Source of the DNA: the human T2T-CHM13v2.0 reference genome, Homo sapiens
Assembly: GCA_009914755.4 (NCBI GenBank)
Contig: CP068257.2
Span: forward strand, 6,784,001-6,848,000
Reading direction: 5' to 3'
Length of the DNA stretch: 64,000 nucleotides
The position numbers and the translations under genes are program-made. Of this stretch, positions 1 through 64,000 are shown in pieces. The notes below the pieces were generated by a model. The model was not told the DNA's origin. It saw nothing but the letters and a program-made list of their open reading frames with translations, and did not search any database. Each line of letters opens with the position of its first letter. Positions within the stretch are counted from its first letter, which is position 1.

Positions 1-419
1 CAATCAACTTTGGTGGAATGGTATGGAATGGAATGGAAAGGAATGGAATGGAATGGAATAAAAGGGCATGGAATGGAATGAAATCAACCCGAATGGAATG
101 GAACGGAATGGAGTAGAATGGTATAGAATGGAATGGAATGGAAAGGAATCAACCTGAAGGGTATGGAATGGAATGGAATGGAATGGAATTGAATTGAATG
201 GAATGGAATGGAATCAACCAGAGGGGAATGCAATGAAATGAAATGGAATGGAATGGAACGGAAAGCAACGGAACGGAACGGAATTGAATGGAATGGAATG
301 AACCCGAGTGGAAAGGAATGGAATGGAATGGAATGGAATGGAATAACATGCAATCAACTTTGGTGGAATGGTATGGAATGGAATGGAATGGAATGGAATC
401 GAATGGAATGGAATCAACC

Positions 420-1870
420 CGAGTGGAATGCAATGGAATGAAAAGGAATGGAATGGAACGGAACGGAACGGAACGGAACGGAATTGAATGGAATGGAATC
501 AACCCGAGGGGAAAGGAATGGAATGGAATGGAATGGAATGGAATGGAATGGAATGGAATAAAAGGGCATGGAATGGAATGGAATCATCCCGAGGGGAATG
601 GAATGGAATGGAATGGAATGAAATGGAAATGAATCAAACCGAGTGGAATTTAATGTAATATAATGTAATGGAATGGAATGGAAACAATGCAATGCAATGA
701 TATCAACTGGAATGGAATGCATTGGAATGGAATGGAATGGAATCACCCTGAGTGGAAAGGAATAGAATGGAATGGAAAGGAATGTAATGGAATGGAAACT
801 AATGGAACGGAATGGAAACCACCAGAGTGGAATGGAATGCAATGGAATGGAATCGAATGGAATGGAATGGAATGGAATGGAATGGAATGGAATGGAATGG
901 AATAGAATACAACAAAATGGAAACAACCCGAGTGGAATGGCATGGAATGAAAAGGATTGAATATAATGGAATGGATTGGAATCAACCCGATTAGAAACTA
1001 ATGGAATGGAATGGAATGGAATGGAATGGAATGGAATGGAATGGAATGGAATGGAATGGAATCTAACCTAGTGGAATGGAAAGGAATGGAATTTAAAGAA
1101 ATGAAATGGAATGGAATGGAACAGAATTGAATGGAATGGAATGGAATGGAATCTACCCGAGTGAAATGGAATGGAATGGAATTTAATGGAATGGAATGGT
1201 ATAGAATGTAATGGAATCAACCCCAGTGGAATGGTATAGAATGTAATGTAATGGAATGGAATGGAATAAAATGGAATGGAATGGAAACAACCCGAGTGGA
1301 ATGGAATGGAATAACCGGAGAGGAATGGAATGGAATGGAGTGGAATGGAATGGAATAGAATGGAATAGAATGGAAAGGAATAGAATGAAATTGAAAGGAA
1401 TGGAATGGAAACCACCCGAGTGGAATGGAATGGAATGGAATGGAATGCAATGGAAACATCCCGAGTGGAATGGAAAGGAATGGAATGGAACGGAATATAA
1501 TGGAATGGAATGGAAACATCCCGAGTGGAATGGAATGGTATGGAATGCAATTGAATGGTATGGAACAGAACGGAATGAAATGGAATGCAATAGATTGCGA
1601 GTGGAATTGAATGGAATGGAATGGATTGGAATGGAATGGAAAGGATTGGAGTGGAATGGAATGGAATCAACAAGAATGGAATGGAAAGGAATGGAATGGA
1701 ATGGAATGGAATGGAATGGAATGGAATGGAATGGTAAGGAACAGAATGGAAACAACCCGAGTGGAATGGAATGGAATGGACTGTAATCCACCCGAGTGGA
1801 ATGGAATGTAATGGAATTGAACGGAATATAATGGAATTGAATGGAATCATCCCGAGTCGAATGGAATGGT
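420..1870. repeat. Short-variant-specific segment (also ~39135-40590 in copy 4, ~47020-48478 in copy 5)
   Basis: TTTAATGTAATATAATGTAATGG...AAACAATGCAATGCAATGATATCAACTGG occurs only at ~640, ~39370 and ~47275. The peptide signature MPFHSGFFHFVVFHCIPFHS (1068..1967, 39889..40683) occurs only in the short copies (a TRDVSIPFHYIPFHS-related segment is also in copy 5, 47666..48148). The long copies carry only ~85%-type paralogues (e.g. 10200-10480). Confidence 0.6.
903..1003. repeat. Recurring ~100 bp diverged landmark element GAATACAACAAAATGGAAACAACCCGAGTGGAATGGCATGGAATGGAAAGGACTTGAATATAATGGAATGGATTGGAATCAACCCGATTAGAAACTAATGG. Approximate copies start at 905, 1925, 3555, 4640, 11200, 13560, 15325, 17455, 19050, 20130, 26585, 28955, 30710, 32845, 34440, 35525, 39625, 40650, 42265, 43365, 47525, 51625, 57425
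   Basis: Read directly from the sequence. Spacing between neighbours is 1.0-2.4 kb, with a ~6.5 kb landmark-free zone spanning each HOR boundary. Copies at HOR-equivalent positions are identical; copies within a unit differ by a few substitutions (e.g. GATTAGAAACTAATGG vs GATTAGAAATTAATGG; GGAAACAACCC vs GGAAAAAACCC). Confidence 0.75.
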
Positions 1871-4800
1871 ATCTAATGCAATGGAATGGAATGGAATGGA
1901 ATGGAATGGAATGGAATGGAATGCAATGGAACACAACAAAATGGAAAAAACCCGAGTGGAATGGCATGGAATGGAAAGGACTTGAATATAATGGAATGGA
2001 TTGGTATCATCCCGATTAGAAATTAATGGAATGGAATGGAATGGAAAGGAATGGAATGGAATGGAACCTACACAAGTGGAATGGAATGAAATGGAAATAA
2101 ATGGAATGGAATAGAATGGAAAGGAATGGAACGGAATGGAATGGAATGGAATGGAATGGAATCTACCCGAGTGGAATGGAATGGAATGGAATTTAATGGA
2201 ATGGAATGGAATAGAATGGTATGGAATCAACCCGAGTGGAATGGTAAAGAATGCAATGTAATGGAACGGAATGGAATGGAATAAAATGGAATGGAATGGA
2301 ATGGAAACAACCCGAGTTGAATGGAATGGAATGGAATAACCGGAGAGGAATGGAATGGAATGCAGGGTAATGGAATGGAATAGAATGGAATGGAATGGAA
2401 TGGAATAGAATGAAATGGAAAGGAATGGAATAGAAACAACCCGAGTGGAATGGAATGGAATGGAATCCACCCGAGTGGAATGGAATGCAATGGAATTGAA
2501 CGGAATATAATGGAATTGAATAGAATCATCCTGAGTGGAATGGAATGGTATCTAATGCAATGGAGTGGAATGGAACAGAACTGAATGGGATGGAAAGAAT
2601 AGATTGAATCCAAGTGGAATTGAATGGAATGAAATGGATTCGAAAGGAATGGAATGGATTGGAATGGATTGGAATGGAAAGGAATGGATTCAACCCGAGT
2701 GGAATGTAATGGATTGGAATGGAGTGGAATGGAATGGAATGGAATCAACACGAATGGAATGGAACGGAATGGAATGGAATGGTATGGAATGAAATAGAAA
2801 GGAACGGAATAGAATCAACCAAAGTGGAATGGAATGGAATGGAATGGAAGGGAATCAACACGAGTGGAATTGAATGGAAAGGAATGCAATGGAATGGAAT
2901 GGAATGGAATGGAATGGAATGGAATGGAATGCAATGGAATTCAATGGAATCAACCCGAGTGGAATGGAATGCTATGGAATGCAATGGAATGGAGTGGAAC
3001 AGAACGGAATGGAATTGCATGGAATTGATTGAATCCGAGTGGAATTGAACGGAAGGGAATGCATTGGAATGGAAAGGAAAGGATTCAACCCGAGTGGAAT
3101 GTAATGGAATGGAGTGGAGTGGAATGGAATGGTATGGATTGGAATGGAATGGAATGGAATGGAATCAACACAAAGGGAATGGAATGGAATGGAATAGAAT
3201 GGAAAGGAATGGAATGGAATGGTATGGAATGTAATGTAATGGAATGGAATGGAATGAAATGGAATCAACCGGAATGGAATGGAATGGAATGGAATGGAAT
3301 GGAATGGAATGGAATGGAAATGAATCAAACCGAGTGGAATGGAATGGAATGGAATGGAAACAATGCCATGCAATGGTATCAACGGGAATGGAATGCATTG
3401 GAATGGAATGGAATGGAATCACCCTGAGTGGATAGGAAAGGAATGGAAGGGAATGGAAAGGAATGGAATGGAATGGAAACTAATGGAAGGGAATGGAAAC
3501 AACCCGAGTGGAATGGAATGGAATGGAATGGAATGGAATGGAATGGAATGGAATACAACAAAATGGAAACAACCCGAGTGGAATGGCATGGAATGGAAAG
3601 GACTTGAATATAATGGAATGGATTGGAATCAACCCGATTAGAAACTAATGGAATGGAATGGAATGGAATGGAATGGAATGGAATGGAATGGATTGGAATT
3701 TACCCGAATGGAATGGAATGTAATGAAATTAAATGGAATGGAAAGGAATGGAAAGGAATGGAATGGAATCTACACGAGTGGAATGGAATTGAATTGAATT
3801 TAATGGAATTGAACGGAATACAATGATATGGAATCAACCCGTGTGGAATGGTATAGAATGTAATGTAATGGAATGGAATGGAATAAAATGGAATGGACTG
3901 GAATGGAAACAAAACGAGTGGAACGGAATGGAATAACCTGAGAGGAATGGAATGGAATGGAGTGGCATGGAATGGAATAGAATGGAATGGAATGGAATGG
4001 AATAGAATGAAATTGAAAGGAATGGAATGGAAACAACCCGTGTGGAATGGAATGGAAAGGAATCAACCTGAAGGGTATGGAATGGAATGGAATGGAATGG
4101 AATGGAATGGAATGGAATGGAATCAACCAGAGTGGAATGCAATGGAATGAAATGGAATTGAAATGAATGGAATGGAACGGAATGGAACGGAACGGAATTG
4201 AATCGAATGGAATCAACCCAAATTGAAAGGAATGGAATGGAATGGACTGGAATGGAATGGAATGGAATGGAATGGAATGGAATGGATTGGAATGGATTCA
4301 ACACAAATGGAATGGAATGGAACGGAATGGAATAGAATGGAAAGGAGTGGAATGCAATTGAATGGAATGAAATGGAATAAACCCGAATGGAATGGAATGG
4401 AATGGAATGGAATTGAGTGGAATGGAATAAACACCAGTGGAATGAAATGGAATGGAATGGAATGGAATGAAATCAACACGAGTAGAACGGAACGGAATGG
4501 AATGGAATGGAAAGGAATGGAATCAACTGGAATGGAATGAAATGGAATGGAATGGAGTGGAATGTAATGGAATGCAATGGAATCAACAAGAGTGAAATGC
4601 AAAGGAATGGAATGGAATGGAATAGAATGGAATGGAATGGAATACAACAAAATGGAAAGAACTCGAGTGGAATGGCAAGGAATGGAAAGGACTTGAATAA
4701 AATGGAATGGATTGGAATCAACCCGATTAGAAACTAGTGGAAAGGAATGGAATGGAATGGAATCTGCCCGAGTGGAATGGAATGGAATGGAATTGAATGG

Positions 4801-7800
4801 AATGGAATGGAGTGGAATAGAATAGAATGGAATGGAATGGAACGGAATGGAAGGGAATTGAATGGAATAGAATGGAATCGAATCTACCCGAGTGGAATGG
4901 AATGGAAAGGAATTTAATGGAATGGAAAGGAATGGAATGGAATGGAATGGAATGGAATGGAATGGAATGGAATGGAATAAACACCAGTGGAATGAAATGG
5001 AATGGAATGGAATGGAATGCAATGGAATGGAATGGAATGGAGTGGAATGGAATAAACACCAGTGGAATGAAATGGAATGGAATGGAATGGAATGCAATGG
5101 AATGGAATGGAATGGAATGGAATGGAATGGAAACTACTGGAATGGAATGGAAACAACCCGAGTGGAATGGAATGCAATGGAATGGAATGGAATGGAATGA
5201 CACGGAATGGAATGGAATGGACTGGAATGGAATTTAAAGGAATGGAATGGAATCAACCCGACTGGAATGGAATGGAATGTAAAGCAGTGAATGGAATGTA
5301 ATGGAATGAAATGGAATGGAATGGAATGGTATGCAATGCAGTGGAATGGATTTGAATGGAATGGAATGGAACGGAACGGAACGGAATGGAATGGAATGGA
5401 ATGGAATGGAATGGAATGGACACCAATGGAATGGAATGGAATTGAATGGAATGGAATGGAATGGATTGGAATGGATGGGAATGGAATGGAACGGAATTAA
5501 CCGGAGTGGAATGCAATGGAATGGAATGGAGTGGAATGGAATCAACCCGAGTGGAATGGAATGGAATGGAATGGAATGGAATGGAATGGAATGGAATCAA
5601 CACGAATGGACTGGAACGAAATGGAATGGAATGGATTGGAATGGAATGGAATGGAATGGAATGGAATGGAATGGAATGGAATGGAATGGAATAGTATGGT
5701 ATGGAATGAAATGGAAAGAAACAGAATGGAATCAACCCAAGTGGAGTGGAATAGAATGGAATGGAAGGGAATCAATACGAGTCAAATGGAATGGAGTGGA
5801 ATGCTATGGAATGGAATGGAATGAAATGAAATGGAATGTAATGGAATGGAATGGAATTCAAGGGAATCAATCCGAGTGGAATGGAATGGTATGGAATGCA
5901 ATGGAATGGAGTGGAACAGAACGGAATGGAATGGAATGGAATTGATTGAATCCGAATGGAATTGAATGGAAGGGAATGCATTGGAATGGAATAGAAAGGA
6001 TTCAACCCGAGTGGAAAGTAATGGATTGGAATGGAATGGAAAGGAATGGAATGGAATCAACACAAATGGAATGGAATGGAATGGAAAGGAATGGATTGCA
6101 ATGGAATGGAATGGAATGGAATGGAATGGAATGGAATGGAAATGAAAGGAATGGAATGCAATGGAATGGAATGGAATGCAATGGAATGGAATGGAATGCA
6201 ATGGAATGGAATGGAATGAAATGAAATAAACCCGAATGGAATGGAATGGAATGGAATGCAATGCCATGGAATGGAATGGAATGGAGTGGAATGGAATAAA
6301 CAGAAGTGGAATGAATTGGAATGGAATGAAATGGAATGGAATGGAATGGAATGGACTGGAATGAAATAAACCCGAGTAGAATGGAACGGAATGGATTGGA
6401 ATGGAAAGGAATTGAATAAACTGGAATGGAATGAAATGGAATGGAAGGGAGTGGAATGGAATGGAATACAATGGAATCAACACGAGTGGAATGCAATGCA
6501 ACGGAAGGGAAAGGAATGGAATGGAACGGAACCAACCCGAGTGGAGTGGAATAAAGTGGAATGGAATGGAGTATGATCAACCTGAGTGGAACGGAATGCA
6601 ATGGAATGGAATGGAATGGAATGGTTTCAACCAGAGTGGAATGGAATGGAATGGAATGGAACGGAATGGAATGCAATGGACGTAACTGGAATGGAATGGA
6701 ATGGAATGGAATGGAATGGAATGGAATGGAACGGAATCAACATGAGTCAAATGGAATGGAATGGAATGGAATGGAATGGAATGGAATGGAGTCAACACGA
6801 ATGGACTGGAACGTAATGGAATGGAATGGAATGGAATGGTATGGTTTGGAATGAAATGGAAAGGAACGGAATGGAATCAACCCAAGTGGAGTGGAATAGA
6901 ATGGAATGGAAGGGAATGAAGACGAGTCAAATGGAATGGAATGGAATGCAATGGAAAGGAATGGAATGCAATGAAATGGAATGGAATGGAATGGAATGGA
7001 ATGCAATGGAATGGAATGGAATTCAGTGAAATGGAATGGAAAAGAATGGAATGGAATAGAATGGAATCTACTGTAATGGAATGGAAACAACCTGAGTGGA
7101 ATGGAATGCAATGGAATGGAATGGAATGGAATGGAATGGAATGGAATGGAAAGGAACGGAATGTAAAGGAATGGAATGGAATCAACCCGACTGGAATGGA
7201 ATGGAATGGAAAGGAATGAATGGAATGGAATGGAATGGAATGGAATGGAATGGAATGGAATGGAATGGAATTGTATGGAATACAATGATATGGAATTGAA
7301 TGGAATGGAACGGAATGGAACGGAATGGAATGGAATGGACCCCAATGGAATGGAATGGAATGGAATGGATTGGAATGGAATGGAACGGAATTAACCCGAG
7401 TGGAATGGAATGGAATGGAATGGAGTGGAATGGAATGGAATGGAATGGAATGGAATGGAATGGAAAGGAATCAACCCGAGTGGAATGCAATGAAATGGAA
7501 TGCAATGGAATGGAATGGTATGGAATCAACCCTAGTGAAATGGTATGGAATGGAATGGAATGGAACAGAATGGAATGGAATCATCCCGAATGGAATGGAA
7601 AGGAATGGAGAGGAATGGTACGGTATGGAATGGAATGGAAAGGAATCAACCCGAAGGTTATGGAATGGAATGCAATGGAATGGAATGGAATCAACCCGAG
7701 TGGAATGCAATCGAATAAAATGGAATGGAATGAAACGGAAAGGAACGGAATGGAACGGAATTGAAAGGAATGGAATCAAACCGAGTGGAAAGGAATGGAA

Positions 7801-8261
7801 TGGAATGAAATGCAATGGTGTGGAATGGAATGGAAAGGAATAACATGCAATCGACTTTAGTGGAATGGTATGGAATGGAATAATATGCAATCAACTTTGG
7901 TGGAATGGTATAGAATGGAATGGAATGGAAAGGAATCAACCTGAAGGGTATGGAATGGAATGGAATGGAATGGAATGGAATGGAATTGAATTGAATGGAA
8001 TGGAATGGAATGGAATCAACCAGAGGGGAATGCAATGAAATGAAATGGAATGGAATGGAACGGAAAGCAATGGAACGGAACGGAATTGAATGGAATGGAA
8101 TGAACCCGAGTGGAAAGGAATGGAATGGAATGGAATGGAATGGAATGGAATAACATGCAATCAACTTTGGTGGAATGGTATGGAATGGAATGGAATGGAA
8201 TGGAATCGAATGGAATGGAATCAACCCGAGTGGAATGCAATGGAATGAAAAGGAATGGAAT

Positions 8262-8288
8262 GGAACGGAACGGAACGGAACGGAACGG
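8262..8288. repeat. Example of a CpG-retaining (GGAAC)5 variant run; homologous runs at ~456-485, 23669-23695, 39172-39198, 47068-47094, 49800-49826
   Basis: Direct reading: GGAACGGAACGGAACGGAACGGAACGG. Confidence 0.85.
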
Positions 8289-8299
8289 AATGGAATGGA

Positions 8300-11200
8300 A
8301 TGGAATCAACCCGAGGGGAAAAGAATGGAATGGAATGGAATGGAATGGAATGGAATGGAATGGAATGGAATGGAATAAAAGGGCATGGAATGGAATGGAA
8401 TCATCCCGAGGGGAATGGAATGGAATGGAATGGAATGGAATGGAATGGAATGGAATGGAATGGAATCAACCTGAGTTGAACGGAATGGAATGGAATGGAA
8501 TGGAATGGAATGGAATGGTATCAACCAGAGTGGAATGGAATGGAATTGAATGGAATGGAACGGAATGGAATGCAATGGAATCAACTGGAATGGAATGGAA
8601 TTGAATGAAATGGAATGGAATCAACCTCAGTCAAATAGAATGGAATGGAATGGAATGGAATGGAATGGAATGGAATGGAATGGAATGGAATGGAATGGAA
8701 GGGAAAGGAACGGAATGGAATCAACCCGAGTGGAATGGAATGGAATGGAATGGAATCCACCCGAGTGGAATGGAATGGAATGGAATGCAATGGAATTGAA
8801 CGGAATATAATGGAATTAAATGGAATCATCCCGTGTGGAACAGATTGGTATCTAATGCAATGGAATGGAATGGAACAGAACGGAATGGAATGGAAGAATA
8901 GATTGAATCCAATTGGAATTGAATGGAATGGAATGGATTGGAAAGGAATGGAATGGATTGCAATGGATTGGAATGGAAAGGAATGGATTCAGCCCGAGTG
9001 GAATGTAATGGATTGGAATGGAATGGAATGGAATGGAATGGAATGGAATGGTATGGAATGAAATGGAAAGGAACGGAACAGAATCAACACAAGTGGAATG
9101 GAATGGAAAGGAATGCAATTGAATGGAATGGAATGGAATGGAATGGAATGGAATGGAATGGAATGGAATCAACCCGAGTGGAGTAGAATGGAATGGAATG
9201 GAATGAACCGCAGTGGAATGGAATGGAATGGAATGCAATAGAATGGAATGGAATGGAAAGGAATGGAATTCAATGGAATCAACCCGAGTGGAATGGAATG
9301 GTATGGAATGCAATGGAATGGAGTGGAACAGAACGGAATGGAATGGAATGGAAATGATTGAATCTGAGTGGAATTGAATGGAAGGGAAAGCATTGGAAAG
9401 GAATGGAAAGGATTCAACCCGAGTGGAATGTAATGGATTGGAATGGAGTGGAATGTAATGGAATGGATTGGAATGGAATGGAATCAACACAAATGGAAAG
9501 GAATGGAATGGAATGGAATAGAATGGAAAGGAATGGAATGCAATGGAATGGAATGGAATGGAATGAAATGGAATAAACCCGAATGGAATGGAATGGAATG
9601 GAATGGAATGGAATGAATTGGAATAAACCCGAGTGGAATGGAATGGAATGGAATGGAAAGGAATGGAATGGAGTGGAATGGAATGGACTGGAATGGAATG
9701 CAAAGTAATGGAATGGAACCAACCCGACTGGAATGGAATGGAATGGAATGGAAAGGAATGAATGGAATGGAATGGAATGGAATGGTATGGAATGCAATCG
9801 GATGGAATTCAATGGAATGGAACACAATGGAATGGAATGGAATGGAATGGGCCCCAATGGAATGTAATGTAATGGAATGGATTGGAATGGAATGGAATGG
9901 AATTAACCCGAGTGGAATGGAATGTAATGGAATGGAATGGAATGGAATCAACCCGAGTGGAAAGGAATGGCATGCAATCGAATGGAATGGAATGGAATCA
10001 ATCCAAGAGGAATGGAATGGAATGAAATGGAAAGCAATGGAATGGAATGGAATGGAATGGAATGGAATGGAATGGAATGGAATGGAATGGAATCAACCCG
10101 AGTGGAAAGGAATGGCATGCAATCGAATGGAATGGAATGGAATGGAATCAATCCAAGAGGAATGGAATGGAATGGAATGGAATGCAATGGAATGGAATGG
10201 AATGGAATGGAATGGAATGGAATGGAAATGAATCAAACCGAGTGGAATGTAATGTAATGTAATGGAATGGAATGGAATTTAAACAATGCAATGCAATGGT
10301 ATCAACTGGAATGGAATGCATTGGAATCGAATGGAATGGAATCACCCAGAGTTTAAAGGAATGGAATGGAATGGAATGGAATGGAATGGAATGGAATGGA
10401 AAGGAATGGAATGGAATGGAAACTACAGGAACCGAAAAGAAAGAACCCGAGTGGAATGGAATGCAATGCAATGGAAAGGAATGGAATGGAATGGAATGGA
10501 ACGGAATAAAATGGAATGGAATGGAATCATCCCGAGTGGAATGGAATGACATGGAATGCAATAGAATGGAATGGAACAGAACGGAATGAAATGGAATGGA
10601 ATAGATTGAATGCGAGTGGAAATGAATGGAACGGAATGGATTGGAATGGAATGGAATGGATTGAAGTGGAATGGAATGGAATCAACACGAATGGAATGGA
10701 ACGGAATGGCAGGGATTGGAAAGGAACGGAATGGAATCAACCCGAGTGGAATGGAATGGAATGGAATCCACCCGATTGGAATGAAATGGAATGCAATGTA
10801 ATGGAATGCATTGGAATCAACTCGAGTGGAATGGAATGGAATGGAATGGAATGGAATGGAATGGAATGGAAGAGAATCGAATCCAATGGAATCAACTGGA
10901 ATGGAATGGAATGGAATGGAATGGAATGGAATGGAATGGAATGGAATCAATCCGGGTGGAATGGAATGGAATGGAATGGAGTGCACTGGAATTAAATGGA
11001 GTGGAATGGAATGGAATGGAATCAACCCGTATGGAATGGAACGGAATGGAATGGAAAGGAATGGAATGGAATGGAATGGAATGGAATGGAATGGAATGGA
11101 ACAGAATAGAATGGAATCAGCCCAAATGGGATGGAATGGAATGGAATGGAATGGAATGGAATGGAATGGAATGGAATGGAATGGAATGGAATGGAATGGA

Positions 11201-14200
11201 ATACAACAAAATGGAAACAACCCGTGTGGAATGGCATGGAATGGAAAGGACTTGAATATAATGGAATGGATTGGTATCAACCCGATTAGAAATTAATGGA
11301 ATGGAATGTAATAGAATTAAATGGAATGGAATAGAAAGGAATGGAATGGAACGGAATGGAATGGAATGGAATGCAATGGAATCTACACGAGTGGAATGGA
11401 ATGGAATGGAATTTAATTGAATGGAATGGAATAGAATGGTATGGAATCAACCGGAGTGGAATGGTAAAGAATGCAATGTACTGGAACGGAATGGAATGGA
11501 ATAAAATGGATTGGAATGGAAAGGAAACAACCCGAGTTGAATGGAATGGAATGGAATGGAATGGAATGGAATGGAATGGAATGGAATGGAATCAACCCGA
11601 GTGGAGTAGAATGGAATGGAATGGAATGGAATGAACCGCAGTGGAATGGAATGGAATGGAATGCAATAGAATGGAATGGAATGGAATGGAATGGAATTCA
11701 ATGGAATCACCCAGAGTGGAGTGGAATGGTATGGAATGCAATGGAATGGAGTGGAACAGAACGGAATGGAATGGAATGGAAATGATTGAATCTGAGTGGA
11801 ATTGAATGGAAGAGAAAGCATTGGAAAGGAATGGAAAGGATTCAACCCGAATGGAATGGAATGGATTGGAATGGAGTGGAATGGAATGGAATGGAATGGA
11901 ATGGAATCAACACAAATGGAATGGAATGGAATGGAAGGGAATGGAATGCAATGGAATGGAATGGAATGGAATGGAATTAAATGGAATAAACCGGAATGTA
12001 ATGTAATGGAATGGAATGGAATGGAATGGAATGGAATGGAATGGAATGGAAACTACTGGAACCGAATGGAAAGAACCCGAGTGGAATGGAATGGAATGGA
12101 ATGGAATGGAATGGAATGGAATGGAACGGAATAAAATGGAATGGAATGGAATCATCCCGAGTGGAATGGAATGGCATGGAATGCAATAGAATGGAATGGA
12201 ACAGAACGGAATGAAATGGAATGGAATAGATTGAATGCGAGTGGAATTGAATGGAACGGAATGGATTGGAACGGAATGGAATGGATTGAAGTGGAATGGA
12301 ATGGAATCAACACGAATGGAATGGAACGGAATGGCAGGGATTGGAAAGGAACGGAATGGAATCAACCCGAGTGGAATGGAATGGAATGGAATCCACCCGA
12401 TTGGAATGAAATGGAATGGAATGTAATGGAATGCATTGGAATCAACTCGAGTGGAATGGAATGGAATGGAATGGAATGGAATGGAACAGAAATGAATCCA
12501 ATGGAATCAACTGGAATGGAATGGAATGGAATGGAATGGAATGGAATGGAATGGAATGGAATCAATCCGGGTGGAATGGAATGGAATGGAATGGAGTGCA
12601 CTGGAATTGAATGGAGTGGAATGGAATGGAATGGAATCAACCCGTATGGAATGGAACGGAATGGAATGGAAAGGAATGGAATGGAATGGAATGGAATGGA
12701 ACAGAATAGAATGGAATCAGCCCAAATGGGATGGAATGGAATGGAATGGAATGGAATGGAATGGAATGGAATGGAATGGAATGGAATGGAATTCTATGGA
12801 ATCAACCGTAGTGTAATGTAAATGAATGGAATATAATGGAATGGAATGGAAGGGAATGGAATCAACCCAAGTGCATTGGAATGGAATGGAATGCAACGGA
12901 ATCAACCCGAGAGTAATGGAATGGAAAGCAATTGAATGGAATGGAAAGGAATGGAATGGAATCAACCCGACAGGAATGGAATGGAATGGTATGGAATCAA
13001 ACCGAGTGGAATGGAATGGAATGGAATGGAAAGGAATGCAATGGAATGGAATGGAAAGGAATGGAATGGAATGGAATGGAAAGAACCCGAATGGAAAGGA
13101 ATGGAATGGAATTGAATGGATTGGAATGGAATGGAATTGAATCAACCCGAGTGGAATGGAATGGAATCGAGTGGAGTTGAATGGAATGGAATGGAATGGA
13201 ATAAAATAAACCCGAATGGAATGGAATGGAATGGAATGGAATGGAATGGAATGGAAAGGAATCAACCTGAGTGGAGTGGAATGGAATGGAATTTCATGAA
13301 ATGGAATGGAATGGAATGGTATGGAATAAACACGAGTGGAATGGTATGGAATGCAAAGGAATGGAACGGAATGGAATGGAATAAAATGGAATGGAATGGA
13401 ATGGAATCAACTCGAGTGAAATGGAATGGAATGAAATGGAATGGAAAGGAATGAAATCAACCGGAGTGCAGTGGAATGGAATGGAGTGGAATGGAATGGA
13501 ATGGAATGGAATGGAATGGAATGGAATGGAATGGAATGGCATGGAATGGAATGCAATGGAATACAACAAAATGGAAACAACCCGTGTGGAATGGCATGGA
13601 ATGGAAAGGACTTGAATATAATGGAATGGATTGGTATCAACCCGATTAGAAATTAATGGAATGGAATGTAATAGAATTAAATGGAATGGAATAGAATGGA
13701 ATGGAACGGAACGGAATGGAATGGAATGGAATGGAATGGAATGGAATGGAATGGAATGGAATGGAATGGAATGGAATCTACACGAGTGGAATGGAATGGA
13801 ATGGAATTTAATGGAATGGAATGGAATAGAATGGTATGGAATCAACCCGAGTGGAATGGTAAAGAATGCAATGTAATGGAACGGAATAGAATGGAATAAA
13901 ATGGATTGGAATGGAATGGAAACAACCCGAGTTGAATGGCATGGAATGGAATGGAATAGAATGGAATGGAATGGAGTAACCGGAGAGGAATGGAATGGAA
14001 TGCAGTGTAATGGAATGGAATAGAATGGAATGGAATGAAATGGAATGGAATAGAATGAAATGGAAAGGAATGGAATAGAAACAACCCGAGTGGAATGGAA
14101 AGGAATGGAATCCACCCGAGTGGAATGGAATGCAATGGAATGGAACTGAATATAATGGAATTGAAAGGAATCATCCCGAGTGGAATGGAATGGTATCTAA

Positions 14201-17200
14201 TGCAATGGAGTGGAATGGAACAGAACGGAATGGAATGGAAAGAATAGATTGAATCCAAGTGGAATTGAATGGAATGAAATGGATTGGAAAGGAATGGAAT
14301 GGATTGGTATGGAAAGGAATGGATTTAACCCGAGTGGAATGTAATGGATTGGAATGGAGTGGAATGGAATGGAATGGAATCAACACGAATGGAATGGAAC
14401 GGAATGGAACGGAATGGAATGGAATGGTATGGAATGAAATAGAAAGGAACGGAATAGAATCAACCCAAGTGGAATGGAATTGAATGGAATGGAAGGGAAT
14501 CAACACGAGTGGAATTGAATGGAAAGGAATGCAATGGAATGGAATGGAATGGAATGGAATGGAATGGAATCAACCCGAGTGGAATGGAATGGAATGGAAT
14601 GCAATAGAATGGAATGGAATGGAATGGAATGGAATGGAATGGAATGGAATGGAATGGAATTCAATGGAATCAAACCGAGTGGAATGGAATGCTATGGAAT
14701 GCAATGGAATGGAGTGGAACAGAACGGAATGGAATTGAATGGAATTGACTGAATCCGAGTGGAATTGAACGGAAGGGAATGCATTGGAATGGAATGGAAA
14801 GGATTCAACCCGAGTGGAATGAAATGGAATGGAGTGGAGTGGAAAGGAATGGTATGGATTGGAATGGAATGGAATGGAATCAACACAAAGGGAATGGAAT
14901 GGAATGGAATAGAATGGAAAGGAATGGAATGGAATGGTATGGAATGCAATGTAATGGAATGGAATGGAATGAAATGGAATAAACCCGAATGTAATGGAAT
15001 GGAATGGAATGGAACGGATTGGAATGGAATGGAATGGAATGGAATGGAATGGAATGGAATGGAGTGGAATGGAATGGAAATCAGTCAAACCGAGTGGAAT
15101 GTAATGGAATGGAATGGAATGGAATGGAAAGAGTGCAAAGCAATGCTATCAAAGGGAATGAAATGCATTGGAATGGAATGGAATGGAATCACCCTGAGTG
15201 GAAAGGAATGCAGTGGAATGGAATGGAAAGGATGGAATGGAAAGGAAACTAATGGAACGGAATGGAAACAACCCGAGTGGCATGGAATGCATTGGAATGG
15301 AATGGAATGGAATGGAATGGAATGGAATACAACAAAATGGAAACAACACGAGTGAAATGGCATGGAATGGAAATGACTTGAATATAATGGAATGGATTGG
15401 AATCAACCCGATTAGAAACTAATGGAATGGAATGGAATGGAATGGAACGGAATGGAATCTACACATGTGGAATGGAAAGTAATGGAATTAAATGGATTGG
15501 AATGGAATGTAATGGAATGGAACGGAATGGAATGGAATGGAATGGAATCTACCCGAGTGGAATGGAATGGAATGGAATTTCATGGAATGAAATGGAATAG
15601 AATGGTATGGAATCAACCCGAGTGGAATGGTAAAGAATGCAATGTAATGGAACGGAATGGAATGGAATAAAATGGAATGGAATGGAATGGAAACAACCCG
15701 AGTTGAATGGAATGGAATGGAATGGAATGGAATAACCGGAGAAAAATGGAATGGAATGCAGTGTAATGGAATGGAATAGAATGGAATGGAATGGAAAGGA
15801 ATGGAATAGAATGAAATGGAAAGGAATGGAATAGAAACAACCCGAGTGGAATGGAATGGAATGGATTCCACCCGAGTGGAATGGAATGGAATGGAATGGA
15901 AAGGAATACAATGGAATGGAATGGAACCGTCCCGAGTGGAATGGAATGGTATGGAATGCAATAGAATGTAATGGAACAGAACGGAATGAAATGGAATGGA
16001 ATAGATTGAATGCGAGTGGAATTGAATGGAACGGAATGGATTGGAATGGAATGGAATGGATTGGAGTGGAATGGAATGGAATCAACACGAATGGAACGGA
16101 ATGGAATGGCATGGATTGGAAAGGAACGGAATGGAATCAACCCAAGTGGAATGGAATGGAATGGAATCCACCCGATTGGAATGAAATGGAATGGAATGGA
16201 ATGGAATGTATTGGAATCAACTCGAGTGGAATGGAATGGAATGGAATGGAATGGAATGGAATGGAATGGAATGGAACAGAATCGAATCCAATGGAATCAA
16301 CTGGAATGGAATGGAATGGAATGGAATAAATCCGGGTGGAATGGAATGGAATGTAATGGAGTGCACTGGAATTGAATGGAGTGGAATGGAATGGAATGGA
16401 ATGGAAAGGAATGGAATCAACCCGTATGGAATGGAACGGAATGGAATGGAAAGGAAGGGAATGGAATGGAATGGAACAGAATAGAATGGAATCAGCCCGA
16501 ATGGGATGGAATGGAATGGAATGGAATAGAATGGAATGGAATGGAATGGAATGGAATGGAATGGAATGGAATTCTATGGAATCAACCGTAGTGTAATGTA
16601 AATGAATGGAATATAATGGAATGGAATGGAAGGGAATGGAATCAACCCAAGTGCATTGGAATGGAATGGAATGCAACGGAATCAACCCGAGAGTAATGGA
16701 ATGGAAAGGAATGGAATGGAATGGAAAGAAATGGAATGGAATCAACCCGACAGGAATGGAATGGAATGGTATGGAATCAAACCGAGTGGAATGGAATGGA
16801 ATGGAATGGAATGGAATGGAATGGAATGGAATGGAATGGAATGGAATTTAATGGAGTGCTATGGAATCAACCCGAGTGGAATGGAATGGAATGGAATGGA
16901 ATGGAATGGAATGGAATGGAATGGGATGGAATGGAATGCAATGGAATGGAATGGAATGGAATGGAATGGAATGGAATGGAATGAACCCGAATGGAATGGA
17001 ATGGAATGGAATTGAATGGATTGCAATGGAATGGAATTGATTCAACCCGAGTGGAATGGAATGGAATCGAGTGGAGTTGAATGGAATGGAGTGGAATGGA
17101 ATGGAATGGAATGGAATGAAATAAACCCGAATGGAATGGAATGGAATGGAATGGAATGGAATGGAATGGAATGGAAAGGAATCAACCCGAGTGGAGTGGA

Positions 17201-17400
17201 ATGGAATGGAATTTCATGAAATGGAATGGAATGGAATGGTATGGAATAAACACGACTGGAATGGTATGGAATGGAACGGAATGGAATGGAATAAAATGGA
17301 ATGGAATGGAATGGAATCAACTCGAGTGAAATGGAATGGAATGAAATGGAATGGAAAGGAATGTAATCAACCGGAGTGGAGTGGAATGGAATGGAGTAGA
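8300..17400. repeat. Long-variant-specific segment (copy 2; equivalent block in copy 3 at ~23700-32800), itself built from nested diverged duplications (~10500-11300 ~ 12140-12830 ~ 15950-16600; 12830-13660 ~ 16600-17450; 11280-11520 ~ 13640-13880 ~ 17530-17790)
   Basis: Artefact ORFs 10516..10995, 12141..12821 and 15856..16329 translate to near-identical peptides (MEWNHPEWNGM[T/A]WNAIEWNGTERNEMEWNRLNASG...). So do 12826..13140 and 16606..16851 (MEYNGMEWKGMESTQVHWNGMECNGINPRVMEWK...). No exact counterpart in copies 1, 4 or 5. Confidence 0.65.
8412..8466. repeat. Example of a pure (GGAAT)11 run; dozens of similar uninterrupted runs of 8-14 pentamers occur throughout (e.g. 1005-1060, 12001-12050, 32180-32235)
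   Basis: Direct reading. Confidence 0.9.
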
Positions 17401-20400
17401 ATGGAATGGAATGGAATGGAATGGAATGGAATGGAATGGAATGGAATGCAATGGAACACAACAAAATGGAAAAAACCCGAGTGGAATGGCATGGAATGGA
17501 AAGGACTTGAATATAATGGAATGGATTGGTATCATCCCGATTAGAAATTAATGGAATGGAATGGAATGGAAAGGAATGGAATGGAATGGAACCTACACAA
17601 GTGGAATGGAATGAAATGGAAATAAATGGAATGGAATAGAATGGAAAGGAATGGAACGGAATGGAATGGAATGGAATGGAATCTACACGAGTGGAATGGA
17701 ATGGAATGGAATTTAATGGAATGGAATGGAATAGAATGGTATGGAATCAACCCGAGTGGAATGGTAAAGAATGCAATGTAATGGAACGGAATGGAATGGA
17801 ATAAAATGGAATGGAATGGAATGGAAACAACCCGAGTTGAATGGAATGGAATGGAATAACCGGAGAGGAATGGAATGGAATGCAGGGTAATGGAATGGAA
17901 TAGAATGGAATGGAATGGAATGGAATAGAATGAAATGGAAAGGAATGGAATAGAAACAACCCGAGTGGAATGGAATGGAATGGAATCCACCCGAGTGGAA
18001 TGGAATGCAATGGAATTGAACGGAATATAATGGAATTGAATAGAATCATCCTGAGTGGAATGGAATGGTATCTAATGCAATGGAGTGGAATGGAACAGAA
18101 CTGAATGGGATGGAAAGAATAGATTGAATCCAAGTGGAATTGAATGGAATGAAATGGATTCGAAAGGAATGGAATGGATTGGAATGGATTGGAATGGAAA
18201 GGAATGGATTCAACCCGAGTGGAATGTAATGGATTGGAATGGAGTGGAATGGAATGGAATGGAATCAACACGAATGGAATGGAACGGAATGGAATGGAAT
18301 GGTATGGAATGAAATAGAAAGGAACGGAATAGAATCAACCAAAGTGGAATGGAATGGAATGGAATGGAAGGGAATCAACACGAGTGGAATTGAATGGAAA
18401 GGAATGCAATGGAATGGAATGGAATGGAATGGAATGGAATGGAATGGAATTCAATGGAATCAACCCGAGTGGAATGGAATGCTATGGAATGCAATGGAAT
18501 GGAGTGGAACAGAACGGAATGGAATTGCATGGAATTGATTGAATCCGAGTGGAATTGAACGGAAGGGAATGCATTGGAATGGAATGGAAAGGATTCAACC
18601 CGAGTGGAATGTAATGGAATGGAGTGGAGTGGAATGGAATGGTATGGATTGGAATGGAATGGAATGGAATGGAATCAACACAAAGGGAATGGAATGGAAT
18701 GGAATAGAATGGAAAGGAATGGAATGGAATGGTATGGAATGTAATGTAATGGAATGGAATGGAATGAAATGGAATCAACCGGAATGGAATGGAATGGAAT
18801 GGAATGGAAATGAATCAAACCGAGTGGAATGGAATGGAATGGAATGGAAACAATGCCATGCAATGGTATCAACGGGAATGGAATGCATTGGAATGGAATG
18901 GAATGGAATCACCCTGAGTGGATAGGAAAGGAATGGAAGGGAATGGAAAGGAATGGAATGGAATGGAAACTAATGGAAGGGAATGGAAACAACCCGAGTG
19001 GAATGGAATGGAATGGAATGGAATGGAATGGAATGGAATGGAATGGAATACAACAAAATGGAAACAACCCGAGTGGAATGGCATGGAATGGAAAGGACTT
19101 GAATATAATGGAATGGATTGGAATCAACCCGATTAGAAACTAATGGAATGGAATGGAATGGAATGGAATGGAATGGAATGGAATGGATTGGAATTTACCC
19201 GAATGGAATGGAATGTAATGAAATTAAATGGAATGGAAAGGAATGGAAAGGAATGGAATGGAATCTACACGAGTGGAATGGAATTGAATTGAATTTAATG
19301 GAATTGAACGGAATACAATGATATGGAATCAACCCGTGTGGAATGGTATAGAATGTAATGTAATGGAATGGAATGGAATAAAATGGAATGGACTGGAATG
19401 GAAACAAAACGAGTGGAACGGAATGGAATAACCTGAGAGGAATGGAATGGAATGGAGTGGCATGGAATGGAATAGAATGGAATGGAATGGAATGGAATAG
19501 AATGAAATTGAAAGGAATGGAATGGAAACAACCCGTGTGGAATGGAATGGAAAGGAATCAACCTGAAGGGTATGGAATGGAATGGAATGGAATGGAATGG
19601 AATGGAATGGAATGGAATGGAATCAACCAGAGTGGAATGCAATGGAATGAAATGGAATTGAAATGAATGGAATGGAACGGAATGGAACGGAACGGAATTG
19701 AATCGAATGGAATCAACCCAAATTGAAAGGAATGGAATGGAATGGACTGGAATGGAATGGAATGGAATGGAATGGAATGGATTGGAATGGATTCAACACA
19801 AATGGAATGGAATGGAACGGAATGGAATAGAATGGAAAGGAGTGGAATGCAATTGAATGGAATGAAATGGAATAAACCCGAATGGAATGGAATGGAATGG
19901 AATGGAATTGAGTGGAATGGAATAAACACCAGTGGAATGAAATGGAATGGAATGGAATGGAATGAAATCAACACGAGTAGAACGGAACGGAATGGAATGG
20001 AATGGAAAGGAATGGAATCAACTGGAATGGAATGAAATGGAATGGAATGGAGTGGAATGTAATGGAATGCAATGGAATCAACAAGAGTGAAATGCAAAGG
20101 AATGGAATGGAATGGAATAGAATGGAATGGAATGGAATACAACAAAATGGAAAGAACTCGAGTGGAATGGCAAGGAATGGAAAGGACTTGAATAAAATGG
20201 AATGGATTGGAATCAACCCGATTAGAAACTAGTGGAAAGGAATGGAATGGAATGGAATCTGCCCGAGTGGAATGGAATGGAATGGAATTGAATGGAATGG
20301 AATGGAGTGGAATAGAATAGAATGGAATGGAATGGAACGGAATGGAAGGGAATTGAATGGAATAGAATGGAATCGAATCTACCCGAGTGGAATGGAATGG

Positions 20401-23282
20401 AAAGGAATTTAATGGAATGGAAAGGAATGGAATGGAATGGAATGGAATGGAATGGAATGGAATGGAATGGAATAAACACCAGTGGAATGAAATGGAATGG
20501 AATGGAATGGAATGCAATGGAATGGAATGGAATGGAGTGGAATGGAATAAACACCAGTGGAATGAAATGGAATGGAATGGAATGGAATGCAATGGAATGG
20601 AATGGAATGGAATGGAATGGAATGGAAACTACTGGAATGGAATGGAAACAACCCGAGTGGAATGGAATGCAATGGAATGGAATGGAATGGAATGACACGG
20701 AATGGAATGGAATGGACTGGAATGGAATTTAAAGGAATGGAATGGAATCAACCCGACTGGAATGGAATGGAATGTAAAGCAGTGAATGGAATGTAATGGA
20801 ATGAAATGGAATGGAATGGAATGGTATGCAATGCAGTGGAATGGATTTGAATGGAATGGAATGGAACGGAACGGAACGGAATGGAATGGAATGGAATGGA
20901 ATGGAATGGAATGGACACCAATGGAATGGAATGGAATTGAATGGAATGGAATGGAATGGATTGGAATGGATGGGAATGGAATGGAACGGAATTAACCGGA
21001 GTGGAATGCAATGGAATGGAATGGAGTGGAATGGAATCAACCCGAGTGGAATGGAATGGAATGGAATGGAATGGAATGGAATGGAATGGAATGGAATGGA
21101 ATGGAATGGAATCAACACGAATGGACTGGAACGAAATGGAATGGAATGGATTGGAATGGAATGGAATGGAATGGAATGGAATGGAATGGAATGGAATAGT
21201 ATGGTATGGAATGAAATGGAAAGAAACAGAATGGAATCAACCCAAGTGGAGTGGAATAGAATGGAATGGAAGGGAATCAATACGAGTCAAATGGAATGGA
21301 GTGGAATGCTATGGAATGGAATGGAATGAAATGAAATGGAATGTAATGGAATGGAATGGAATTCAAGGGAATCAATCCGAGTGGAATGGAATGGTATGGA
21401 ATGCAATGGAATGGAGTGGAACAGAACGGAATGGAATGGAATGGAATTGATTGAATCCGAATGGAATTGAATGGAAGGGAATGCATTGGAATGGAATAGA
21501 AAGGATTCAACCCGAGTGGAAAGTAATGGATTGGAATGGAATGGAAAGGAATGGAATGGAATCAACACAAATGGAATGGAATGGAATGGAAAGGAATGGA
21601 TTGCAATGGAATGGAATGGAATGGAATGGAATGGAATGGAATGGAAATGAAAGGAATGGAATGCAATGGAATGGAATGGAATGCAATGGAATGGAATGGA
21701 ATGCAATGGAATGGAATGGAATGAAATGAAATAAACCCGAATGGAATGGAATGGAATGGAATGCAATGCCATGGAATGGAATGGAATGGAGTGGAATGGA
21801 ATAAACAGAAGTGGAATGAATTGGAATGGAATGAAATGGAATGGAATGGAATGGAATGGACTGGAATGAAATAAACCCGAGTAGAATGGAACGGAATGGA
21901 TTGGAATGGAAAGGAATTGAATAAACTGGAATGGAATGAAATGGAATGGAAGGGAGTGGAATGGAATGGAATACAATGGAATCAACACGAGTGGAATGCA
22001 ATGCAACGGAAGGGAAAGGAATGGAATGGAACGGAACCAACCCGAGTGGAGTGGAATAAAGTGGAATGGAATGGAGTATGATCAACCTGAGTGGAACGGA
22101 ATGCAATGGAATGGAATGGAATGGAATGGTTTCAACCAGAGTGGAATGGAATGGAATGGAATGGAACGGAATGGAATGCAATGGAGTCAACACGAATGGA
22201 CTGGAACGTAATGGAATGGAATGGAATGGAATGGTATGGTTTGGAATGAAATGGAAAGGAACGGAATGGAATCAACCCAAGTGGAGTGGAATAGAATGGA
22301 ATGGAAGGGAATGAAGACGAGTCAAATGGAATGGAATGGAATGCAATGGAAAGGAATGGAATGCAATGAAATGGAATGGAATGGAATGGAATGGAATGCA
22401 ATGGAATGGAATGGAATTCAGTGAAATGGAATGGAAAAGAATGGAATGGAATAGAATGGAATCTACTGTAATGGAATGGAAACAACCTGAGTGGAATGGA
22501 ATGCAATGGAATGGAATGGAATGGAATGGAATGGAATGGAATGGAAAGGAACGGAATGTAAAGGAATGGAATGGAATCAACCCGACTGGAATGGAATGGA
22601 ATGGAAAGGAATGAATGGAATGGAATGGAATGGAATGGAATGGAATGGAATGGAATGGAATGGAATTGTATGGAATACAATGATATGGAATTGAATGGAA
22701 TGGAACGGAATGGAACGGAATGGAATGGAATGGACCCCAATGGAATGGAATGGAATGGAATGGATTGGAATGGAATGGAACGGAATTAACCCGAGTGGAA
22801 TGGAATGGAATGGAATGGAGTGGAATGGAATGGAATGGAATGGAATGGAATGGAATGGAAAGGAATCAACCCGAGTGGAATGCAATGAAATGGAATGCAA
22901 TGGAATGGAATGGTATGGAATCAACCCTAGTGAAATGGTATGGAATGGAATGGAATGGAACAGAATGGAATGGAATCATCCCGAATGGAATGGAAAGGAA
23001 TGGAGAGGAATGGTACGGTATGGAATGGAATGGAAAGGAATCAACCCGAAGGTTATGGAATGGAATGCAATGGAATGGAATGGAATCAACCCGAGTGGAA
23101 TGCAATCGAATAAAATGGAATGGAATGAAACGGAAAGGAACGGAATGGAACGGAATTGAAAGGAATGGAATCAAACCGAGTGGAAAGGAATGGAATGGAA
23201 TGAAATGCAATGGTGTGGAATGGAATGGAAAGGAATAACATGCAATCGACTTTAGTGGAATGGTATGGAATGGAATAATATG

Positions 23283-26200
23283 CAATCAACTTTGGTGGAA
23301 TGGTATAGAATGGAATGGAATGGAAAGGAATCAACCTGAAGGGTATGGAATGGAATGGAATGGAATGGAATGGAATGGAATTGAATTGAATGGAATGGAA
23401 TGGAATGGAATCAACCAGAGGGGAATGCAATGAAATGAAATGGAATGGAATGGAACGGAAAGCAATGGAACGGAACGGAATTGAATGGAATGGAATGAAC
23501 CCGAGTGGAAAGGAATGGAATGGAATGGAATGGAATGGAATGGAATAACATGCAATCAACTTTGGTGGAATGGTATGGAATGGAATGGAATGGAATGGAA
23601 TCGAATGGAATGGAATCAACCCGAGTGGAATGCAATGGAATGAAAAGGAATGGAATGGAACGGAACGGAACGGAACGGAACGGAATGGAATGGAATGGAA
23701 TCAACCCGAGGGGAAAAGAATGGAATGGAATGGAATGGAATGGAATGGAATGGAATGGAATGGAATGGAATAAAAGGGCATGGAATGGAATGGAATCATC
23801 CCGAGGGGAATGGAATGGAATGGAATGGAATGGAATGGAATGGAATGGAATGGAATGGAATGGAATCAACCTGAGTTGAACGGAATGGAATGGAATGGAA
23901 TGGAATGGAATGGAATGGTATCAACCAGAGTGGAATGGAATGGAATTGAATGGAATGGAACGGAATGGAATGCAATGGAATCAACTGGAATGGAATGGAA
24001 TTGAATGAAATGGAATGGAATCAACCTCAGTCAAATAGAATGGAATGGAATGGAATGGAATGGAATGGAATGGAATGGAATGGAATGGAATGGAAGGGAA
24101 AGGAACGGAATGGAATCAACCCGAGTGGAATGGAATGGAATGGAATGGAATCCACCCGAGTGGAATGGAATGGAATGGAATGCAATGGAATTGAACGGAA
24201 TATAATGGAATTAAATGGAATCATCCCGTGTGGAACAGATTGGTATCTAATGCAATGGAATGGAATGGAACAGAACGGAATGGAATGGAAGAATAGATTG
24301 AATCCAATTGGAATTGAATGGAATGGAATGGATTGGAAAGGAATGGAATGGATTGCAATGGATTGGAATGGAAAGGAATGGATTCAGCCCGAGTGGAATG
24401 TAATGGATTGGAATGGAATGGAATGGAATGGAATGGAATGGAATGGTATGGAATGAAATGGAAAGGAACGGAACAGAATCAACACAAGTGGAATGGAATG
24501 GAAAGGAATGCAATTGAATGGAATGGAATGGAATGGAATGGAATGGAATGGAATGGAATGGAATCAACCCGAGTGGAGTAGAATGGAATGGAATGGAATG
24601 AACCGCAGTGGAATGGAATGGAATGGAATGCAATAGAATGGAATGGAATGGAAAGGAATGGAATTCAATGGAATCAACCCGAGTGGAATGGAATGGTATG
24701 GAATGCAATGGAATGGAGTGGAACAGAACGGAATGGAATGGAATGGAAATGATTGAATCTGAGTGGAATTGAATGGAAGGGAAAGCATTGGAAAGGAATG
24801 GAAAGGATTCAACCCGAGTGGAATGTAATGGATTGGAATGGAGTGGAATGTAATGGAATGGATTGGAATGGAATGGAATCAACACAAATGGAAAGGAATG
24901 GAATGGAATGGAATAGAATGGAAAGGAATGGAATGCAATGGAATGGAATGGAATGGAATGAAATGGAATAAACCCGAATGGAATGGAATGGAATGGAATG
25001 GAATGGAATGAATTGGAATAAACCCGAGTGGAATGGAATGGAATGGAATGGAAAGGAATGGAATGGAGTGGAATGGAATGGACTGGAATGGAATGCAAAG
25101 TAATGGAATGGAACCAACCCGACTGGAATGGAATGGAATGGAATGGAAAGGAATGAATGGAATGGAATGGAATGGAATGGTATGGAATGCAATCGGATGG
25201 AATTCAATGGAATGGAACACAATGGAATGGAATGGAATGGAATGGGCCCCAATGGAATGTAATGTAATGGAATGGATTGGAATGGAATGGAATGGAATTA
25301 ACCCGAGTGGAATGGAATGTAATGGAATGGAATGGAATGGAATCAACCCGAGTGGAAAGGAATGGCATGCAATCGAATGGAATGGAATGGAATCAATCCA
25401 AGAGGAATGGAATGGAATGAAATGGAAAGCAATGGAATGGAATGGAATGGAATGGAATGGAATGGAATGGAATGGAATGGAATGGAATCAACCCGAGTGG
25501 AAAGGAATGGCATGCAATCGAATGGAATGGAATGGAATGGAATCAATCCAAGAGGAATGGAATGGAATGGAATGGAATGCAATGGAATGGAATGGAATGG
25601 AATGGAATGGAATGGAATGGAAATGAATCAAACCGAGTGGAATGTAATGTAATGTAATGGAATGGAATGGAATTTAAACAATGCAATGCAATGGTATCAA
25701 CTGGAATGGAATGCATTGGAATCGAATGGAATGGAATCACCCAGAGTTTAAAGGAATGGAATGGAATGGAATGGAATGGAATGGAATGGAATGGAAAGGA
25801 ATGGAATGGAATGGAAACTACAGGAACCGAAAAGAAAGAACCCGAGTGGAATGGAATGCAATGCAATGGAAAGGAATGGAATGGAATGGAATGGAACGGA
25901 ATAAAATGGAATGGAATGGAATCATCCCGAGTGGAATGGAATGACATGGAATGCAATAGAATGGAATGGAACAGAACGGAATGAAATGGAATGGAATAGA
26001 TTGAATGCGAGTGGAAATGAATGGAACGGAATGGATTGGAATGGAATGGAATGGATTGAAGTGGAATGGAATGGAATCAACACGAATGGAATGGAACGGA
26101 ATGGCAGGGATTGGAAAGGAACGGAATGGAATCAACCCGAGTGGAATGGAATGGAATGGAATCCACCCGATTGGAATGAAATGGAATGCAATGTAATGGA

Positions 26201-29200
26201 ATGCATTGGAATCAACTCGAGTGGAATGGAATGGAATGGAATGGAATGGAATGGAATGGAATGGAAGAGAATCGAATCCAATGGAATCAACTGGAATGGA
26301 ATGGAATGGAATGGAATGGAATGGAATGGAATGGAATGGAATCAATCCGGGTGGAATGGAATGGAATGGAATGGAGTGCACTGGAATTAAATGGAGTGGA
26401 ATGGAATGGAATGGAATCAACCCGTATGGAATGGAACGGAATGGAATGGAAAGGAATGGAATGGAATGGAATGGAATGGAATGGAATGGAACAGAATAGA
26501 ATGGAATCAGCCCAAATGGGATGGAATGGAATGGAATGGAATGGAATGGAATGGAATGGAATGGAATGGAATGGAATGGAATGGAATACAACAAAATGGA
26601 AACAACCCGTGTGGAATGGCATGGAATGGAAAGGACTTGAATATAATGGAATGGATTGGTATCAACCCGATTAGAAATTAATGGAATGGAATGTAATAGA
26701 ATTAAATGGAATGGAATAGAAAGGAATGGAATGGAACGGAATGGAATGGAATGGAATGCAATGGAATCTACACGAGTGGAATGGAATGGAATGGAATTTA
26801 ATTGAATGGAATGGAATAGAATGGTATGGAATCAACCGGAGTGGAATGGTAAAGAATGCAATGTACTGGAACGGAATGGAATGGAATAAAATGGATTGGA
26901 ATGGAAAGGAAACAACCCGAGTTGAATGGAATGGAATGGAATGGAATGGAATGGAATGGAATGGAATGGAATGGAATCAACCCGAGTGGAGTAGAATGGA
27001 ATGGAATGGAATGGAATGAACCGCAGTGGAATGGAATGGAATGGAATGCAATAGAATGGAATGGAATGGAATGGAATGGAATTCAATGGAATCACCCAGA
27101 GTGGAGTGGAATGGTATGGAATGCAATGGAATGGAGTGGAACAGAACGGAATGGAATGGAATGGAAATGATTGAATCTGAGTGGAATTGAATGGAAGAGA
27201 AAGCATTGGAAAGGAATGGAAAGGATTCAACCCGAATGGAATGGAATGGATTGGAATGGAGTGGAATGGAATGGAATGGAATGGAATGGAATCAACACAA
27301 ATGGAATGGAATGGAATGGAAGGGAATGGAATGCAATGGAATGGAATGGAATGGAATGGAATTAAATGGAATAAACCGGAATGTAATGTAATGGAATGGA
27401 ATGGAATGGAATGGAATGGAATGGAATGGAATGGAATGGAAACTACTGGAACCGAATGGAAAGAACCCGAGTGGAATGGAATGGAATGGAATGGAATGGA
27501 ATGGAATGGAATGGAACGGAATAAAATGGAATGGAATGGAATCATCCCGAGTGGAATGGAATGGCATGGAATGCAATAGAATGGAATGGAACAGAACGGA
27601 ATGAAATGGAATGGAATAGATTGAATGCGAGTGGAATTGAATGGAACGGAATGGATTGGAACGGAATGGAATGGATTGAAGTGGAATGGAATGGAATCAA
27701 CACGAATGGAATGGAACGGAATGGCAGGGATTGGAAAGGAACGGAATGGAATCAACCCGAGTGGAATGGAATGGAATGGAATCCACCCGATTGGAATGAA
27801 ATGGAATGGAATGTAATGGAATGCATTGGAATCAACTCGAGTGGAATGGAATGGAATGGAATGGAATGGAATGGAACAGAAATGAATCCAATGGAATCAA
27901 CTGGAATGGAATGGAATGGAATGGAATGGAATGGAATGGAATGGAATGGAATCAATCCGGGTGGAATGGAATGGAATGGAATGGAGTGCACTGGAATTGA
28001 ATGGAGTGGAATGGAATGGAATGGAATCAACCCGTATGGAATGGAACGGAATGGAATGGAAAGGAATGGAATGGAATGGAATGGAATGGAACAGAATAGA
28101 ATGGAATCAGCCCAAATGGGATGGAATGGAATGGAATGGAATGGAATGGAATGGAATGGAATGGAATGGAATGGAATGGAATGGAATTCTATGGAATCAA
28201 CCGTAGTGTAATGTAAATGAATGGAATATAATGGAATGGAATGGAAGGGAATGGAATCAACCCAAGTGCATTGGAATGGAATGGAATGCAACGGAATCAA
28301 CCCGAGAGTAATGGAATGGAAAGCAATTGAATGGAATGGAAAGGAATGGAATGGAATCAACCCGACAGGAATGGAATGGAATGGTATGGAATCAAACCGA
28401 GTGGAATGGAATGGAATGGAATGGAAAGGAATGCAATGGAATGGAATGGAAAGGAATGGAATGGAATGGAATGGAAAGAACCCGAATGGAAAGGAATGGA
28501 ATGGAATTGAATGGATTGGAATGGAATGGAATTGAATCAACCCGAGTGGAATGGAATGGAATCGAGTGGAGTTGAATGGAATGGAATGGAATGGAATAAA
28601 ATAAACCCGAATGGAATGGAATGGAATGGAATGGAATGGAATGGAATGGAAAGGAATCAACCTGAGTGGAGTGGAATGGAATGGAATTTCATGAAATGGA
28701 ATGGAATGGAATGGTATGGAATAAACACGAGTGGAATGTTATGGAATGCAAAGGAATGGAACGGAATGGAATGGAATAAAATGGAATGGAATGGAATGGA
28801 ATCAACTCGAGTGAAATGGAATGGAATGAAATGGAATGGAAAGGAATGAAATCAACCGGAGTGCAGTGGAATGGAATGGAGTGGAATGGAATGGAATGGA
28901 ATGGAATGGAATGGAATGGAATGGAATGGAATGGCATGGAATGGAATGCAATGGAATACAACAAAATGGAAACAACCCGTGTGGAATGGCATGGAATGGA
29001 AAGGACTTGAATATAATGGAATGGATTGGTATCAACCCGATTAGAAATTAATGGAATGGAATGTAATAGAATTAAATGGAATGGAATAGAATGGAATGGA
29101 ACGGAACGGAATGGAATGGAATGGAATGGAATGGAATGGAATGGAATGGAATGGAATGGAATCTACACGAGTGGAATGGAATGGAATGGAATTTAATGGA

Positions 29201-32200
29201 ATGGAATGGAATAGAATGGTATGGAATCAACCCGAGTGGAATGGTAAAGAATGCAATGTAATGGAACGGAATAGAATGGAATAAAATGGATTGGAATGGA
29301 ATGGAAACAACCCGAGTTGAATGGCATGGAATGGAATGGAATAGAATGGAATGGAATGGAGTAACCGGAGAGGAATGGAATGGAATGCAGTGTAATGGAA
29401 TGGAATAGAATGGAATGGAATGAAATGGAATGGAATAGAATGAAATGGAAAGGAATGGAATAGAAACAACCCGAGTGGAATGGAAAGGAATGGAATCCAC
29501 CCGAGTGGAATGGAATGCAATGGAATGGAACTGAATATAATGGAATTGAAAGGAATCATCCCGAGTGGAATGGAATGGTATCTAATGCAATGGAGTGGAA
29601 TGGAACAGAACGGAATGGAATGGAAAGAATAGATTGAATCCAAGTGGAATTGAATGGAATGAAATGGATTGGAAAGGAATGGAATGGATTGGTATGGAAA
29701 GGAATGGATTTAACCCGAGTGGAATGTAATGGATTGGAATGGAGTGGAATGGAATGGAATGGAATCAACACGAATGGAATGGAACGGAATGGAACGGAAT
29801 GGAATGGAATGGTATGGAATGAAATAGAAAGGAACGGAATAGAATCAACCCAAGTGGAATGGAATTGAATGGAATGGAAGGGAATCAACACGAGTGGAAT
29901 TGAATGGAAAGGAATGCAATGGAATGGAATGGAATGGAATGGAATGGAATGGAATCAACCCGAGTGGAATGGAATGGAATGGAATGCAATAGAATGGAAT
30001 GGAATGGAATGGAATGGAATGGAATGGAATGGAATGGAATGGAATTCAATGGAATCAAACCGAGTGGAATGGAATGCTATGGAATGCAATGGAATGGAGT
30101 GGAACAGAACGGAATGGAATTGAATGGAATTGACTGAATCCGAGTGGAATTGAACGGAAGGGAATGCATTGGAATGGAATGGAAAGGATTCAACCCGAGT
30201 GGAATGAAATGGAATGGAGTGGAGTGGAAAGGAATGGTATGGATTGGAATGGAATGGAATGGAATCAACACAAAGGGAATGGAATGGAATGGAATAGAAT
30301 GGAAAGGAATGGAATGGAATGGTATGGAATGCAATGTAATGGAATGGAATGGAATGAAATGGAATAAACCCGAATGTAATGGAATGGAATGGAATGGAAC
30401 GGATTGGAATGGAATGGAATGGAATGGAATGGAATGGAATGGAATGGAGTGGAATGGAATGGAAATCAGTCAAACCGAGTGGAATGTAATGGAATGGAAT
30501 GGAATGGAATGGAAAGAGTGCAAAGCAATGCTATCAAAGGGAATGAAATGCATTGGAATGGAATGGAATGGAATCACCCTGAGTGGAAAGGAATGCAGTG
30601 GAATGGAATGGAAAGGATGGAATGGAAAGGAAACTAATGGAACGGAATGGAAACAACCCGAGTGGCATGGAATGCATTGGAATGGAATGGAATGGAATGG
30701 AATGGAATGGAATACAACAAAATGGAAACAACACGAGTGAAATGGCATGGAATGGAAATGACTTGAATATAATGGAATGGATTGGAATCAACCCGATTAG
30801 AAACTAATGGAATGGAATGGAATGGAATGGAACGGAATGGAATCTACACATGTGGAATGGAAAGTAATGGAATTAAATGGATTGGAATGGAATGTAATGG
30901 AATGGAACGGAATGGAATGGAATGGAATGGAATCTACCCGAGTGGAATGGAATGGAATGGAATTTCATGGAATGAAATGGAATAGAATGGTATGGAATCA
31001 ACCCGAGTGGAATGGTAAAGAATGCAATGTAATGGAACGGAATGGAATGGAATAAAATGGAATGGAATGGAATGGAAACAACCCGAGTTGAATGGAATGG
31101 AATGGAATGGAATGGAATAACCGGAGAAAAATGGAATGGAATGCAGTGTAATGGAATGGAATAGAATGGAATGGAATGGAAAGGAATGGAATAGAATGAA
31201 ATGGAAAGGAATGGAATAGAAACAACCCGAGTGGAATGGAATGGAATGGATTCCACCCGAGTGGAATGGAATGGAATGGAATGGAAAGGAATACAATGGA
31301 ATGGAATGGAACCGTCCCGAGTGGAATGGAATGGTATGGAATGCAATAGAATGTAATGGAACAGAACGGAATGAAATGGAATGGAATAGATTGAATGCGA
31401 GTGGAATTGAATGGAACGGAATGGATTGGAATGGAATGGAATGGATTGGAGTGGAATGGAATGGAATCAACACGAATGGAACGGAATGGAATGGCATGGA
31501 TTGGAAAGGAACGGAATGGAATCAACCCAAGTGGAATGGAATGGAATGGAATCCACCCGATTGGAATGAAATGGAATGGAATGGAATGGAATGTATTGGA
31601 ATCAACTCGAGTGGAATGGAATGGAATGGAATGGAATGGAATGGAATGGAATGGAATGGAACAGAATCGAATCCAATGGAATCAACTGGAATGGAATGGA
31701 ATGGAATGGAATAAATCCGGGTGGAATGGAATGGAATGTAATGGAGTGCACTGGAATTGAATGGAGTGGAATGGAATGGAATGGAATGGAAAGGAATGGA
31801 ATCAACCCGTATGGAATGGAACGGAATGGAATGGAAAGGAAGGGAATGGAATGGAATGGAACAGAATAGAATGGAATCAGCCCGAATGGGATGGAATGGA
31901 ATGGAATGGAATAGAATGGAATGGAATGGAATGGAATGGAATGGAATGGAATGGAATGGAATTCTATGGAATCAACCGTAGTGTAATGTAAATGAATGGA
32001 ATATAATGGAATGGAATGGAAGGGAATGGAATCAACCCAAGTGCATTGGAATGGAATGGAATGCAACGGAATCAACCCGAGAGTAATGGAATGGAAAGGA
32101 ATGGAATGGAATGGAAAGAAATGGAATGGAATCAACCCGACAGGAATGGAATGGAATGGTATGGAATCAAACCGAGTGGAATGGAATGGAATGGAATGGA

Positions 32201-35200
32201 ATGGAATGGAATGGAATGGAATGGAATGGAATGGAATGGAATTTAATGGAGTGCTATGGAATCAACCCGAGTGGAATGGAATGGAATGGAATGGAATGGA
32301 ATGGAATGGAATGGAATGGGATGGAATGGAATGCAATGGAATGGAATGGAATGGAATGGAATGGAATGGAATGAACCCGAATGGAATGGAATGGAATGGA
32401 ATTGAATGGATTGCAATGGAATGGAATTGATTCAACCCGAGTGGAATGGAATGGAATCGAGTGGAGTTGAATGGAATGGAGTGGAATGGAATGGAATGGA
32501 ATGGAATGAAATAAACCCGAATGGAATGGAATGGAATGGAATGGAATGGAATGGAATGGAATGGAAAGGAATCAACCCGAGTGGAGTGGAATGGAATGGA
32601 ATTTCATGAAATGGAATGGAATGGAATGGTATGGAATAAACACGACTGGAATGGTATGGAATGGAACGGAATGGAATGGAATAAAATGGAATGGAATGGA
32701 ATGGAATCAACTCGAGTGAAATGGAATGGAATGAAATGGAATGGAAAGGAATGTAATCAACCGGAGTGGAGTGGAATGGAATGGAGTAGAATGGAATGGA
32801 ATGGAATGGAATGGAATGGAATGGAATGGAATGGAATGCAATGGAACACAACAAAATGGAAAAAACCCGAGTGGAATGGCATGGAATGGAAAGGACTTGA
32901 ATATAATGGAATGGATTGGTATCATCCCGATTAGAAATTAATGGAATGGAATGGAATGGAAAGGAATGGAATGGAATGGAACCTACACAAGTGGAATGGA
33001 ATGAAATGGAAATAAATGGAATGGAATAGAATGGAAAGGAATGGAACGGAATGGAATGGAATGGAATGGAATCTACACGAGTGGAATGGAATGGAATGGA
33101 ATTTAATGGAATGGAATGGAATAGAATGGTATGGAATCAACCCGAGTGGAATGGTAAAGAATGCAATGTAATGGAACGGAATGGAATGGAATAAAATGGA
33201 ATGGAATGGAATGGAAACAACCCGAGTTGAATGGAATGGAATGGAATAACCGGAGAGGAATGGAATGGAATGCAGGGTAATGGAATGGAATAGAATGGAA
33301 TGGAATGGAATGGAATAGAATGAAATGGAAAGGAATGGAATAGAAACAACCCGAGTGGAATGGAATGGAATGGAATCCACCCGAGTGGAATGGAATGCAA
33401 TGGAATTGAACGGAATATAATGGAATTGAATAGAATCATCCTGAGTGGAATGGAATGGTATCTAATGCAATGGAGTGGAATGGAACAGAACTGAATGGGA
33501 TGGAAAGAATAGATTGAATCCAAGTGGAATTGAATGGAATGAAATGGATTCGAAAGGAATGGAATGGATTGGAATGGATTGGAATGGAAAGGAATGGATT
33601 CAACCCGAGTGGAATGTAATGGATTGGAATGGAGTGGAATGGAATGGAATGGAATCAACACGAATGGAATGGAACGGAATGGAATGGAATGGTATGGAAT
33701 GAAATAGAAAGGAACGGAATAGAATCAACCAAAGTGGAATGGAATGGAATGGAATGGAAGGGAATCAACACGAGTGGAATTGAATGGAAAGGAATGCAAT
33801 GGAATGGAATGGAATGGAATGGAATGGAATGGAATGGAATTCAATGGAATCAACCCGAGTGGAATGGAATGCTATGGAATGCAATGGAATGGAGTGGAAC
33901 AGAACGGAATGGAATTGCATGGAATTGATTGAATCCGAGTGGAATTGAACGGAAGGGAATGCATTGGAATGGAATGGAAAGGATTCAACCCGAGTGGAAT
34001 GTAATGGAATGGAGTGGAGTGGAATGGAATGGTATGGATTGGAATGGAATGGAATGGAATGGAATCAACACAAAGGGAATGGAATGGAATGGAATAGAAT
34101 GGAAAGGAATGGAATGGAATGGTATGGAATGTAATGTAATGGAATGGAATGGAATGAAATGGAATCAACCGGAATGGAATGGAATGGAATGGAATGGAAA
34201 TGAATCAAACCGAGTGGAATGGAATGGAATGGAATGGAAACAATGCCATGCAATGGTATCAACGGGAATGGAATGCATTGGAATGGAATGGAATGGAATC
34301 ACCCTGAGTGGATAGGAAAGGAATGGAAGGGAATGGAAAGGAATGGAATGGAATGGAAACTAATGGAAGGGAATGGAAACAACCCGAGTGGAATGGAATG
34401 GAATGGAATGGAATGGAATGGAATGGAATGGAATGGAATACAACAAAATGGAAACAACCCGAGTGGAATGGCATGGAATGGAAAGGACCTGAATATAATG
34501 GAATGGATTGGAATCAACCCGATTAGAAACTAATGGAATGGAATGGAATGGAATGGAATGGAATGGAATGGAATGGAATGGATTGGAATTTACCCGAATG
34601 GAATGGAATGTAATGAAATTAAATGGAATGGAAAGGAATGGAAAGGAATGGAATGGAATCTACACGAGTGGAATGGAATTGAATTGAATTTAATGGAATT
34701 GAACGGAATACAATGATATGGAATCAACCCGTGTGGAATGGTATAGAATGTAATGTAATGGAATGGAATGGAATAAAATGGAATGGACTGGAATGGAAAC
34801 AAAACGAGTGGAACGGAATGGAATAACCTGAGAGGAATGGAATGGAATGGAGTGGAATGGAATGGAATAGAATGGAATGGAATGGAATGGAATAGAATGA
34901 AATTGAAAGGAATGGAATGGAAACAACCCGTGTGGAATGGAATGGAAAGGAATCAACCTGAAGGGTATGGAATGGAATGGAATGGAATGGAATGGAATGG
35001 AATGGAATGGAATCAACCAGAGTGGAATGCAATGGAATGAAATGGAATTGAAATGAATGGAATGGAACGGAATGGAACGGAACGGAATTGAATCGAATGG
35101 AATCAACCCAAATTGAAAGGAATGGAATGGAATGGACTGGAATGGAATGGAATGGAATGGAATGGATTGGAATGGATTCAACACAAATGGAATGGAATGG

Positions 35201-38200
35201 AACGGAATGGAATAGAATGGAAAGGAGTGGAATGCAATTGAATGGAATGAAATGGAATAAACCCGAATGGAATGGAATGGAATGGAATGGAATGGAATTG
35301 AGTGGAATGGAATAAACACCAGTGGAATGAAATGGAATGGAATGGAATGGAATGAAATCAACACGAGTAGAACGGAACGGAATGGAATGGAATGGAAAGG
35401 AATGGAATCAACTGGAATGGAATGAAATGGAATGGAATGGAGTGGAATGTAATGGAATGCAATGGAATCAACAAGAGTGAAATGCAAAGGAATGGAATGG
35501 AATGGAATGGAATGGAATGGAATGGAATACAACAAAATGGAAAGAACTCGAGTGGAATGGCAAGGAATGGAAAGGACTTGAATAAAATGGAATGGATTGG
35601 AATCAACCCGATTAGAAACTAGTGGAAAGGAATGGAATGGAATGGAATCTGCCCGAGTGGAATGGAATGGAATGGAATTGAATGGAATGGAATGGAGTGG
35701 AATAGAATAGAATGGAATGGAATGGAACGGAATGGAAGGGAATTGAATGGAATAGAATGGAATCGAATCTACCCGAGTGGAATGGAATGGAAAGGAATTT
35801 AATGGAATGGAAAGGAATGGAATGGAATGGAATGGAATGGAATGGAATGGAATGGAATGGAATAAACACCAGTGGAATGAAATGGAATGGAATGGAATGG
35901 AATGCAATGGAATGGAATGGAATGGAGTGGAATGGAATAAACACCAGTGGAATGAAATGGAATGGAATGGAATGGAATGCAATGGAATGGAATGGAATGG
36001 AATGGAATGGAATGGAATGGAATGGAAACTACTGGAATGGAATGGAAACAACCCGAGTGGAATGGAATGCAATGGAATGGAATGGAATGGAATGACACGG
36101 AATGGAATGGAATGGACTGGAATGGAATTTAAAGGAATGGAATGGAATCAACCCGACTGGAATGGAATGGAATGTAAAGCAGTGAATGGAATGTAATGGA
36201 ATGAAATGGAATGGAATGGAATGGTATGCAATGCAGTGGAATGGATTTGAATGGAATGGAACGGAACGGAACGGAATGGAATGGAATGGAATGGAATGGA
36301 ATGGACACCAATGGAATGGAATGGAATGGAATGGAATTGAATGGAATGGAATGGAATGGATTGGAATGGATGGGAATGGAATGGAACGGAATTAACCGGA
36401 GTGGAATGCAATGGAATGGAATGGAGTGGAATGGAATCAACCCGAGTGGAATGGAATGGAATGGAATGGAATGGAATGGAATGGAATGGAATGGAATCAA
36501 CACGAATGGACTGGAACGGAATGGAATGGAATGGAATGGAATGGAATGGAATGGAATGGAATGGAATGGAATAGTATGGTATGGAATGAAATGGAAAGGA
36601 ACAGAATGGAATCAACCCAAGTGGAGTGGAATAGAATGGAATGGAAGGGAATCAATACGAGTCAAATGGAATGGAGTGGAATGCAATGGAATGGAATGGA
36701 ATGAAATGAAATGGAATGTAATGGAATGGAATGGAATTCAAGGGAATCAATCCGAGTGGAATGGAATGGTATGGAATGCAATGGAATGGAGTGGAACAGA
36801 ACGGAATGGAATGGAATGGAATTGATTGAATCCGAATGGAATTGAATGGAAGGGAATGCATTGGAATGGAATAGAAAGGATTCAACCCGAGTGGAAAGTA
36901 ATGGATTGGAATGGAATGGAAAGGAATAGAATGGAATCAACACAAATGGAATGGAATGGAATGGAATGGAAAGGAATGGATTGCAATGGAATGGAATGGA
37001 ATGGAATGGAATGGAATGCAATGCAATGGAATGGAATGGAATGCAATGCAATGGAATGGAATGGAATAAACCCGAATGGAATGGAATGGAATGGAATGCA
37101 ATGCCATGGAATGGAATGGAATGGAGTGGAATGGAATAAACAGAAGTGGAATGAATTGGAATGGAATGAAATGGAATGGAATGGAATGGAATGGACTGGA
37201 ATGAAATAAACCCGAGTAGAATGGAACGGAATGGATTGGAATGGAAAGGAATTGAATAAACTGGAATGGAATGAAATGGAATGGAAGGGAGTGGAATGGA
37301 ATGGAATACAATGGAATCAACACGAGTGGAATGCAATGCAACGGAAGGGAAAGGAATGGAATGGAACGGAACCAACCCGAGTGGAGTGGAATAAAGTGGA
37401 ATGGAATGGAGTATGATCAACCTGAGTGGAACGGAATGCAATGGAATGGAATGGAATGGAATGGTTTCAACCAGAGTGGAATGGAATGGAATGGAATGGA
37501 ACGGAATGGAATGCAATGGATGTAACTGGAATGGAATGGAATGGAATGGAATGGAATGGAATGGAATGGAATGGAACGGAATCAACATGAGTCAAATGGA
37601 ATGGAATGGAATGGAATGGAATGGAGTCAACACGAATGGACTGGAACGTAATGGAATGGAATGGAATGGAATGGTATGGTTTGGAATGAAATGGAAAGGA
37701 ACGGAATGGAATCAACCCAAGTGGAGTGGAATAGAATGGAATGGAAGGGAATGAAGACGAGTCAAATGGAATGGAATGGAATGCAATGGAAAGGAAAGGA
37801 ATGCAATGAAATGGAATGGAATGGAATGGAATGGAATGCAATGGAATGGAATGGAATTCAGTGAAATGGAATGGAATAGAATGGAATGGAATAGAATGGA
37901 ATCTACTGTAATGGAATGGAAACAACCAGAGTGGAATGGAATGGAATGGAATGGAATGGAATGGAATGGAATGGAATGGAAAGGAACGGAATGTAAAGGA
38001 ATGGAATGGAATCAACCCGACTGGAATGGAATGGAATGGAAAGGAATGAATGGAATGAATGGAATGGAATGGAATGGAATGGAATGGAATGGAATTGTAT
38101 GGAATACAATGATATGGAATTGAATGGAATGGAACGGAATGGAACGGAATGGAATGGAATGGACCCCAATGGAATGGAATGGAATGGAATGGATTGGAAT

Positions 38201-38717
38201 GGAATGGAACGGAATTAACCCGAGTGGAATGGAATGGAATGGAATGGAGTGGAATGGAATGGAATGGAATGGAATGGAATGGAATGGAATGGAAAGGAAT
38301 CAACCCGAGTGGAATGCAATGAAATGGAATGCAATGGAATGGAATGGTATGGAATCAACCCTAGTGAAATGGTATGGAATGGAATGGAATGGAACAGAAT
38401 GGAATGGAATCATCCCGAATGGAATGGAAAGGAATGGAGAGGAATGGTACGGTATGGAATGGAATGGAAAGGAATCAACCCGAAGGTTATGGAATGGAAT
38501 GCAATGGAATGGAATGGGATCAACCCGAGTGGAATGCAATCGAATAAAATGGAATGGAATGAAACGGAAAGGAACGGAATGGAACGGAATTGAAAGGAAT
38601 GGAATCAAACCGAGTGGAAAGGAATGGAATGGAATGAAATGCAATGGTGTGGAATGGAACGGATAGGAATAACATGCAATCGACTTTAGTGGAATGGTAT
38701 GGAATGGAATAATATGC
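23283..38717. repeat. HOR copy 3, long (~15.4 kb) variant, near-identical to copy 2
   Basis: Compared with copy 2 at offset ~15390-15395, many artefact ORF translations are identical (8852..9703=24247..25098; 9414..9857=24809..25252; 9638..10231=25033..25626; 14570..15088=29955..30473). The differences spotted are GGAAT run-length changes. Confidence 0.8.
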
Positions 38718-41700
38718 AATCAACTTTGGTGGAATGGTATGGAATGGAATGGAAAGGAATGGAATGGAATGGAATAAAAGGGCATGGAATGGAATGAAAT
38801 CAACCCGAATGGAATGGAACGGAATGGAGTAGAATGGTATAGAATGGAATGGAATGGAAAGGAATCAACCTGAAGGGTATGGAATGGAATGGAATGGAAT
38901 GGAATTGAATTGAATGGAATGGAATGGAATCAACCAGAGGGGAATGCAATGAAATGAAATGGAATGGAATGGAACGGAAAGCAACGGAACGGAACGGAAT
39001 TGAATGGAATGGAATGAACCCGAGTGGAAAGGAATGGAATGGAATGGAATGGAATGGAATAACATGCAATCAACTTTGGTGGAATGGTATGGAATGGAAT
39101 GGAATGGAATGGAATCGAATGGAATGGAATCAACCCGAGTGGAATGCAATGGAATGAAAAGGAATGGAATGGAACGGAACGGAACGGAACGGAACGGAAT
39201 TGAATGGAATGGAATCAACCCGAGGGGAAAGGAATGGAATGGAATGGAATGGAATGGAATGGAATGGAATGGAATGGAATGGAATAAAAGGGCATGGAAT
39301 GGAATGGAATCATCCCGAGGGGAATGGAATGGAATGGAATGGAATGAAATGGAAATGAATCAAACCGAGTGGAATTTAATGTAATATAATGTAATGGAAT
39401 GGAATGGAAACAATGCAATGCAATGATATCAACTGGAATGGAATGCATTGGAATGGAATGGAATGGAATCACCCTGAGTGGAAAGGAATAGAATGGAATG
39501 GAAAGGAATGTAATGGAATGGAAACTAATGGAACGGAATGGAAACCACCAGAGTGGAATGGAATGCAATGGAATGGAATCGAATGGAATGGAATGGAATG
39601 GAATGGAATGGAATGGAATGGAATACAACAAAATGGAAACAACCCGAGTGGAATGGCATGGAATGAAAAGGATTGAATATAATGGAATGGATTGGAATCA
39701 ACCCGATTAGAAACTAATGGAATGGAATGGAATGGAATGGAATGGAATGGAATGGAATGGAATGGAATCTAACCTAGTGGAATGGAAAGGAATGGAATTT
39801 AAAGAAATGAAATGGAATGGAATGGAACAGAATTGAATGGAATGGAATGGAATGGAATCTACCCGAGTGAAATGGAATGGAATGGAATTTAATGGAATGG
39901 AATGGTATAGAATGTAATGGAATCAACCCCAGTGGAATGGTATAGAATGTAATGTAATGGAATGGAATGGAATAAAATGGAATGGAATGGAAACAACCCG
40001 AGTGGAATGGAATGGAATAACCGGAGAGGAATGGAATGGAATGGAGTGGAATGGAATGGAATAGAATGGAATAGAATGGAATGGAATAGAATGAAATTGA
40101 AAGGAATGGAATGGAAACCACCCGAGTGGAATGGAATGGAATGGAATGGAATGCAATGGAAACATCCCGAGTGGAATGGAAAGGAATGGAATGGAACGGA
40201 ATATAATGGAATGGAATGGAAACATCCCGAGTGGAATGGAATGGTATGGAATGCAATTGAATGGTATGGAACAGAACGGAATGAAATGGAATGCAATAGA
40301 TTGCGAGTGGAATTGAATGGAATGGAATGGATTGGAATGGAATGGAAAGGATTGGAGTGGAATGGAATGGAATCAACAAGAATGGAATGGAAAGGAATGG
40401 AATGGAATGGAATGGAATGGAATGGAATGGAATGGAATGGAATGGAATGGTAAGGAACAGAATGGAAACAACCCGAGTGGAATGGAATGGAATGGACTGT
40501 AATCCACCCGAGTGGAATGGAATGTAATGGAATTGAACGGAATATAATGGAATTGAATGGAATCATCCCGAGTCGAATGGAATGGTATCTAATGCAATGG
40601 AATGGAATGGAATGGAATGGAATGGAATGGAATGGAATGCAATGGAACACAACAAAATGGAAAAAACCCGAGTGGAATGGCATGGAATGGAAAGGACTTG
40701 AATATAATGGAATGGATTGGTATCATCCCGATTAGAAATTAATGGAATGGAATGGAATGGAAAGGAATGGAATGGAATGGAACCTACACAAGTGGAATGG
40801 AATGAAATGGAAATAAATGGAATGGAATAGAATGGAAAGGAATGGAACGGAATGGAATGGAATGGAATGGAATGGAATCTACCCGAGTGGAATGGAATGG
40901 AATGGAATTTAATGGAATGGAATGGAATAGAATGGTATGGAATCAACCCGAGTGGAATGGTAAAGAATGCAATGTAATGGAACGGAATGGAATGGAATAA
41001 AATGGAATGGAATGGAATGGAAACAACCCGAGTTGAATGGAATGGAATGGAATAACCGGAGAGGAATGGAATGGAATGCAGGGTAATGGAATGGAATAGA
41101 ATGGAATGGAATGGAATGGAATAGAATGAAATGGAAAGGAATGGAATAGAAACAACCCGAGTGGAATGGAATGGAATGGAATCCACCCGAGTGGAATGGA
41201 ATGCAATGGAATTGAACGGAATATAATGGAATTGAATAGAATCATCCTGAGTGGAATGGAATGGTATCTAATGCAATGGAGTGGAATGGAACAGAACTGA
41301 ATGGGATGGAAAGAATAGATTGAATCCAAGTGGAATTGAATGGAATGAAATGGATTCGAAAGGAATGGAATGGATTGGAATGGATTGGAATGGAAAGGAA
41401 TGGATTCAACCCGAGTGGAATGTAATGGATTGGAATGGAGTGGAATGGAATGGAATGGAATCAACACGAATGGAATGGAACGGAATGGAATGGAATGGTA
41501 TGGAATGAAATAGAAAGGAACGGAATAGAATCAACCAAAGTGGAATGGAATGGAATGGAATGGAAGGGAATCAACACGAGTGGAATTGAATGGAAAGGAA
41601 TGCAATGGAATGGAATGGAATGGAATGGAATGGAATGGAATGGAATGCAATGGAATTCAATGGAATCAACCCGAGTGGAATGGAATGCTATGGAATGCAA

Positions 41701-44700
41701 TGGAATGGAGTGGAACAGAACGGAATGGAATTGCATGGAATTGATTGAATCCGAGTGGAATTGAACGGAAGGGAATGCATTGGAATGGAAAGGAAAGGAT
41801 TCAACCCGAGTGGAATGTAATGGAATGGAGTGGAGTGGAATGGAATGGTATGGATTGGAATGGAATGGAATGGAATGGAATCAACACAAAGGGAATGGAA
41901 TGGAATGGAATAGAATGGAAAGGAATGGAATGGAATGGTATGGAATGTAATGTAATGGAATGGAATGGAATGAAATGGAATCAACCGGAATGGAATGGAA
42001 TGGAATGGAATGGAATGGAATGGAATGGAATGGAATGGAAATGAATCAAACCGAGTGGAATGGAATGGAATGGAATGGAAACAATGCCATGCAATGGTAT
42101 CAACGGGAATGGAATGCATTGGAATGGAATGGAATGGAATCACCCTGAGTGGATAGGAAAGGAATGGAAGGGAATGGAAAGGAATGGAATGGAATGGAAA
42201 CTAATGGAAGGGAATGGAAACAACCCGAGTGGAATGGAATGGAATGGAATGGAATGGAATGGAATGGAATGGAATACAACAAAATGGAAACAACCCGAGT
42301 GGAATGGCATGGAATGGAAAGGACTTGAATATAATGGAATGGATTGGAATCAACCCGATTAGAAACTAATGGAATGGAATGGAATGGAATGGAATGGAAT
42401 GGAATGGAATGGATTGGAATTTACCCGAATGGAATGGAATGTAATGAAATTAAATGGAATGGAAAGGAATGGAAAGGAATGGAATGGAATCTACACGAGT
42501 GGAATGGAATTGAATTGAATTTAATGGAATTGAACGGAATACAATGATATGGAATCAACCCGTGTGGAATGGTATAGAATGTAATGTAATGGAATGGAAT
42601 GGAATAAAATGGAATGGACTGGAATGGAAACAAAACGAGTGGAACGGAATGGAATAACCTGAGAGGAATGGAATGGAATGGAGTGGCATGGAATGGAATA
42701 GAATGGAATGGAATGGAATGGAATAGAATGAAATTGAAAGGAATGGAATGGAAACAACCCGTGTGGAATGGAATGGAAAGGAATCAACCTGAAGGGTATG
42801 GAATGGAATGGAATGGAATGGAATGGAATGGAATGGAATGGAATCAACCAGAGTGGAATGCAATGGAATGAAATGGAATTGAAATGAATGGAATGGAACG
42901 GAATGGAACGGAACGGAATTGAATCGAATGGAATCAACCCAAATTGAAAGGAATGGAATGGAATGGACTGGAATGGAATGGAATGGAATGGAATGGAATG
43001 GAATGGATTGGAATGGATTCAACACAAATGGAATGGAATGGAACGGAATGGAATAGAATGGAAAGGAGTGGAATGCAATTGAATGGAATGAAATGGAATA
43101 AACCCGAATGGAATGGAATGGAATGGAATGGAATTGAGTGGAATGGAATAAACACCAGTGGAATGAAATGGAATGGAATGGAATGGAATGAAATCAACAC
43201 GAGTAGAACGGAACGGAATGGAATGGAATGGAAAGGAATGGAATCAACTGGAATGGAATGAAATGGAATGGAATGGAGTGGAATGTAATGGAATGCAATG
43301 GAATCAACAAGAGTGAAATGCAAAGGAATGGAATGGAATGGAATAGAATGGAATGGAATGGAATACAACAAAATGGAAAGAACTCGAGTGGAATGGCAAG
43401 GAATGGAAAGGACTTGAATAAAATGGAATGGATTGGAATCAACCCGATTAGAAACTAGTGGAAAGGAATGGAATGGAATGGAATCTGCCCGAGTGGAATG
43501 GAATGGAATGGAATTGAATGGAATGGAATGGAGTGGAATAGAATAGAATGGAATGGAATGGAACGGAATGGAAGGGAATTGAATGGAATAGAATGGAATC
43601 GAATCTACCCGAGTGGAATGGAATGGAAAGGAATTTAATGGAATGGAAAGGAATGGAATGGAATGGAATGGAATGGAATGGAATGGAATGGAATGGAATA
43701 AACACCAGTGGAATGAAATGGAATGGAATGGAATGGAATGCAATGGAATGGAATGGAATGGAGTGGAATGGAATAAACACCAGTGGAATGAAATGGAATG
43801 GAATGGAATGGAATGCAATGGAATGGAATGGAATGGAATGGAATGGAATGGAAACTACTGGAATGGAATGGAAACAACCCGAGTGGAATGGAATGCAATG
43901 GAATGGAATGGAATGGAATGACACGGAATGGAATGGAATGGACTGGAATGGAATTTAAAGGAATGGAATGGAATCAACCCGACTGGAATGGAATGGAATG
44001 TAAAGCAGTGAATGGAATGTAATGGAATGAAATGGAATGGAATGGAATGGTATGCAATGCAGTGGAATGGATTTGAATGGAATGGAATGGAACGGAACGG
44101 AACGGAATGGAATGGAATGGAATGGAATGGAATGGAATGGACACCAATGGAATGGAATGGAATTGAATGGAATGGAATGGAATGGATTGGAATGGATGGG
44201 AATGGAATGGAACGGAATTAACCGGAGTGGAATGCAATGGAATGGAATGGAGTGGAATGGAATCAACCCGAGTGGAATGGAATGGAATGGAATGGAATGG
44301 AATGGAATGGAATGGAATGGAATCAACACGAATGGACTGGAACGAAATGGAATGGAATGGATTGGAATGGAATGGAATGGAATGGAATGGAATGGAATGG
44401 AATGGAATAGTATGGTATGGAATGAAATGGAAAGAAACAGAATGGAATCAACCCAAGTGGAGTGGAATAGAATGGAATGGAAGGGAATCAATACGAGTCA
44501 AATGGAATGGAGTGGAATGCTATGGAATGGAATGGAATGAAATGAAATGGAATGTAATGGAATGGAATGGAATTCAAGGGAATCAATCCGAGTGGAATGG
44601 AATGGTATGGAATGCAATGGAATGGAGTGGAACAGAACGGAATGGAATGGAATGGAATTGATTGAATCCGAATGGAATTGAATGGAAGGGAATGCATTGG

Positions 44701-46602
44701 AATGGAATAGAAAGGATTCAACCCGAGTGGAAAGTAATGGATTGGAATGGAATGGAAAGGAATGGAATGGAATCAACACAAATGGAATGGAATGGAATGG
44801 AAAGGAATGGATTGCAATGGAATGGAATGGAATGGAATGGAATGGAATGGAATGGAAATGAAAGGAATGGAATGCAATGGAATGGAATGGAATGCAATGG
44901 AATGGAATGGAATGCAATGGAATGGAATGGAATGAAATGAAATAAACCCGAATGGAATGGAATGGAATGGAATGCAATGCCATGGAATGGAATGGAATGG
45001 AGTGGAATGGAATAAACAGAAGTGGAATGAATTGGAATGGAATGAAATGGAATGGAATGGAATGGAATGGACTGGAATGAAATAAACCCGAGTAGAATGG
45101 AACGGAATGGATTGGAATGGAAAGGAATTGAATAAACTGGAATGGAATGAAATGGAATGGAAGGGAGTGGAATGGAATGGAATACAATGGAATCAACACG
45201 AGTGGAATGCAATGCAACGGAAGGGAAAGGAATGGAATGGAACGGAACCAACCCGAGTGGAGTGGAATAAAGTGGAATGGAATGGAGTATGATCAACCTG
45301 AGTGGAACGGAATGCAATGGAATGGAATGGAATGGAATGGTTTCAACCAGAGTGGAATGGAATGGAATGGAATGGAACGGAATGGAATGCAATGGACGTA
45401 ACTGGAATGGAATGGAATGGAATGGAATGGAATGGAATGGAATGGAACGGAATCAACATGAGTCAAATGGAATGGAATGGAATGGAATGGAATGGAATGG
45501 AATGGAGTCAACACGAATGGACTGGAACGTAATGGAATGGAATGGAATGGAATGGTATGGTTTGGAATGAAATGGAAAGGAACGGAATGGAATCAACCCA
45601 AGTGGAGTGGAATAGAATGGAATGGAAGGGAATGAAGACGAGTCAAATGGAATGGAATGGAATGCAATGGAAAGGAATGGAATGCAATGAAATGGAATGG
45701 AATGGAATGGAATGGAATGCAATGGAATGGAATGGAATTCAGTGAAATGGAATGGAAAAGAATGGAATGGAATAGAATGGAATCTACTGTAATGGAATGG
45801 AAACAACCTGAGTGGAATGGAATGCAATGGAATGGAATGGAATGGAATGGAATGGAATGGAATGGAAAGGAACGGAATGTAAAGGAATGGAATGGAATCA
45901 ACCCGACTGGAATGGAATGGAATGGAAAGGAATGAATGGAATGGAATGGAATGGAATGGAATGGAATGGAATGGAATGGAATTGTATGGAATACAATGAT
46001 ATGGAATTGAATGGAATGGAACGGAATGGAACGGAATGGAATGGAATGGACCCCAATGGAATGGAATGGAATGGAATGGATTGGAATGGAATGGAACGGA
46101 ATTAACCCGAGTGGAATGGAATGGAATGGAATGGAGTGGAATGGAATGGAATGGAATGGAATGGAATGGAATGGAAAGGAATCAACCCGAGTGGAATGCA
46201 ATGAAATGGAATGCAATGGAATGGAATGGTATGGAATCAACCCTAGTGAAATGGTATGGAATGGAATGGAATGGAACAGAATGGAATGGAATCATCCCGA
46301 ATGGAATGGAAAGGAATGGAGAGGAATGGTACGGTATGGAATGGAATGGAAAGGAATCAACCCGAAGGTTATGGAATGGAATGCAATGGAATGGAATGGA
46401 ATCAACCCGAGTGGAATGCAATCGAATAAAATGGAATGGAATGAAACGGAAAGGAACGGAATGGAACGGAATTGAAAGGAATGGAATCAAACCGAGTGGA
46501 AAGGAATGGAATGGAATGAAATGCAATGGTGTGGAATGGAATGGAAAGGAATAACATGCAATCGACTTTAGTGGAATGGTATGGAATGGAATAATATGCA
46601 AT
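38718..46602. repeat. HOR copy 4, short (~7.9 kb) variant, near-identical to copy 1
   Basis: 38718-38897 is identical to 1-180. Short-specific sequence (TTTAATGTAATATAATGTAATGG at ~39372, cf. ~647) is present. Tail ORFs match copy 1 at offset ~38.7 kb (4213..5097 = 42934..43818, both 294 aa and identical). Confidence 0.8.
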
Positions 46603-48478
46603 CAACTTTGGTGGAATGGTATGGAATGGAATGGAAAGGAATGGAATGGAATGGAATAAAAGGGCATGGAATGGAATGGAATCAACCCGAATGGAATGGA
46701 ACGGAATGGAGTAGAATGGTATAGAATGGAATGGAATGGAAAGGAATCAACCTGAAGGGTATGGAATGGAATGGAATGGAATGGAATTGAATTGAATGGA
46801 ATGGAATGGAATGGAATCAACCAGAGGGGAATGCAATGAAATGAAATGGAATGGAATGGAACGGAAAGCAACGGAACGGAACGGAATTGAATGGAATGGA
46901 ATGAACCCGAGTGGAAAGGAATGGAATGGAATGGAATGGAATGGAATGGAATAACATGCAATCAACTTTGGTGGAATGGTATGGAATGGAATGGAATGGA
47001 ATGGAATCGAATGGAATGGAATCAACCCGAGTGGAATGCAATGGAATGAAAAGGAATGGAATGGAACGGAACGGAACGGAACGGAACGGAATGGAATGGA
47101 ATGGAATCAACCCGAGGGGAAAAGAATGGAATGGAATGGAATGGAATGGAATGGAATGGAATGGAATGGAATGGAATAAAAGGGCATGGAATGGAATGGA
47201 ATCATCCCGAGGGGAATGGAATGGAATGGAATGGAATGGAATGGAATGAAACGGAAATAAATCAAACCGAGTGGAATTTAATGTAATATAATGTAATGGA
47301 ATGGAATGGAAACAGTGCAATGCAATGATATCAACTGGAATGGAATGCATTGGAATGGAATGGAATGGAATCACCCTGAGTGGAAAGGAATAGAATGGAA
47401 TGGAAAGGAATGTAATGGAATGGAAACTAATGGAACGGAATGGAAACCACCAGAGTGGAATGGAATGCAATGGAATGGAATCGAATGGAATGGAATGGAA
47501 TGGAATGGAATGGAATGGAATGGAATGGAATACAACAAAATGGAAACAACCCGAGTGGAATGGCATGGAATGAAAAGGATTGAATATAATGGAATGGATT
47601 GGAATCAACCCGATTAGAAACTAATGGAATGGAATGGAATGGAATGGAATGGAATGGAATCTAACCTAGTGGAATGGAAAGGAATGGAATTTAAAGAAAT
47701 GAAATGGAATGGAATGGAACAGAATTGAATGGAATGGAATGGAATGGAATCTACCCGAGTGAAATGGAATGGAATGGAATTTAATGGAATGGAATGGTAT
47801 AGAATGTAATGGAATCAACCCCAGTGGAATGGTATAGAATGTAATGGAATGGAATGGAATGGAATAAAATGGAATGGAATGGAAACAACCCGAGTAGAAT
47901 GGAATGGAATAACCGGAGAGGAATGGAATGGAATGGAGTGGAATGGAATGGAATAGAATGGAATAGAAAGGAATGGAATAGAATGAAATTGAAAGGAATG
48001 GAATGGAAACCACCCGAGTGGAATGGAATGGAATGGAATGGAATGCAATGGAATCAACCTGAGTGGAATGGAAAGGAATGGAATGGAACGGAATATAATG
48101 GAATGGAATGGAAACATCCCGAGTGGAATGGAATGGTATGGAATGCAATTGAATGGTATGGAACAGAACGGAATGAAATGGAATGCAATAGATTGATTGC
48201 GAGTGGAATTGAATGGAATGGAATGGATTGGAATGGAATGGAAAGGATTGGAGTGGAATGGAATGGAATCAACAAGAATGGAATGGAAAGGAATGGAATG
48301 GAATGGAATGGAATGGAATGGAATGGAATGGTAAGGAACAGAATGGAAACAACCCGAGTGGAATGGAATGGAATGCACTGTAATCCACCCGAGTGGAATG
48401 GAATGTAATGGAATTGAACGGAATATAATGGAATTGAATGGAATCATCCCGAGTCGAATGGAATGGTATCTAATGCAA
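46603..48478. repeat. HOR copy 5, truncated short-variant copy (first ~1.9 kb only), slightly more diverged (~98% by eye) than copies 1 and 4
   Basis: Marker at 46603; short-specific motif at ~47275. 47850-48478 aligns to 39960-40600 with a handful of substitutions. Colinearity with copy 4 ends abruptly after GGTATCTAATGCAATGG at ~48478. Confidence 0.7.
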
Positions 48479-49939
48479 TGGAATGGAATGGAACAGAACG
48501 GAATGGAATGGAAAGAATAGATTGAATCCAAGTGGAATTGAATGGAATGAAATGGATTGGAAAGGAATGGAATGGATTCTAATGGAAAGGAGTGGATTCA
48601 ACCCGAGGGAATGTAATGGATTGGAATGGAGTGGAATGGAATGGAATGTAATCAACACGAATGGAATGGAACGGAATGGAATGGAATGGAATGGAATGCT
48701 ATGGAATGAAATAGAAAGGAACGGAATAGAATCAACCCAAATGGAATGGAATGGAATGGAATGGAATGGAATGGAAGGGAATCAACACGTGTGGAATGGA
48801 ATGGAAAGGAATGCAAAGGAATGGAATGGAATGGAATGCAATGGAATGGAATGGAATGGAATGGAATGGAATCAACCCGAGTGGAGGGGAATGGAATGGA
48901 ATGGAATCAACAAGAGTGGAGTGGAATAAAATGGAATGGAATGGGATGGAATCAACCTGAGTGGAACGGAATGGAATGGAATGGAACGGAATGGAATGGT
49001 ATCAACCAGAGTGGACTGGAATGGAATGGAATGGAATGGAATGGAATGGAATGGAACAGAATCAACCTGAGTCAAATAGAATGGAATGGAATGGAATGGA
49101 ATGCAATGGAATGGAAACTACTGGAATGTCATGGAAACAACCCGAGTGGAATGGAATGGAATGGAATGGAATGGAATGGAATGGAATGGATTGGAATGGA
49201 ATGTAAAGGAATGGAATGGAATCAACCCGACTGGAATGGAATGGAAAGGAAAGGAATGAATGGAATGGAATGGAATGGAATGGAATGGATTGGAATGGAA
49301 TGGAATGGAATAAACCAGAATGGAATGGAATGAAATGGAATGGAATGGAGTGGAATGGAATAAACACCAGTGGAATGAAATGGAATGGAAGGAAATGGAA
49401 TGGAATGGAATGGAATGGAATGGAATGGAATGGAATGGAATGAAATCAACCCGAATAGAATGGAACGGAAAGGAATGTAATGGAATAGAGTGGAATGGAA
49501 TGGAATGGAATGGAATGGAATGGAATGGAATGGATTCAACCCGAGTGGAATGGAATGGAATGGAATGCAATGGAATGGAATGGTATGGAATCAACCCTAG
49601 TGGAATGGTATGGAATGGAATGGAACGGAACGGAATGGAATTTAATCAACCCGAATGGAATGGAACGGAATGGAGTGGAATGGTACGGAATGGAATGAAA
49701 TGGAAAGGAATCAACACGAAGGGTATGGATTGTAATGCAATGGAATGGAATGGAATGGAATCAACCCGACTGGAATGCAATGGAATAAAATGGAATGGAA
49801 TGGAACGGAACGGAACGGAACGGAACGGAATTGAAAGGAATGGAATCAACCCGAGTGAAAAGGAATGGAATGGAAAGGAATGGAATGGAATGGAATGGAA
49901 TGGAATGGAATGGAATGGAGTGGAATGGAATGGAATGGA

Positions 49940-51380
49940 ATAACATGCAATCAACTTTGGTGGCATGGTATGGAATGGAATAACATGCAATCAAATTTGG
50001 TGGAATGGTATTTAAAGAAATGGAAAAGAATGGAATGGAATGGAATAAAAGGGCATTGAAAGGAAAGGAATCAAACCGAATGGAATGGAACGGAATGGAG
50101 TGGAATGGTATGGAATGGAATGGAATGGAAAGAAATCAACCCGATGTGTATGGAATGGAATGGAATGGAATGGAACGGAATGGAATGGAATCAACACGAG
50201 TGGAATGCAATGGAATGAAATGGAATGGAATGGAACGGAACAGAACAGAATTGAATGAAATGGAATCAACACAAGTGGAAAGGAATGGAATGGAATGGAA
50301 TGCAATGGAATGCAATTGAATGGAATGGAATAACATGCAATCAACTTTGGTGGAATGGTATGGAATGGAATGGAATATAATGGAATGGAATGGAACAAAA
50401 GGGCATGGAATGGAACGGAATCAAACCGAATGGAATAGAGCGGAAGGGAGTGGAATGGTATGGAATGGAATGGAATGGAAAGGAATGAACCTGAAGGGCA
50501 TGGAATGGAATGGAATGGAATGGAAGGGAATGGAAAGGAATGGAATCAACTCGAGTGGAATGTAATGGAATGGAATGGAACGGAACGGAACGGAAAGGAA
50601 TTGAATGGAATGGAATCAACCCGAGTGGAATGGAATGGAATGGAATGCAATGGAATGGAATGGAATGCAATGGAATGGAATGGAATGGAATGGAATGGAA
50701 TGGAATGGAATGGAATGGAATAACATGCAATCAACTTTGGTGGAAAGCTATAGAATGGAATGGAATGGAATGGAATGGAATGGAATGGAATGGAATGGAA
50801 TGGAATGGAAAGGAATGGAATGGAATGGAATAAAAGGGCATGGAATGGAACAGAATCAACCCGAATGGAAAGGAACGGAAAGGAGTGGAATGGTATGGAA
50901 TGGAATGGAATAGAAAGGAATCAACCCGAAGGGTATGGAATGGAATGGAATGGAATGGAATGGAATGGAATGGAATGGAATGGAATCAACCCGAGTGGAA
51001 TGCAATGGAATGAAATGGAAGGGAATGGAATGGAATGGAACGGAACGGAACGGAATGGAACGGAACGGAATTGAATGGAATGGAATCAACCAAAGTGGAA
51101 AGGAATGGAATGGAATGGAATGGAATGGAATGGAATGGAATGGAATGCAATGGAATGGAATGGAATGGAATGCAATGGAATGGAATGGAATGCAATGGAA
51201 TGGAATGGAATGGAATGGAATGGAATGGAATGGAATGGAATGGAATAGCATGCAATCAACTTTGGTGGAATGGCATGGAATGGAATGGAATGGAATGGAA
51301 TGGAATGGAATAAAAGGGCATGGAATGGAATGGAATCAACCCGAGAGGAATGGAATGAAATGGAATGGAATGGAATGGAA
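49940..51380. repeat. Tandem ~390 bp HSat3 sub-repeat (unit: ATAACATGCAATCAACTTTGGTGGAATGGTATGG ... ATAAAAGGGCATGG ... CAACCCGAAGGGTATGG ... (GGAAC)n ... CAACCCGAGTGGAAAGG), ~3.5 copies
   Basis: CAATCAACTTTGGTGG recurs at ~49948, 49988, 50338, 50728 and 51248 (spacings 390, 390, 520). Each unit contains ATAAAAGGGCAT and a GGAAC run in the same order as HOR head 1-350. Confidence 0.7.
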
Positions 51381-53400
51381 TGGAAATCAGTCAAACCGAG
51401 TGGAATGTAATGTAATGGAATGGAATGGAAACAGTGCAAAGCAATGCTATCAAAGGGAATGGAATGCATTGGAATGGAATGGAATGGAATCACCCTGAGT
51501 AGAAAGGAATGGAATGGAATGGAATGGAACGGATGGAATGGAATGGAAACTAATGGAATGGAATGGAAACAACCCGAGTGGAATGGAATGCAATGGAATG
51601 GAATGGAATGGAATGGAATGGAATGGAATACAACAAAATGGAAACAACCTGAGTGGAATGGCATGGAATGGAAAGGACTTGAATATAATGGAATGGATCA
51701 GAATCAACCGGATTAGAAACTAATGGAATGGAATGGAATGGAATGGAATGGAATGGAATAGAATGGAATGGAATGGAATCTACAAAAGTGGAATGGAATG
51801 TAATGGAATTAAATGGAATGGAATAGAATGGAATGGAACGGAATGGAATGGAATGGAATGGAATGGAATGGAATGGAATGGAATGGAATCAACCCGAGTG
51901 GAATGGAATGGAAAGGAATGGAAGGGAATCAACACGAGTGGAATGGAATGGAAAGGAATGCAATGGAATGGAATGGAATGGAATGGAATGGAATGGAATG
52001 GAATGGAGTGGAATGGAATGGAATCTACCCAAGTGGAATGGAATGGAATGGAATTTAATGGAATGGAATGGAATAGAATGGTATGGAATCAACCCCAGTG
52101 GAATGGTAAAGAATGCAATGTAATGGAACGGAATGGAATGGAATAAAATGGAATGGAATGGAATGGAATGGAAACAACCCGAGTGCAATGGAATGGAATG
52201 GAATAACCGGAGAGGAATGGAATGGAATGAAGTGTAATGGAATGTAATAGAATGGAATGGAATGGAATGGAATGGAATGGAATGGAATGGAATGGAATAG
52301 AATGAAATGGAAAGGAATGGAATAGAAACAACCAGAGTGGAATGGAATGGAAAGGAATCCACCCTAGTGGAATGCAATGGAATGGAATGGAACGGAACAC
52401 AATGGAATGGAATGGAATTGTCCCGAGTGGAATGGAATGGTATGGAATGCAATAGAATGGAATGGAACAGAACGGAATGAAATGGAATGGAATAGATTGT
52501 ATGCGAGTGGAATTGAATGGAATGGAATGGATTGCAATGGAATGGAATGGATTGGAGTGGAATGGAATGGAATCAACACGAATGGAATGTAACGGAATGG
52601 AATGGAATGGAATGTAACGGAATGGAATGGAATGGAATGGAAAGGAACGGAATGGAATCAAACTTAGTGGAATGGAAGGGAATGGAATGGAATCCACCCG
52701 AGTGTAATGGAATGGAATGGAATGCAATGGAATTGAACGGAATATAATGGAATGGAATGCAATCATCCCGAGTGGAATGGAATGGTATATAATGCAATGG
52801 AATGAAATGGAACAGAACGGAATGGAATGGAAATAATAGATTGAATCCAAGTGGAATTGAATGGAATGGAATGGATTGGAAAGGAATGGAATGGATTGGA
52901 ATGGAAAGGAATGGATTCAACCCGAGTGGAATGTAATGGATTGGAATGGAGTGGAATGGAATGGAACGGAATGAACACGAATGTAATCGAACGGAATGGA
53001 ATGGAATGGTAAGCAATGAAATGGAAAGGAACGGAATAGAATCAAACCAAGTGGAAGGGAATGGAATGGAATGGAAGGAAATCAACACGAGTGGAATGGA
53101 ATGGAAAGGAATGCAATGGAATGGAATGGAATGGAATGGAATGGAATGGAATGGAATGGAATGGAATGGAATGGAATCTACCCGAGTGGAGTGGAATGCA
53201 ATGGAATGGAATGGAATGGAATCAACCCGAGTGGAATGGAATGGAAGAGAATGCAATAGAATGGAATGGAATGGAATGCAATGGAATGGAATGGAGTGGA
53301 ATTCAATGGAATCAAACCGAGTGGAATGGAATGGTATGGAATGCAATTAAATGGAGTGGAACAGAAGGGAATGGAATGGAATGGAATTGATTGAATCCGA
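51380..53400. repeat. Diverged paralogue of HOR short-variant positions ~640-2900 (includes the landmark element at ~51625-51720)
   Basis: 51380-51500 (AAATCAGTCAAACCGAGTGGAATGTAATGTAATGG...AAACAGTGCAAAGCAATGCTATCAAAGGG...CACCCTGAGT) parallels 636-760. 51625-51720 parallels 903-1003. Artefact ORF 52089..52850 parallels 1068..1967 and 13842..14258. Confidence 0.55.
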
Positions 53401-54339
53401 GTGGAATTGAATGGAAGGGAATACATCGGAATGGAATGGAAAAGATTCAACCCGAGTGGAATGTAATGGAATGGATTGGAGTGGAATGGAGTGGAATCAC
53501 CACAAATGGAATGGAATGCAATGGAATAGAAGGGATTGGAATAGAATGGAATGGAATGGAACGGAATGGAATAGAATGGAATGTAATGGAATGGAGTAGA
53601 ATGGAATAAACACCAGTGGAATGAAATGGAATGGAATGGAATGGAATGGAATTGAATGGAATGAAATGAACCCCAGTAGAACACAACGGAATGGAATGGA
53701 ATGGAAAGGAATGGAATCAACTGGAATGGAATGAAATGGAATGGAATGGAGTGGAATGGAATGGAATGCAATGGAATCAACAAGAGTGAAATGCAATGGA
53801 ATGGAATGGAATGGAATGGAACGGAATGGAATCAACCAGAATGGAGTGAAATAAAATGGAAAGGAGTGGAATGGAATCAACCTGAGTGGAACGGAACGGA
53901 ATGGAATGGAATGCAATGGAATGGAATGGAATGGAATGGAATGGTATCAACCAGAGTGGAATGGAATGGAATGGAATGGAATGGAGCAGGAATGGAATGC
54001 AATGGAATCAACTGCAATGAAATGGAATGGAATGGAATTGATTGAATCCGAGTGGAAATAAAAGGAAGGGAGTGCATTGGAATGGAATGGAAAGGATTAA
54101 ACCCGAGTGGAATGTAATGGAATGGGGTGGAGTGGAATGGAATGGTATGGAATGGAATGGAATGGAATAGAATCAACACAAAGAGAAAGGAATGGAATGG
54201 AATGGAATAGAATGGAAAGGAACGGAATGCACTGGAATGGAATGGAATGGAATGAAATGGAATAAACCCGAATGGAATGGAATGGAATGGAATGGAATGG
54301 AATGGAATGGAATGCAATGGAATGGAATGGAATGGAATG

Positions 54340-57300
54340 GAATAATATGCAATCAACTTTGGTGGAATGGTATAGAATGGAATGCAATGGAATGGAATGG
54401 AATGGAATGGAATGGAATGGAATCAAACCGAGTGGAATGCAATGGAATGGAATAGAATGGAATGGAATGGAATGGAATCAACCCGAAGGAAATGGAATGG
54501 AATGGAAAGGAATGAATGCAATGGAATGGAATGGGATGGTATGGAATGCAATGGGATGGAATTGAATGGAATGGAACGGAATGGAACGGAATGGAATGGA
54601 CCTCAATGGAATGGAATGGAATGGAATGGATTGGAATGGGATGGAACGGAATTAACCCGAGTGGAATGGAATGGAATGGAATGGAACGGAATGGAATGGA
54701 ATGGAATGGACCCCAATGGAATGGAATGGAATGGAATGGAATGGAATGGAATGGAATCAACCCGAGTGGAATGTAATGGAATGGAATGCAATGAAATGGA
54801 ACGGTATGGAATCAACCCTAGTGGAATGGTGTGGAATGGAATGGAACGGAACGGAATGGAATGGAATGGAATCAACCTGAATGGAATGGAATGGAATGCA
54901 GTGGAAAGGTACGTAATGGAATGGATTGGAAAGGAATCAACTCGAAAGGTATGGAATGGAATGCAATGGAATGGAACGGAATGGAATGGAATCAACCTGA
55001 GTGGAATGCAATGGAATAAAATGGAATGGAATGGAACGGAACGGAACGGAATGGAACGGAATTGAAAGGAATGGAATCAATCCGAGTGGAAAGGAATGGA
55101 ATGGAATGGAATGGAATTTAGTGGAATGGAATGGAATGGAATAACATGCAATCAACTTTGGTGGAATAGTATGGAATGAAATAACATGCAATCAACTTTG
55201 GTGGAATGGTATGGAATGGAATGGAAAGGAATGCAATGGAATGGAATAAAAGGGCATGGAATGGAACGGAATCAACCCGAATGGAATGGAACGGAATGGA
55301 GAGGAATGGTATGGAATGGAATGGAATGGAAAGAAATCAACCCAAAGGGTATGGAACGGAACGGAATAGAATGGAATGGAATCAACCCGAGTGGAAAGGA
55401 ATGGAAAGAAATGGAATGGAATGTAATGGAATGGAATAACATGCAATCAATTTTTGTGGAATGGTATGGAATGGAATGGAATGGAATGGAATGGAATGGA
55501 ATGGAAAGGAATGGAATAAAAGGGCATGGAATGGAACGGAATCAACCCGAATGGAATGGAGAGGAATGGAGTGGAATGGTATGGAATGGAATAGAATGGA
55601 AAGGAATCAACACGGAGGGTGTGGAATGGAATGGAATGGAATGGAAAAGAATGGAATCAACACGATTGCAATGCAATGGAATGAAATATAATGGAATGGA
55701 ATGGAACGGAACGGAACGGAATTGAAAGGAATGGAATCAACCCGAGTGGAATGCAATGCAATGGAATGGAATGGAATGGAATGGAATGGAATGGAATAAA
55801 AGGGCATGGAATTGAATGGAATCAACCTGAGAGGAATGGAATGGAATGGAATGGAATGGAATGGAATAGAATGGAATGGAATAAAAGGGCATGGGATGGA
55901 ACAGAATCAACCCGAATGGAATGGATCGGAATGGAGTGGAACGGTATTGAATGGAATCGAAAGGAAAGGAATCAATCTGAGGGGTATGTAATGGAAAGGA
56001 ATGGAATGGAATGGAATGGAATCAGCCCGACTGGACTGCAATGGAATGAAATGGAATGGAATGGAAAGGAATGGAACGGAACGGAACAGAACCGAACAGA
56101 ATTGAATGGAATGGAATCAACCCAAGTGGAAAGGAATGGAATGGAATGGAATGGAATGGAATGGAAAGGTATGGAATGGAATAGCATGCAATCAACTTTG
56201 GTGGAATGGTATGGAATAGAATGGAATGGAATGAAATAAAAGGGCATGGAATGGAACGGAATCAAACCGAATGGAATGGAACGGAATGGAGTGGAATGGT
56301 ATGGAATGGAATGGAATGGAAAGAAATCAACCCGAAGGGTATGGAATGGAATGGAATTGAAAGGAATGGAATGGAATGGAATCAACCCGAGAGGAATGCA
56401 ATGGAATGAAATGGAATGGAATGGAACGGAACGGAACGGAATAGAATGGAATGGAATCAACCCGAGTGGAAAGGAATGGAAAGAAATGGAATGGAGTGTA
56501 ATGGAATGCAATAACATGCAATCAACTTTGGTGGAATGGTATGGAATGGAATGGAATGGAATGGAATGGAATTGAATGGAATGGAATGGAATGGAAAGGA
56601 ATGGAATAAAAGGGCATGGAATGGAACGGAATCAACCCGAATGGAATGGAGCGGAATGGAGTGGAAAGGTATGGAATGGAATGGAATGGAAAGGAATCAA
56701 CCCGAAGGGTGTGGAATGGAATGGAATGGAATGGAAAAGAATGGAATCAGCACGATTGGAATACAATGGTATGAAATGTAATGGAATGGAACGGAACGGA
56801 ATAGAACGGAATTGAAAGGAATGGAATCAACCCGAGTGGAATGGAATGAAATGCAACGGAATGGAATGGAATGGAATGGAATGGAATGGAATGGAATAAC
56901 ATGAAATCAACTTTGGTGGAATGATTGGAATGGAATGGAATGGAATGGAATGGAATGGAATGGAATGGAATAAAAGGACATGGGATGGAAAAGAATCAAC
57001 CCAAAAGGAATGCATCGGAATGGAGTGGAATGGTATTGAATGGAATCGAATGGAAAGGAATCAACCTGAAGGGTATGGAATGGAAAGGAATGGAATGGAA
57101 TGGAATGGAATGGAATCAGCCCGACTGGAATGCAATGGAATGAAATGGAATGGAATGGAAAGGAATGGAAAGGAACGGAACAGAACGGAACAGAATTGAA
57201 TGGAATGGAATCAACCCAAGTGGAAAGGAATGGAATGGAATGGAATGGAATGGAATGGAATGGAATGGAATGGAATGGAATGGAAAGGTATGGAATGGAA

Positions 57301-57400
57301 TAGCATGCAATCAACTTTGGTGGAATGGTATGGAATGGAATGGAATGGAATAGAATGGAAACTACTGGAATGGAATGGAAATAAACCGAGTGGAATGGAA
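54340..57400. repeat. Second stretch of the ~300-400 bp ATAACATGCAATCAACTTTGGTGG / ATAAAAGGGCATGG sub-repeat, ~8-9 irregular copies
   Basis: Marker positions ~54351, 55150, 55188, 55443, 56190, 56519, 56907 and 57309 (spacings 290-800). ATAAAAGGGCATGG is present in each. Confidence 0.65.
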
Positions 57401-60400
57401 TGCAATGGAATGGAATGGAATGGAATGGAATACAACAAAATGGAAACAACCCGAGTGGAATGGCATGGAATGGAAAGGACTTAAATATAATGGAATGGAT
57501 TGGAATAAACCCAATTAGAAACTAATGGAATGGAATGGAATGGAATGGAATGGAATCTACCCGAGTGGAATGGAATGGAATGGAATTTAATGGAATGGAA
57601 TGGAATGGAATGGAATGGAACGGAATGGAATGGAATGGAATGTACCCGAGTGGAATGGAATGGAATGGAATTTAATGGAATGGAATGGAATAGAATGGTA
57701 TGGAATCAACCCGAGTGGAATGGTATAGTATGGAATGTAATGGAACGGAATGCAATGCAATAAAATGGAATGCAATGGAATGGACACAACCCAAGTGGAA
57801 TGGAATGGAATAACCGGAGAGGAATGGAATGGAATGGAGTGGAATGGAATGGAATAGAATGGATTGGAATGGAATGGAATAGAAAGAAATGGAAAGGAAT
57901 GGAATGGAAACAACCCGAGTGGAATGGAATGGAATGGAATGGAATCAACACGAGTGGAATGGAATGGAATGGAATGGAATGGAATGGAATGGAATGGAAC
58001 GGAATATAATGGACTGGAATGGAGTCATCCCGAGTGGAATGGAATGGTATGGAATGCAATGGAATGGAATGGAACAGAACGAAATGAAATGCAATGGAAT
58101 AGATTGAATGCGAGTGGAATTGAATGGAATGGAATGGATTGGAATGGAAAGGTATGGATTGGAGAGGAATTGAATGGAATCAACACGAATGGAAAGGAAG
58201 GCAATGGAATGGAATGCAAAGGAACGGAATGGAATCATCCAGAATGGAATGGAATGGAATGGAATGAAATTGAATGGAATGGAATGGAATGGTATAGAAT
58301 GACCCGAGTGTAATGGTATAGAATGCAATGGAATGGAACGGAATGGAATGGAATAAAATGGAAAGGAATGGAATGGAATCGACCCGAGTGAAATGGAATG
58401 GAATGGAATGGAAAGGAAGTGAATCAACCTGAGTGGAATGGAATGGAATGGAATGGAATGGAATGGAATGGAATGGAATGGAATCAACCAGAATGGAGTG
58501 GAACAAAATGGAATGGAATGGAATGGAATGCAATGGAATCAATTGGAATGGAATGGAATGGATTGGAATGGAACAGAATCAACACGAATCAAATGGAATG
58601 GAATGGAATGGAATGCAATGGAATGGAATGGAATGGAAACTACTGGAATGGAATAGAATCAACCTGACTGGAATGGAATGCAATGGAATGGAATGGAATG
58701 AAATGGAATGGAAAGGAATAGAATGAAATCAACACTAGTGGAATGAATGGAATGGAATGGAAAGGAATGGAATGGAATGGAATGGAATCAACACGAATGG
58801 AATGGAACGGAATGGAATGGAATGGAATGGAATGGAATGGAATGTAACGGAATGGAATGCAATGGAATCAACTGGAATGGAATGGAATGGATTGGAATGG
58901 AACGGAATCAACATGAATCAAATGGAATGGAATGGAATGGAATGCAATGGAATGGAATGGAATGGAATGGAAACTACTGGAATGGAATAGAATCAACCCG
59001 ACTGGAATGGAATGCATTGGAATGGAATGGAATGAAATGGAATGGAAAGGAATGGAATGGAATCAACACTAGTGGAATGAATGGAATGCAATGGAAAGGA
59101 TTGGAATGGAATGGAACAGAATGGAATGGTATGGAATCAATCCGAGAGGAATAGTATGGAATGGAATGGAAAGGAACGAAATGGAATGGAATAAAATGTA
59201 ATTGAATGCAATGGAATCAACCCGAGTGAAATGGAATGGAATGGAATGGAATGGAATGGAATGCAATCAATCCGACTGGAATGCAATGGAATGGAATGGA
59301 AGGGAATGGAATGTAATGGAATCAACAAGAGTGGAATGGAATGGAATGGAATGGAATGGAATGGAATGGAATGGAATGGAATGGAATGGAAAAGAATCTA
59401 CCTATGTCAAATGGAATGGAATCGAATGGAATGGAAATTACTGGAATGGAATGGAAACAAACCGAGTGTAATGGAATGCATTGGAATGTAATGGAATGGA
59501 ATGGAATGGAATCAACACTAGTGGAATGAATGGAATGGAATGGAGAGGAATGGAATGCAATGGAGCGGAAAGGAATGGTATGGAATCATCCTGAGAGGAA
59601 TAGTATGGAATGGAATGGAATGGAACGGAATGGAATGGAATAAAATGTAATTGAATGCAATGGAATCAACCCGAGTGAAATAGAATGGAATGGAATGGAA
59701 TGGAATGCAATCAATCCGACTGGAATGCAATGGAATGGAATGGAAGGGAATGGAATGTAATGGAATCAACAAGAGTGGAATAAAATGGAATGCAACGGAA
59801 TCACCCCGAGTGGAATGAAATGGAATATAATGCAATGAAATGGAATGGAATCAACACTAGTGGAATGGAATAGAATGGAATGGAATGGAATGGAACGGAA
59901 TGCAAGGCAATGTAATCAACTGGAATGGAATGGAATGGAATGGAATGGATTGGAATGGAATGGAATGGAGTGGAATGGAGTGGAATGGAATAACATGCAA
60001 CCAACTTTGGTGGAATGGTATGGAATGGAATGGAAAGGAATGCAACGGAGTGGAATAAAAAAGGCATGGAATGGAACTGATTCAACCCGAATGGAATGGA
60101 ACGGAATGGAATGCAATGGAATCAACTGGAATGGAGTGGAATGGATTGGAATGGAACGGAATCAACCTGAGCGAAATAGAATGGAATGGAATAGATTGGA
60201 AACTACTGGAAGGGAATGGAAACAACCTGACTGGAATGGAATGCAATGGAATGGAATGGAATGGAATGGAATGGAATGGAATGGAATGGAATGGAATGGA
60301 AACAACCCGAATGAAATGGAATGGAATGGAAAGGAATGAATGCAATGGAATGGAATGGGATGGTATGGAATGCAATGGGATGGAATTGAATGGAATGGAA

Positions 60401-63400
60401 CGGAATGGAACGGAATGGAATGGACCTCAATGGAATGGAATGGAATGGAATGGATTGGAATGGGATGGAACGGAATTAACCCGAGTGGAATGGAATGGAA
60501 TGGAATGGAACGGAATGGAATGGAATGGAATGGACCCCAATGGAATGGAATGGAATGGAATGGAATGGAATGGAATCAACCCGAGTGGAATGTAATGGAA
60601 TGGAATGCAATGAAATGGAACGGTATGGAATCAACACTAGTGGAATGGTGTGGAATGGAATGGAACGGAACGGAATGGAATGGAATGGAATCAACGTGAA
60701 TGGAATGGAATGGAATGGAATGGAATGGAATGGAATGGAATCAACCAGAGTGGAATGGAATGGAATGGAATGTAACGGAAGGGAATGTAATGGAATCAAA
60801 TGGAATGGAATGGAATGGAATCAACCTGAGTCAAATGGAATGGAATGGAATGGAATGGAATGGACTGGAAACTACTGGAATGGAATGGAAACAACCCGAG
60901 TGGCATGGAATGCAATGGAATGGAATGGAATGGAACGGAATGGAATGGAATGGAATGGACTGGAAACTACTGGAATGGAATGGAAACAACCCGAGTGGCA
61001 TGGAATGCAATGGAATGGAATGGAATGGAATGGAATGGAATGGAATGGAAGGTAAAGGAATGGAATGGAATCAACCAGCCTGGAATGAAATGGAATGGAA
61101 AGGAATGAATGGAATGGAATGGAATGGAATGGAATGGAGTAAACCCGAGTGGAATGGAATGGAATGCAATGGAATGGAATGGAATGCAGTGGAATGGAAT
61201 GGAATGAAATGGAATGGAATGGATTGGAATGGAATTGAATGGAATCAACCGTAGTGGCATGGAATGTAATGGAATGGAGTGGAATGCAATGGAATGGAAT
61301 GGAATGGAATGGAATTGAAGGGAATTGACCCGAATGGAACGGATTGGAATGGAATGGAATGGAATGGAATCAAATGGAATGGAATGGAATGGTATGGGAT
61401 GAACCCGAGTGGAATGGTATGGAATGGAATGGAATGGAACGGAATCGAATGGAATAAAATGGAAAGGAATGGAATGGAATCAACCAGACTGAAATGCAAT
61501 GGAATGGAATGGAAAGGAATCAAGCGGAGTGGAATAGAATGGAATGGAGTGGAATTGAATGGAATGGAATGGAATGGAATGAAATGGAAAGGAACGGAAT
61601 GGAATCACCCCGAGTGGAATGGAACAGAATGGAATGGAATGGAATCAACCTGCGTGGAATGGAATGGAACGGAATGGAATGCGATGGAATGGAACGGAAT
61701 GGAATGGAATGGAACGGAATCATCCTGAGTGGAATGGAATGGTATGGACAGCAATGGAATGCAATGGAACAGAATGGAATGGAATGGAATGGAATAAACT
61801 GAATCCGAGTGAAATTGAATGGAATGGATTGGATTGGAATGGAATGGAAGGGATTGGAATGCAATGGAATGGATTCACCCAAGTGGAATGTAACAGTTAG
61901 GAATGGAGTGGAATGGAATGGATTGGAATGGAACCAACACGAATGGAATGGAACGCAATGGAAACGAATGGTATGGAATGGAATTGAATGGAAAGGAATC
62001 AACCCGAATGGAATGGAATGGAATGGAATGGAATGGAATGGAATGGAATGGAATGGAATCAACCAGAGAGCAATGCAATGGAATGGATTGCAACGGAATG
62101 GAATGGAATGTAACGGAACGGAACAAATGGAATGAACCCTAATGGAATGGAATGGAATGGAATGGATTGGAATGGAATGGAATGGAATCAACCAGAGTGG
62201 AATGGAATGGAATGGAATGGAGTGGAATGGAATGGAATTGAATGGAATGGAATAGAATGGAATCAACCCGAATGGAATGGAATGGAATGGAATGGAATGG
62301 AATGGAATGGAATGGAAAGGAATGGAATGCATTTGACTGGAATGGAATACAATGGAATCAAGTGGAATGGAATGCAATGGAATGGAATGGAAAGGAACTG
62401 CATCAACCTGAGTGGAATGGAATGGAATGGAAAGGAATGGATTGGAATGGAATGGAATGGAATCAACCCGAGTGGAGTTGAATAAAATGGAATGGAATGG
62501 AATGGAATGGAATGGAATGGAATGGAATCAACTGGAATGGAATAGAATCAACCCGAGTGGAGTGGAATAAATGGAGTGGAATGGAATGGAATCAAGCCGA
62601 GTGGAACGGAATGGAATAGAATGGAATGGAATGGAATGGAATGGAATCAACCTGAGTGGAGTGGAATAAAATGGAATGGAATGGAATGGAATCAAGCCGA
62701 GTGGAATGGAATGGAATGGAATGGAGTGGAATGGAATGGAATCAACCCGAGTGGAATGGAATGGAATGGAATGGAATGGAATGGAATGGAATGGAATGGA
62801 ATGCAATAGAATCAACTGGAATGGAATGGAATGGAATGGAATGGAATGGAATGGAATGGAAAGAATCAACCTGAGTCAAATGGAATGGAATGGAATGGAA
62901 TGGAATGGAATGGAATGGAATGGAATGGAAACTACTGGAATGGAATGGAAACAAACCGAATGGAATGGAATGCATTGGAATGTAATGGAAAGGAATGGAA
63001 TGGAATCAACCCTAGAGGAATGAATGGAATGAAATGGAAAGGAATGGAATGGAATGGAGCAGAATTGAATGGTATGGATTCAACCGGAGAGGAATAGTAT
63101 GGAATGGAATGGAATGGAACGGAATGGAATGGAATAAAATGTAATTGAATGGAATAGAATCAACCCACAGGAAATGTAATATAATGGAATGGAATGGAAT
63201 GGAATGAACCCGAGTGGAATGCAATGGAATGGAATGGAATGGAATGGAATGGAATGGAATAAACCATAGTGGAAAGAAATGGAATATAATGCAATAGAAT
63301 TGAATGGAATCAACCCCAGTGGAGTGGAACAGAATGGAATGAAAAGTAACAGAATGGAAGGCAATGCAATGAACTGGAATGGAATGGAAAGCAATGGAAT

Positions 63401-64000
63401 GGAATGGAATGGAATGGAGTCAATCCGGGTGGAATGGAATGGAATGGAATGGAATGGAATGGAATGGAAAGGAATGCATTGGAATGGAATTGAATGGAGT
63501 GGAATGGAATGGAATGGAATGGAATGGAAAGGAATGCATTGGAATGGAATTGAATGGAGTGGAATGGAATGGTATGGCATGGAATGGAATATACCCGAAT
63601 GGAATGGAACAGAATGGAATGGAAAGGAATGGAAAGGAATGGAATGGAATGGAGTGGAATGGAATGGAACGCTACGGAGTCAAACCGGGTCTAATGGAAA
63701 TAAATGGAATGGAATGGAATGGAATCAACCCGAATGGAATGGAATGGAATGGAATGGAAAGGAAAGAATGGAATGGAAGGTCATGGAATCAACCCGAGTG
63801 GAATGGAATGGAATGGAATGGAATGGAATGGAATGGAATGGAATGGAATGGAATGCAAAGGAATGGAATGGAATGGAATGGAATGCAAAGGAATGGAATG
63901 GAATGGAACGGAAAGAAACGGAATGGAATGTCACGGAATGGAATGAACCCGAATGGAATGGAATGGAATGGATTGGAATGGAATGGAATGGAATCAACTC

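What the first reader, a model, noticed from the sequence alone, without database searches (positions are those of the whole stretch)
1..64000. Window is hominoid Satellite III (HSat3) heterochromatin; the ORF track is entirely artefactual
On the given strand the sequence is essentially (GGAAT)n broken every ~50-120 bp by CAACCCGAGT-family decamers, which is the defining structure of HSat3. The ORF peptides are all MEWNGMEWNG... on + (ATG GAA TGG AAT GG) or IPFHSIPFHS... on - (CATTC phase). They are long only because the pentamer repeat has few stop codons in some frames. No segment has ordinary coding composition, an RBS or promoter context, or any non-satellite insert. The prior that something novel is encoded here is not supported.
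Basis: partly seen in the sequence, partly recalled or inferred. Interest (0 to 1): 0.5.

Follow-up and report, generated by a model that had tools for sequence, protein, structure and literature searches.

The report
Ordinary Satellite III (HSat3) repeat DNA
The whole 64 kb window is classical human-type Satellite III DNA, a (GGAAT)n tandem repeat punctuated by CAACCCGAGT-like decamers and arranged in larger 7.8 and 15.4 kb repeat blocks, so it is a well-known kind of non-coding sequence and its long "ORFs" are by-products of the repeat.

Summary
Tandem Repeats Finder (TRF) reports one period-5 array over 14-63994. There are 6,831 exact GGAAT on + against 2 ATTCC. No 40-bp stretch lacks degenerate-pentamer character, so there is no insert. 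CAACCCGAGT-family decamers occur 675 times on + (3.4 in shuffles), with median spacing 80 bp (IQR 60-120). All 116 ORFs of at least 150 aa are MEWNG-like (+) or IPFHS-like (-). They have no Shine-Dalgarno core upstream, and Rfam finds nothing. Their only Pfam and PDB hits are reproduced by synthetic perfect repeats.

The youngest copies differ almost only by indels that are multiples of 5 bp. Local structure of this kind is already described for HSat3.

"Entirely artefactual" is slightly too absolute. The + strand is the HSATIII sense RNA strand, and a 2025 preprint reports stress-induced MEWNG-rich proteins.

Subfamily, chromosome and species could not be determined with these tools. Already known; low interest.

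The parts
1..64000 (+). Uninterrupted Satellite III (HSat3) array with the G-rich GGAAT strand on +. There is no inversion and no non-satellite insert.
   Evidence: TRF single period-5 array over 14-63994. 6,831 GGAAT against 2 ATTCC, with the longest uncovered stretch 20 bp. Flat GC content and skew. Low-identity 40-mers are all degenerate pentamers.
415..424 (+). Example of the CAACCCGAGT decamer. There are 145 exact and 675 within-2-mismatch copies on +, and it is the main carrier of the C residues.
   Evidence: sequence; counts, spacing median 80 bp, 599/674 spacings a multiple of 5, and 54% of all C bases lie in decamer hits.
1..1900 (+). Tail (about 1.9 kb) of a 7.8 kb repeat-unit variant that starts upstream of the window. 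It equals 38724-40620 and 46606-48500.
   Evidence: 32-mer chains at offsets of about 38.7 kb (8-7911) and 46.6 kb (8-1896). 8-7911 against 38724-46627 shows 1 substitution and 8 indels.
1901..17400 (+). Nested tandem repeat unit U1, 15.5 kb (the phase is arbitrary).
   Evidence: The offset ~15.4 kb chain covers 1901-23832. U1 against U2: 15,307 matches, 3 substitutions, 19 indels, all multiples of 5 bp.
17401..32815 (+). Nested tandem repeat unit U2, 15.4 kb, a near-identical copy of U1.
32816..40650 (+). 7.8 kb variant unit X3: the first ~6.5 kb of U plus a ~1.9 kb tail.
   Evidence: The offset ~7.8 kb chain covers 32816-40874. The head is 95.6% identical to the U1 head, and X3 is 96.6% identical to X4.
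40651..48540 (+). 7.9 kb variant unit X4. About 200 bp of a further unit head follow (to about 48750), after which homology is lost.
48750..64000 (+). HSat3 of the same pentamer-plus-decamer type but with no close long copy inside the window. Identity to the other blocks is at background level.
   Evidence: No hit of at least 90% identity and 1.2 kb. No 40-mer offset chains except a small one at +5.8 kb near 54.5 kb. Background identity between unrelated blocks is 75-77%.
14221..14261 (+). Example of the least pentamer-like marker (CAGAACGGAATGGAATGGAAAGAATAGATTGAATCCAAGTG). It recurs at 2574, 8874, 14221, 18094, 24269, 29606, 33484, 41290, 48494 and 52812, which traces an older 4-6 kb sub-period.
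   Evidence: The same 29-mer is found in 4 outside HSat3 contigs.
34690..36072 (-). Longest mechanical ORF (460 aa, IPFHS-like). It is an artefact of the C-rich strand reading frame.
   Evidence: Pfam Pentapeptide_4 scores 44.1 bits for the whole protein but no stretch passes on its own. Synthetic repeats give the same hit. No PDB hit. Not on record as a called gene.
54382..55065 (+). Representative + strand ATG ORF (227 aa, MEWNG-like). It is not a bacterial gene. It lies on the strand that corresponds to HSATIII sense RNA.
   Evidence: Literature.

Best explanation
The window is a piece of a classical Satellite III (HSat3) array of the human/hominoid type. It is non-protein-coding tandem-repeat DNA, normally found next to centromeres.

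Structure (shown here). A (GGAAT)n ground repeat is punctuated about every 80 bp by CAACCCGAGT-like decamers. This diverged ground repeat (about 75% identity between unrelated blocks) has been re-amplified locally as multi-kilobase nested tandem repeats. There are two 15.4 kb units, two 7.8 kb deletion-type variants of that unit, and a 38.7 kb super-period. The units have almost no substitutions between them, so the amplification is very recent.

How the array evolves (inferred from the copy differences). Unequal exchange or gene conversion acts at the kb scale. Slippage or unequal exchange in pentamer register acts at the 5-20 bp scale.

What it does (not tested here; follows from published work on the family). 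The DNA offers a very dense platform of GGAATG sites for TEAD-type factors. Under heat stress, HSat3 arrays are transcribed from the G-rich strand into HSATIII RNA, which scaffolds nuclear stress bodies.

ORFs. The long ORFs exist because (GGAAT)n has no stop codon in any of the six frames. They are not genes in the sense of the ORF track.
For: Identity:
- A single period-5 array with strand purity.
- The decamer family occurs 675 times against 3.4 in shuffles, in 5-bp register. This matches the published description of HSATIII as GGAAU repeats interspersed with CAACCCGARU.
- No HSat2 24-mer matches even at 2 mismatches.
- Only 2 HaeIII sites and no KpnI site, so it is not DYZ1 or the chr15 KpnI type.

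Not coding:
- Pfam hits are only periodicity hits, reproduced by synthetic repeats.
- PDB and Rfam are negative.
- There is no SD core, and promoter-like sites are depleted.
- Stop codons are 2-3 times rarer than base composition predicts, equally in all frames.

Nested repeats:
- 32-mer and 40-mer recurrence peaks at 15.39, 7.8 and 38.7 kb.
- U1 against U2: 3 substitutions and 19 indels in 15.3 kb. 8-7911 against 38724-46627: 1 substitution and 8 indels. All 27 indels are multiples of 5 bp. Background identity is 75-77%.
- kb-scale nested tandem repeats that vary locally are described for HSat3 in T2T-CHM13.

Function by family:
- 5,715 GGAATG sites on + (89 per kb), with TEAD/YAP binding to HSat3 reported.
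- One-strand, HSF1-dependent stress transcription.

Outside relatives:
- 12 HSat3 fragments from metagenomes and contaminated bacterial assemblies share the exact junction 32-mer or the marker 29-mer and are 80-88% identical.
Against: - No primate reference, RepeatMasker/Dfam or cenSat annotation was available, so the identification rests on defining sequence features and not on an alignment to an annotated HSat3 locus.
- None of the 14 'most common subfamily-specific 24-mers' of Altemose 2014 matches exactly. Subfamily, chromosome and even species (human or another ape) are therefore undetermined.
- No outside fragment is closer than 88% identity.
- There is no canonical trimeric HSF1 element in the window: 0 GAAnnTTCnnGAA. 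This block shows no sequence sign of being a direct HSF1 entry site.
- Transcription, TEAD binding and chromatin state were not tested and cannot be tested from sequence.
- The predominance of 5-bp-multiple indels between the youngest copies could partly reflect assembly errors in pentamer-run length.
Confidence: 0.95

Rival explanations
1. The + strand MEWNG ORFs are not purely artefactual. [quoted passage not shown]
For: The + strand is the GGAAU sense strand. It carries 43 ATG-initiated ORFs of at least 150 aa (17.6-29.0 kDa, maximum 240 aa). These sizes overlap the 20-40 kDa smear detected with an anti-(MEWNG)n antibody in heat-shock recovery, which was sensitive to cycloheximide and to HSATIII knock-down (preprint 10.1101/2025.11.12.688122).
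Against: This is a single preprint. The endogenous protein sequences and the source loci are undetermined by its own account. Stress transcription is described mainly for 9q12, and the location of this window is unknown. There is no canonical HSF1 element here. No conserved, non-repetitive protein signal exists. Even if true, it would not make the ORF track's gene calls or any - strand ORF real.
Confidence: 0.08
2. The ORFs are real genes for pentapeptide-repeat proteins (Qnr/MfpA-like beta-helix proteins), as a bacterial annotation pipeline might suggest.
For: ORF 34690-36072(-) scores 44.1 bits against Pfam Pentapeptide_4, above the 38-bit whole-protein cut-off. ORF 54382-55065(+) has a marginal PDB hit to Qnr, E = 0.0034.
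Against: In both cases no individual stretch passes on its own. Synthetic perfect (IPFHS)40 and (MEWNG)40 give the same Pentapeptide_4 hit (31 bits at 200 aa) together with Extensin_1, Lamprin and LD_SV2 hits, so the score accumulates from 5-residue periodicity alone. ORFs overlap in all six frames. There is no SD core and promoter-like sites are depleted. The underlying DNA is one 64 kb pentamer array.
Confidence: 0.01
3. It is another GGAAT-containing repeat and not HSat3: HSat2, the Y-chromosomal DYZ1 block, a disease-type (TGGAA)n expansion such as SCA31, or a GGAAT satellite of a non-primate.
For: All of these share the GGAAT/CATTC core. Species and locus were not determined here.
Against: HSat2-specific 24-mers give 0 hits even at 2 mismatches, and ATCATCGAATGGAA occurs 0 times. 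The HaeIII sites (2, spaced 15,395 bp apart) do not fit the 3.56 kb DYZ1 unit. The decamer family is abundant and in register, which is the HSat3 hallmark. 64 kb with no unique flank, together with multi-kb nested repeats, does not fit an intronic 2.5-4 kb expansion (SCA31 size is from my own knowledge). The exact junction motif turns up as low-coverage contaminant contigs in unrelated bacterial assemblies, which is typical of human DNA.
Confidence: 0.02
4. The near-identical 15.4 and 7.8 kb blocks are an assembly artefact (repeat mis-joining or duplication), not real genomic structure.
For: The copies differ by only 1-3 substitutions. Nearly all differences are changes in pentamer-run length, which is the error type expected of long-read consensus in simple repeats.
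Against: The older pairs (X3/X4, and the U head against the X3 head) show graded divergence with 28-43 substitutions, as expected of real layered amplification. Locally varying nested tandem repeats and recent expansions are documented in validated T2T HSat3 arrays.
Confidence: 0.03

Closest known systems
Human Satellite 3 (HSat3, classical satellite III), in particular decamer-bearing arrays with locally varying nested tandem repeats such as the chr20 HSat3B3 array described in T2T-CHM13
   Same: A (GGAAT)n/(CATTC)n ground repeat, interspersed CAACCCGA(A/G)T decamers, strand-pure blocks tens of kb long, multi-kb nested tandem repeats whose period changes locally, and small zones of very recent expansion (literature).
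   Different: Nothing in kind. The exact subfamily is not assigned: there are 0 exact hits to any of the 14 top subfamily 24-mers, and the nearest 1-mismatch hits (HSat3B1, 14 of them) only reflect the shared decamer. The 15.4 and 7.8 kb periods are longer than the 0.6-3.6 kb clone units listed in 2014. I could not retrieve the period values of the T2T arrays, which are given only in figures.
DYZ1 / HSat3A6 (Y chromosome) and the chr15 KpnI family (HSat3A5)
   Same: The pentamer-derived HSat3 family with kb-scale repeat units.
   Different: DYZ1 has a 3,564 bp unit and the chr15 family has 1.8/3.6 kb KpnI units. Here HaeIII cuts twice in 64 kb and KpnI never. Their diagnostic 24-mers are absent.
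Human Satellite 2 (HSat2)
   Same: Descends from the same CATTC ancestor and has a similar pericentromeric role.
   Different: HSat2 has a longer diverged unit rich in ATCGAT-type motifs. The three HSat2 24-mers have no hit within 2 mismatches. The window has only 67 TaqI sites in 64 kb.
SCA31 (TGGAA)n insertion and its WNGME pentapeptide-repeat product
   Same: The same pentamer and the same predicted peptide repeat. It is mentioned as an analogue by the HSATIII-protein preprint.
   Different: That is a short intronic expansion without CAACCCGAGT decamers or nested kb units (from my own knowledge). The window is 64 kb of decamer-punctuated satellite with no unique flanks.
Pentapeptide-repeat proteins (Pfam PF13599; Qnr)
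   Same: Five-residue periodicity, which produces weak profile hits.
   Different: There is no domain-level hit. Synthetic repeats give the same scores. It is a false friend and not a relative.

Membership tests
HSat3 (classical satellite III) | The bulk of the sequence is a tandem (GGAAT)n/(CATTC)n pentamer array | tested here: met
   TRF period-5 array over 14-63994 with 12,809 copies. 6,831 exact GGAAT. 79.8% of bases are covered at 1 mismatch or fewer.
HSat3 (classical satellite III) | Interspersed CAACCCGA(A/G)T decamers on the G-rich strand | tested here: met
   675 copies within 2 mismatches against 3.4 in shuffles, all oriented with the pentamers, median spacing 80 bp. The definition is quoted.
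HSat3 (classical satellite III) | Distinct from HSat2 (no HSat2-type unit or markers) | tested here: met
   0 hits to the HSat2A1, 2A2 and 2B 24-mers at 2 mismatches or fewer. 0 ATCATCGAATGGAA.
HSat3 (classical satellite III) | Organisation into kb-scale nested tandem repeats that may vary locally | tested here: met
   15.4 kb (two copies), 7.8 kb (two copies) and a 38.7 kb super-period. Literature.
HSat3 (classical satellite III) | Aligns to an annotated hsat3 block (RepeatMasker/Dfam, T2T-CHM13 cenSat) in a pericentromeric or acrocentric region of a hominoid genome | not testable with these tools
   No primate reference or repeat library was available. The public scans reach only microbial and metagenome collections, which yielded 12 contaminant HSat3 fragments at 80-88% identity.
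HSat3 subfamily (A1-A6, B1-B5; Altemose 2014) | [quoted passage not shown] | tested here: inconclusive
   Only the single top 24-mer of each subfamily was available, and all give 0 exact hits. The stored full list is truncated before HSat3. Zero hits weighs against subfamilies with high marker coverage (3A3, 3A6, 3B1, 3B2, 3B4, 3B5) and says little about 3B3, 3A1, 3A2, 3A4 and 3A5.
DYZ1 / HSat3A6 | A 3.56 kb unit with a HaeIII site per unit, and the HSat3A6 24-mers | tested here: not met
   2 HaeIII sites spaced 15,395 bp apart. No recurrence peak near 3.56 kb; the nearest is at 3,775-3,780 bp. 0 hits within 1 mismatch to the A6 24-mer. Unit size.
Pentapeptide-repeat proteins (PF13599) | A domain-level match that is not explained by periodicity alone | tested here: not met
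   The whole-protein score of 44.1 bits exceeds the cut-off for one ORF, but 0 stretches pass. Synthetic (IPFHS)40 and (MEWNG)40 score 31 bits at 200 aa.
Stress-transcribed HSATIII locus (nuclear stress body template) | HSF1-dependent transcription of the G-rich strand on heat shock | not testable with these tools
   This needs expression data. The sequence shows only that the G-rich strand is + and that canonical trimeric heat-shock elements are absent (0). Family behaviour.

The most novel reading that the evidence does not exclude
This array could be one of the so far unidentified templates of the stress-induced MEWNG-rich 'HSATIII proteins'. Its 43 ATG ORFs of 150-240 aa on the GGAAU strand (17.6-29.0 kDa), each ended by stop codons created by pentamer variants, would then give concrete sequences and junction peptides for a protein class whose sequences are reported as undetermined.
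Probability: 0.06. Interest if true: 0.4.

Novelty: already known. Interest (0 to 1): 0.06.

Why it matters
It matters mainly as a negative result. This window should be filtered out of a search for new genetic systems. All of its ORFs, including the one that formally passes a Pfam cut-off, come from a repeat that has no stop codon in any frame.

The same sequence family turns up as low-coverage contaminant contigs in bacterial genome assemblies and as a chimera in a metagenome contig. A simple GGAAT/CAACCCGAGT filter would therefore remove a recurring source of spurious 'proteins'.

Biologically the window is a clean, ordinary example of how HSat3 arrays evolve: very recent multi-kb re-amplification on top of an old, diverged pentamer repeat, with pentamer-register indels outnumbering substitutions about 7 to 1 in the youngest copies. 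That adds detail to known behaviour and no new principle.

Tried and rejected
- Ungapped whole-window lag identity lost phase within about 200 bp because of indels, so it was useless for long periods. I replaced it with k-mer recurrence.
- Whole-window self-BLAST timed out. I replaced it with chunked megablast and pairwise global alignments.
- Subfamily assignment with the 14 Table-1 24-mers gave no exact hit. The stored copy of the full 24-mer list (Dataset S2) is truncated within HSat2A1 and has no HSat3 entries.
- The T2T supplement gives NTR periods only as images.
- Public scans: the marker 29-mer has 0 hits in bacterial and archaeal genomes and 4 metagenome contigs. The generic junction 32-mer hits 8 contaminant contigs. 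All are at the 80-88% background, and none comes from this array or carries a species label.
- Exact look-up of two ORF products in public assemblies found nothing on record.
- The hypothesis that the 15.4 kb unit is a dimer of two related 7.7 kb halves is rejected. The halves are 75.9% identical, which equals the background.
- Deliberately not run: the large protein-database searches and structure prediction. Any hit to a (MEWNG)n or (IPFHS)n query would be another translated satellite and could not change the verdict.

Full report
**What is there.**
The first 3 kb read as GGAAT pentamers broken by CAACCCGAGT-like decamers. The same holds for the whole window.
- Tandem Repeats Finder returns one row: a period-5 array over 14-63994 with 12,809 copies, consensus TGGAA and 73% matches.
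- There are 6,831 exact GGAAT on the + strand and only 2 ATTCC, so the array is strand-pure with no inversion.
- GGAAT within one mismatch covers 79.8% of the bases, and the longest uncovered stretch is 20 bp.
- GC content (0.40-0.42) and GC skew (+0.62 to +0.70) are flat along all 64 kb.
- Best-phase identity of 40-bp windows to (GGAAT)n averages 83%. Only 13 clusters of at most 51 bp fall to 50% or less, and every one is a degenerate-pentamer motif such as AACAGAACGGAATGGAATGGAAAGAATAGATTGAATCCAAGTGG.
- There is therefore no transposon, gene or unique-sequence insert.

**The decamer.**
- CAACCCGAGT occurs 145 times exactly, 437 times within one mismatch and 675 times within two. These are all on +, against 21 on - and a mean of 3.4 in base-shuffled sequence.
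- Spacing between successive copies has a median of 80 bp (IQR 60-120, 10th-90th percentile 45-163). 599 of 674 spacings are multiples of five, so the decamer sits in register with the pentamers.
- The decamer hits cover 10.5% of the window and hold 54% of its cytosines.
- The commonest variants include CAACCTGAGT and CAACCCAAGT, the two products of CpG decay. CpG observed/expected is 0.73 overall.
- This is the published description of Satellite III/HSATIII: GGAAU repeats interspersed with less frequent CAACCCGARU.

**The ORFs.**
- The mechanical ORF list has 116 ORFs of at least 150 aa. Every one is MEWNG-like on + or IPFHS-like on -, and they overlap one another in several frames.
- Five residues make up 73-75% of the ORF residues. 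Residue identity is 0.49 at lag 5 and below 0.05 at lags that are not multiples of 5.
- Stop codons are 3.2 times (+) and 1.9 times (-) rarer than base composition predicts, equally in the three frames of each strand. This follows from arithmetic: 5 and 3 are coprime, so all frames read the same 15-nt cycle, which has no stop on either strand.
- Pfam finds only repeat or low-complexity families (Pentapeptide_4, Extensin_1, LD_SV2, MiAMP1).
- One ORF (34690-36072, - strand, 460 aa) formally exceeds the Pentapeptide_4 whole-protein cut-off, 44.1 against 38 bits, but none of its stretches passes on its own.
- As a control I scanned synthetic perfect (IPFHS)40 and (MEWNG)40. They give the same Pentapeptide_4 hit (31 bits at 200 aa), plus Extensin_1, Lamprin and LD_SV2. 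The scores therefore arise from five-residue periodicity and not from homology.
- PDB sequences give no hit for the longest ORF, and only a marginal Qnr hit (E = 0.0034, no stretch passing) for a + ORF.
- Rfam has no match at gathering thresholds.
- Sigma-70-like sites are ten-fold depleted (4 against 47.5 +/- 6.8). Terminator-like sites are at chance (11 against 11.6).
- None of the 116 long-ORF starts has a GGAG/GAGG core at -16 to -5.

Nearest-neighbour distances of 32-mers peak sharply at 15,385-15,395 bp, with further peaks near 15,495, 7,806-7,892 and 38,706-38,726 bp. Chaining shared 32-mers gives this layout:

| Window position | Block |
|---|---|
| 1-1900 | tail of a 7.8 kb unit that starts upstream |
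| 1901-17400 | U1, 15.5 kb |
| 17401-32815 | U2, 15.4 kb |
| 32816-40650 | X3, 7.8 kb (first 6.5 kb of U plus a 1.9 kb tail) |
| 40651-48540 | X4, 7.9 kb, followed by about 200 bp of another unit head |
| 48750-64000 | no close long copy in the window |

Global alignments give:

| Pair | Identity | Substitutions | Indels |
|---|---|---|---|
| U1 / U2 | 98.4% | 3 | 19 |
| 8-7911 / 38724-46627 | 99.2% | 1 | 8 |
| X3 / X4 | 96.6% | 43 | 30 |
| U1 head / X3 head | 95.6% | 28 | 266 gap columns (events not counted) |
| unrelated blocks | 75-77% | - | - |
| two halves of U | 75.9% | - | - |

- The two halves of U are no more alike than unrelated blocks, so U is not a dimer.
- In the two youngest pairs all 27 indels are multiples of 5 bp (5, 10, 20 and one of 110), and most lie inside pentamer runs.
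- A low-pentamer marker motif recurs every 4-6 kb (2574, 8874, 14221, 18094 and so on) and traces an older sub-period.
- I read this as an old, diverged pentamer-plus-decamer array that has been re-amplified very recently in multi-kb blocks by unequal exchange or conversion. On top of that, pentamer-register slippage is the fastest mutational process. The amplification mechanism is inference. In addition, part of the 5-bp-multiple indel excess could come from assembly errors in run length.

**Comparison with what is known.**
- The T2T centromere study names exactly this organisation 'nested tandem repeats'. It reports new NTRs in several HSat2,3 arrays and states that periodicity varies across an array.
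- Its Fig. S10 shows wide variation of the predominant NTR length between ~100 kb subregions of the chr20 HSat3B3 array, and small regions of recent expansion.
- The clone-based unit sizes tabulated in 2014 are 0.6-3.6 kb. The 7.8 and 15.4 kb units here are longer than those, but they are the same kind of thing.
- DYZ1 (3,564 bp HaeIII unit) and the chr15 KpnI family are excluded: HaeIII cuts twice, 15,395 bp apart, and KpnI never cuts.
- HSat2 is excluded, with no hit within two mismatches to its three diagnostic 24-mers.

**Subfamily, chromosome and species are unresolved.**
- None of the 14 'most common subfamily-specific 24-mers' matches exactly. The best 1-mismatch counts (HSat3B1 14, B3 6) only reflect the shared decamer context.
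- Table S4 shows that specific 24-mers cover 45-46% of 3A3 and 3A6, 20% of 3B1 and 12-15% of 3B2, 3B4 and 3B5, but only 0.2-5% of 3A1, 3A2, 3A4, 3A5 and 3B3.
- Zero hits therefore argues modestly against the first group and says little about the second. This is weak, because I could test only one 24-mer per subfamily and because the window holds only about 40 kb of distinct sequence.
- The stored copy of the full list is truncated before HSat3.
- A marker 29-mer has no match in 185,579 bacterial and archaeal genomes and matches four metagenome contigs. A generic junction 32-mer matches eight short contigs in bacterial assemblies.
- All twelve fragments are HSat3 at 80-88% identity to the window, which is close to the family background, and none comes from this array.
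- Two ORF products are not on record in the public gene-call index.
- 'Hominoid' therefore remains a reasonable but untested label. That the family appears as a widespread laboratory contaminant is what one expects of human DNA.

**How it most likely works.**
Shown here: the anatomy above, and 5,715 GGAATG sites on + (89 per kb) with none on -.

Established for the family, not tested for this locus:
- GGAATG is the constrained TEAD core. About 72% of genome-wide core matches lie in HSat3, and HSat3 arrays bind TEAD and recruit YAP.
- HSF1-dependent stress transcription of Satellite III runs essentially from one strand and yields stable RNAs. These are GGAAU-rich and scaffold nuclear stress bodies.

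The window has no canonical trimeric heat-shock element (0 GAAnnTTCnnGAA and only 4 TTCnnGAA). It therefore shows no sequence sign of being an HSF1 entry site itself.

**A caveat on 'entirely artefactual'.**
- A 2025 preprint reports that HSATIII RNAs are exported during recovery from heat shock, are found on polysomes, and give a 20-40 kDa signal with an anti-(MEWNG)n antibody. The signal is sensitive to cycloheximide and to HSATIII knock-down.
- The + strand here carries 43 ATG ORFs of at least 150 aa (17.6-29.0 kDa, maximum 240 aa), which overlaps that size range.
- This does not rescue the ORF track. The - strand ORFs, the GTG and TTG starts and the bacterial gene model remain artefacts. 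But the statement that nothing is ever translated from such sequence is no longer safe.
- I put the chance that this particular array contributes at under 10%.

**Verdict.**
This is already-known Satellite III satellite DNA with an ordinary, if nicely resolved, nested-repeat architecture. Interest is low.

Noticed in passing
window 1901-32815 and 8-7911 / 38724-46627: In the youngest repeat copies, indels outnumber substitutions by about 7 to 1 (27 indels against 4 substitutions in about 23 kb). Every indel is a multiple of 5 bp, including one 110-bp difference at 6675. This is either pentamer-register slippage or unequal exchange, or partly errors in assembled run length.
   Followed up: partly
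L004:1-1290 (ERZ1699242 NODE-1195, coverage 0.87): This is a chimeric metagenome contig. About 520 bp of ordinary-complexity, bacterial-looking coding sequence is fused to HSat3. It contains a 93-aa ORF with a weak P-loop NTPase/ParA hit (E = 1.7e-4, below the Pfam cut-off). A second ORF runs from a membrane-protein-like N-terminus straight into ...KEWN from the satellite.
   Followed up: partly
L005-L012: Eight short contigs (275-1846 bp), several with assembler-reported coverage below 1, are deposited as parts of bacterial genomes: Paenibacillus tyrfis, a Streptococcus parasanguinis MAG, Mycobacterium sp., Micromonospora sp., Thermomonas alba (two), Streptomyces sp. and Vibrio owensii. They are pure HSat3, 80-88% identical to the window, and so are host-DNA contamination that would yield spurious MEWNG/IPFHS 'proteins'.
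   Followed up: partly
window 2574, 8874, 14221, 18094, 24269, 29606, 33484, 41290, 48494, 52812: The least pentamer-like motif (…GGAAAGAATAGATTGAATCCAAGTGG…) recurs every 4-6 kb, including once in the otherwise unrepeated 48.7-64 kb part. It is shared exactly (29-mer) with four outside HSat3 contigs that are only 85-87% identical overall. It is therefore an old landmark of a wider HSat3 lineage.
   Followed up: partly
window-wide; e.g. 9850 and 25245 (HaeIII), 25 EcoRI sites: CpG observed/expected is 0.73. CpGs are concentrated in GGAACGGAAT (234 copies) and in the decamer (AACCCGAGTG, 163 copies). The decamer variants CAACCTGAGT (22) and CAACCCAAGT (19) look like CpG-decay products. Restriction sites repeat with the 15.4 kb period.
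   Followed up: no
window + strand ORFs, e.g. 54382-55065, 12141-12821, 5316-5945: The decamer produces three frame-specific junction peptides inside the MEWNG repeats: GINPSGMEWNG, ESTRVEWNG and NQPEWNG. ATG ORFs on + reach at most 240 aa (29 kDa). These could serve as search targets if the reported HSATIII proteins are pursued.
   Followed up: no

What the first reader, a model, noticed from the sequence alone, without database searches (positions are those of the whole stretch)
1..48478. Highly homogenised HOR array with two length variants in the order short-long-long-short(-truncated short)
The same marker (CAATCAACTTTGGTGGAATGGTAT[G/A]GAATGG) restarts units at 1, 7889, 23283, 38718 and 46603. 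That gives units of 7888, 15394, 15435 and 7885 bp. Same-type copies are near-identical over stretches I compared: long vs long at offset ~15.39 kb, short vs short at ~38.72 kb. The short and long variants share the ~420 bp head and ~6 kb tail but carry different middle blocks (1.45 kb vs 9.1 kb). Such recent homogenisation with structural variant units is typical of actively exchanging satellite arrays. The S-L-L-S order is a useful haplotype/assembly signature.
Basis: seen in the sequence. Interest (0 to 1): 0.6.

Follow-up and report, generated by a model that had tools for sequence, protein, structure and literature searches.

The report
Recently duplicated HSat3 satellite repeat units
The window is ordinary primate "satellite III" (GGAAT)n DNA in which a 7.9-kb and a 15.4-kb block were copied a few times very recently by misaligned recombination, next to older, decayed copies of the same material. 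This is a known behaviour of this satellite, not a new kind of element.

Summary
The marker restarts at 1, 7888, 23283, 38717 and 46599, giving units of 7887, 15395, 15434 and 7882 bp. L1 vs L2 have 24 substitutions (99.84%). S1 vs S2 have 1 substitution (99.99%). All other differences are indels, nearly all multiples of 5 bp.

The whole 64 kb is Human Satellite 3-type DNA on one strand: 53% exact GGAAT and 145 CAACCCGAGT motifs, with no transposon or gene.

The interpretation needs correcting in four places.
- There is no discrete monomer, so this is a "nested tandem repeat" in the T2T papers' sense, not a HOR.
- The last unit is not truncated. Its continuity into the flank is the native sequence, and the mid-block-to-tail junction of the short unit is the derived one. 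Read tail-first, the array ends on a whole unit.
- Identity is not type-specific. L1's tail switches from L-type to S-type within 18999-19099, while L2's tail is 0.44% diverged.
- The pattern fits a few discrete, very recent unequal exchanges at pure (GGAAT)n runs, not array-wide homogenisation.

From ~48.49 kb on lie 81-93% diverged older copies. The finding is ordinary and of low interest. Species, chromosome, subfamily and read support could not be tested.

The parts
1..7887 (+). Short unit S1 = head H (1-628) + S-specific middle (629-~1879) + tail T (~1880-7887). The window starts at its head, so what lies upstream is unknown.
   Evidence: It differs from S2 by 1 substitution (1376) and 8 pentamer-multiple indels.
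7888..23282 (+). Long unit L1 = head (7888-8445, lacking ~100 bp present in the S head) + L-specific middle (8446-~17400) + tail (~17401-23282).
   Evidence: It has a private 105-bp deletion at 22179.
23283..38716 (+). Long unit L2, with the same layout as L1. Its tail from 34489 on carries about 19 private substitution events.
38717..46598 (+). Short unit S2, near-identical to S1.
   Evidence: 99.99%; tails identical in substitutions.
46599..48493 (+). S3: head plus S-specific middle only. It has 13 substitutions against S2 over ~1.85 kb (~99.3%). It is not a truncation, because it runs natively into the flank.
48494..64000 (+). Flank F: older HSat3 in the same orientation. It is a mosaic of 81-93% diverged copies of tail-end, head, S-middle and tail-start modules. 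It includes head-like repeats 390 bp apart at 49948/50338/50728 and weak ~5.2-5.8 kb spacing.
1879..1923 (+). Derived junction S-middle|tail, inside a pure (GGAAT)n run. The same junction occurs in S2 at about 40595-40640.
17401..17448 (+). L-middle|tail boundary, inside a pure (GGAAT)n run. This continuity is native, with a paralogue at 13185-13895 (92.8%).
18999..19099 (+). Switch point in L1's tail from L-type markers to S-type sequence. This is the inferred crossover (or conversion boundary) of the 15.4-kb duplication.
   Evidence: six L1+L2-shared markers (2 substitutions and 4 indels) up to L1 18999. From 19099 on, L1 = S1 = S2 and only L2 differs.
12688..19179 (+). Older internal ~3.8-3.9 kb duplication within L (12688-15458 ~ 16463-19179, 89-96%). 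There is also a 1.63-kb repeat, 10261-11086 ~ 11890-12701 (91-96%).

Best explanation
The window is Human Satellite 3-type DNA: a (GGAAT)n base with CAACCCGAGT-type interruptions, all on one strand. It is organised as a nested tandem repeat.

Older layers are 1.6-3.9 kb modules that are 89-96% alike, together with the 81-93% diverged flank after 48.49 kb. These were overprinted by a young local amplification of 7.9-kb and 15.4-kb units.

The inferred history is as follows.
(a) The ancestral order was ...[head-Lmid-tail][head-Smid]-flank.
(b) A tandem duplication of [tail-head-Smid] (7.9 kb), with both end points in pure (GGAAT)n runs, created the short unit and its novel Smid|tail junction.
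(c) Much later, two unequal sister-chromatid or homologue exchanges within the shared tail/head produced the present order. One placed a copy of the short unit upstream, giving S1 = S2. The other paired an L tail with the upstream S tail, a 15.4-kb register shift with its crossover at L1 18999-19099. That event duplicated the long unit and left L1 with an L-type proximal and S-type distal tail.
(d) Since then the copies have diverged mainly by replication slippage of whole pentamers in long pure runs.

What is shown: the identities, the breakpoints, the mosaic variant pattern and the native versus derived status of the junctions. What is inferred: the order of events and the mechanism (unequal exchange and slippage).

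No sequence-specific function is implied. By family knowledge, HSat3 is pericentromeric heterochromatin whose G-rich strand can be transcribed under stress. That was not tested here.
For: Family identity: 6831 exact GGAAT (53% of bases), 145 CAACCCGAGT, lag-5 self-identity 0.73, constant GC skew of +0.65, and no non-satellite insert.

Young units. A k=12/16 interval spectrum peaks at 15.3-15.5, 7.8-7.9 and 38.7 kb, with minor peaks at 3.7-3.9 and 1.6 kb.

Breakpoints: all S/L breakpoints lie in pure (GGAAT)n runs.

Native junctions: the S3-to-flank continuity is reproduced in three paralogues, at 8.8 kb, 14.1 kb and 2.5 kb. The Lmid-to-tail continuity is reproduced at 13185-13895. Only Smid|tail is therefore novel.

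S is not a deletion derivative of L: the S middle has only 78-92% matches in L.

Mosaic tails: L-type markers are shared by L1 and L2 up to L1 18999. After that, L1 has 0 substitutions against S1/S2 over 4.28 kb, while L2 has about 19 private events. L1 vs L2 over 7888-18999 differ by a single substitution.

Indels: 82% lie in perfect period-5 runs of at least 30 bp, against 18% of random positions.

Literature: HSat2/3 long units are called NTRs. A chr20 HSat3B3 array shows local recent expansions and variable NTR length. Yq12 HSat3 shows iterative tandem duplications consistent with unequal exchange.
Against: - Only five units are in view, and the sequence upstream of position 1 is unseen, so the proposed larger duplication cannot be checked.
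- The L1 tail mosaic could equally come from a >4-kb gene-conversion tract.
- The simplest form of step (b) predicts that S2's tail should be closest to L2's tail. It is in fact closest to L1's, so later exchange has to be invoked.
- S3's head shares four states with L-type heads. The model does not explain this without a further conversion or extra mutations.
- No reads were available, so assembly error in the near-identical copies cannot be excluded.
- Species, chromosome and HSat3 subfamily are undetermined. None of the 14 top subfamily 24-mers matches exactly.
Confidence: 0.8

Rival explanations
1. The window samples the edge of a long, actively homogenising higher-order-repeat array. S and L are structural-variant units kept alike by continuous concerted evolution, and the last unit is truncated at the array border.
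For: There are large near-identical units with shared head and tail. The array may continue upstream of position 1. Structural-variant units are common in alpha-satellite HOR arrays.
Against: There is no discrete monomer. The last unit is not truncated. The variant pattern forms sharp blocks: 0-1 substitutions in some blocks and 0.44-0.7% in others, with a switch inside 100 bp. That fits a few discrete events rather than diffuse homogenisation. Only five units are seen.
Confidence: 0.12
2. The L1 tail mosaic and the near-identity of blocks come from gene conversion between already existing units, not from crossovers that changed copy number.
For: The sharp L-type to S-type switch at 18999-19099 is equally what a conversion-tract boundary would look like. 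S3's head has a patch of L-like states.
Against: It needs a tract of at least 4.3 kb running to the end of the tail. It also needs separate events to explain why L1 and L2 differ by one substitution over 11.1 kb. One unequal crossover explains both observations.
Confidence: 0.2
3. Assembly artefact: one or more of the near-identical units is a false duplication, or further units have been collapsed, in a hard-to-assemble satellite.
For: S1 and S2 differ by only 1 substitution. The rest of their differences are pentamer-count indels in long pure runs, a class of difference that sequencing or polishing errors can also produce. No reads were available.
Against: The copies sit in different contexts (S1 is followed by L, S2 by S3). 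The units carry coherent, block-wise private variants, including a 105-bp deletion in L1 and about 19 private substitution events in L2's tail. A simple false duplication would not generate these.
Confidence: 0.08

Closest known systems
Human Satellite 3 (HSat3) nested tandem repeats, e.g. local recent expansions in the chr20 HSat3B3 array (Altemose et al., bioRxiv 10.1101/2021.07.12.452052, Fig. S10)
   Same: Both have a (CATTC/GGAAT)n-derived satellite and multi-kb repeat units without fixed monomers. Both show small regions of recent expansion inside older, diverged satellite, and a unit length that varies locally.
   Different: The unit sizes here (7.9 and 15.4 kb, with a 38.7-kb spacing between the two near-identical short units S1 and S2) and the subfamily or chromosome could not be matched to any described array. 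The top 3B3 24-mer is absent as an exact match.
DYZ1 (HSat3A6) on Yq12: ~3.6-kb nested tandem repeats with iterative tandem duplications (Rhie et al., bioRxiv 10.1101/2022.12.01.518724)
   Same: Both are HSat3 organised in kb-scale NTRs that are more than 98% alike. In both, recent duplications are attributed to unequal exchange.
   Different: The period differs. There are no HSat1B blocks here. The HSat3A6 signature 24-mer is absent even with one mismatch.
Alpha-satellite higher-order repeats with structural-variant units
   Same: Both have near-identical large units, length variants that share parts, diverged older layers at the flank, and evolution by unequal exchange.
   Different: Alpha HORs are whole numbers of ~171-bp monomers. 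Here the base repeat is 5 bp with irregular interruptions and no monomer level, so the HOR definition is not met.

Membership tests
Human Satellite 3 (HSat3) | Derived from a (CATTC)n / (GGAAT)n pentamer repeat | tested here: met
   6831 exact GGAAT = 53% of bases. Lag-5 self-identity is 0.73 in every 200-bp window (minimum 0.62). There are 208 pure runs of at least 30 bp.
Human Satellite 3 (HSat3) | Pentamer runs interspersed with the CAACCCGA(A/G)T-type 10-mer. This is my own knowledge of the classical definition; its reverse complement also lies within the HSat3B1 signature 24-mer in Altemose 2014, Table 1. | tested here: met
   145 exact CAACCCGAGT and 304 relaxed copies at irregular spacing.
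Human Satellite 3 (HSat3) | Not HSat2 (distinct subfamily k-mers) | tested here: met
   The three HSat2 signature 24-mers have 0 matches, even with 1 mismatch.
Human Satellite 3 (HSat3) | Assignment to one of the 11 HSat3 subfamilies by subfamily-specific 24-mers | tested here: inconclusive
   Only the single most common 24-mer per subfamily was available. None matches exactly. With up to 1 mismatch the counts are 3B1 x14, 3B3 x6, and 3A4, 3B4 and 3B5 x2 each. The full 24-mer list held in the library is cut off after subfamily 2A1.
Human Satellite 3 (HSat3) | Primate pericentromeric or acrocentric location | not testable with these tools
   No eukaryotic genome collection was available. Metagenome contigs carrying the marker are only 82-90% identical.
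Nested tandem repeat (NTR) in the sense of Altemose et al. | Multi-kb tandem units built on a much shorter satellite repeat, without discrete monomers of similar length | tested here: met
   There are units of 7.9 and 15.4 kb at 99.4-99.99% identity, inner 1.6-3.9 kb repeats at 89-96%, and a 5-bp base repeat.
Higher-order repeat (HOR) as defined for alpha satellite | Unit composed of a discrete number of monomers of similar length | tested here: not met
   The k=6 nearest-interval spectrum has no monomer peak beyond 5 bp. Interrupter spacing is irregular, with modes at 80, 85, 110 and 75 bp and a median of 165 bp.
Higher-order repeat (HOR) as defined for alpha satellite | Units far more alike than their internal sub-repeats | tested here: met
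   Units are 99.4-99.99% alike, against 80-96% for internal paralogues.

The most novel reading that the evidence does not exclude
The S-L-L-S-S' arrangement may record two unequal exchanges so recent that the arrangement is still polymorphic among haplotypes. Only 2 substitutions are seen in about 23 kb of pairwise comparison. At a human-like rate of 0.5e-9 per site per year, this puts the events at roughly 10^4 to 3x10^5 years ago.

In the same young copies, whole-pentamer slippage events outnumber substitutions about 9 to 1. The locus could therefore serve as a natural calibration of slippage versus point mutation, and of crossover placement, inside HSat3.
Probability: 0.35. Interest if true: 0.3.

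Novelty: already known. Interest (0 to 1): 0.15.

Why it matters
It matters little as a discovery. HSat3 arrays, their kb-scale nested repeat units and their growth by local tandem duplication are already described in the T2T centromere and Y-chromosome papers.

The locus is a clean small example in three respects. The junctions can be classed as native or derived. One crossover can be placed within 100 bp. The mutational spectrum of very young copies (pentamer slippage far exceeding substitutions) can be read directly.

Practically, the unit order and the block-wise private variants would make a usable marker for checking assemblies, or for typing haplotypes of this array. That use requires read support for the five units.

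Tried and rejected
- A whole-window self-BLAST timed out. It was replaced by k-mer diagonals and MAFFT or local alignments.
- Subfamily typing with the Altemose 2014 signature 24-mers gave no exact match. The full list held in the library is truncated after subfamily 2A1, and Table S4 holds counts only.
- Exact-product look-ups were run for two ORFs, one spanning the Smid|tail junction and one spanning the Lmid|tail junction, to obtain independent contigs. Neither is on record.
- Marker scans were run on three collections. The 10 metagenome contigs are only 82-90% identical, so they are related HSat3 and not this locus. There were no matches in viral contigs or in prokaryotic genomes.
- A full-text search for the marker sequence found nothing.
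- Rfam gave no family at gathering score.
- 'S is L with a deletion' and 'L is S with an insertion' were both rejected. The S middle has only 78-92% matches in L.
- 'The flank is a colinear old copy of the tail' was rejected. It is a scrambled mosaic.
- A search for an embedded transposon or other non-satellite insert found none.
Full report
**1. What the window is**

All 64 kb is one satellite in one orientation. GC content is 0.40 and GC skew is +0.62 to +0.70 in every 2-kb window. There are 6831 exact GGAAT pentamers, covering 53% of the bases, and 145 exact CAACCCGAGT motifs. Lag-5 self-identity is 0.73 and never falls below 0.62 in any 200-bp window. No stretch departs from this composition, so there is no transposon or unique insert.

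This is the composition of Human Satellite 3 (HSat3), a primate pericentromeric satellite derived from (CATTC)n. HSat2 signature 24-mers are absent. None of the eleven HSat3 subfamily signature 24-mers matches exactly. With one mismatch, 3B1 (14 hits) and 3B3 (6 hits) do best. The subfamily is therefore unresolved. Rfam finds nothing.

**2.

The 40-mer offset histogram peaks at 15,385-15,395 and at 38,716-38,721. The 1-kb dot plot shows those diagonals plus the tail diagonals, and nothing strong beyond about 48.5 kb.

MAFFT global alignments give:
- L1 (7888-23282) vs L2 (23283-38716): 24 substitutions and 25 indel events, 99.84%.
- S1 (1-7887) vs S2 (38717-46598): 1 substitution and 8 indel events, 99.99%.

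Of the 33 indel events, 32 are multiples of 5 bp and one is 6 bp. 82% of them sit in perfect period-5 runs of at least 30 bp, against 18% of random positions.

**3. Anatomy**

- The short unit is head (1-628), S-specific middle (629 to about 1879) and tail (about 1880-7887).
- The long unit is head (7888-8445), L-specific middle (8446 to about 17400) and tail (about 17401-23282).
- The L head lacks about 100 bp that the S head has (S1 about 25-124).
- Every S/L boundary lies inside a pure (GGAAT)n run.
- The S middle is not contained in L; its best matches there are 78-92%. S is therefore not a deletion derivative of L, and L is not S plus an insertion.
- The L middle is built from older copies (80-96%) of a module that equals the first ~1.65 kb of the tail. 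It also contains a ~3.8-3.9-kb internal duplication (12688-15458 ~ 16463-19179) and a 1.63-kb one (10261-11086 ~ 11890-12701).
- With k=12 or 16, an NTRprism-style interval spectrum peaks at 15.3-15.5, 7.8-7.9 and 38.7 kb, with minor peaks at 3.7-3.9 and 1.6 kb. With k=6 only the 5-bp peak and irregular short intervals appear.

The repeat is therefore nested at several levels but has no monomer level. This is what the T2T centromere paper names a nested tandem repeat, as distinct from a HOR.

**4. The fifth unit is not truncated**

S3 (46599 onward) matches S1/S2 with 13 substitutions in about 1.85 kb. The match ends exactly where the S middle meets the tail.

Across that point S3 reads ...TAATGCAATGGAATGGAATGGAACAGAACGGAATGGAATGGAAAGAATAGATTGAATCC.... 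The same continuity is present in three paralogous modules, at L1 8.8 kb, L1 14.1 kb and tail 2.5 kb. The middle-to-flank continuity is therefore the native sequence. The L-middle-to-tail continuity is likewise native, with a paralogue at 13185-13895 at 92.8%.

Only the S-middle|tail junction has no paralogue, so it is the derived one. A tandem duplication of [tail-head-Smid] (7.9 kb) with end points in (GGAAT)n runs would create exactly that junction. Read tail-first, the window is [..head-Smid][tail-head-Lmid][tail-head-Lmid][tail-head-Smid][tail-head-Smid]-flank, and the array ends on a whole unit.

**5. Block-wise variant pattern**

A four-way alignment of the tails shows three things.
- S1 and S2 have identical substitution states throughout.
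- L1 and L2 share six L-type markers up to S1-coordinate 3508 (L1 18999): substitutions at S1 2167 and 3075, and four indels.
- From S1-coordinate 3604 (L1 19099) to the tail end, L1 has no substitution against S1/S2 over 4.28 kb. L2 carries every remaining substitution column: roughly 16 isolated substitutions plus three clusters next to indels, about 19 events or 0.44%.

L1 and L2 differ by a single substitution (13344) over 7888-18999.

One unequal exchange explains this. An L tail paired with the tail of the short unit upstream of it, a 15.4-kb register shift, with the crossover in the 100 bp between 18999 and 19099. The exchange converts S-L-S-S' into S-L1-L2-S-S' and leaves L1 with an L-type proximal and S-type distal tail.

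The near-identity of S1 and S2 implies a second, equally recent exchange, which placed a short unit upstream. That model predicts an L unit with an L2-like tail just upstream of the window. This cannot be checked here. A long gene-conversion tract is the main alternative for the L1 mosaic.

**6. Relative ages (inference, assuming human-like rates)**

The youngest blocks show 2 substitutions in about 23 kb of pairwise comparison. At 0.5e-9 per site per year this corresponds to roughly 10^4 to 3x10^5 years. The S2/S3 and L2-tail differences (0.44-0.7%) are some 50 times older. Internal modules and the flank are far older still. In the youngest blocks, indel events outnumber substitutions by about 9 to 1 (18 vs 2). 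This is either real pentamer slippage or consensus error in run lengths.

**7. The flank (48494-64000)**

The best local matches of 400-bp pieces to S1+L1 are 81-93% identical and are not colinear with a unit. Recognisable pieces are:
- tail-end followed by head (49101-50300, and again 54301-55500);
- three head-like copies 390 bp apart (49948, 50338, 50728);
- tail-start modules (51901-53097).

Internal repeats are weak. The main one is an offset of about 5.8 kb, with about 500 bp of higher identity at 54489-54983. This looks like an older, decayed layer of the same repeat family. It matches the picture of young expansions embedded in diverged satellite described for HSat3B3 on chr20 and for Yq12.

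**8. Related sequences and limits**

- Ten metagenome contigs carry the marker but are only 82-90% identical. They are related HSat3, presumably host contamination, and not this locus.
- Viral and prokaryotic collections have no match.
- Two junction-spanning ORFs are not on record.
- No paper in the library prints the marker.
- Species, chromosome and read support could therefore not be established, and an assembly artefact cannot be formally excluded. The units do, however, have different contexts and coherent private variants (a 105-bp deletion in L1, the L2 tail variants), which argue against a simple false duplication.

**9. Verdict**

It is wrong in three details. It is not a HOR, the last unit is not truncated, and this is a handful of discrete recent duplications with a mosaic unit rather than type-specific homogenisation. 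It is an ordinary instance of a known phenomenon in HSat3, and its interest is low.

Noticed in passing
window 1-38716 (indel sites listed): In the youngest duplicates, indel events outnumber substitutions about 9 to 1 (18 vs 2). Of the 33 indel events between same-type units, 32 are multiples of 5 bp, and 82% lie in perfect period-5 runs of at least 30 bp. This is either fast pentamer slippage or run-length consensus error.
   Followed up: partly
window 7900-7925 vs 20-124: The L-type head lacks about 100 bp that S-type heads have. The missing piece is bounded by GAATGGTAT direct repeats.
   Followed up: partly
window 22179 (L1) vs 37515-37619 (L2): L1 has a private 105-bp deletion relative to S1, S2 and L2. 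It is not in a pure pentamer run: the local period-5 run is only 11 bp.
   Followed up: no
window 36967-37064 (L2 tail): There is a cluster of L2-private differences. It comprises a 40-bp deletion flanked by substitutions, some spaced 5 bp apart (G/C and A/G swaps). It may be a small conversion patch or a register shift of variant pentamers rather than independent point mutations.
   Followed up: no
window 46911-47125 (S3 head): At four sites (two 5-bp indels and two substitutions), S3's head agrees with L-type heads rather than with S1/S2. Elsewhere it is S-type. This could be a conversion patch or derived changes in S1/S2.
   Followed up: no
window 49948-51283: Head-like marker copies recur at 390-bp spacing (49948, 50338, 50728), with another copy at 51253. 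This is a short-period head-module array inside the old flank.
   Followed up: partly
window 34690-36072 (-) and 19558-20592 (-): Long stop-free ORFs (460 and 344 aa) arise simply because (ATTCC)n has no stop codon in any of its three reading frames. They are not on record as called genes and are not evidence of coding.
   Followed up: partly
loci L001-L010 (metagenome contigs): Public metagenome assemblies hold 1-3 kb contigs of related HSat3 that carry the exact 31-bp marker, at 82-90% identity to the window. This is presumably host DNA contamination.
   Followed up: partly

What the first reader, a model, noticed from the sequence alone, without database searches (positions are those of the whole stretch)
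420..17400. Short vs long HOR variants differ by a block swap, not a simple deletion
Copy 1 positions ~420-620 still align with copy 2 ~8300-8480. After that the short-specific block (to ~1870) and the long-specific block (to ~17400) are only ~85%-type paralogues of each other, before rejoining a common tail. The short form is therefore not merely the long form minus 7.6 kb. It more likely arose by unequal exchange between diverged paralogous sub-units followed by independent homogenisation, or from a different ancestral register.
Basis: inference. Interest (0 to 1): 0.5.

Follow-up and report, generated by a model that had tools for sequence, protein, structure and literature searches.

The report
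Two overlapping repeat registers in HSat3
This is an ordinary GGAAT-type (human satellite 3-like) pericentromeric satellite in which a 7.8 kb and a 15.4 kb repeat unit share a common core but carry different, anciently diverged pieces of an older array, joined by unequal exchange inside perfect GGAAT runs rather than by a simple deletion.

Summary
The window is one-stranded (GGAAT)n/CAACCCGAGT satellite (HSat3-like). The units run short, long, long, short, then a truncated short.

- **Shared parts.** Short (~7.83 kb) and long (~15.39 kb) units share a head H and a 6.2 kb tail T at 99.1-99.9%.
- **Different parts.** Between H and T sits either a 1.28 kb block S (617-1897) or a 8.97 kb block L (8437-17405).
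- **Not a deletion.** S has no ~99% counterpart in the long unit. Its best full-length match is 81.7% (15069-16327), at the top of the 78-82% family background.

Its alternative, a different ancestral register, is.

- **S into flank.** The third short copy runs from S into an older diverged flank Z (48494 on), leaving at the very GGAAT run where S joins T. That S-to-Z order recurs in 4 distinct in-window paralogues (9 occurrences) and 7/7 external contigs.
- **H into S.** This order recurs in the old flank.
- **L into T.** This order recurs in a visually ~96% paralogue.

So S|T and H|L are the derived joins, both inside (AATGG)n runs. Most likely an ancestral order L-T-H-S-Z was amplified in two overlapping registers, [L T H] and [T H S]. 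This is ordinary satellite dynamics and of low interest.

The parts
340..620 (+). Head H of short copy S1. The same block lies at 8147-8437 (L1), 23542-23832 (L2), 39056-39346 (S2) and 46948-47248 (S3). It is shared by both unit types.
   Evidence: The five-way alignment is identical except for one substitution and GGAAT-run length differences.
617..1897 (+). Short-specific block S, 1.28 kb. Further copies lie at 39343-40613 (S2) and 47245-48494 (S3).
   Evidence: S1 vs S2 is 99.94% and S3 vs either is 98.8%. The best match anywhere in a long unit is 81.7%.
8437..17405 (+). Long-specific block L, 8.97 kb. The second copy is at 23832-32795. It starts in register with S position ~1452, that is, in the middle of an S-like sub-unit, and it contains old internal duplications.
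1920..8146 (+). Common tail T of S1. The same block lies at 17445-23541, 32835-39055 and 40636-46947.
   Evidence: Pairwise substitution identity is 99.05-99.89%. Seven indels are shared by S1+S2 against L1+L2.
1880..1919 (+). Derived junction S|T, (AATGG)8. The second copy is at 40596-40635.
   Evidence: Only at these 2 of the 12 occurrences of GGTATCTAATGCAATGG is the motif followed by T-start. The other 10 are followed by Z-start-type sequence.
8414..8463 (+). Derived junction H|L, (AATGG)10. The second copy is at 23809-23863, with (AATGG)11.
   Evidence: The H-end module is followed by an S-start module in S1, S2, S3 and the old-flank unit Z2, and by L only in L1 and L2.
48477..48491 (+). 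Parental S->Z continuity, (AATGG)3, at the end of truncated copy S3. This is the right edge of the homogenised domain.
   Evidence: S3 leaves the S1 register at S1 1897 / 48494. It is colinear through this point with L 13928-14718, T 17783-18588, L-start 8547-9412 and Z2 52504-53310, and with 7/7 external contigs.
17400..17444 (+). Parental L->T continuity, (AATGG)9. The second copy is at 32790-32834 and an older paralogue at 13490-13539.
   Evidence: 17160-17560 aligns colinearly through the run with 13250-13670 at about 96%, a visual estimate from the printed alignment. 300-bp windows give 90-95% at offset 3.9 kb.
48495..64000 (+). Older, diverged flank Z of the same satellite family, with a loose ~5.8 kb period. 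It holds S-like units, for example Z2 51270-52802.
   Evidence: 300-bp windows are 78-95% identical to the best place in S1+L1. Chains are and the H-end to S-start paralogue.
15069..16327 (+). Best-register paralogue of S inside the long-specific block. The tail paralogue is 18799-20034.
   Evidence: 81.8% and 81.0% full-length identity. The rare 13-mer chain has 147 hits at offset ~14400.

Best explanation
The window covers the right-hand edge of a young, homogenised domain of an HSat3-type (GGAAT)n satellite, together with the older diverged array (Z) it grew out of.

The ancestral single-pass order was most likely W - L - T - H - S - Z. Two unequal exchanges, each inside perfect (AATGG)n runs, created two overlapping tandem-duplication registers that share the T-H core.
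1. An exchange between the run at the S/Z boundary and the run at the L/T boundary made the S|T join, and with it the 7.8 kb unit [T H S].
2. An exchange between the run at the H/S boundary and a run inside an S-like sub-unit at the W/L boundary made the H|L join, and with it the 15.4 kb unit [L T H].

In-register unequal crossing-over and conversion then spread both unit types and kept T and H at 99-99.9% identity. S and L are therefore neighbouring pieces of the old array, not derivatives of each other, and that is why they resemble each other only at the family baseline.

Shown here:
- the block anatomy
- the positions of the junctions in (AATGG)n runs
- that S|T is derived and that S->Z and L->T are old adjacencies
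- that S is as distant from the long unit as the old flank is

Inferred:
- that H->S is ancestral (one independent paralogue)
- the existence of W
- the order of the two events
- the recombination mechanism itself
For: 1. Anatomy and junctions are set out.
2. S3 leaves the S1/S2 register at S1 1897, within the same run where S1 and S2 join T. This coincidence is expected if S3->Z is the unrearranged parent of S|T.
3. S-end plus Z-start is colinear through the breakpoint with four in-window paralogues, at 80-100% per 50 bp.
4. Of 12 occurrences of GGTATCTAATGCAATGG, 10 (S3 among them) are followed by AACAGAAC...AGAATAGATTGAA. The 9 other than S3 match Z-start at 0.81-0.88 against 0.73-0.76 to T-start. 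Only S1 and S2 are followed by T-start.
5. In 7/7 external HSat3 contigs the same motif is followed by Z-start-type sequence, 0.77-0.84 against 0.74-0.77.
6. The recombinant run (AATGG)8 lies between the parental runs (AATGG)3 for S->Z and (AATGG)9 for L->T.
7. L->T is colinear at about 96% (visual estimate from the printed alignment) with the older paralogue 13250-13670.
8. H-end to S-start is colinear in the old-flank unit Z2, 51270-51620. No paralogue shows H-end followed by L-start.
9. L begins in register with the middle of an S-like sub-unit.
10. S scores 694 at 81.7% against the long unit. Old-flank blocks score 444-676 and blocks internal to the long unit have a median of 756.
11. The edge copy S3 is the most diverged S copy, at 98.8%.
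Against: - The left edge of the array is not in the window, so the predicted W->L parental adjacency is unobserved.
- H->S polarity rests on a single independent paralogue, Z2. A second H-end-type module at 55795 is followed by something else.
- 50-bp identity profiles in this satellite have a high, noisy baseline of 70-85%.
- The S3->Z continuity could in principle be an in-register recombinant between S-end and an S-end-like module of the flank. The coincidence of breakpoints argues against this.
- There are only two full copies of each unit type, so the order of events and the 'separate lineages' signal (7 shared indels, 2 substitutions) are weak.
- The species and chromosome of origin are unknown, and assembly correctness could not be checked.
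Confidence: 0.6

Rival explanations
1. Plain deletion: the short unit is the long unit with about 7.6 kb removed.
For: The two units differ by about 7.56-7.69 kb and share H and T at 99% or more.
Against: The 1.28 kb S block has no counterpart at 99% or more in the long unit. Its best full-length match is 81.7%, and its best 200-bp patch is 97.5% and lies in the tail.
Confidence: 0.02
2. One reading: an unequal exchange between diverged paralogous sub-units of the long unit produced the short unit, and the chimeric sub-unit then diverged or was homogenised independently.
For: - The long unit is built of paralogous sub-units. The marker CCCGATTAGAAA occurs six times per long unit, and there are internal duplications of 88-99%.
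- S has a colinear paralogue at 15069-16327 and another at 18799-20034.
- S1 and S2 share 7 indels against L1 and L2 in the tail.
Against: - Such a chimera should be about 99% identical to its two parents, as its flanks H and T are. S is at baseline distance from everything in the long unit.
- The junctions are not in paralogous register.
- S continues colinearly into the old flank in S3. A product internal to the long unit would not do this.
Confidence: 0.1
3. Single replacement event: one unit type is ancestral, and its variable block was replaced in one two-breakpoint event. This would be a double crossover or long-tract conversion with a diverged donor, either from elsewhere in the old array or from another chromosome's HSat3.
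For: - Both breakpoints lie in (AATGG)n runs that could support template switching or conversion.
- S and L are both old-array-type sequence.
- S1 and S2 are the most similar pair, which suggests the S type spread recently.
Against: - It needs two coordinated breakpoints.
- It does not explain why the array's edge copy ends exactly at the S|T breakpoint and continues into the flank.
- The in-window flank already holds colinear H-end / S-like / X-like units, so no foreign donor is needed.
Confidence: 0.2
4. Assembly artefact: the short/long alternation comes from mis-joins or collapse in a hard-to-assemble satellite.
For: HSat arrays are difficult to assemble, and no read-level data were available here.
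Against: - Each junction type recurs with small private differences. H|L runs are 10 and 11 units and H|S runs are 4, 4 and 6 units.
- S copies differ by 0.06-1.2%.
- The junction sequences make a coherent parental/recombinant set.
Confidence: 0.05

Closest known systems
Human satellite 3 (HSat3) nested tandem repeats (NTRs), as described for T2T-CHM13 (Altemose et al., bioRxiv 10.1101/2021.07.12.452052; subfamilies in PMC4022460)
   Same: - It is a (CATTC/GGAAT)n-derived satellite with multi-kilobase repeat units that are not built of equal monomers.
- The periodicity changes locally within one array. [quoted passage not shown]
- The CAACCCGAGT punctuation is present, with 437 sites.
   Different: - The subfamily and chromosome could not be assigned. 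None of the 14 published 'most common subfamily-specific 24-mers' occurs exactly.
- The specific pair of 7.8 and 15.4 kb units, and their two-register relation, was not found in the papers searched.
Alpha-satellite HOR structural variants and layered expansion of centromeric arrays (same paper, Fig. 3)
   Same: - A young, 99%+ homogeneous domain abuts an older diverged layer of the same family.
- Unit-length variants coexist and are interspersed within one array.
   Different: - Alpha-satellite variants differ by whole 171-bp monomers gained or lost in register.
- Here the sub-units are irregular, with marker spacing of 1025-2360 bp.
- The two units differ by non-homologous blocks joined in pentamer runs.
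- Only one flank of the domain is seen.
Classical unequal crossing-over model of tandem-repeat evolution (Smith 1976; cited from my own knowledge)
   Same: - New unit lengths arise by out-of-register exchange at short homologies and then spread by in-register exchange.
- Array edges are the least homogenised. S3 is the most diverged S copy.
   Different: Both the parental adjacencies (S->Z, L->T) and the recombinant (S|T) are preserved side by side in one 64 kb window, so one founding junction can be read directly.

Membership tests
HSat3 (classical human satellite 3) | The array is based on the pentamer GGAAT/ATTCC. | tested here: met
   TRF gives period 5 with consensus TGGAA over 14-63994, about 12,809 copies at 73% matches. 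53% of bases lie in perfect GGAAT pentamers.
HSat3 (classical human satellite 3) | The decamer CAACCCGAGT (= ACTCGGGTTG) is interspersed at irregular intervals. This definition is from my own knowledge of the classical description. | tested here: met
   There are 437 matches at up to 1 mismatch, against 0.57 expected. All 200 rows the tool listed are on the + strand.
HSat3 (classical human satellite 3) | The sequence is not HSat2, whose units are more diverged and rich in ATTCGATTCC-type motifs. | tested here: met
   The three HSat2 subfamily 24-mers from PMC4022460 Table 1 have no hit even at 2 mismatches. There are only 67 TCGA sites in 64 kb.
HSat3 subfamily A1-A6 / B1-B5 (Altemose 2014) | Subfamily-specific 24-mers are present. 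| tested here: inconclusive
   None of the 11 HSat3 'most common' 24-mers occurs exactly. The nearest is HSat3B1, with 14 hits at 1 mismatch. The full k-mer sets were not available.
HSat3 (human, pericentromeric) | The sequence is of human origin and lies in a pericentromeric location. | not testable with these tools
   No human or primate assembly is searchable here. Seven metagenome contigs with related HSat3 are only 77-86% identical.
Nested tandem repeat (NTR) sensu Altemose et al. | A multi-kb repeat unit recurs at high identity and is not composed of a discrete number of equal-length monomers. | tested here: met
   Periods are 15,385-15,395 and about 7,800-7,890 bp. Copies are 99.05-99.94% identical. 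Internal marker spacings are irregular: 1025, 1622 and 1089 bp in the short unit, and 2360, 1766, 2129, 1592 and 1089 bp in the long unit.
Alpha-satellite-type higher-order repeat (HOR) | The unit is made of a discrete number of monomers of similar length. | tested here: not met
   The sub-units are irregular in length and content. 'HOR' is therefore a loose label here.
Product of unequal exchange at short repeats | The recombinant junction lies in a tract shared by both parental adjacencies, and both parents are identifiable. | tested here: met
   For S|T, the parents are S->Z with (AATGG)3 and L->T with (AATGG)9, and the recombinant has (AATGG)8. For H|L, only one parent (H->S) is in the window. 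The W->L parent is not observable.

The most novel reading that the evidence does not exclude
The window may preserve a directly readable founding event of a satellite unit. Parental and recombinant junctions sit side by side at an array edge. If so, young HSat3 domains would grow by repeatedly capturing adjacent pieces of the older array through exchanges in perfect pentamer runs. Array edges genome-wide would then record the order and polarity of layered expansion in non-alpha satellites.
Probability: 0.12. Interest if true: 0.45.

Novelty: new member of a known kind. Interest (0 to 1): 0.2.

Why it matters
Mainly as a worked example. It shows that unit-length variants in HSat3-type arrays need not be deletions or duplications of one another. 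They can instead be alternative amplification registers of an older array, with breakpoints in perfect pentamer runs.

That affects how such arrays are annotated: "variant HOR" calls would mislead here. It also affects how their history is reconstructed. The result opens no long-standing question and fits established models of satellite evolution.

Tried and rejected
- **Whole-window BLAST.** Self-comparison was useless on this low-complexity sequence. One run returned nothing at the thresholds used and one timed out. I replaced it with k-mer chaining and Smith-Waterman windows.
- **Full-length local alignment.** It is barely discriminating, since everything aligns at 75-82%. I relied instead on rare k-mers, diagnostic motifs and breakpoint colinearity.
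- **Exact S-specific 34-mer.** It had 0 hits in metagenome contigs and in genome contigs.
- **Degenerate version of that motif.** It found 7 metagenome contigs and none in genome contigs. The contigs come from other HSat3 arrays at 77-86% identity. They were useful only for what follows the S-end motif.
- **Subfamily assignment by published 24-mers.** It failed.
- **Rfam.** No family reached its gathering score anywhere in the window.
- **Literature searches.** They returned no description of a 7.8/15.4 kb HSat3 unit pair.
- **50-bp identity profiles for H->S against H->L polarity.** They were too noisy on their own. Motif-based tests were used instead.
- **Import of S from another array.** Considered and rejected as unnecessary, because the adjacent flank already holds colinear S-like units.
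Full report
**What the sequence is.**

The whole window is one uninterrupted pentameric array. TRF reports period 5 with consensus TGGAA over 14-63994. GC is 0.40, and GC and AT skew are strong and constant, so there is no strand switch.

The decamer CAACCCGAGT occurs 437 times at up to 1 mismatch, against 0.57 expected. All 200 rows the tool listed are on the + strand. 53% of bases lie in perfect GGAAT units.

These are the classical features of human satellite 3. That definition comes from my own knowledge, and PMC4022460 gives the (CATTC)n ancestry. HSat2-specific 24-mers are absent even at 2 mismatches. None of the published "most common" HSat3 subfamily 24-mers occurs exactly, so subfamily and chromosome stay unassigned. 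Rfam finds nothing. No human assembly is searchable with these tools.

**Unit map.**

K-mer offsets peak at 15,385-15,395 bp and at about 7,800-7,890 bp. Anchor chaining and exact runs give five units in this order:

| Unit | Coordinates | Type |
|---|---|---|
| S1 | ~340-8146 | short |
| L1 | 8147-23541 | long |
| L2 | 23542-39055 | long |
| S2 | 39056-46947 | short |
| S3 | 46948-48494 | short, truncated |

From 48,495 to 64,000 the sequence (Z) belongs to the same family but is much more diverged.

Each unit begins with a head H of about 280 bp and ends with a common tail T of about 6.2 kb. Between them lies one of two blocks:
- S, 1.28 kb (617-1897; also 39343-40613 and 47245-48494)
- L, 8.97 kb (8437-17405; also 23832-32795)

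**Checking the observation.**

H is identical between S1 and L1 apart from one substitution and a 10-bp indel. Identity stops in a GGAAT run at S1 ~620 / L1 ~8437.

Identity resumes in another GGAAT run at S1 ~1880-1897 / L1 ~17405.

| 200-bp windows (S1 coordinates) | Best identity |
|---|---|
| before 550 | 99% |
| 600-1850 | 85-97.5%, at scattered places |
| 1851-2050 | 97% |
| from 1901 | 100% |

Smith-Waterman of S against the long-specific block gives at best 618-1902 vs 15069-16327 at 81.8%. Against the tail it gives 18799-20034 at 81.0%. So the plain-deletion reading is refuted, and the "block swap" observation is confirmed.

**What "85%" means here.**

Any 1.28-kb block of this satellite finds a partner at 78-82%:

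| Query blocks | Score against the long unit |
|---|---|
| Old-flank (Z) blocks | 444-676 |
| Blocks of the long unit against the rest of that unit | median 756, up to 1015 |
| S | 694 (81.7%) |

S is therefore about as far from everything in the long unit as the old flank is.

A specific register does exist. Rare 13-mers chain S 634-1810 to 15085-16210 with 147 hits. They chain S 622-1404 to 18742-19521, and all of S to the flank unit at 51391-52802. This is deep paralogy between sub-units. Those sub-units are marked by CCCGATTAGAAA, which occurs 4 times per short unit and 6 times per long unit at irregular spacing. The best local matches of S are in the common tail, not in L.

**Polarity of the right junction.**

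S3 follows S1 and S2 at 98.8% up to S1 position 1897, then departs into Z. That is inside the very run where S1 and S2 join T.

S-end plus Z-start is colinear straight through that point with four paralogues in the window:
- L 13928-14718
- T 17783-18588
- L-start 8547-9412
- Z2 52504-53310

The diagnostic motif GGTATCTAATGCAATGG occurs 12 times. Ten occurrences, S3 among them, are followed by AACAGAAC..AGAATAGATTGAA, which is Z-start-type sequence. The nine other than S3 match Z-start at 0.81-0.88 against 0.73-0.76 to T-start. Only S1 and S2 are followed by T-start.

Seven external HSat3 contigs fished from metagenomes with that motif all continue in the Z-start way.

Hence S->Z is the ancestral adjacency and S|T is a derived join.

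The other parent, L->T, is old as well. 17160-17560 aligns through the run with the paralogue 13250-13670 at about 96%, a visual estimate from the printed alignment.

The run lengths fit an exchange within the run:

| Adjacency | Run |
|---|---|
| S->Z (parent) | (AATGG)3 |
| L->T (parent) | (AATGG)9 |
| S\|T (recombinant) | (AATGG)8 |

**Polarity of the left junction.**

The H-end module (AATAAAAGGGCATGG...CATCCCGAGGGG plus a run) is followed by the S-start module (GGAAATGAATCAAACCGAGTGG...) in S1, S2 and S3. The same holds, with the same spacing and continuing colinearly for about 350 bp, in the old-flank unit Z2 at 51270-51620.

No paralogue shows H-end followed by L-start.

L begins, right after an (AATGG)10-11 run, in register with position ~1452 of an S-like sub-unit. 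It then runs through an S-end-like and a Z-start-like module.

So H->S is most likely ancestral and H|L derived. This rests on one independent paralogue and is less secure than the right-junction result.

**Model.**

The simplest history is an ancestral order W-L-T-H-S-Z within an old, diverged array, amplified in two overlapping registers that share T-H:
- [T H S], 7.8 kb, with founding join S|T
- [L T H], 15.4 kb, with founding join H|L

Both joins were made by out-of-register exchange in perfect pentamer runs. The window holds 469 runs of 4 or more units, covering 22% of it.

In-register exchange and conversion then keep T and H at 99.05-99.89%. S1 and S2 are the closest pair, at 99.89% in T+H and 99.94% in H+S. 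They share 7 indels against L1 and L2. This suggests unit types propagate as lineages and that the short type spread recently. The edge copy S3 is the most diverged S copy, and its H carries L-type variants, as expected for a poorly homogenised array edge.

- "Not merely the long form minus 7.6 kb" is correct.
- "From a different ancestral register" matches what the evidence supports.
- [quoted passage not shown] is not supported. The junctions are not in paralogous register. A chimera of long-unit sub-units would match its parents at about 99%, as its flanks do. S continues into the old flank.

**Comparison with what is known.**

Multi-kb units in HSat2/3 are termed nested tandem repeats rather than HORs. 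Their periodicity is reported to vary locally within arrays (10.1101/2021.07.12.452052). Young homogeneous domains flanked by older layers are also described there, for alpha satellite.

The present case is an ordinary instance of these phenomena. I did not find this particular 7.8/15.4 kb pair described.

**Caveats.**

- The left edge of the domain is outside the window.
- There are only two full copies per unit type.
- Identity profiles are noisy against a 75-85% baseline.
- Species, chromosome and assembly correctness are untested.

**Verdict.**

The best explanation carries confidence 0.6. It is a new member of a known kind, with interest 0.2.

Noticed in passing
window 9051-19250: The long unit contains old internal segmental duplications:
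- 12.0-15.5 kb resembles 15.8-19.2 kb (offset 3.72-3.92 kb, 88-98%)
- 10401-11150 resembles 12033-12770 (offset ~1.62 kb, up to 99%)
- 9051-9650 resembles 11471-12080 (offset 2.43 kb, up to 96%)
The first of these spans the L/T boundary.
   Followed up: partly
window 854-1050 vs 18995-19192 (= 3475-3672 in S1): A 200-bp patch of S around the CCCGATTAGAAA marker is 97.5% identical to a tail sub-unit, while the rest of S is 80-92% identical to it. This may be a gene-conversion tract between paralogous sub-units.
   Followed up: no
window 46948-48494: The edge copy S3 differs by 1.2% from S1 and S2, which are 99.94% alike. Its head carries the variants otherwise seen only in the long units: G at the position equivalent to S1 485, and AAAAGAATGG.
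   Followed up: partly
window 48495-64000: The older flank has a loose ~5.8 kb period. 54013-55002 resembles 59831-60831, and marker-like sites at 51708 and 57510 lie 5802 bp apart. A cluster of 7 AATAAAAGGGCATGG modules lies at 55245-56969, against 2 per young unit.
   Followed up: partly
window 1881-47238 (common tails): Almost all length differences between copies are multiples of 5 bp, which points to pentamer slippage. L1 lacks about 80, 105 and 205 bp stretches near the tail end relative to the other copies.
   Followed up: no
L001-L007 (metagenome contigs ERZ1034300.2402, ERZ501045.1981, OJMA01005050.1, ERZ1033839.12534, OPGP01005128.1, OOQC01001150.1, OJKR01006097.1): Public metagenome assemblies hold 1-3.3 kb contigs of HSat3-type satellite, 77-86% identical to this window. 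They are presumably host (human) DNA carried into metagenome assemblies.
   Followed up: partly
whole window: None of the 14 published 'most common subfamily-specific' HSat2/3 24-mers occurs exactly. The nearest is HSat3B1, with 14 sites at one mismatch. The array's subfamily, and even its species, remains open.
   Followed up: partly

What the first reader, a model, noticed from the sequence alone, without database searches (positions are those of the whole stretch)
48380..48760. Array edge at ~48478: breakpoint between paralogous GGTATCTAATGCAATGG sites, then transition to an older diverged layer
Copy 5 follows copy 4 colinearly (48210-48478 ~ 40320-40588). After GGTATCTAATGCAATGGAATGGAATGG it jumps to sequence homologous to the next paralogous occurrence of that motif (~41268 in copy 4, or better ~14200 in copy 2: ...AACAGAACGGAATGGAATGGAAAGAATAGATTGAATCCAAGTGGAATTGAATGG...). 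This is equivalent to a ~680 bp deletion by unequal exchange. Thereafter divergence from the HOR increases steadily, and no 7.9/15.4 kb periodicity is seen to the end of the window. This looks like the boundary of the homogenised core.
Basis: seen in the sequence. Interest (0 to 1): 0.55.

Follow-up and report, generated by a model that had tools for sequence, protein, structure and literature searches.

The report
Edge of a local satellite-3 amplification
This is the right-hand end of a recently amplified multi-kilobase block inside a continuous (GGAAT)n human-satellite-3-type array. It is a real, sharp boundary of an ordinary and already described kind, and it is probably not a 680 bp deletion.

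Summary
The whole 64 kb window is HSat3-type (GGAAT)n satellite in one orientation. Positions 1-48493 hold a few near-identical multi-kb blocks in the order X Y x' Z Y x' Z Y X Y X, with periods of 7.88 and 15.39 kb. Copies are 99.3-100% identical. The last X copy (46616-48493) follows the other X copies up to base 48493. Colinear identity then falls at once from about 99% to background (62-75%).

The sequence right of the junction is 82-84% identical to the matching part of Y. A recent 679 bp deletion inside a homogenised copy is therefore excluded. The arrangement across 48465-48690 is the canonical one. It occurs at 10 of 12 motif sites in the window and in all 11 unrelated satellite contigs retrieved from metagenomes. 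The odd arrangement is the X|Y joint (1885-1927 and 40601-40643). There the conserved block is cut after the motif and fused through a pure (AATGG)7 run to the sequence that otherwise follows Z.

The most economical reading is that 48493 is the untouched distal endpoint of a tandem amplification, and that X|Y is the derived joint. This is an ordinary local nested-tandem-repeat expansion of the kind described for HSat2/3. Interest is low.

The parts
46616..48493 (+). X5, the last and most distal copy of the 1.9 kb block X. This is the right-most piece of the homogenised core.
   Evidence: It is 99.3% substitution identity to X1 (18-1895) and X4 (38734-40611). There are 13 private substitutions and 7-8 pentamer indels spread over its whole length. 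In its first 620 bp it shares states with x' rather than with X1/X4.
48482..48493 (+). The breakpoint interval. AATGGAATGGAA is the last sequence shared between X5 and X1/X4, and lies directly after the motif.
   Evidence: The three-way alignment shows the first difference at 48494-95. The motif is followed by 2 AATGG units here and by 7 at the X|Y joints.
48275..48690 (+). An intact copy of the conserved ~400 bp sub-block P, which contains GGTATCTAATGCAATGG at 48465-48481.
   Evidence: Paralogs span it at 92.9% (14032-14418), 91.3% (2387-2782 and three further copies) and 90.3% (52609-53009). The same arrangement is found in 11 external contigs.
48494..49056 (+). Non-homogenised right flank, an old paralog of the sequence that follows block P elsewhere.
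   Evidence: It is 86.2% identical to 14206-14774, 84.8% to 52798-53361, and 84.3% to 2561-3138 and 41277-41854.
49017..50300 (+). An old, diverged paralog of Y-end followed by X-start. The flank keeps the block order of the core unit but lacks most of Y.
   Evidence: The local alignment to 45693-46936 is 84% over 1320 columns. Individual 100 bp windows reach 0.96-0.98 at Y 7160 and Y 7435.
48494..64000 (+). The diverged zone. It is the same satellite family in the same orientation, a mosaic of old paralogs of X, Y and Z pieces.
   Evidence: It has 200-540 unique 20-mers per kb, against about 0 in the core, and no 7.9 or 15.4 kb offsets. Best-paralog identity is 0.86-0.93.
40601..40643 (+). 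The derived X4|Y4 joint. Block P is cut after the motif and fused through (AATGG)7 AATGCAAT to GGAACACAAC...
   Evidence: Apart from its own copy, the best window spanning this joint elsewhere is 87%, which is near background.
1885..1927 (+). The derived X1|Y1 joint, identical to the one at 40601-40643.
32790..32842 (+). The parental Z3|Y3 boundary: (AATGG)9 AATGCAAT in front of GGAACACAAC. It is the likely partner site of the exchange. An identical copy lies at 17400-17452.
   Evidence: An older paralog spans this boundary at 90-91%.
38734..46616 (+). X4 Y4, one 7.88 kb unit of the homogenised core.
   Evidence: It matches 18-7905 with 1 mismatch in X and 0 in Y.
7905..17435 (+). x' plus Z, the 9.5 kb segment that makes the 15.39 kb unit together with Y. 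It is repeated at 23300-32825.
   Evidence: The two copies differ by 1 substitution in 9518 aligned bases. The homology of x' to X ends at about 8437.

Best explanation
The window lies inside one continuous HSat3-type array. A multi-kilobase stretch of it was amplified recently by out-of-register exchange. The mechanism could be unequal sister-chromatid or homologue exchange, or template switching during replication or repair.

The ancestral order was Z-end, then Y, then X, then flank. An exchange took place between two short pure pentamer runs. One is the AATGGAATGG that follows the conserved block at the end of X (now 48482-48491). The other is the (AATGG)9 run in front of Y (now 32797-32842). 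It produced Y X Y X and one new joint, X|Y.

On this reading, 48493 is simply where the duplicated segment ends. The X5-to-flank arrangement is the original, undisturbed sequence, and nothing was deleted there. Later events copied X Y and Y x' Z again, at 38.7 kb and 15.4 kb spacing, and homogenised them to about 100% identity. X5 at the edge stayed 0.7% different.

Shown: the block map, the step in identity, the canonical nature of the 48465-48690 arrangement, the uniqueness of the X|Y joint, and the pentamer runs at the three boundaries.

Inferred: the direction (which junction is parental), the single-event model, and the molecular mechanism.

The feature has no function of its own. It is a scar of satellite turnover.
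For: 1. The step is abrupt. X5 matches X1/X4 at 98-100% per window up to 48493, then at 62-75%.
2. The X5-to-flank arrangement is canonical. It is present at 10 of 12 motif sites in the window and in 11 of 11 independent satellite contigs. Paralogs span it at 90-93%.
3. The X|Y joint is unique to copies 1 and 4. Its best other spanning match is 87%, which is background. It truncates block P right after the motif.
4. The sequence to the right of the X|Y joint is identical to what follows Z-end at 17453 and 32843. That Z-end to Y-start arrangement has a 90.4% older paralog over 1.6 kb. Both proposed parental boundaries are therefore old, and the recombinant one is not.
5. All three boundaries lie in pure AATGG runs of 2, 9 and 7 units, as expected for exchange in pentamer microhomology.
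6. X5 is the outgroup of the X copies. It has 13 private differences against 1 between X1 and X4, and it shares states with x'. It is not a fresh copy of X4.
7. The literature describes multi-kb nested tandem repeats in HSat2/3 that expand 'hyper-locally' with varying periodicity. It also reports higher divergence in the more peripheral DYZ1 HSat3 units.
Against: - An in-register exchange between two copies of block P would also recreate a canonical-looking block. Canonical arrangement alone does not prove that the junction is parental.
- A test for chimerism of block P did not discriminate. It compared identities of the left and right halves with other copies, but the right half is simply more conserved family-wide.
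- Polarising the 12 substitutions that separate X5 from X4 gave a mixed and noisy result.
- The full history is more complex than one event. It includes the x' truncation at X~620, a mosaic Y3, and a 38.7 kb super-period.
- Only one haplotype and only the right edge are visible.
Confidence: 0.58

Rival explanations
1. The junction is a derived recombinant, made by an in-register unequal exchange between block P at the end of a homogenised X and another copy of block P. That second copy would lie in an old, diverged unit rather than in copy 5's own Y. The exchange removed the intervening DNA. Relative to the core unit, the result looks like a 679 bp deletion.
For: - The break lies within or just after a ~400 bp block that is 91-93% identical between sites. 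That is a plausible substrate for exchange.
- The flank keeps the order of the core unit: X-end, then early Y, then late Y, then X-start.
- An in-register exchange leaves a canonical-looking block, so searches do not exclude this model.
Against: - A deletion within a homogenised copy is excluded, because the flank is 82-84% rather than about 99% identical to Y.
- The model needs one event more than the endpoint model. An X with an intact block P must have existed anyway to give rise to the truncated X|Y joint, and X5 is the only such X.
- The break coincides within 10 bp with the X|Y joint, in a pentamer run at the very end of the shared sequence, and not inside the longer homology of block P.
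Confidence: 0.22
2. This is a gene-conversion or homogenisation front. An old paralogous unit at 46.6-48.5 kb was overwritten from the left by conversion from a core X Y unit. The tract had to stop at 48493, because there the donor (X|Y joint) and the recipient (intact block P) cease to be homologous.
For: - It explains the step and its coincidence with the X|Y joint without any length change.
- Mosaic patterns typical of conversion occur elsewhere. Y3 shares Y2 states up to about 34389 and is private thereafter, with a dense patch at 36959-37064. X5 has three clustered changes at 48054-48060.
Against: - X5 carries 13 private substitutions spread evenly over 1.9 kb, and it shares states with x'. 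A recent conversion from X4 or X1 is therefore unlikely.
- This model does not explain where the X|Y joint came from.
Confidence: 0.13
3. This is an assembly artefact: a false join or a collapse in a highly repetitive satellite.
For: The region is 99-100% repetitive over tens of kb, and satellites are prone to misassembly. No read data are available here.
Against: - The junction region is anchorable, with 73 and 238 unique 20-mers in the 47-48 and 48-49 kb bins.
- X5 has private variants on the left of the junction, and the sequence on the right is unique.
- The arrangement across the junction is a normal one for this family.
- There is no change of strand, composition or satellite type.
Confidence: 0.05

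Closest known systems
Nested tandem repeats (NTRs) of HSat2/HSat3, as defined for T2T-CHM13 with NTRprism (Altemose et al., bioRxiv 10.1101/2021.07.12.452052)
   Same: The repeat units are multi-kilobase and built from diverged (CATTC)n/(GGAAT)n. Periodicity changes along the array. The paper describes NTRs as 'evolving and expanding hyper-locally'. This window shows 7.88 and 15.39 kb units at 99.3-100% identity next to non-periodic satellite of the same family.
   Different: Only 2-4 copies of each block are visible, in a mixed order (X Y x' Z ...), rather than a long uniform array. The chromosome and the HSat3 subfamily could not be determined with these tools.
DYZ1, the ~3.6 kb HSat3 nested tandem repeat of Yq12 (T2T-Y, bioRxiv 10.1101/2022.12.01.518724)
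   Same: It is an HSat3-derived multi-kb unit, with most copies over 98% identical and higher divergence in the more peripheral units. This parallels X5 being the most divergent X copy at the edge.
   Different: The unit length differs (7.9 and 15.4 kb against 3.6 kb). No HSat1B or Alu interspersion is seen here. Nothing suggests that this window is Y-linked.
Layered expansion and edge divergence of alpha-satellite HOR arrays
   Same: There is a homogeneous core flanked by older, more diverged copies of the same family. Unequal exchange is thought to homogenise the centre more than the edges.
   Different: Here there is no ~171 bp monomer and no discrete monomer count, so this is not a HOR in the strict sense. 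The transition is a single step at one base-pair-level breakpoint followed by only a weak gradient. Only one side is visible.
Tandem segmental duplication by unequal exchange at short direct repeats (general mechanism; from established knowledge)
   Same: There are two parental boundaries and one novel joint that combines the left side of one with the right side of the other, inside microhomology. This matches Z|Y, X|flank and X|Y, which lie in AATGG runs of 9, 2 and 7 units.
   Different: In a pentamer satellite, microhomology is available everywhere. The choice of site therefore carries little information.

Membership tests
Human satellite 3 (HSat3 / classical satellite III type) | Derived from the pentamer (CATTC)n = (GGAAT)n | tested here: met
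   Perfect GGAAT makes up 50-56% of bases in every 4 kb bin across the window. GC skew is constant and strong at +0.62 to +0.70.
Human satellite 3 (HSat3 / classical satellite III type) | Interspersed diagnostic 10-mer-type element, as targeted by the published HSat3 PNA probe TCCACTCGGGTTGATT | tested here: met
   The reverse complement AATCAACCCGAGTGGA has 68 exact matches, all on the + strand, against 0 expected. The probe sequence comes from PMC10425934.
Human satellite 3 (HSat3 / classical satellite III type) | Not HSat2, judged by absence of the HSat2 probe sequence TCGAGTCCATTCGATGAT | tested here: met
   There are 0 matches on either strand, even with 2 mismatches allowed.
Human satellite 3 (HSat3 / classical satellite III type) | Human or ape pericentromeric or acrocentric location, and assignment to one of the named HSat3 subfamilies (A1-A6, B1-B5) | not testable with these tools
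   No eukaryotic genome collection is available. The only related sequences found were 11 short satellite contigs in metagenome assemblies, 81-88% identical to the window. They are paralogous, not orthologous.
Nested tandem repeat (NTR) of HSat2/3 | A multi-kb unit composed of diverged pentamers and repeated head-to-tail at high identity | tested here: met
   Dominant k-mer offsets are 15385-15395, 7836-7892 and 38716. Chains cover 18-48492. Copies are 99.3-100% identical. Only 2-4 copies lie within the window.
   No monomer level exists between 5 bp and the multi-kb blocks. The supposed 679 bp sub-blocks 1205-1884 and 1885-2563 are 78% identical, which is background. Sub-block offsets are irregular: 1.6, 2.4, 3.8, 3.9 and 5.4 kb.
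Layered-expansion architecture (young core, progressively older flanks) | A monotonic age or divergence gradient away from the core, on both sides | tested here: inconclusive
   There is a step at 48493 and then a weak decline of best-paralog identity, from 0.91-0.93 to 0.865-0.886 (Spearman -0.34, p = 1.6e-5). The left side of the core lies outside the window.
   Identity is 99.3% on the left, and 84.3% or 81.6% on the right.

The most novel reading that the evidence does not exclude
The ~400 bp conserved block carrying GGTATCTAATGCAATGG could be a recurrent preferred breakpoint of large-scale rearrangement in HSat3 arrays. It is 91-95% conserved between unrelated loci and is present in 11 independent satellite contigs. 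On this reading, X-to-Y and X-to-flank would be two independent events at the same 10 bp, and the block would delimit amplification units genome-wide. That would point to a sequence- or structure-specific fragile or recombinogenic site inside HSat3.
Probability: 0.07. Interest if true: 0.45.

Novelty: new member of a known kind. Interest (0 to 1): 0.15.

Why it matters
The finding matters little beyond bookkeeping. It gives a base-pair-resolved example of how a local multi-kb amplification inside HSat3 begins and ends. There are two old boundaries and one new joint, all in pure pentamer runs, and the edge copy has escaped the latest round of homogenisation. Such junctions are useful as unique markers for read mapping, for assembly validation, and for tracing copy-number variants of this array across haplotypes. 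The case also shows that, at an array edge, the arrangement that differs from the repeat unit may be the ancestral one.

Tried and rejected
- **Self-BLAST.** A whole-window BLAST against itself timed out. I replaced it with k-mer chaining and FFT-based ungapped scans.
- **Orthologue search.** An exact 46-mer of the X end found nothing in metagenome contigs, so no orthologous sequence or second haplotype was obtained. A shorter 21-mer found 11 paralogous satellite contigs plus one chance hit. That hit is a bacterial contig present in both collections (L004 and L013).
- **Chimerism test for block P.** I compared the left and right halves of the block at 48465 with other copies. The right half is more conserved everywhere, so the test does not discriminate.
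- **Polarising substitutions.** I tried to polarise the 12 substitutions that separate X5 from X4, using paralogs. The contexts are too repetitive. About 4 sites favour X5 as ancestral and about 7 favour X4.
- **Flank as an orthologue of the start of Z.** I considered that the flank corresponds to 8864 onward, which would make X Y a deletion derivative of X Z Y. I rejected this as a close relationship. Identity to 8861-9512 is only 80%, and 86% over the first 220 bp.
- **An ancient 679 bp tandem sub-repeat.** Rejected, because the two blocks are 78% identical.
- **Literature search for the 10-mer.** It returned only probe sequences.
Full report
**What the window is.** All 64 kb are (GGAAT)n-derived satellite in one orientation. 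GC content is 0.40-0.42 and GC skew is +0.62 to +0.70 in every 2 kb bin. Perfect GGAAT accounts for 50-56% of bases throughout. The published HSat3 PNA probe sequence (PMC10425934) occurs 68 times as AATCAACCCGAGTGGA, always on the + strand. The HSat2 probe sequence does not occur even with two mismatches allowed. The sequence is therefore HSat3-type satellite. Species, chromosome and subfamily cannot be determined with the tools available.

**Large-scale structure.** K-mer offset histograms show dominant self-similarity at 15385-15395, 7836-7892 and 38716 bp. Chaining rare 22-mers gives this block map:
- X: 18-1895
- Y: 1911-7905
- x': 7905-8437. This is X positions 102-620, after which homology to X stops.
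- Z: 8438-17435
- Y: 17436-23300
- x' and Z again, up to 32825
- Y: 32826-38734
- X: 38734-40611
- Y: 40627-46616
- X: 46616-48493

Identities among copies:
- X1 against X4: 1 mismatch in 1847.
- Y1 against Y4: 0 mismatches in 5963.
- Y2: 2 mismatches from Y1 and Y4.
- Y3: 16-19 mismatches from the other Y copies. It is mosaic, Y2-like up to about 34389 and private afterwards.
- The two x'Z copies: 1 mismatch in 9518.
- X5: 13 substitutions from both X1 and X4, plus 7-8 pentamer-multiple indels. These are spread over its whole length rather than forming a gradient.

In its first 620 bp, X5 shares several states with x' rather than with X1/X4. The edge copy is thus the outgroup of the X copies.

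**The observation.** X5 is colinear with X1 and X4 at 0.92-1.00 per 60-column window up to the motif GGTATCTAATGCAATGG (48465-48481) and 12 further bases. The first difference is at 48494-95. Beyond that point the colinear alignment with copies 1 and 4 is 0.62-0.75, which is the background level of this satellite. The right flank 48479-49056 has these best matches:
- 14206-14774 and 29591-30159: 86.2%
- 52798-53361: 84.8%
- 2561-3138 and 41277-41854: 84.3%

The motif has 11 exact sites against 0.01 expected, and its two sites within the X Y unit are 679 bp apart. After 48.5 kb, unique 20-mers rise from about 0 to 200-540 per kb, and no 7.9 or 15.4 kb offsets remain.

One correction is needed. 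The change is a step followed by only a weak trend. Best-paralog identity to the core is 0.91-0.93 over 48.5-54.5 kb and 0.865-0.886 over 58.5-64 kb (Spearman -0.34, p = 1.6e-5). The satellite itself continues to the end of the window. This is the edge of a homogenised block, not of the array.

**Which junction is derived.** I printed all motif sites with their flanks. The motif sits in a conserved block, which I call P. Ten of the 12 sites, including 48465, continue a[ag]tggaatggaacagaac[gt]gaatgg...aagaatagattgaatcca. Only the two X|Y sites (1868 and 40584) continue instead with (aatgg)7 aatgcaat ggaacacaacaaaatgg. That second sequence is exactly what follows the end of Z at 17453 and 32843, where it is preceded by an (AATGG)9 run.

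I compared 391 bp windows centred on each boundary with the rest of the window:
- The X5|flank window has spanning paralogs at 92.9%, 91.3% and 90.3%.
- The Z|Y window has one at 91.1%. This extends to 90.4% over 1.6 kb, 16904-18445 against 13004-14570.
- The X|Y window has nothing better than 87%, which is near background.

A 21-mer of the motif retrieved 11 independent satellite contigs from metagenome assemblies. They are presumably host DNA, and are 81-88% identical to the window. All 11 show the canonical continuation.

The arrangement at 48465-48690 is therefore the family-wide, old one. The X|Y joint, which truncates block P, is the derived one.

- A recent 679 bp deletion by exchange between the two motif sites of a homogenised copy is excluded. 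It would leave the right flank about 99% identical to Y, and the flank is 82-84% identical.
- The two putative 679 bp sub-blocks are only 78% identical. Paralogy is confined to about 400 bp around the motif.
- The core claim stands: a sharp boundary of the homogenised core, located at this block, next to an older layer.

The flank does keep the block order of the core unit. X-end is followed by an early-Y-like stretch (48494-49056). A Y-end to X-start paralog then follows (49017-50300 against 45693-46936, 84%; single windows up to 0.98). This fits an older, shorter relative of the same unit.

**Best explanation.** The simplest history starts from the order Z-end, Y, X, flank. An out-of-register exchange occurred between the two-unit AATGG run after block P at the end of X and the nine-unit AATGG run in front of Y. 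It yielded Y X Y X and one novel joint with a seven-unit run. The two parental boundaries remained, Z|Y on the left and X|flank on the right. Position 48493 is then the distal endpoint of the amplified segment, and nothing was deleted there. Further duplications at 15.4 and 38.7 kb spacing, together with conversion, explain the near-100% identity of the inner copies and the mosaic Y3.

I put this at about 0.58. Three rivals remain.
- **In-register exchange with an old copy of block P (about 0.22).** It also yields a canonical-looking block and cannot be excluded from one haplotype, but it needs one more event.
- **A conversion front (about 0.13).** The tract would be forced to stop where the donor (X|Y) and the recipient (intact P) lose homology. 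This explains the coincidence of breakpoints. It fits poorly with X5's evenly spread private differences.
- **Misassembly (about 0.05).** The abundance of unique k-mers and private variants around the joint argues against it. It cannot be tested without reads.

Two attempts to discriminate further failed. One was the half-block identity comparison. The other was polarisation of the X5 substitutions.

**Comparison with what is known.** Altemose et al. (bioRxiv 10.1101/2021.07.12.452052) define multi-kb 'nested tandem repeats' in HSat2/3. [quoted passage not shown] The T2T-Y paper describes the 3.6 kb HSat3 NTR DYZ1. Most of its units are over 98% identical, with higher divergence in the more peripheral units. 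The present locus is an ordinary instance of this organisation. It meets the NTR criteria tested. It does not meet the strict HOR definition. It is only inconclusively a 'layered' architecture, because one side is missing.

**Verdict.** The feature is real and well defined, and it is mechanistically unremarkable. The main added value is the corrected polarity: the junction flagged as a deletion is most likely the untouched ancestral arrangement, and the true novel joint is X|Y at 1885-1927 and 40601-40643. Interest is 0.15, and the classification is a new member of a known kind.

Noticed in passing
window 18-7905 vs 38734-46616: There is a 38.7 kb super-period. X1 Y1 and X4 Y4 differ by 1 substitution in about 7.8 kb (0 in Y, 1 in X). 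This is much closer than neighbouring copies are to each other. The most recent event was therefore a large duplication (at least 38.7 kb spacing) or a long conversion, not a unit-by-unit exchange.
   Followed up: partly
window 36959-37064 (Y3): Y3 has a dense patch of private differences here: about 12 substitutions and two 20 bp deletions within about 110 bp, against a background of about 0.3% divergence. It looks like a short conversion tract from a diverged paralog. Overall, Y3 is Y2-like up to about 34389 and private afterwards.
   Followed up: partly
window 22179 (Y2) and 7888-7905 / 23283-23300 (x'): Y2 lacks 115 bp that are present in Y1, Y3 and Y4. Both x' copies lack the first 100 bp of X at the Y|X boundary, and leave X homology at X~620 (8437 and 23837). 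These are further block-level breakpoints inside the core.
   Followed up: partly
window 54489-55002 vs 60313-60831: This is a near-identical ~500 bp duplicate inside the otherwise diverged zone, 5.8 kb apart. Ungapped 150 bp windows are 0.98-1.00 identical. Identity falls to 89% over 700 bp. It is a small recent duplication or conversion outside the core.
   Followed up: partly
window 55353-57324 and 58950-59950: The diverged zone has short local tandem periodicities. One has a period of about 1.08-1.12 kb (55353-56205 against 56428-57324; windows up to 0.97, 87% overall). Another has a period of about 450 bp (about 59100 against 59550, 0.93). The zone also holds several diverged copies of X-start between 49.8-51.3 kb and 55.2-57.2 kb.
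   Followed up: no
window 48034-49056 vs 52338-53361: An older paralogous pair lies 4.3 kb apart and spans the junction colinearly. It is 88.7% identical left of 48478 and 84.8% right of it. The X-end plus flank arrangement was therefore already duplicated once in the old layer.
   Followed up: yes
window 48054-48060 (X5): There are three X5-private substitutions within 7 bp (A>T, T>A, C>T relative to X1/X4). Two of the three match the majority state of paralogs. This suggests a micro-conversion rather than independent point mutations.
   Followed up: partly
L004 11506-11526 and L013 5319-5339: The 21-mer AATGGTATCTAATGCAATGGA also occurs by chance in a non-satellite bacterial contig (a Bacilli MAG, 16573 bp). 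The same contig is present in both the metagenome and genome collections. It is unrelated to the satellite.
   Followed up: yes
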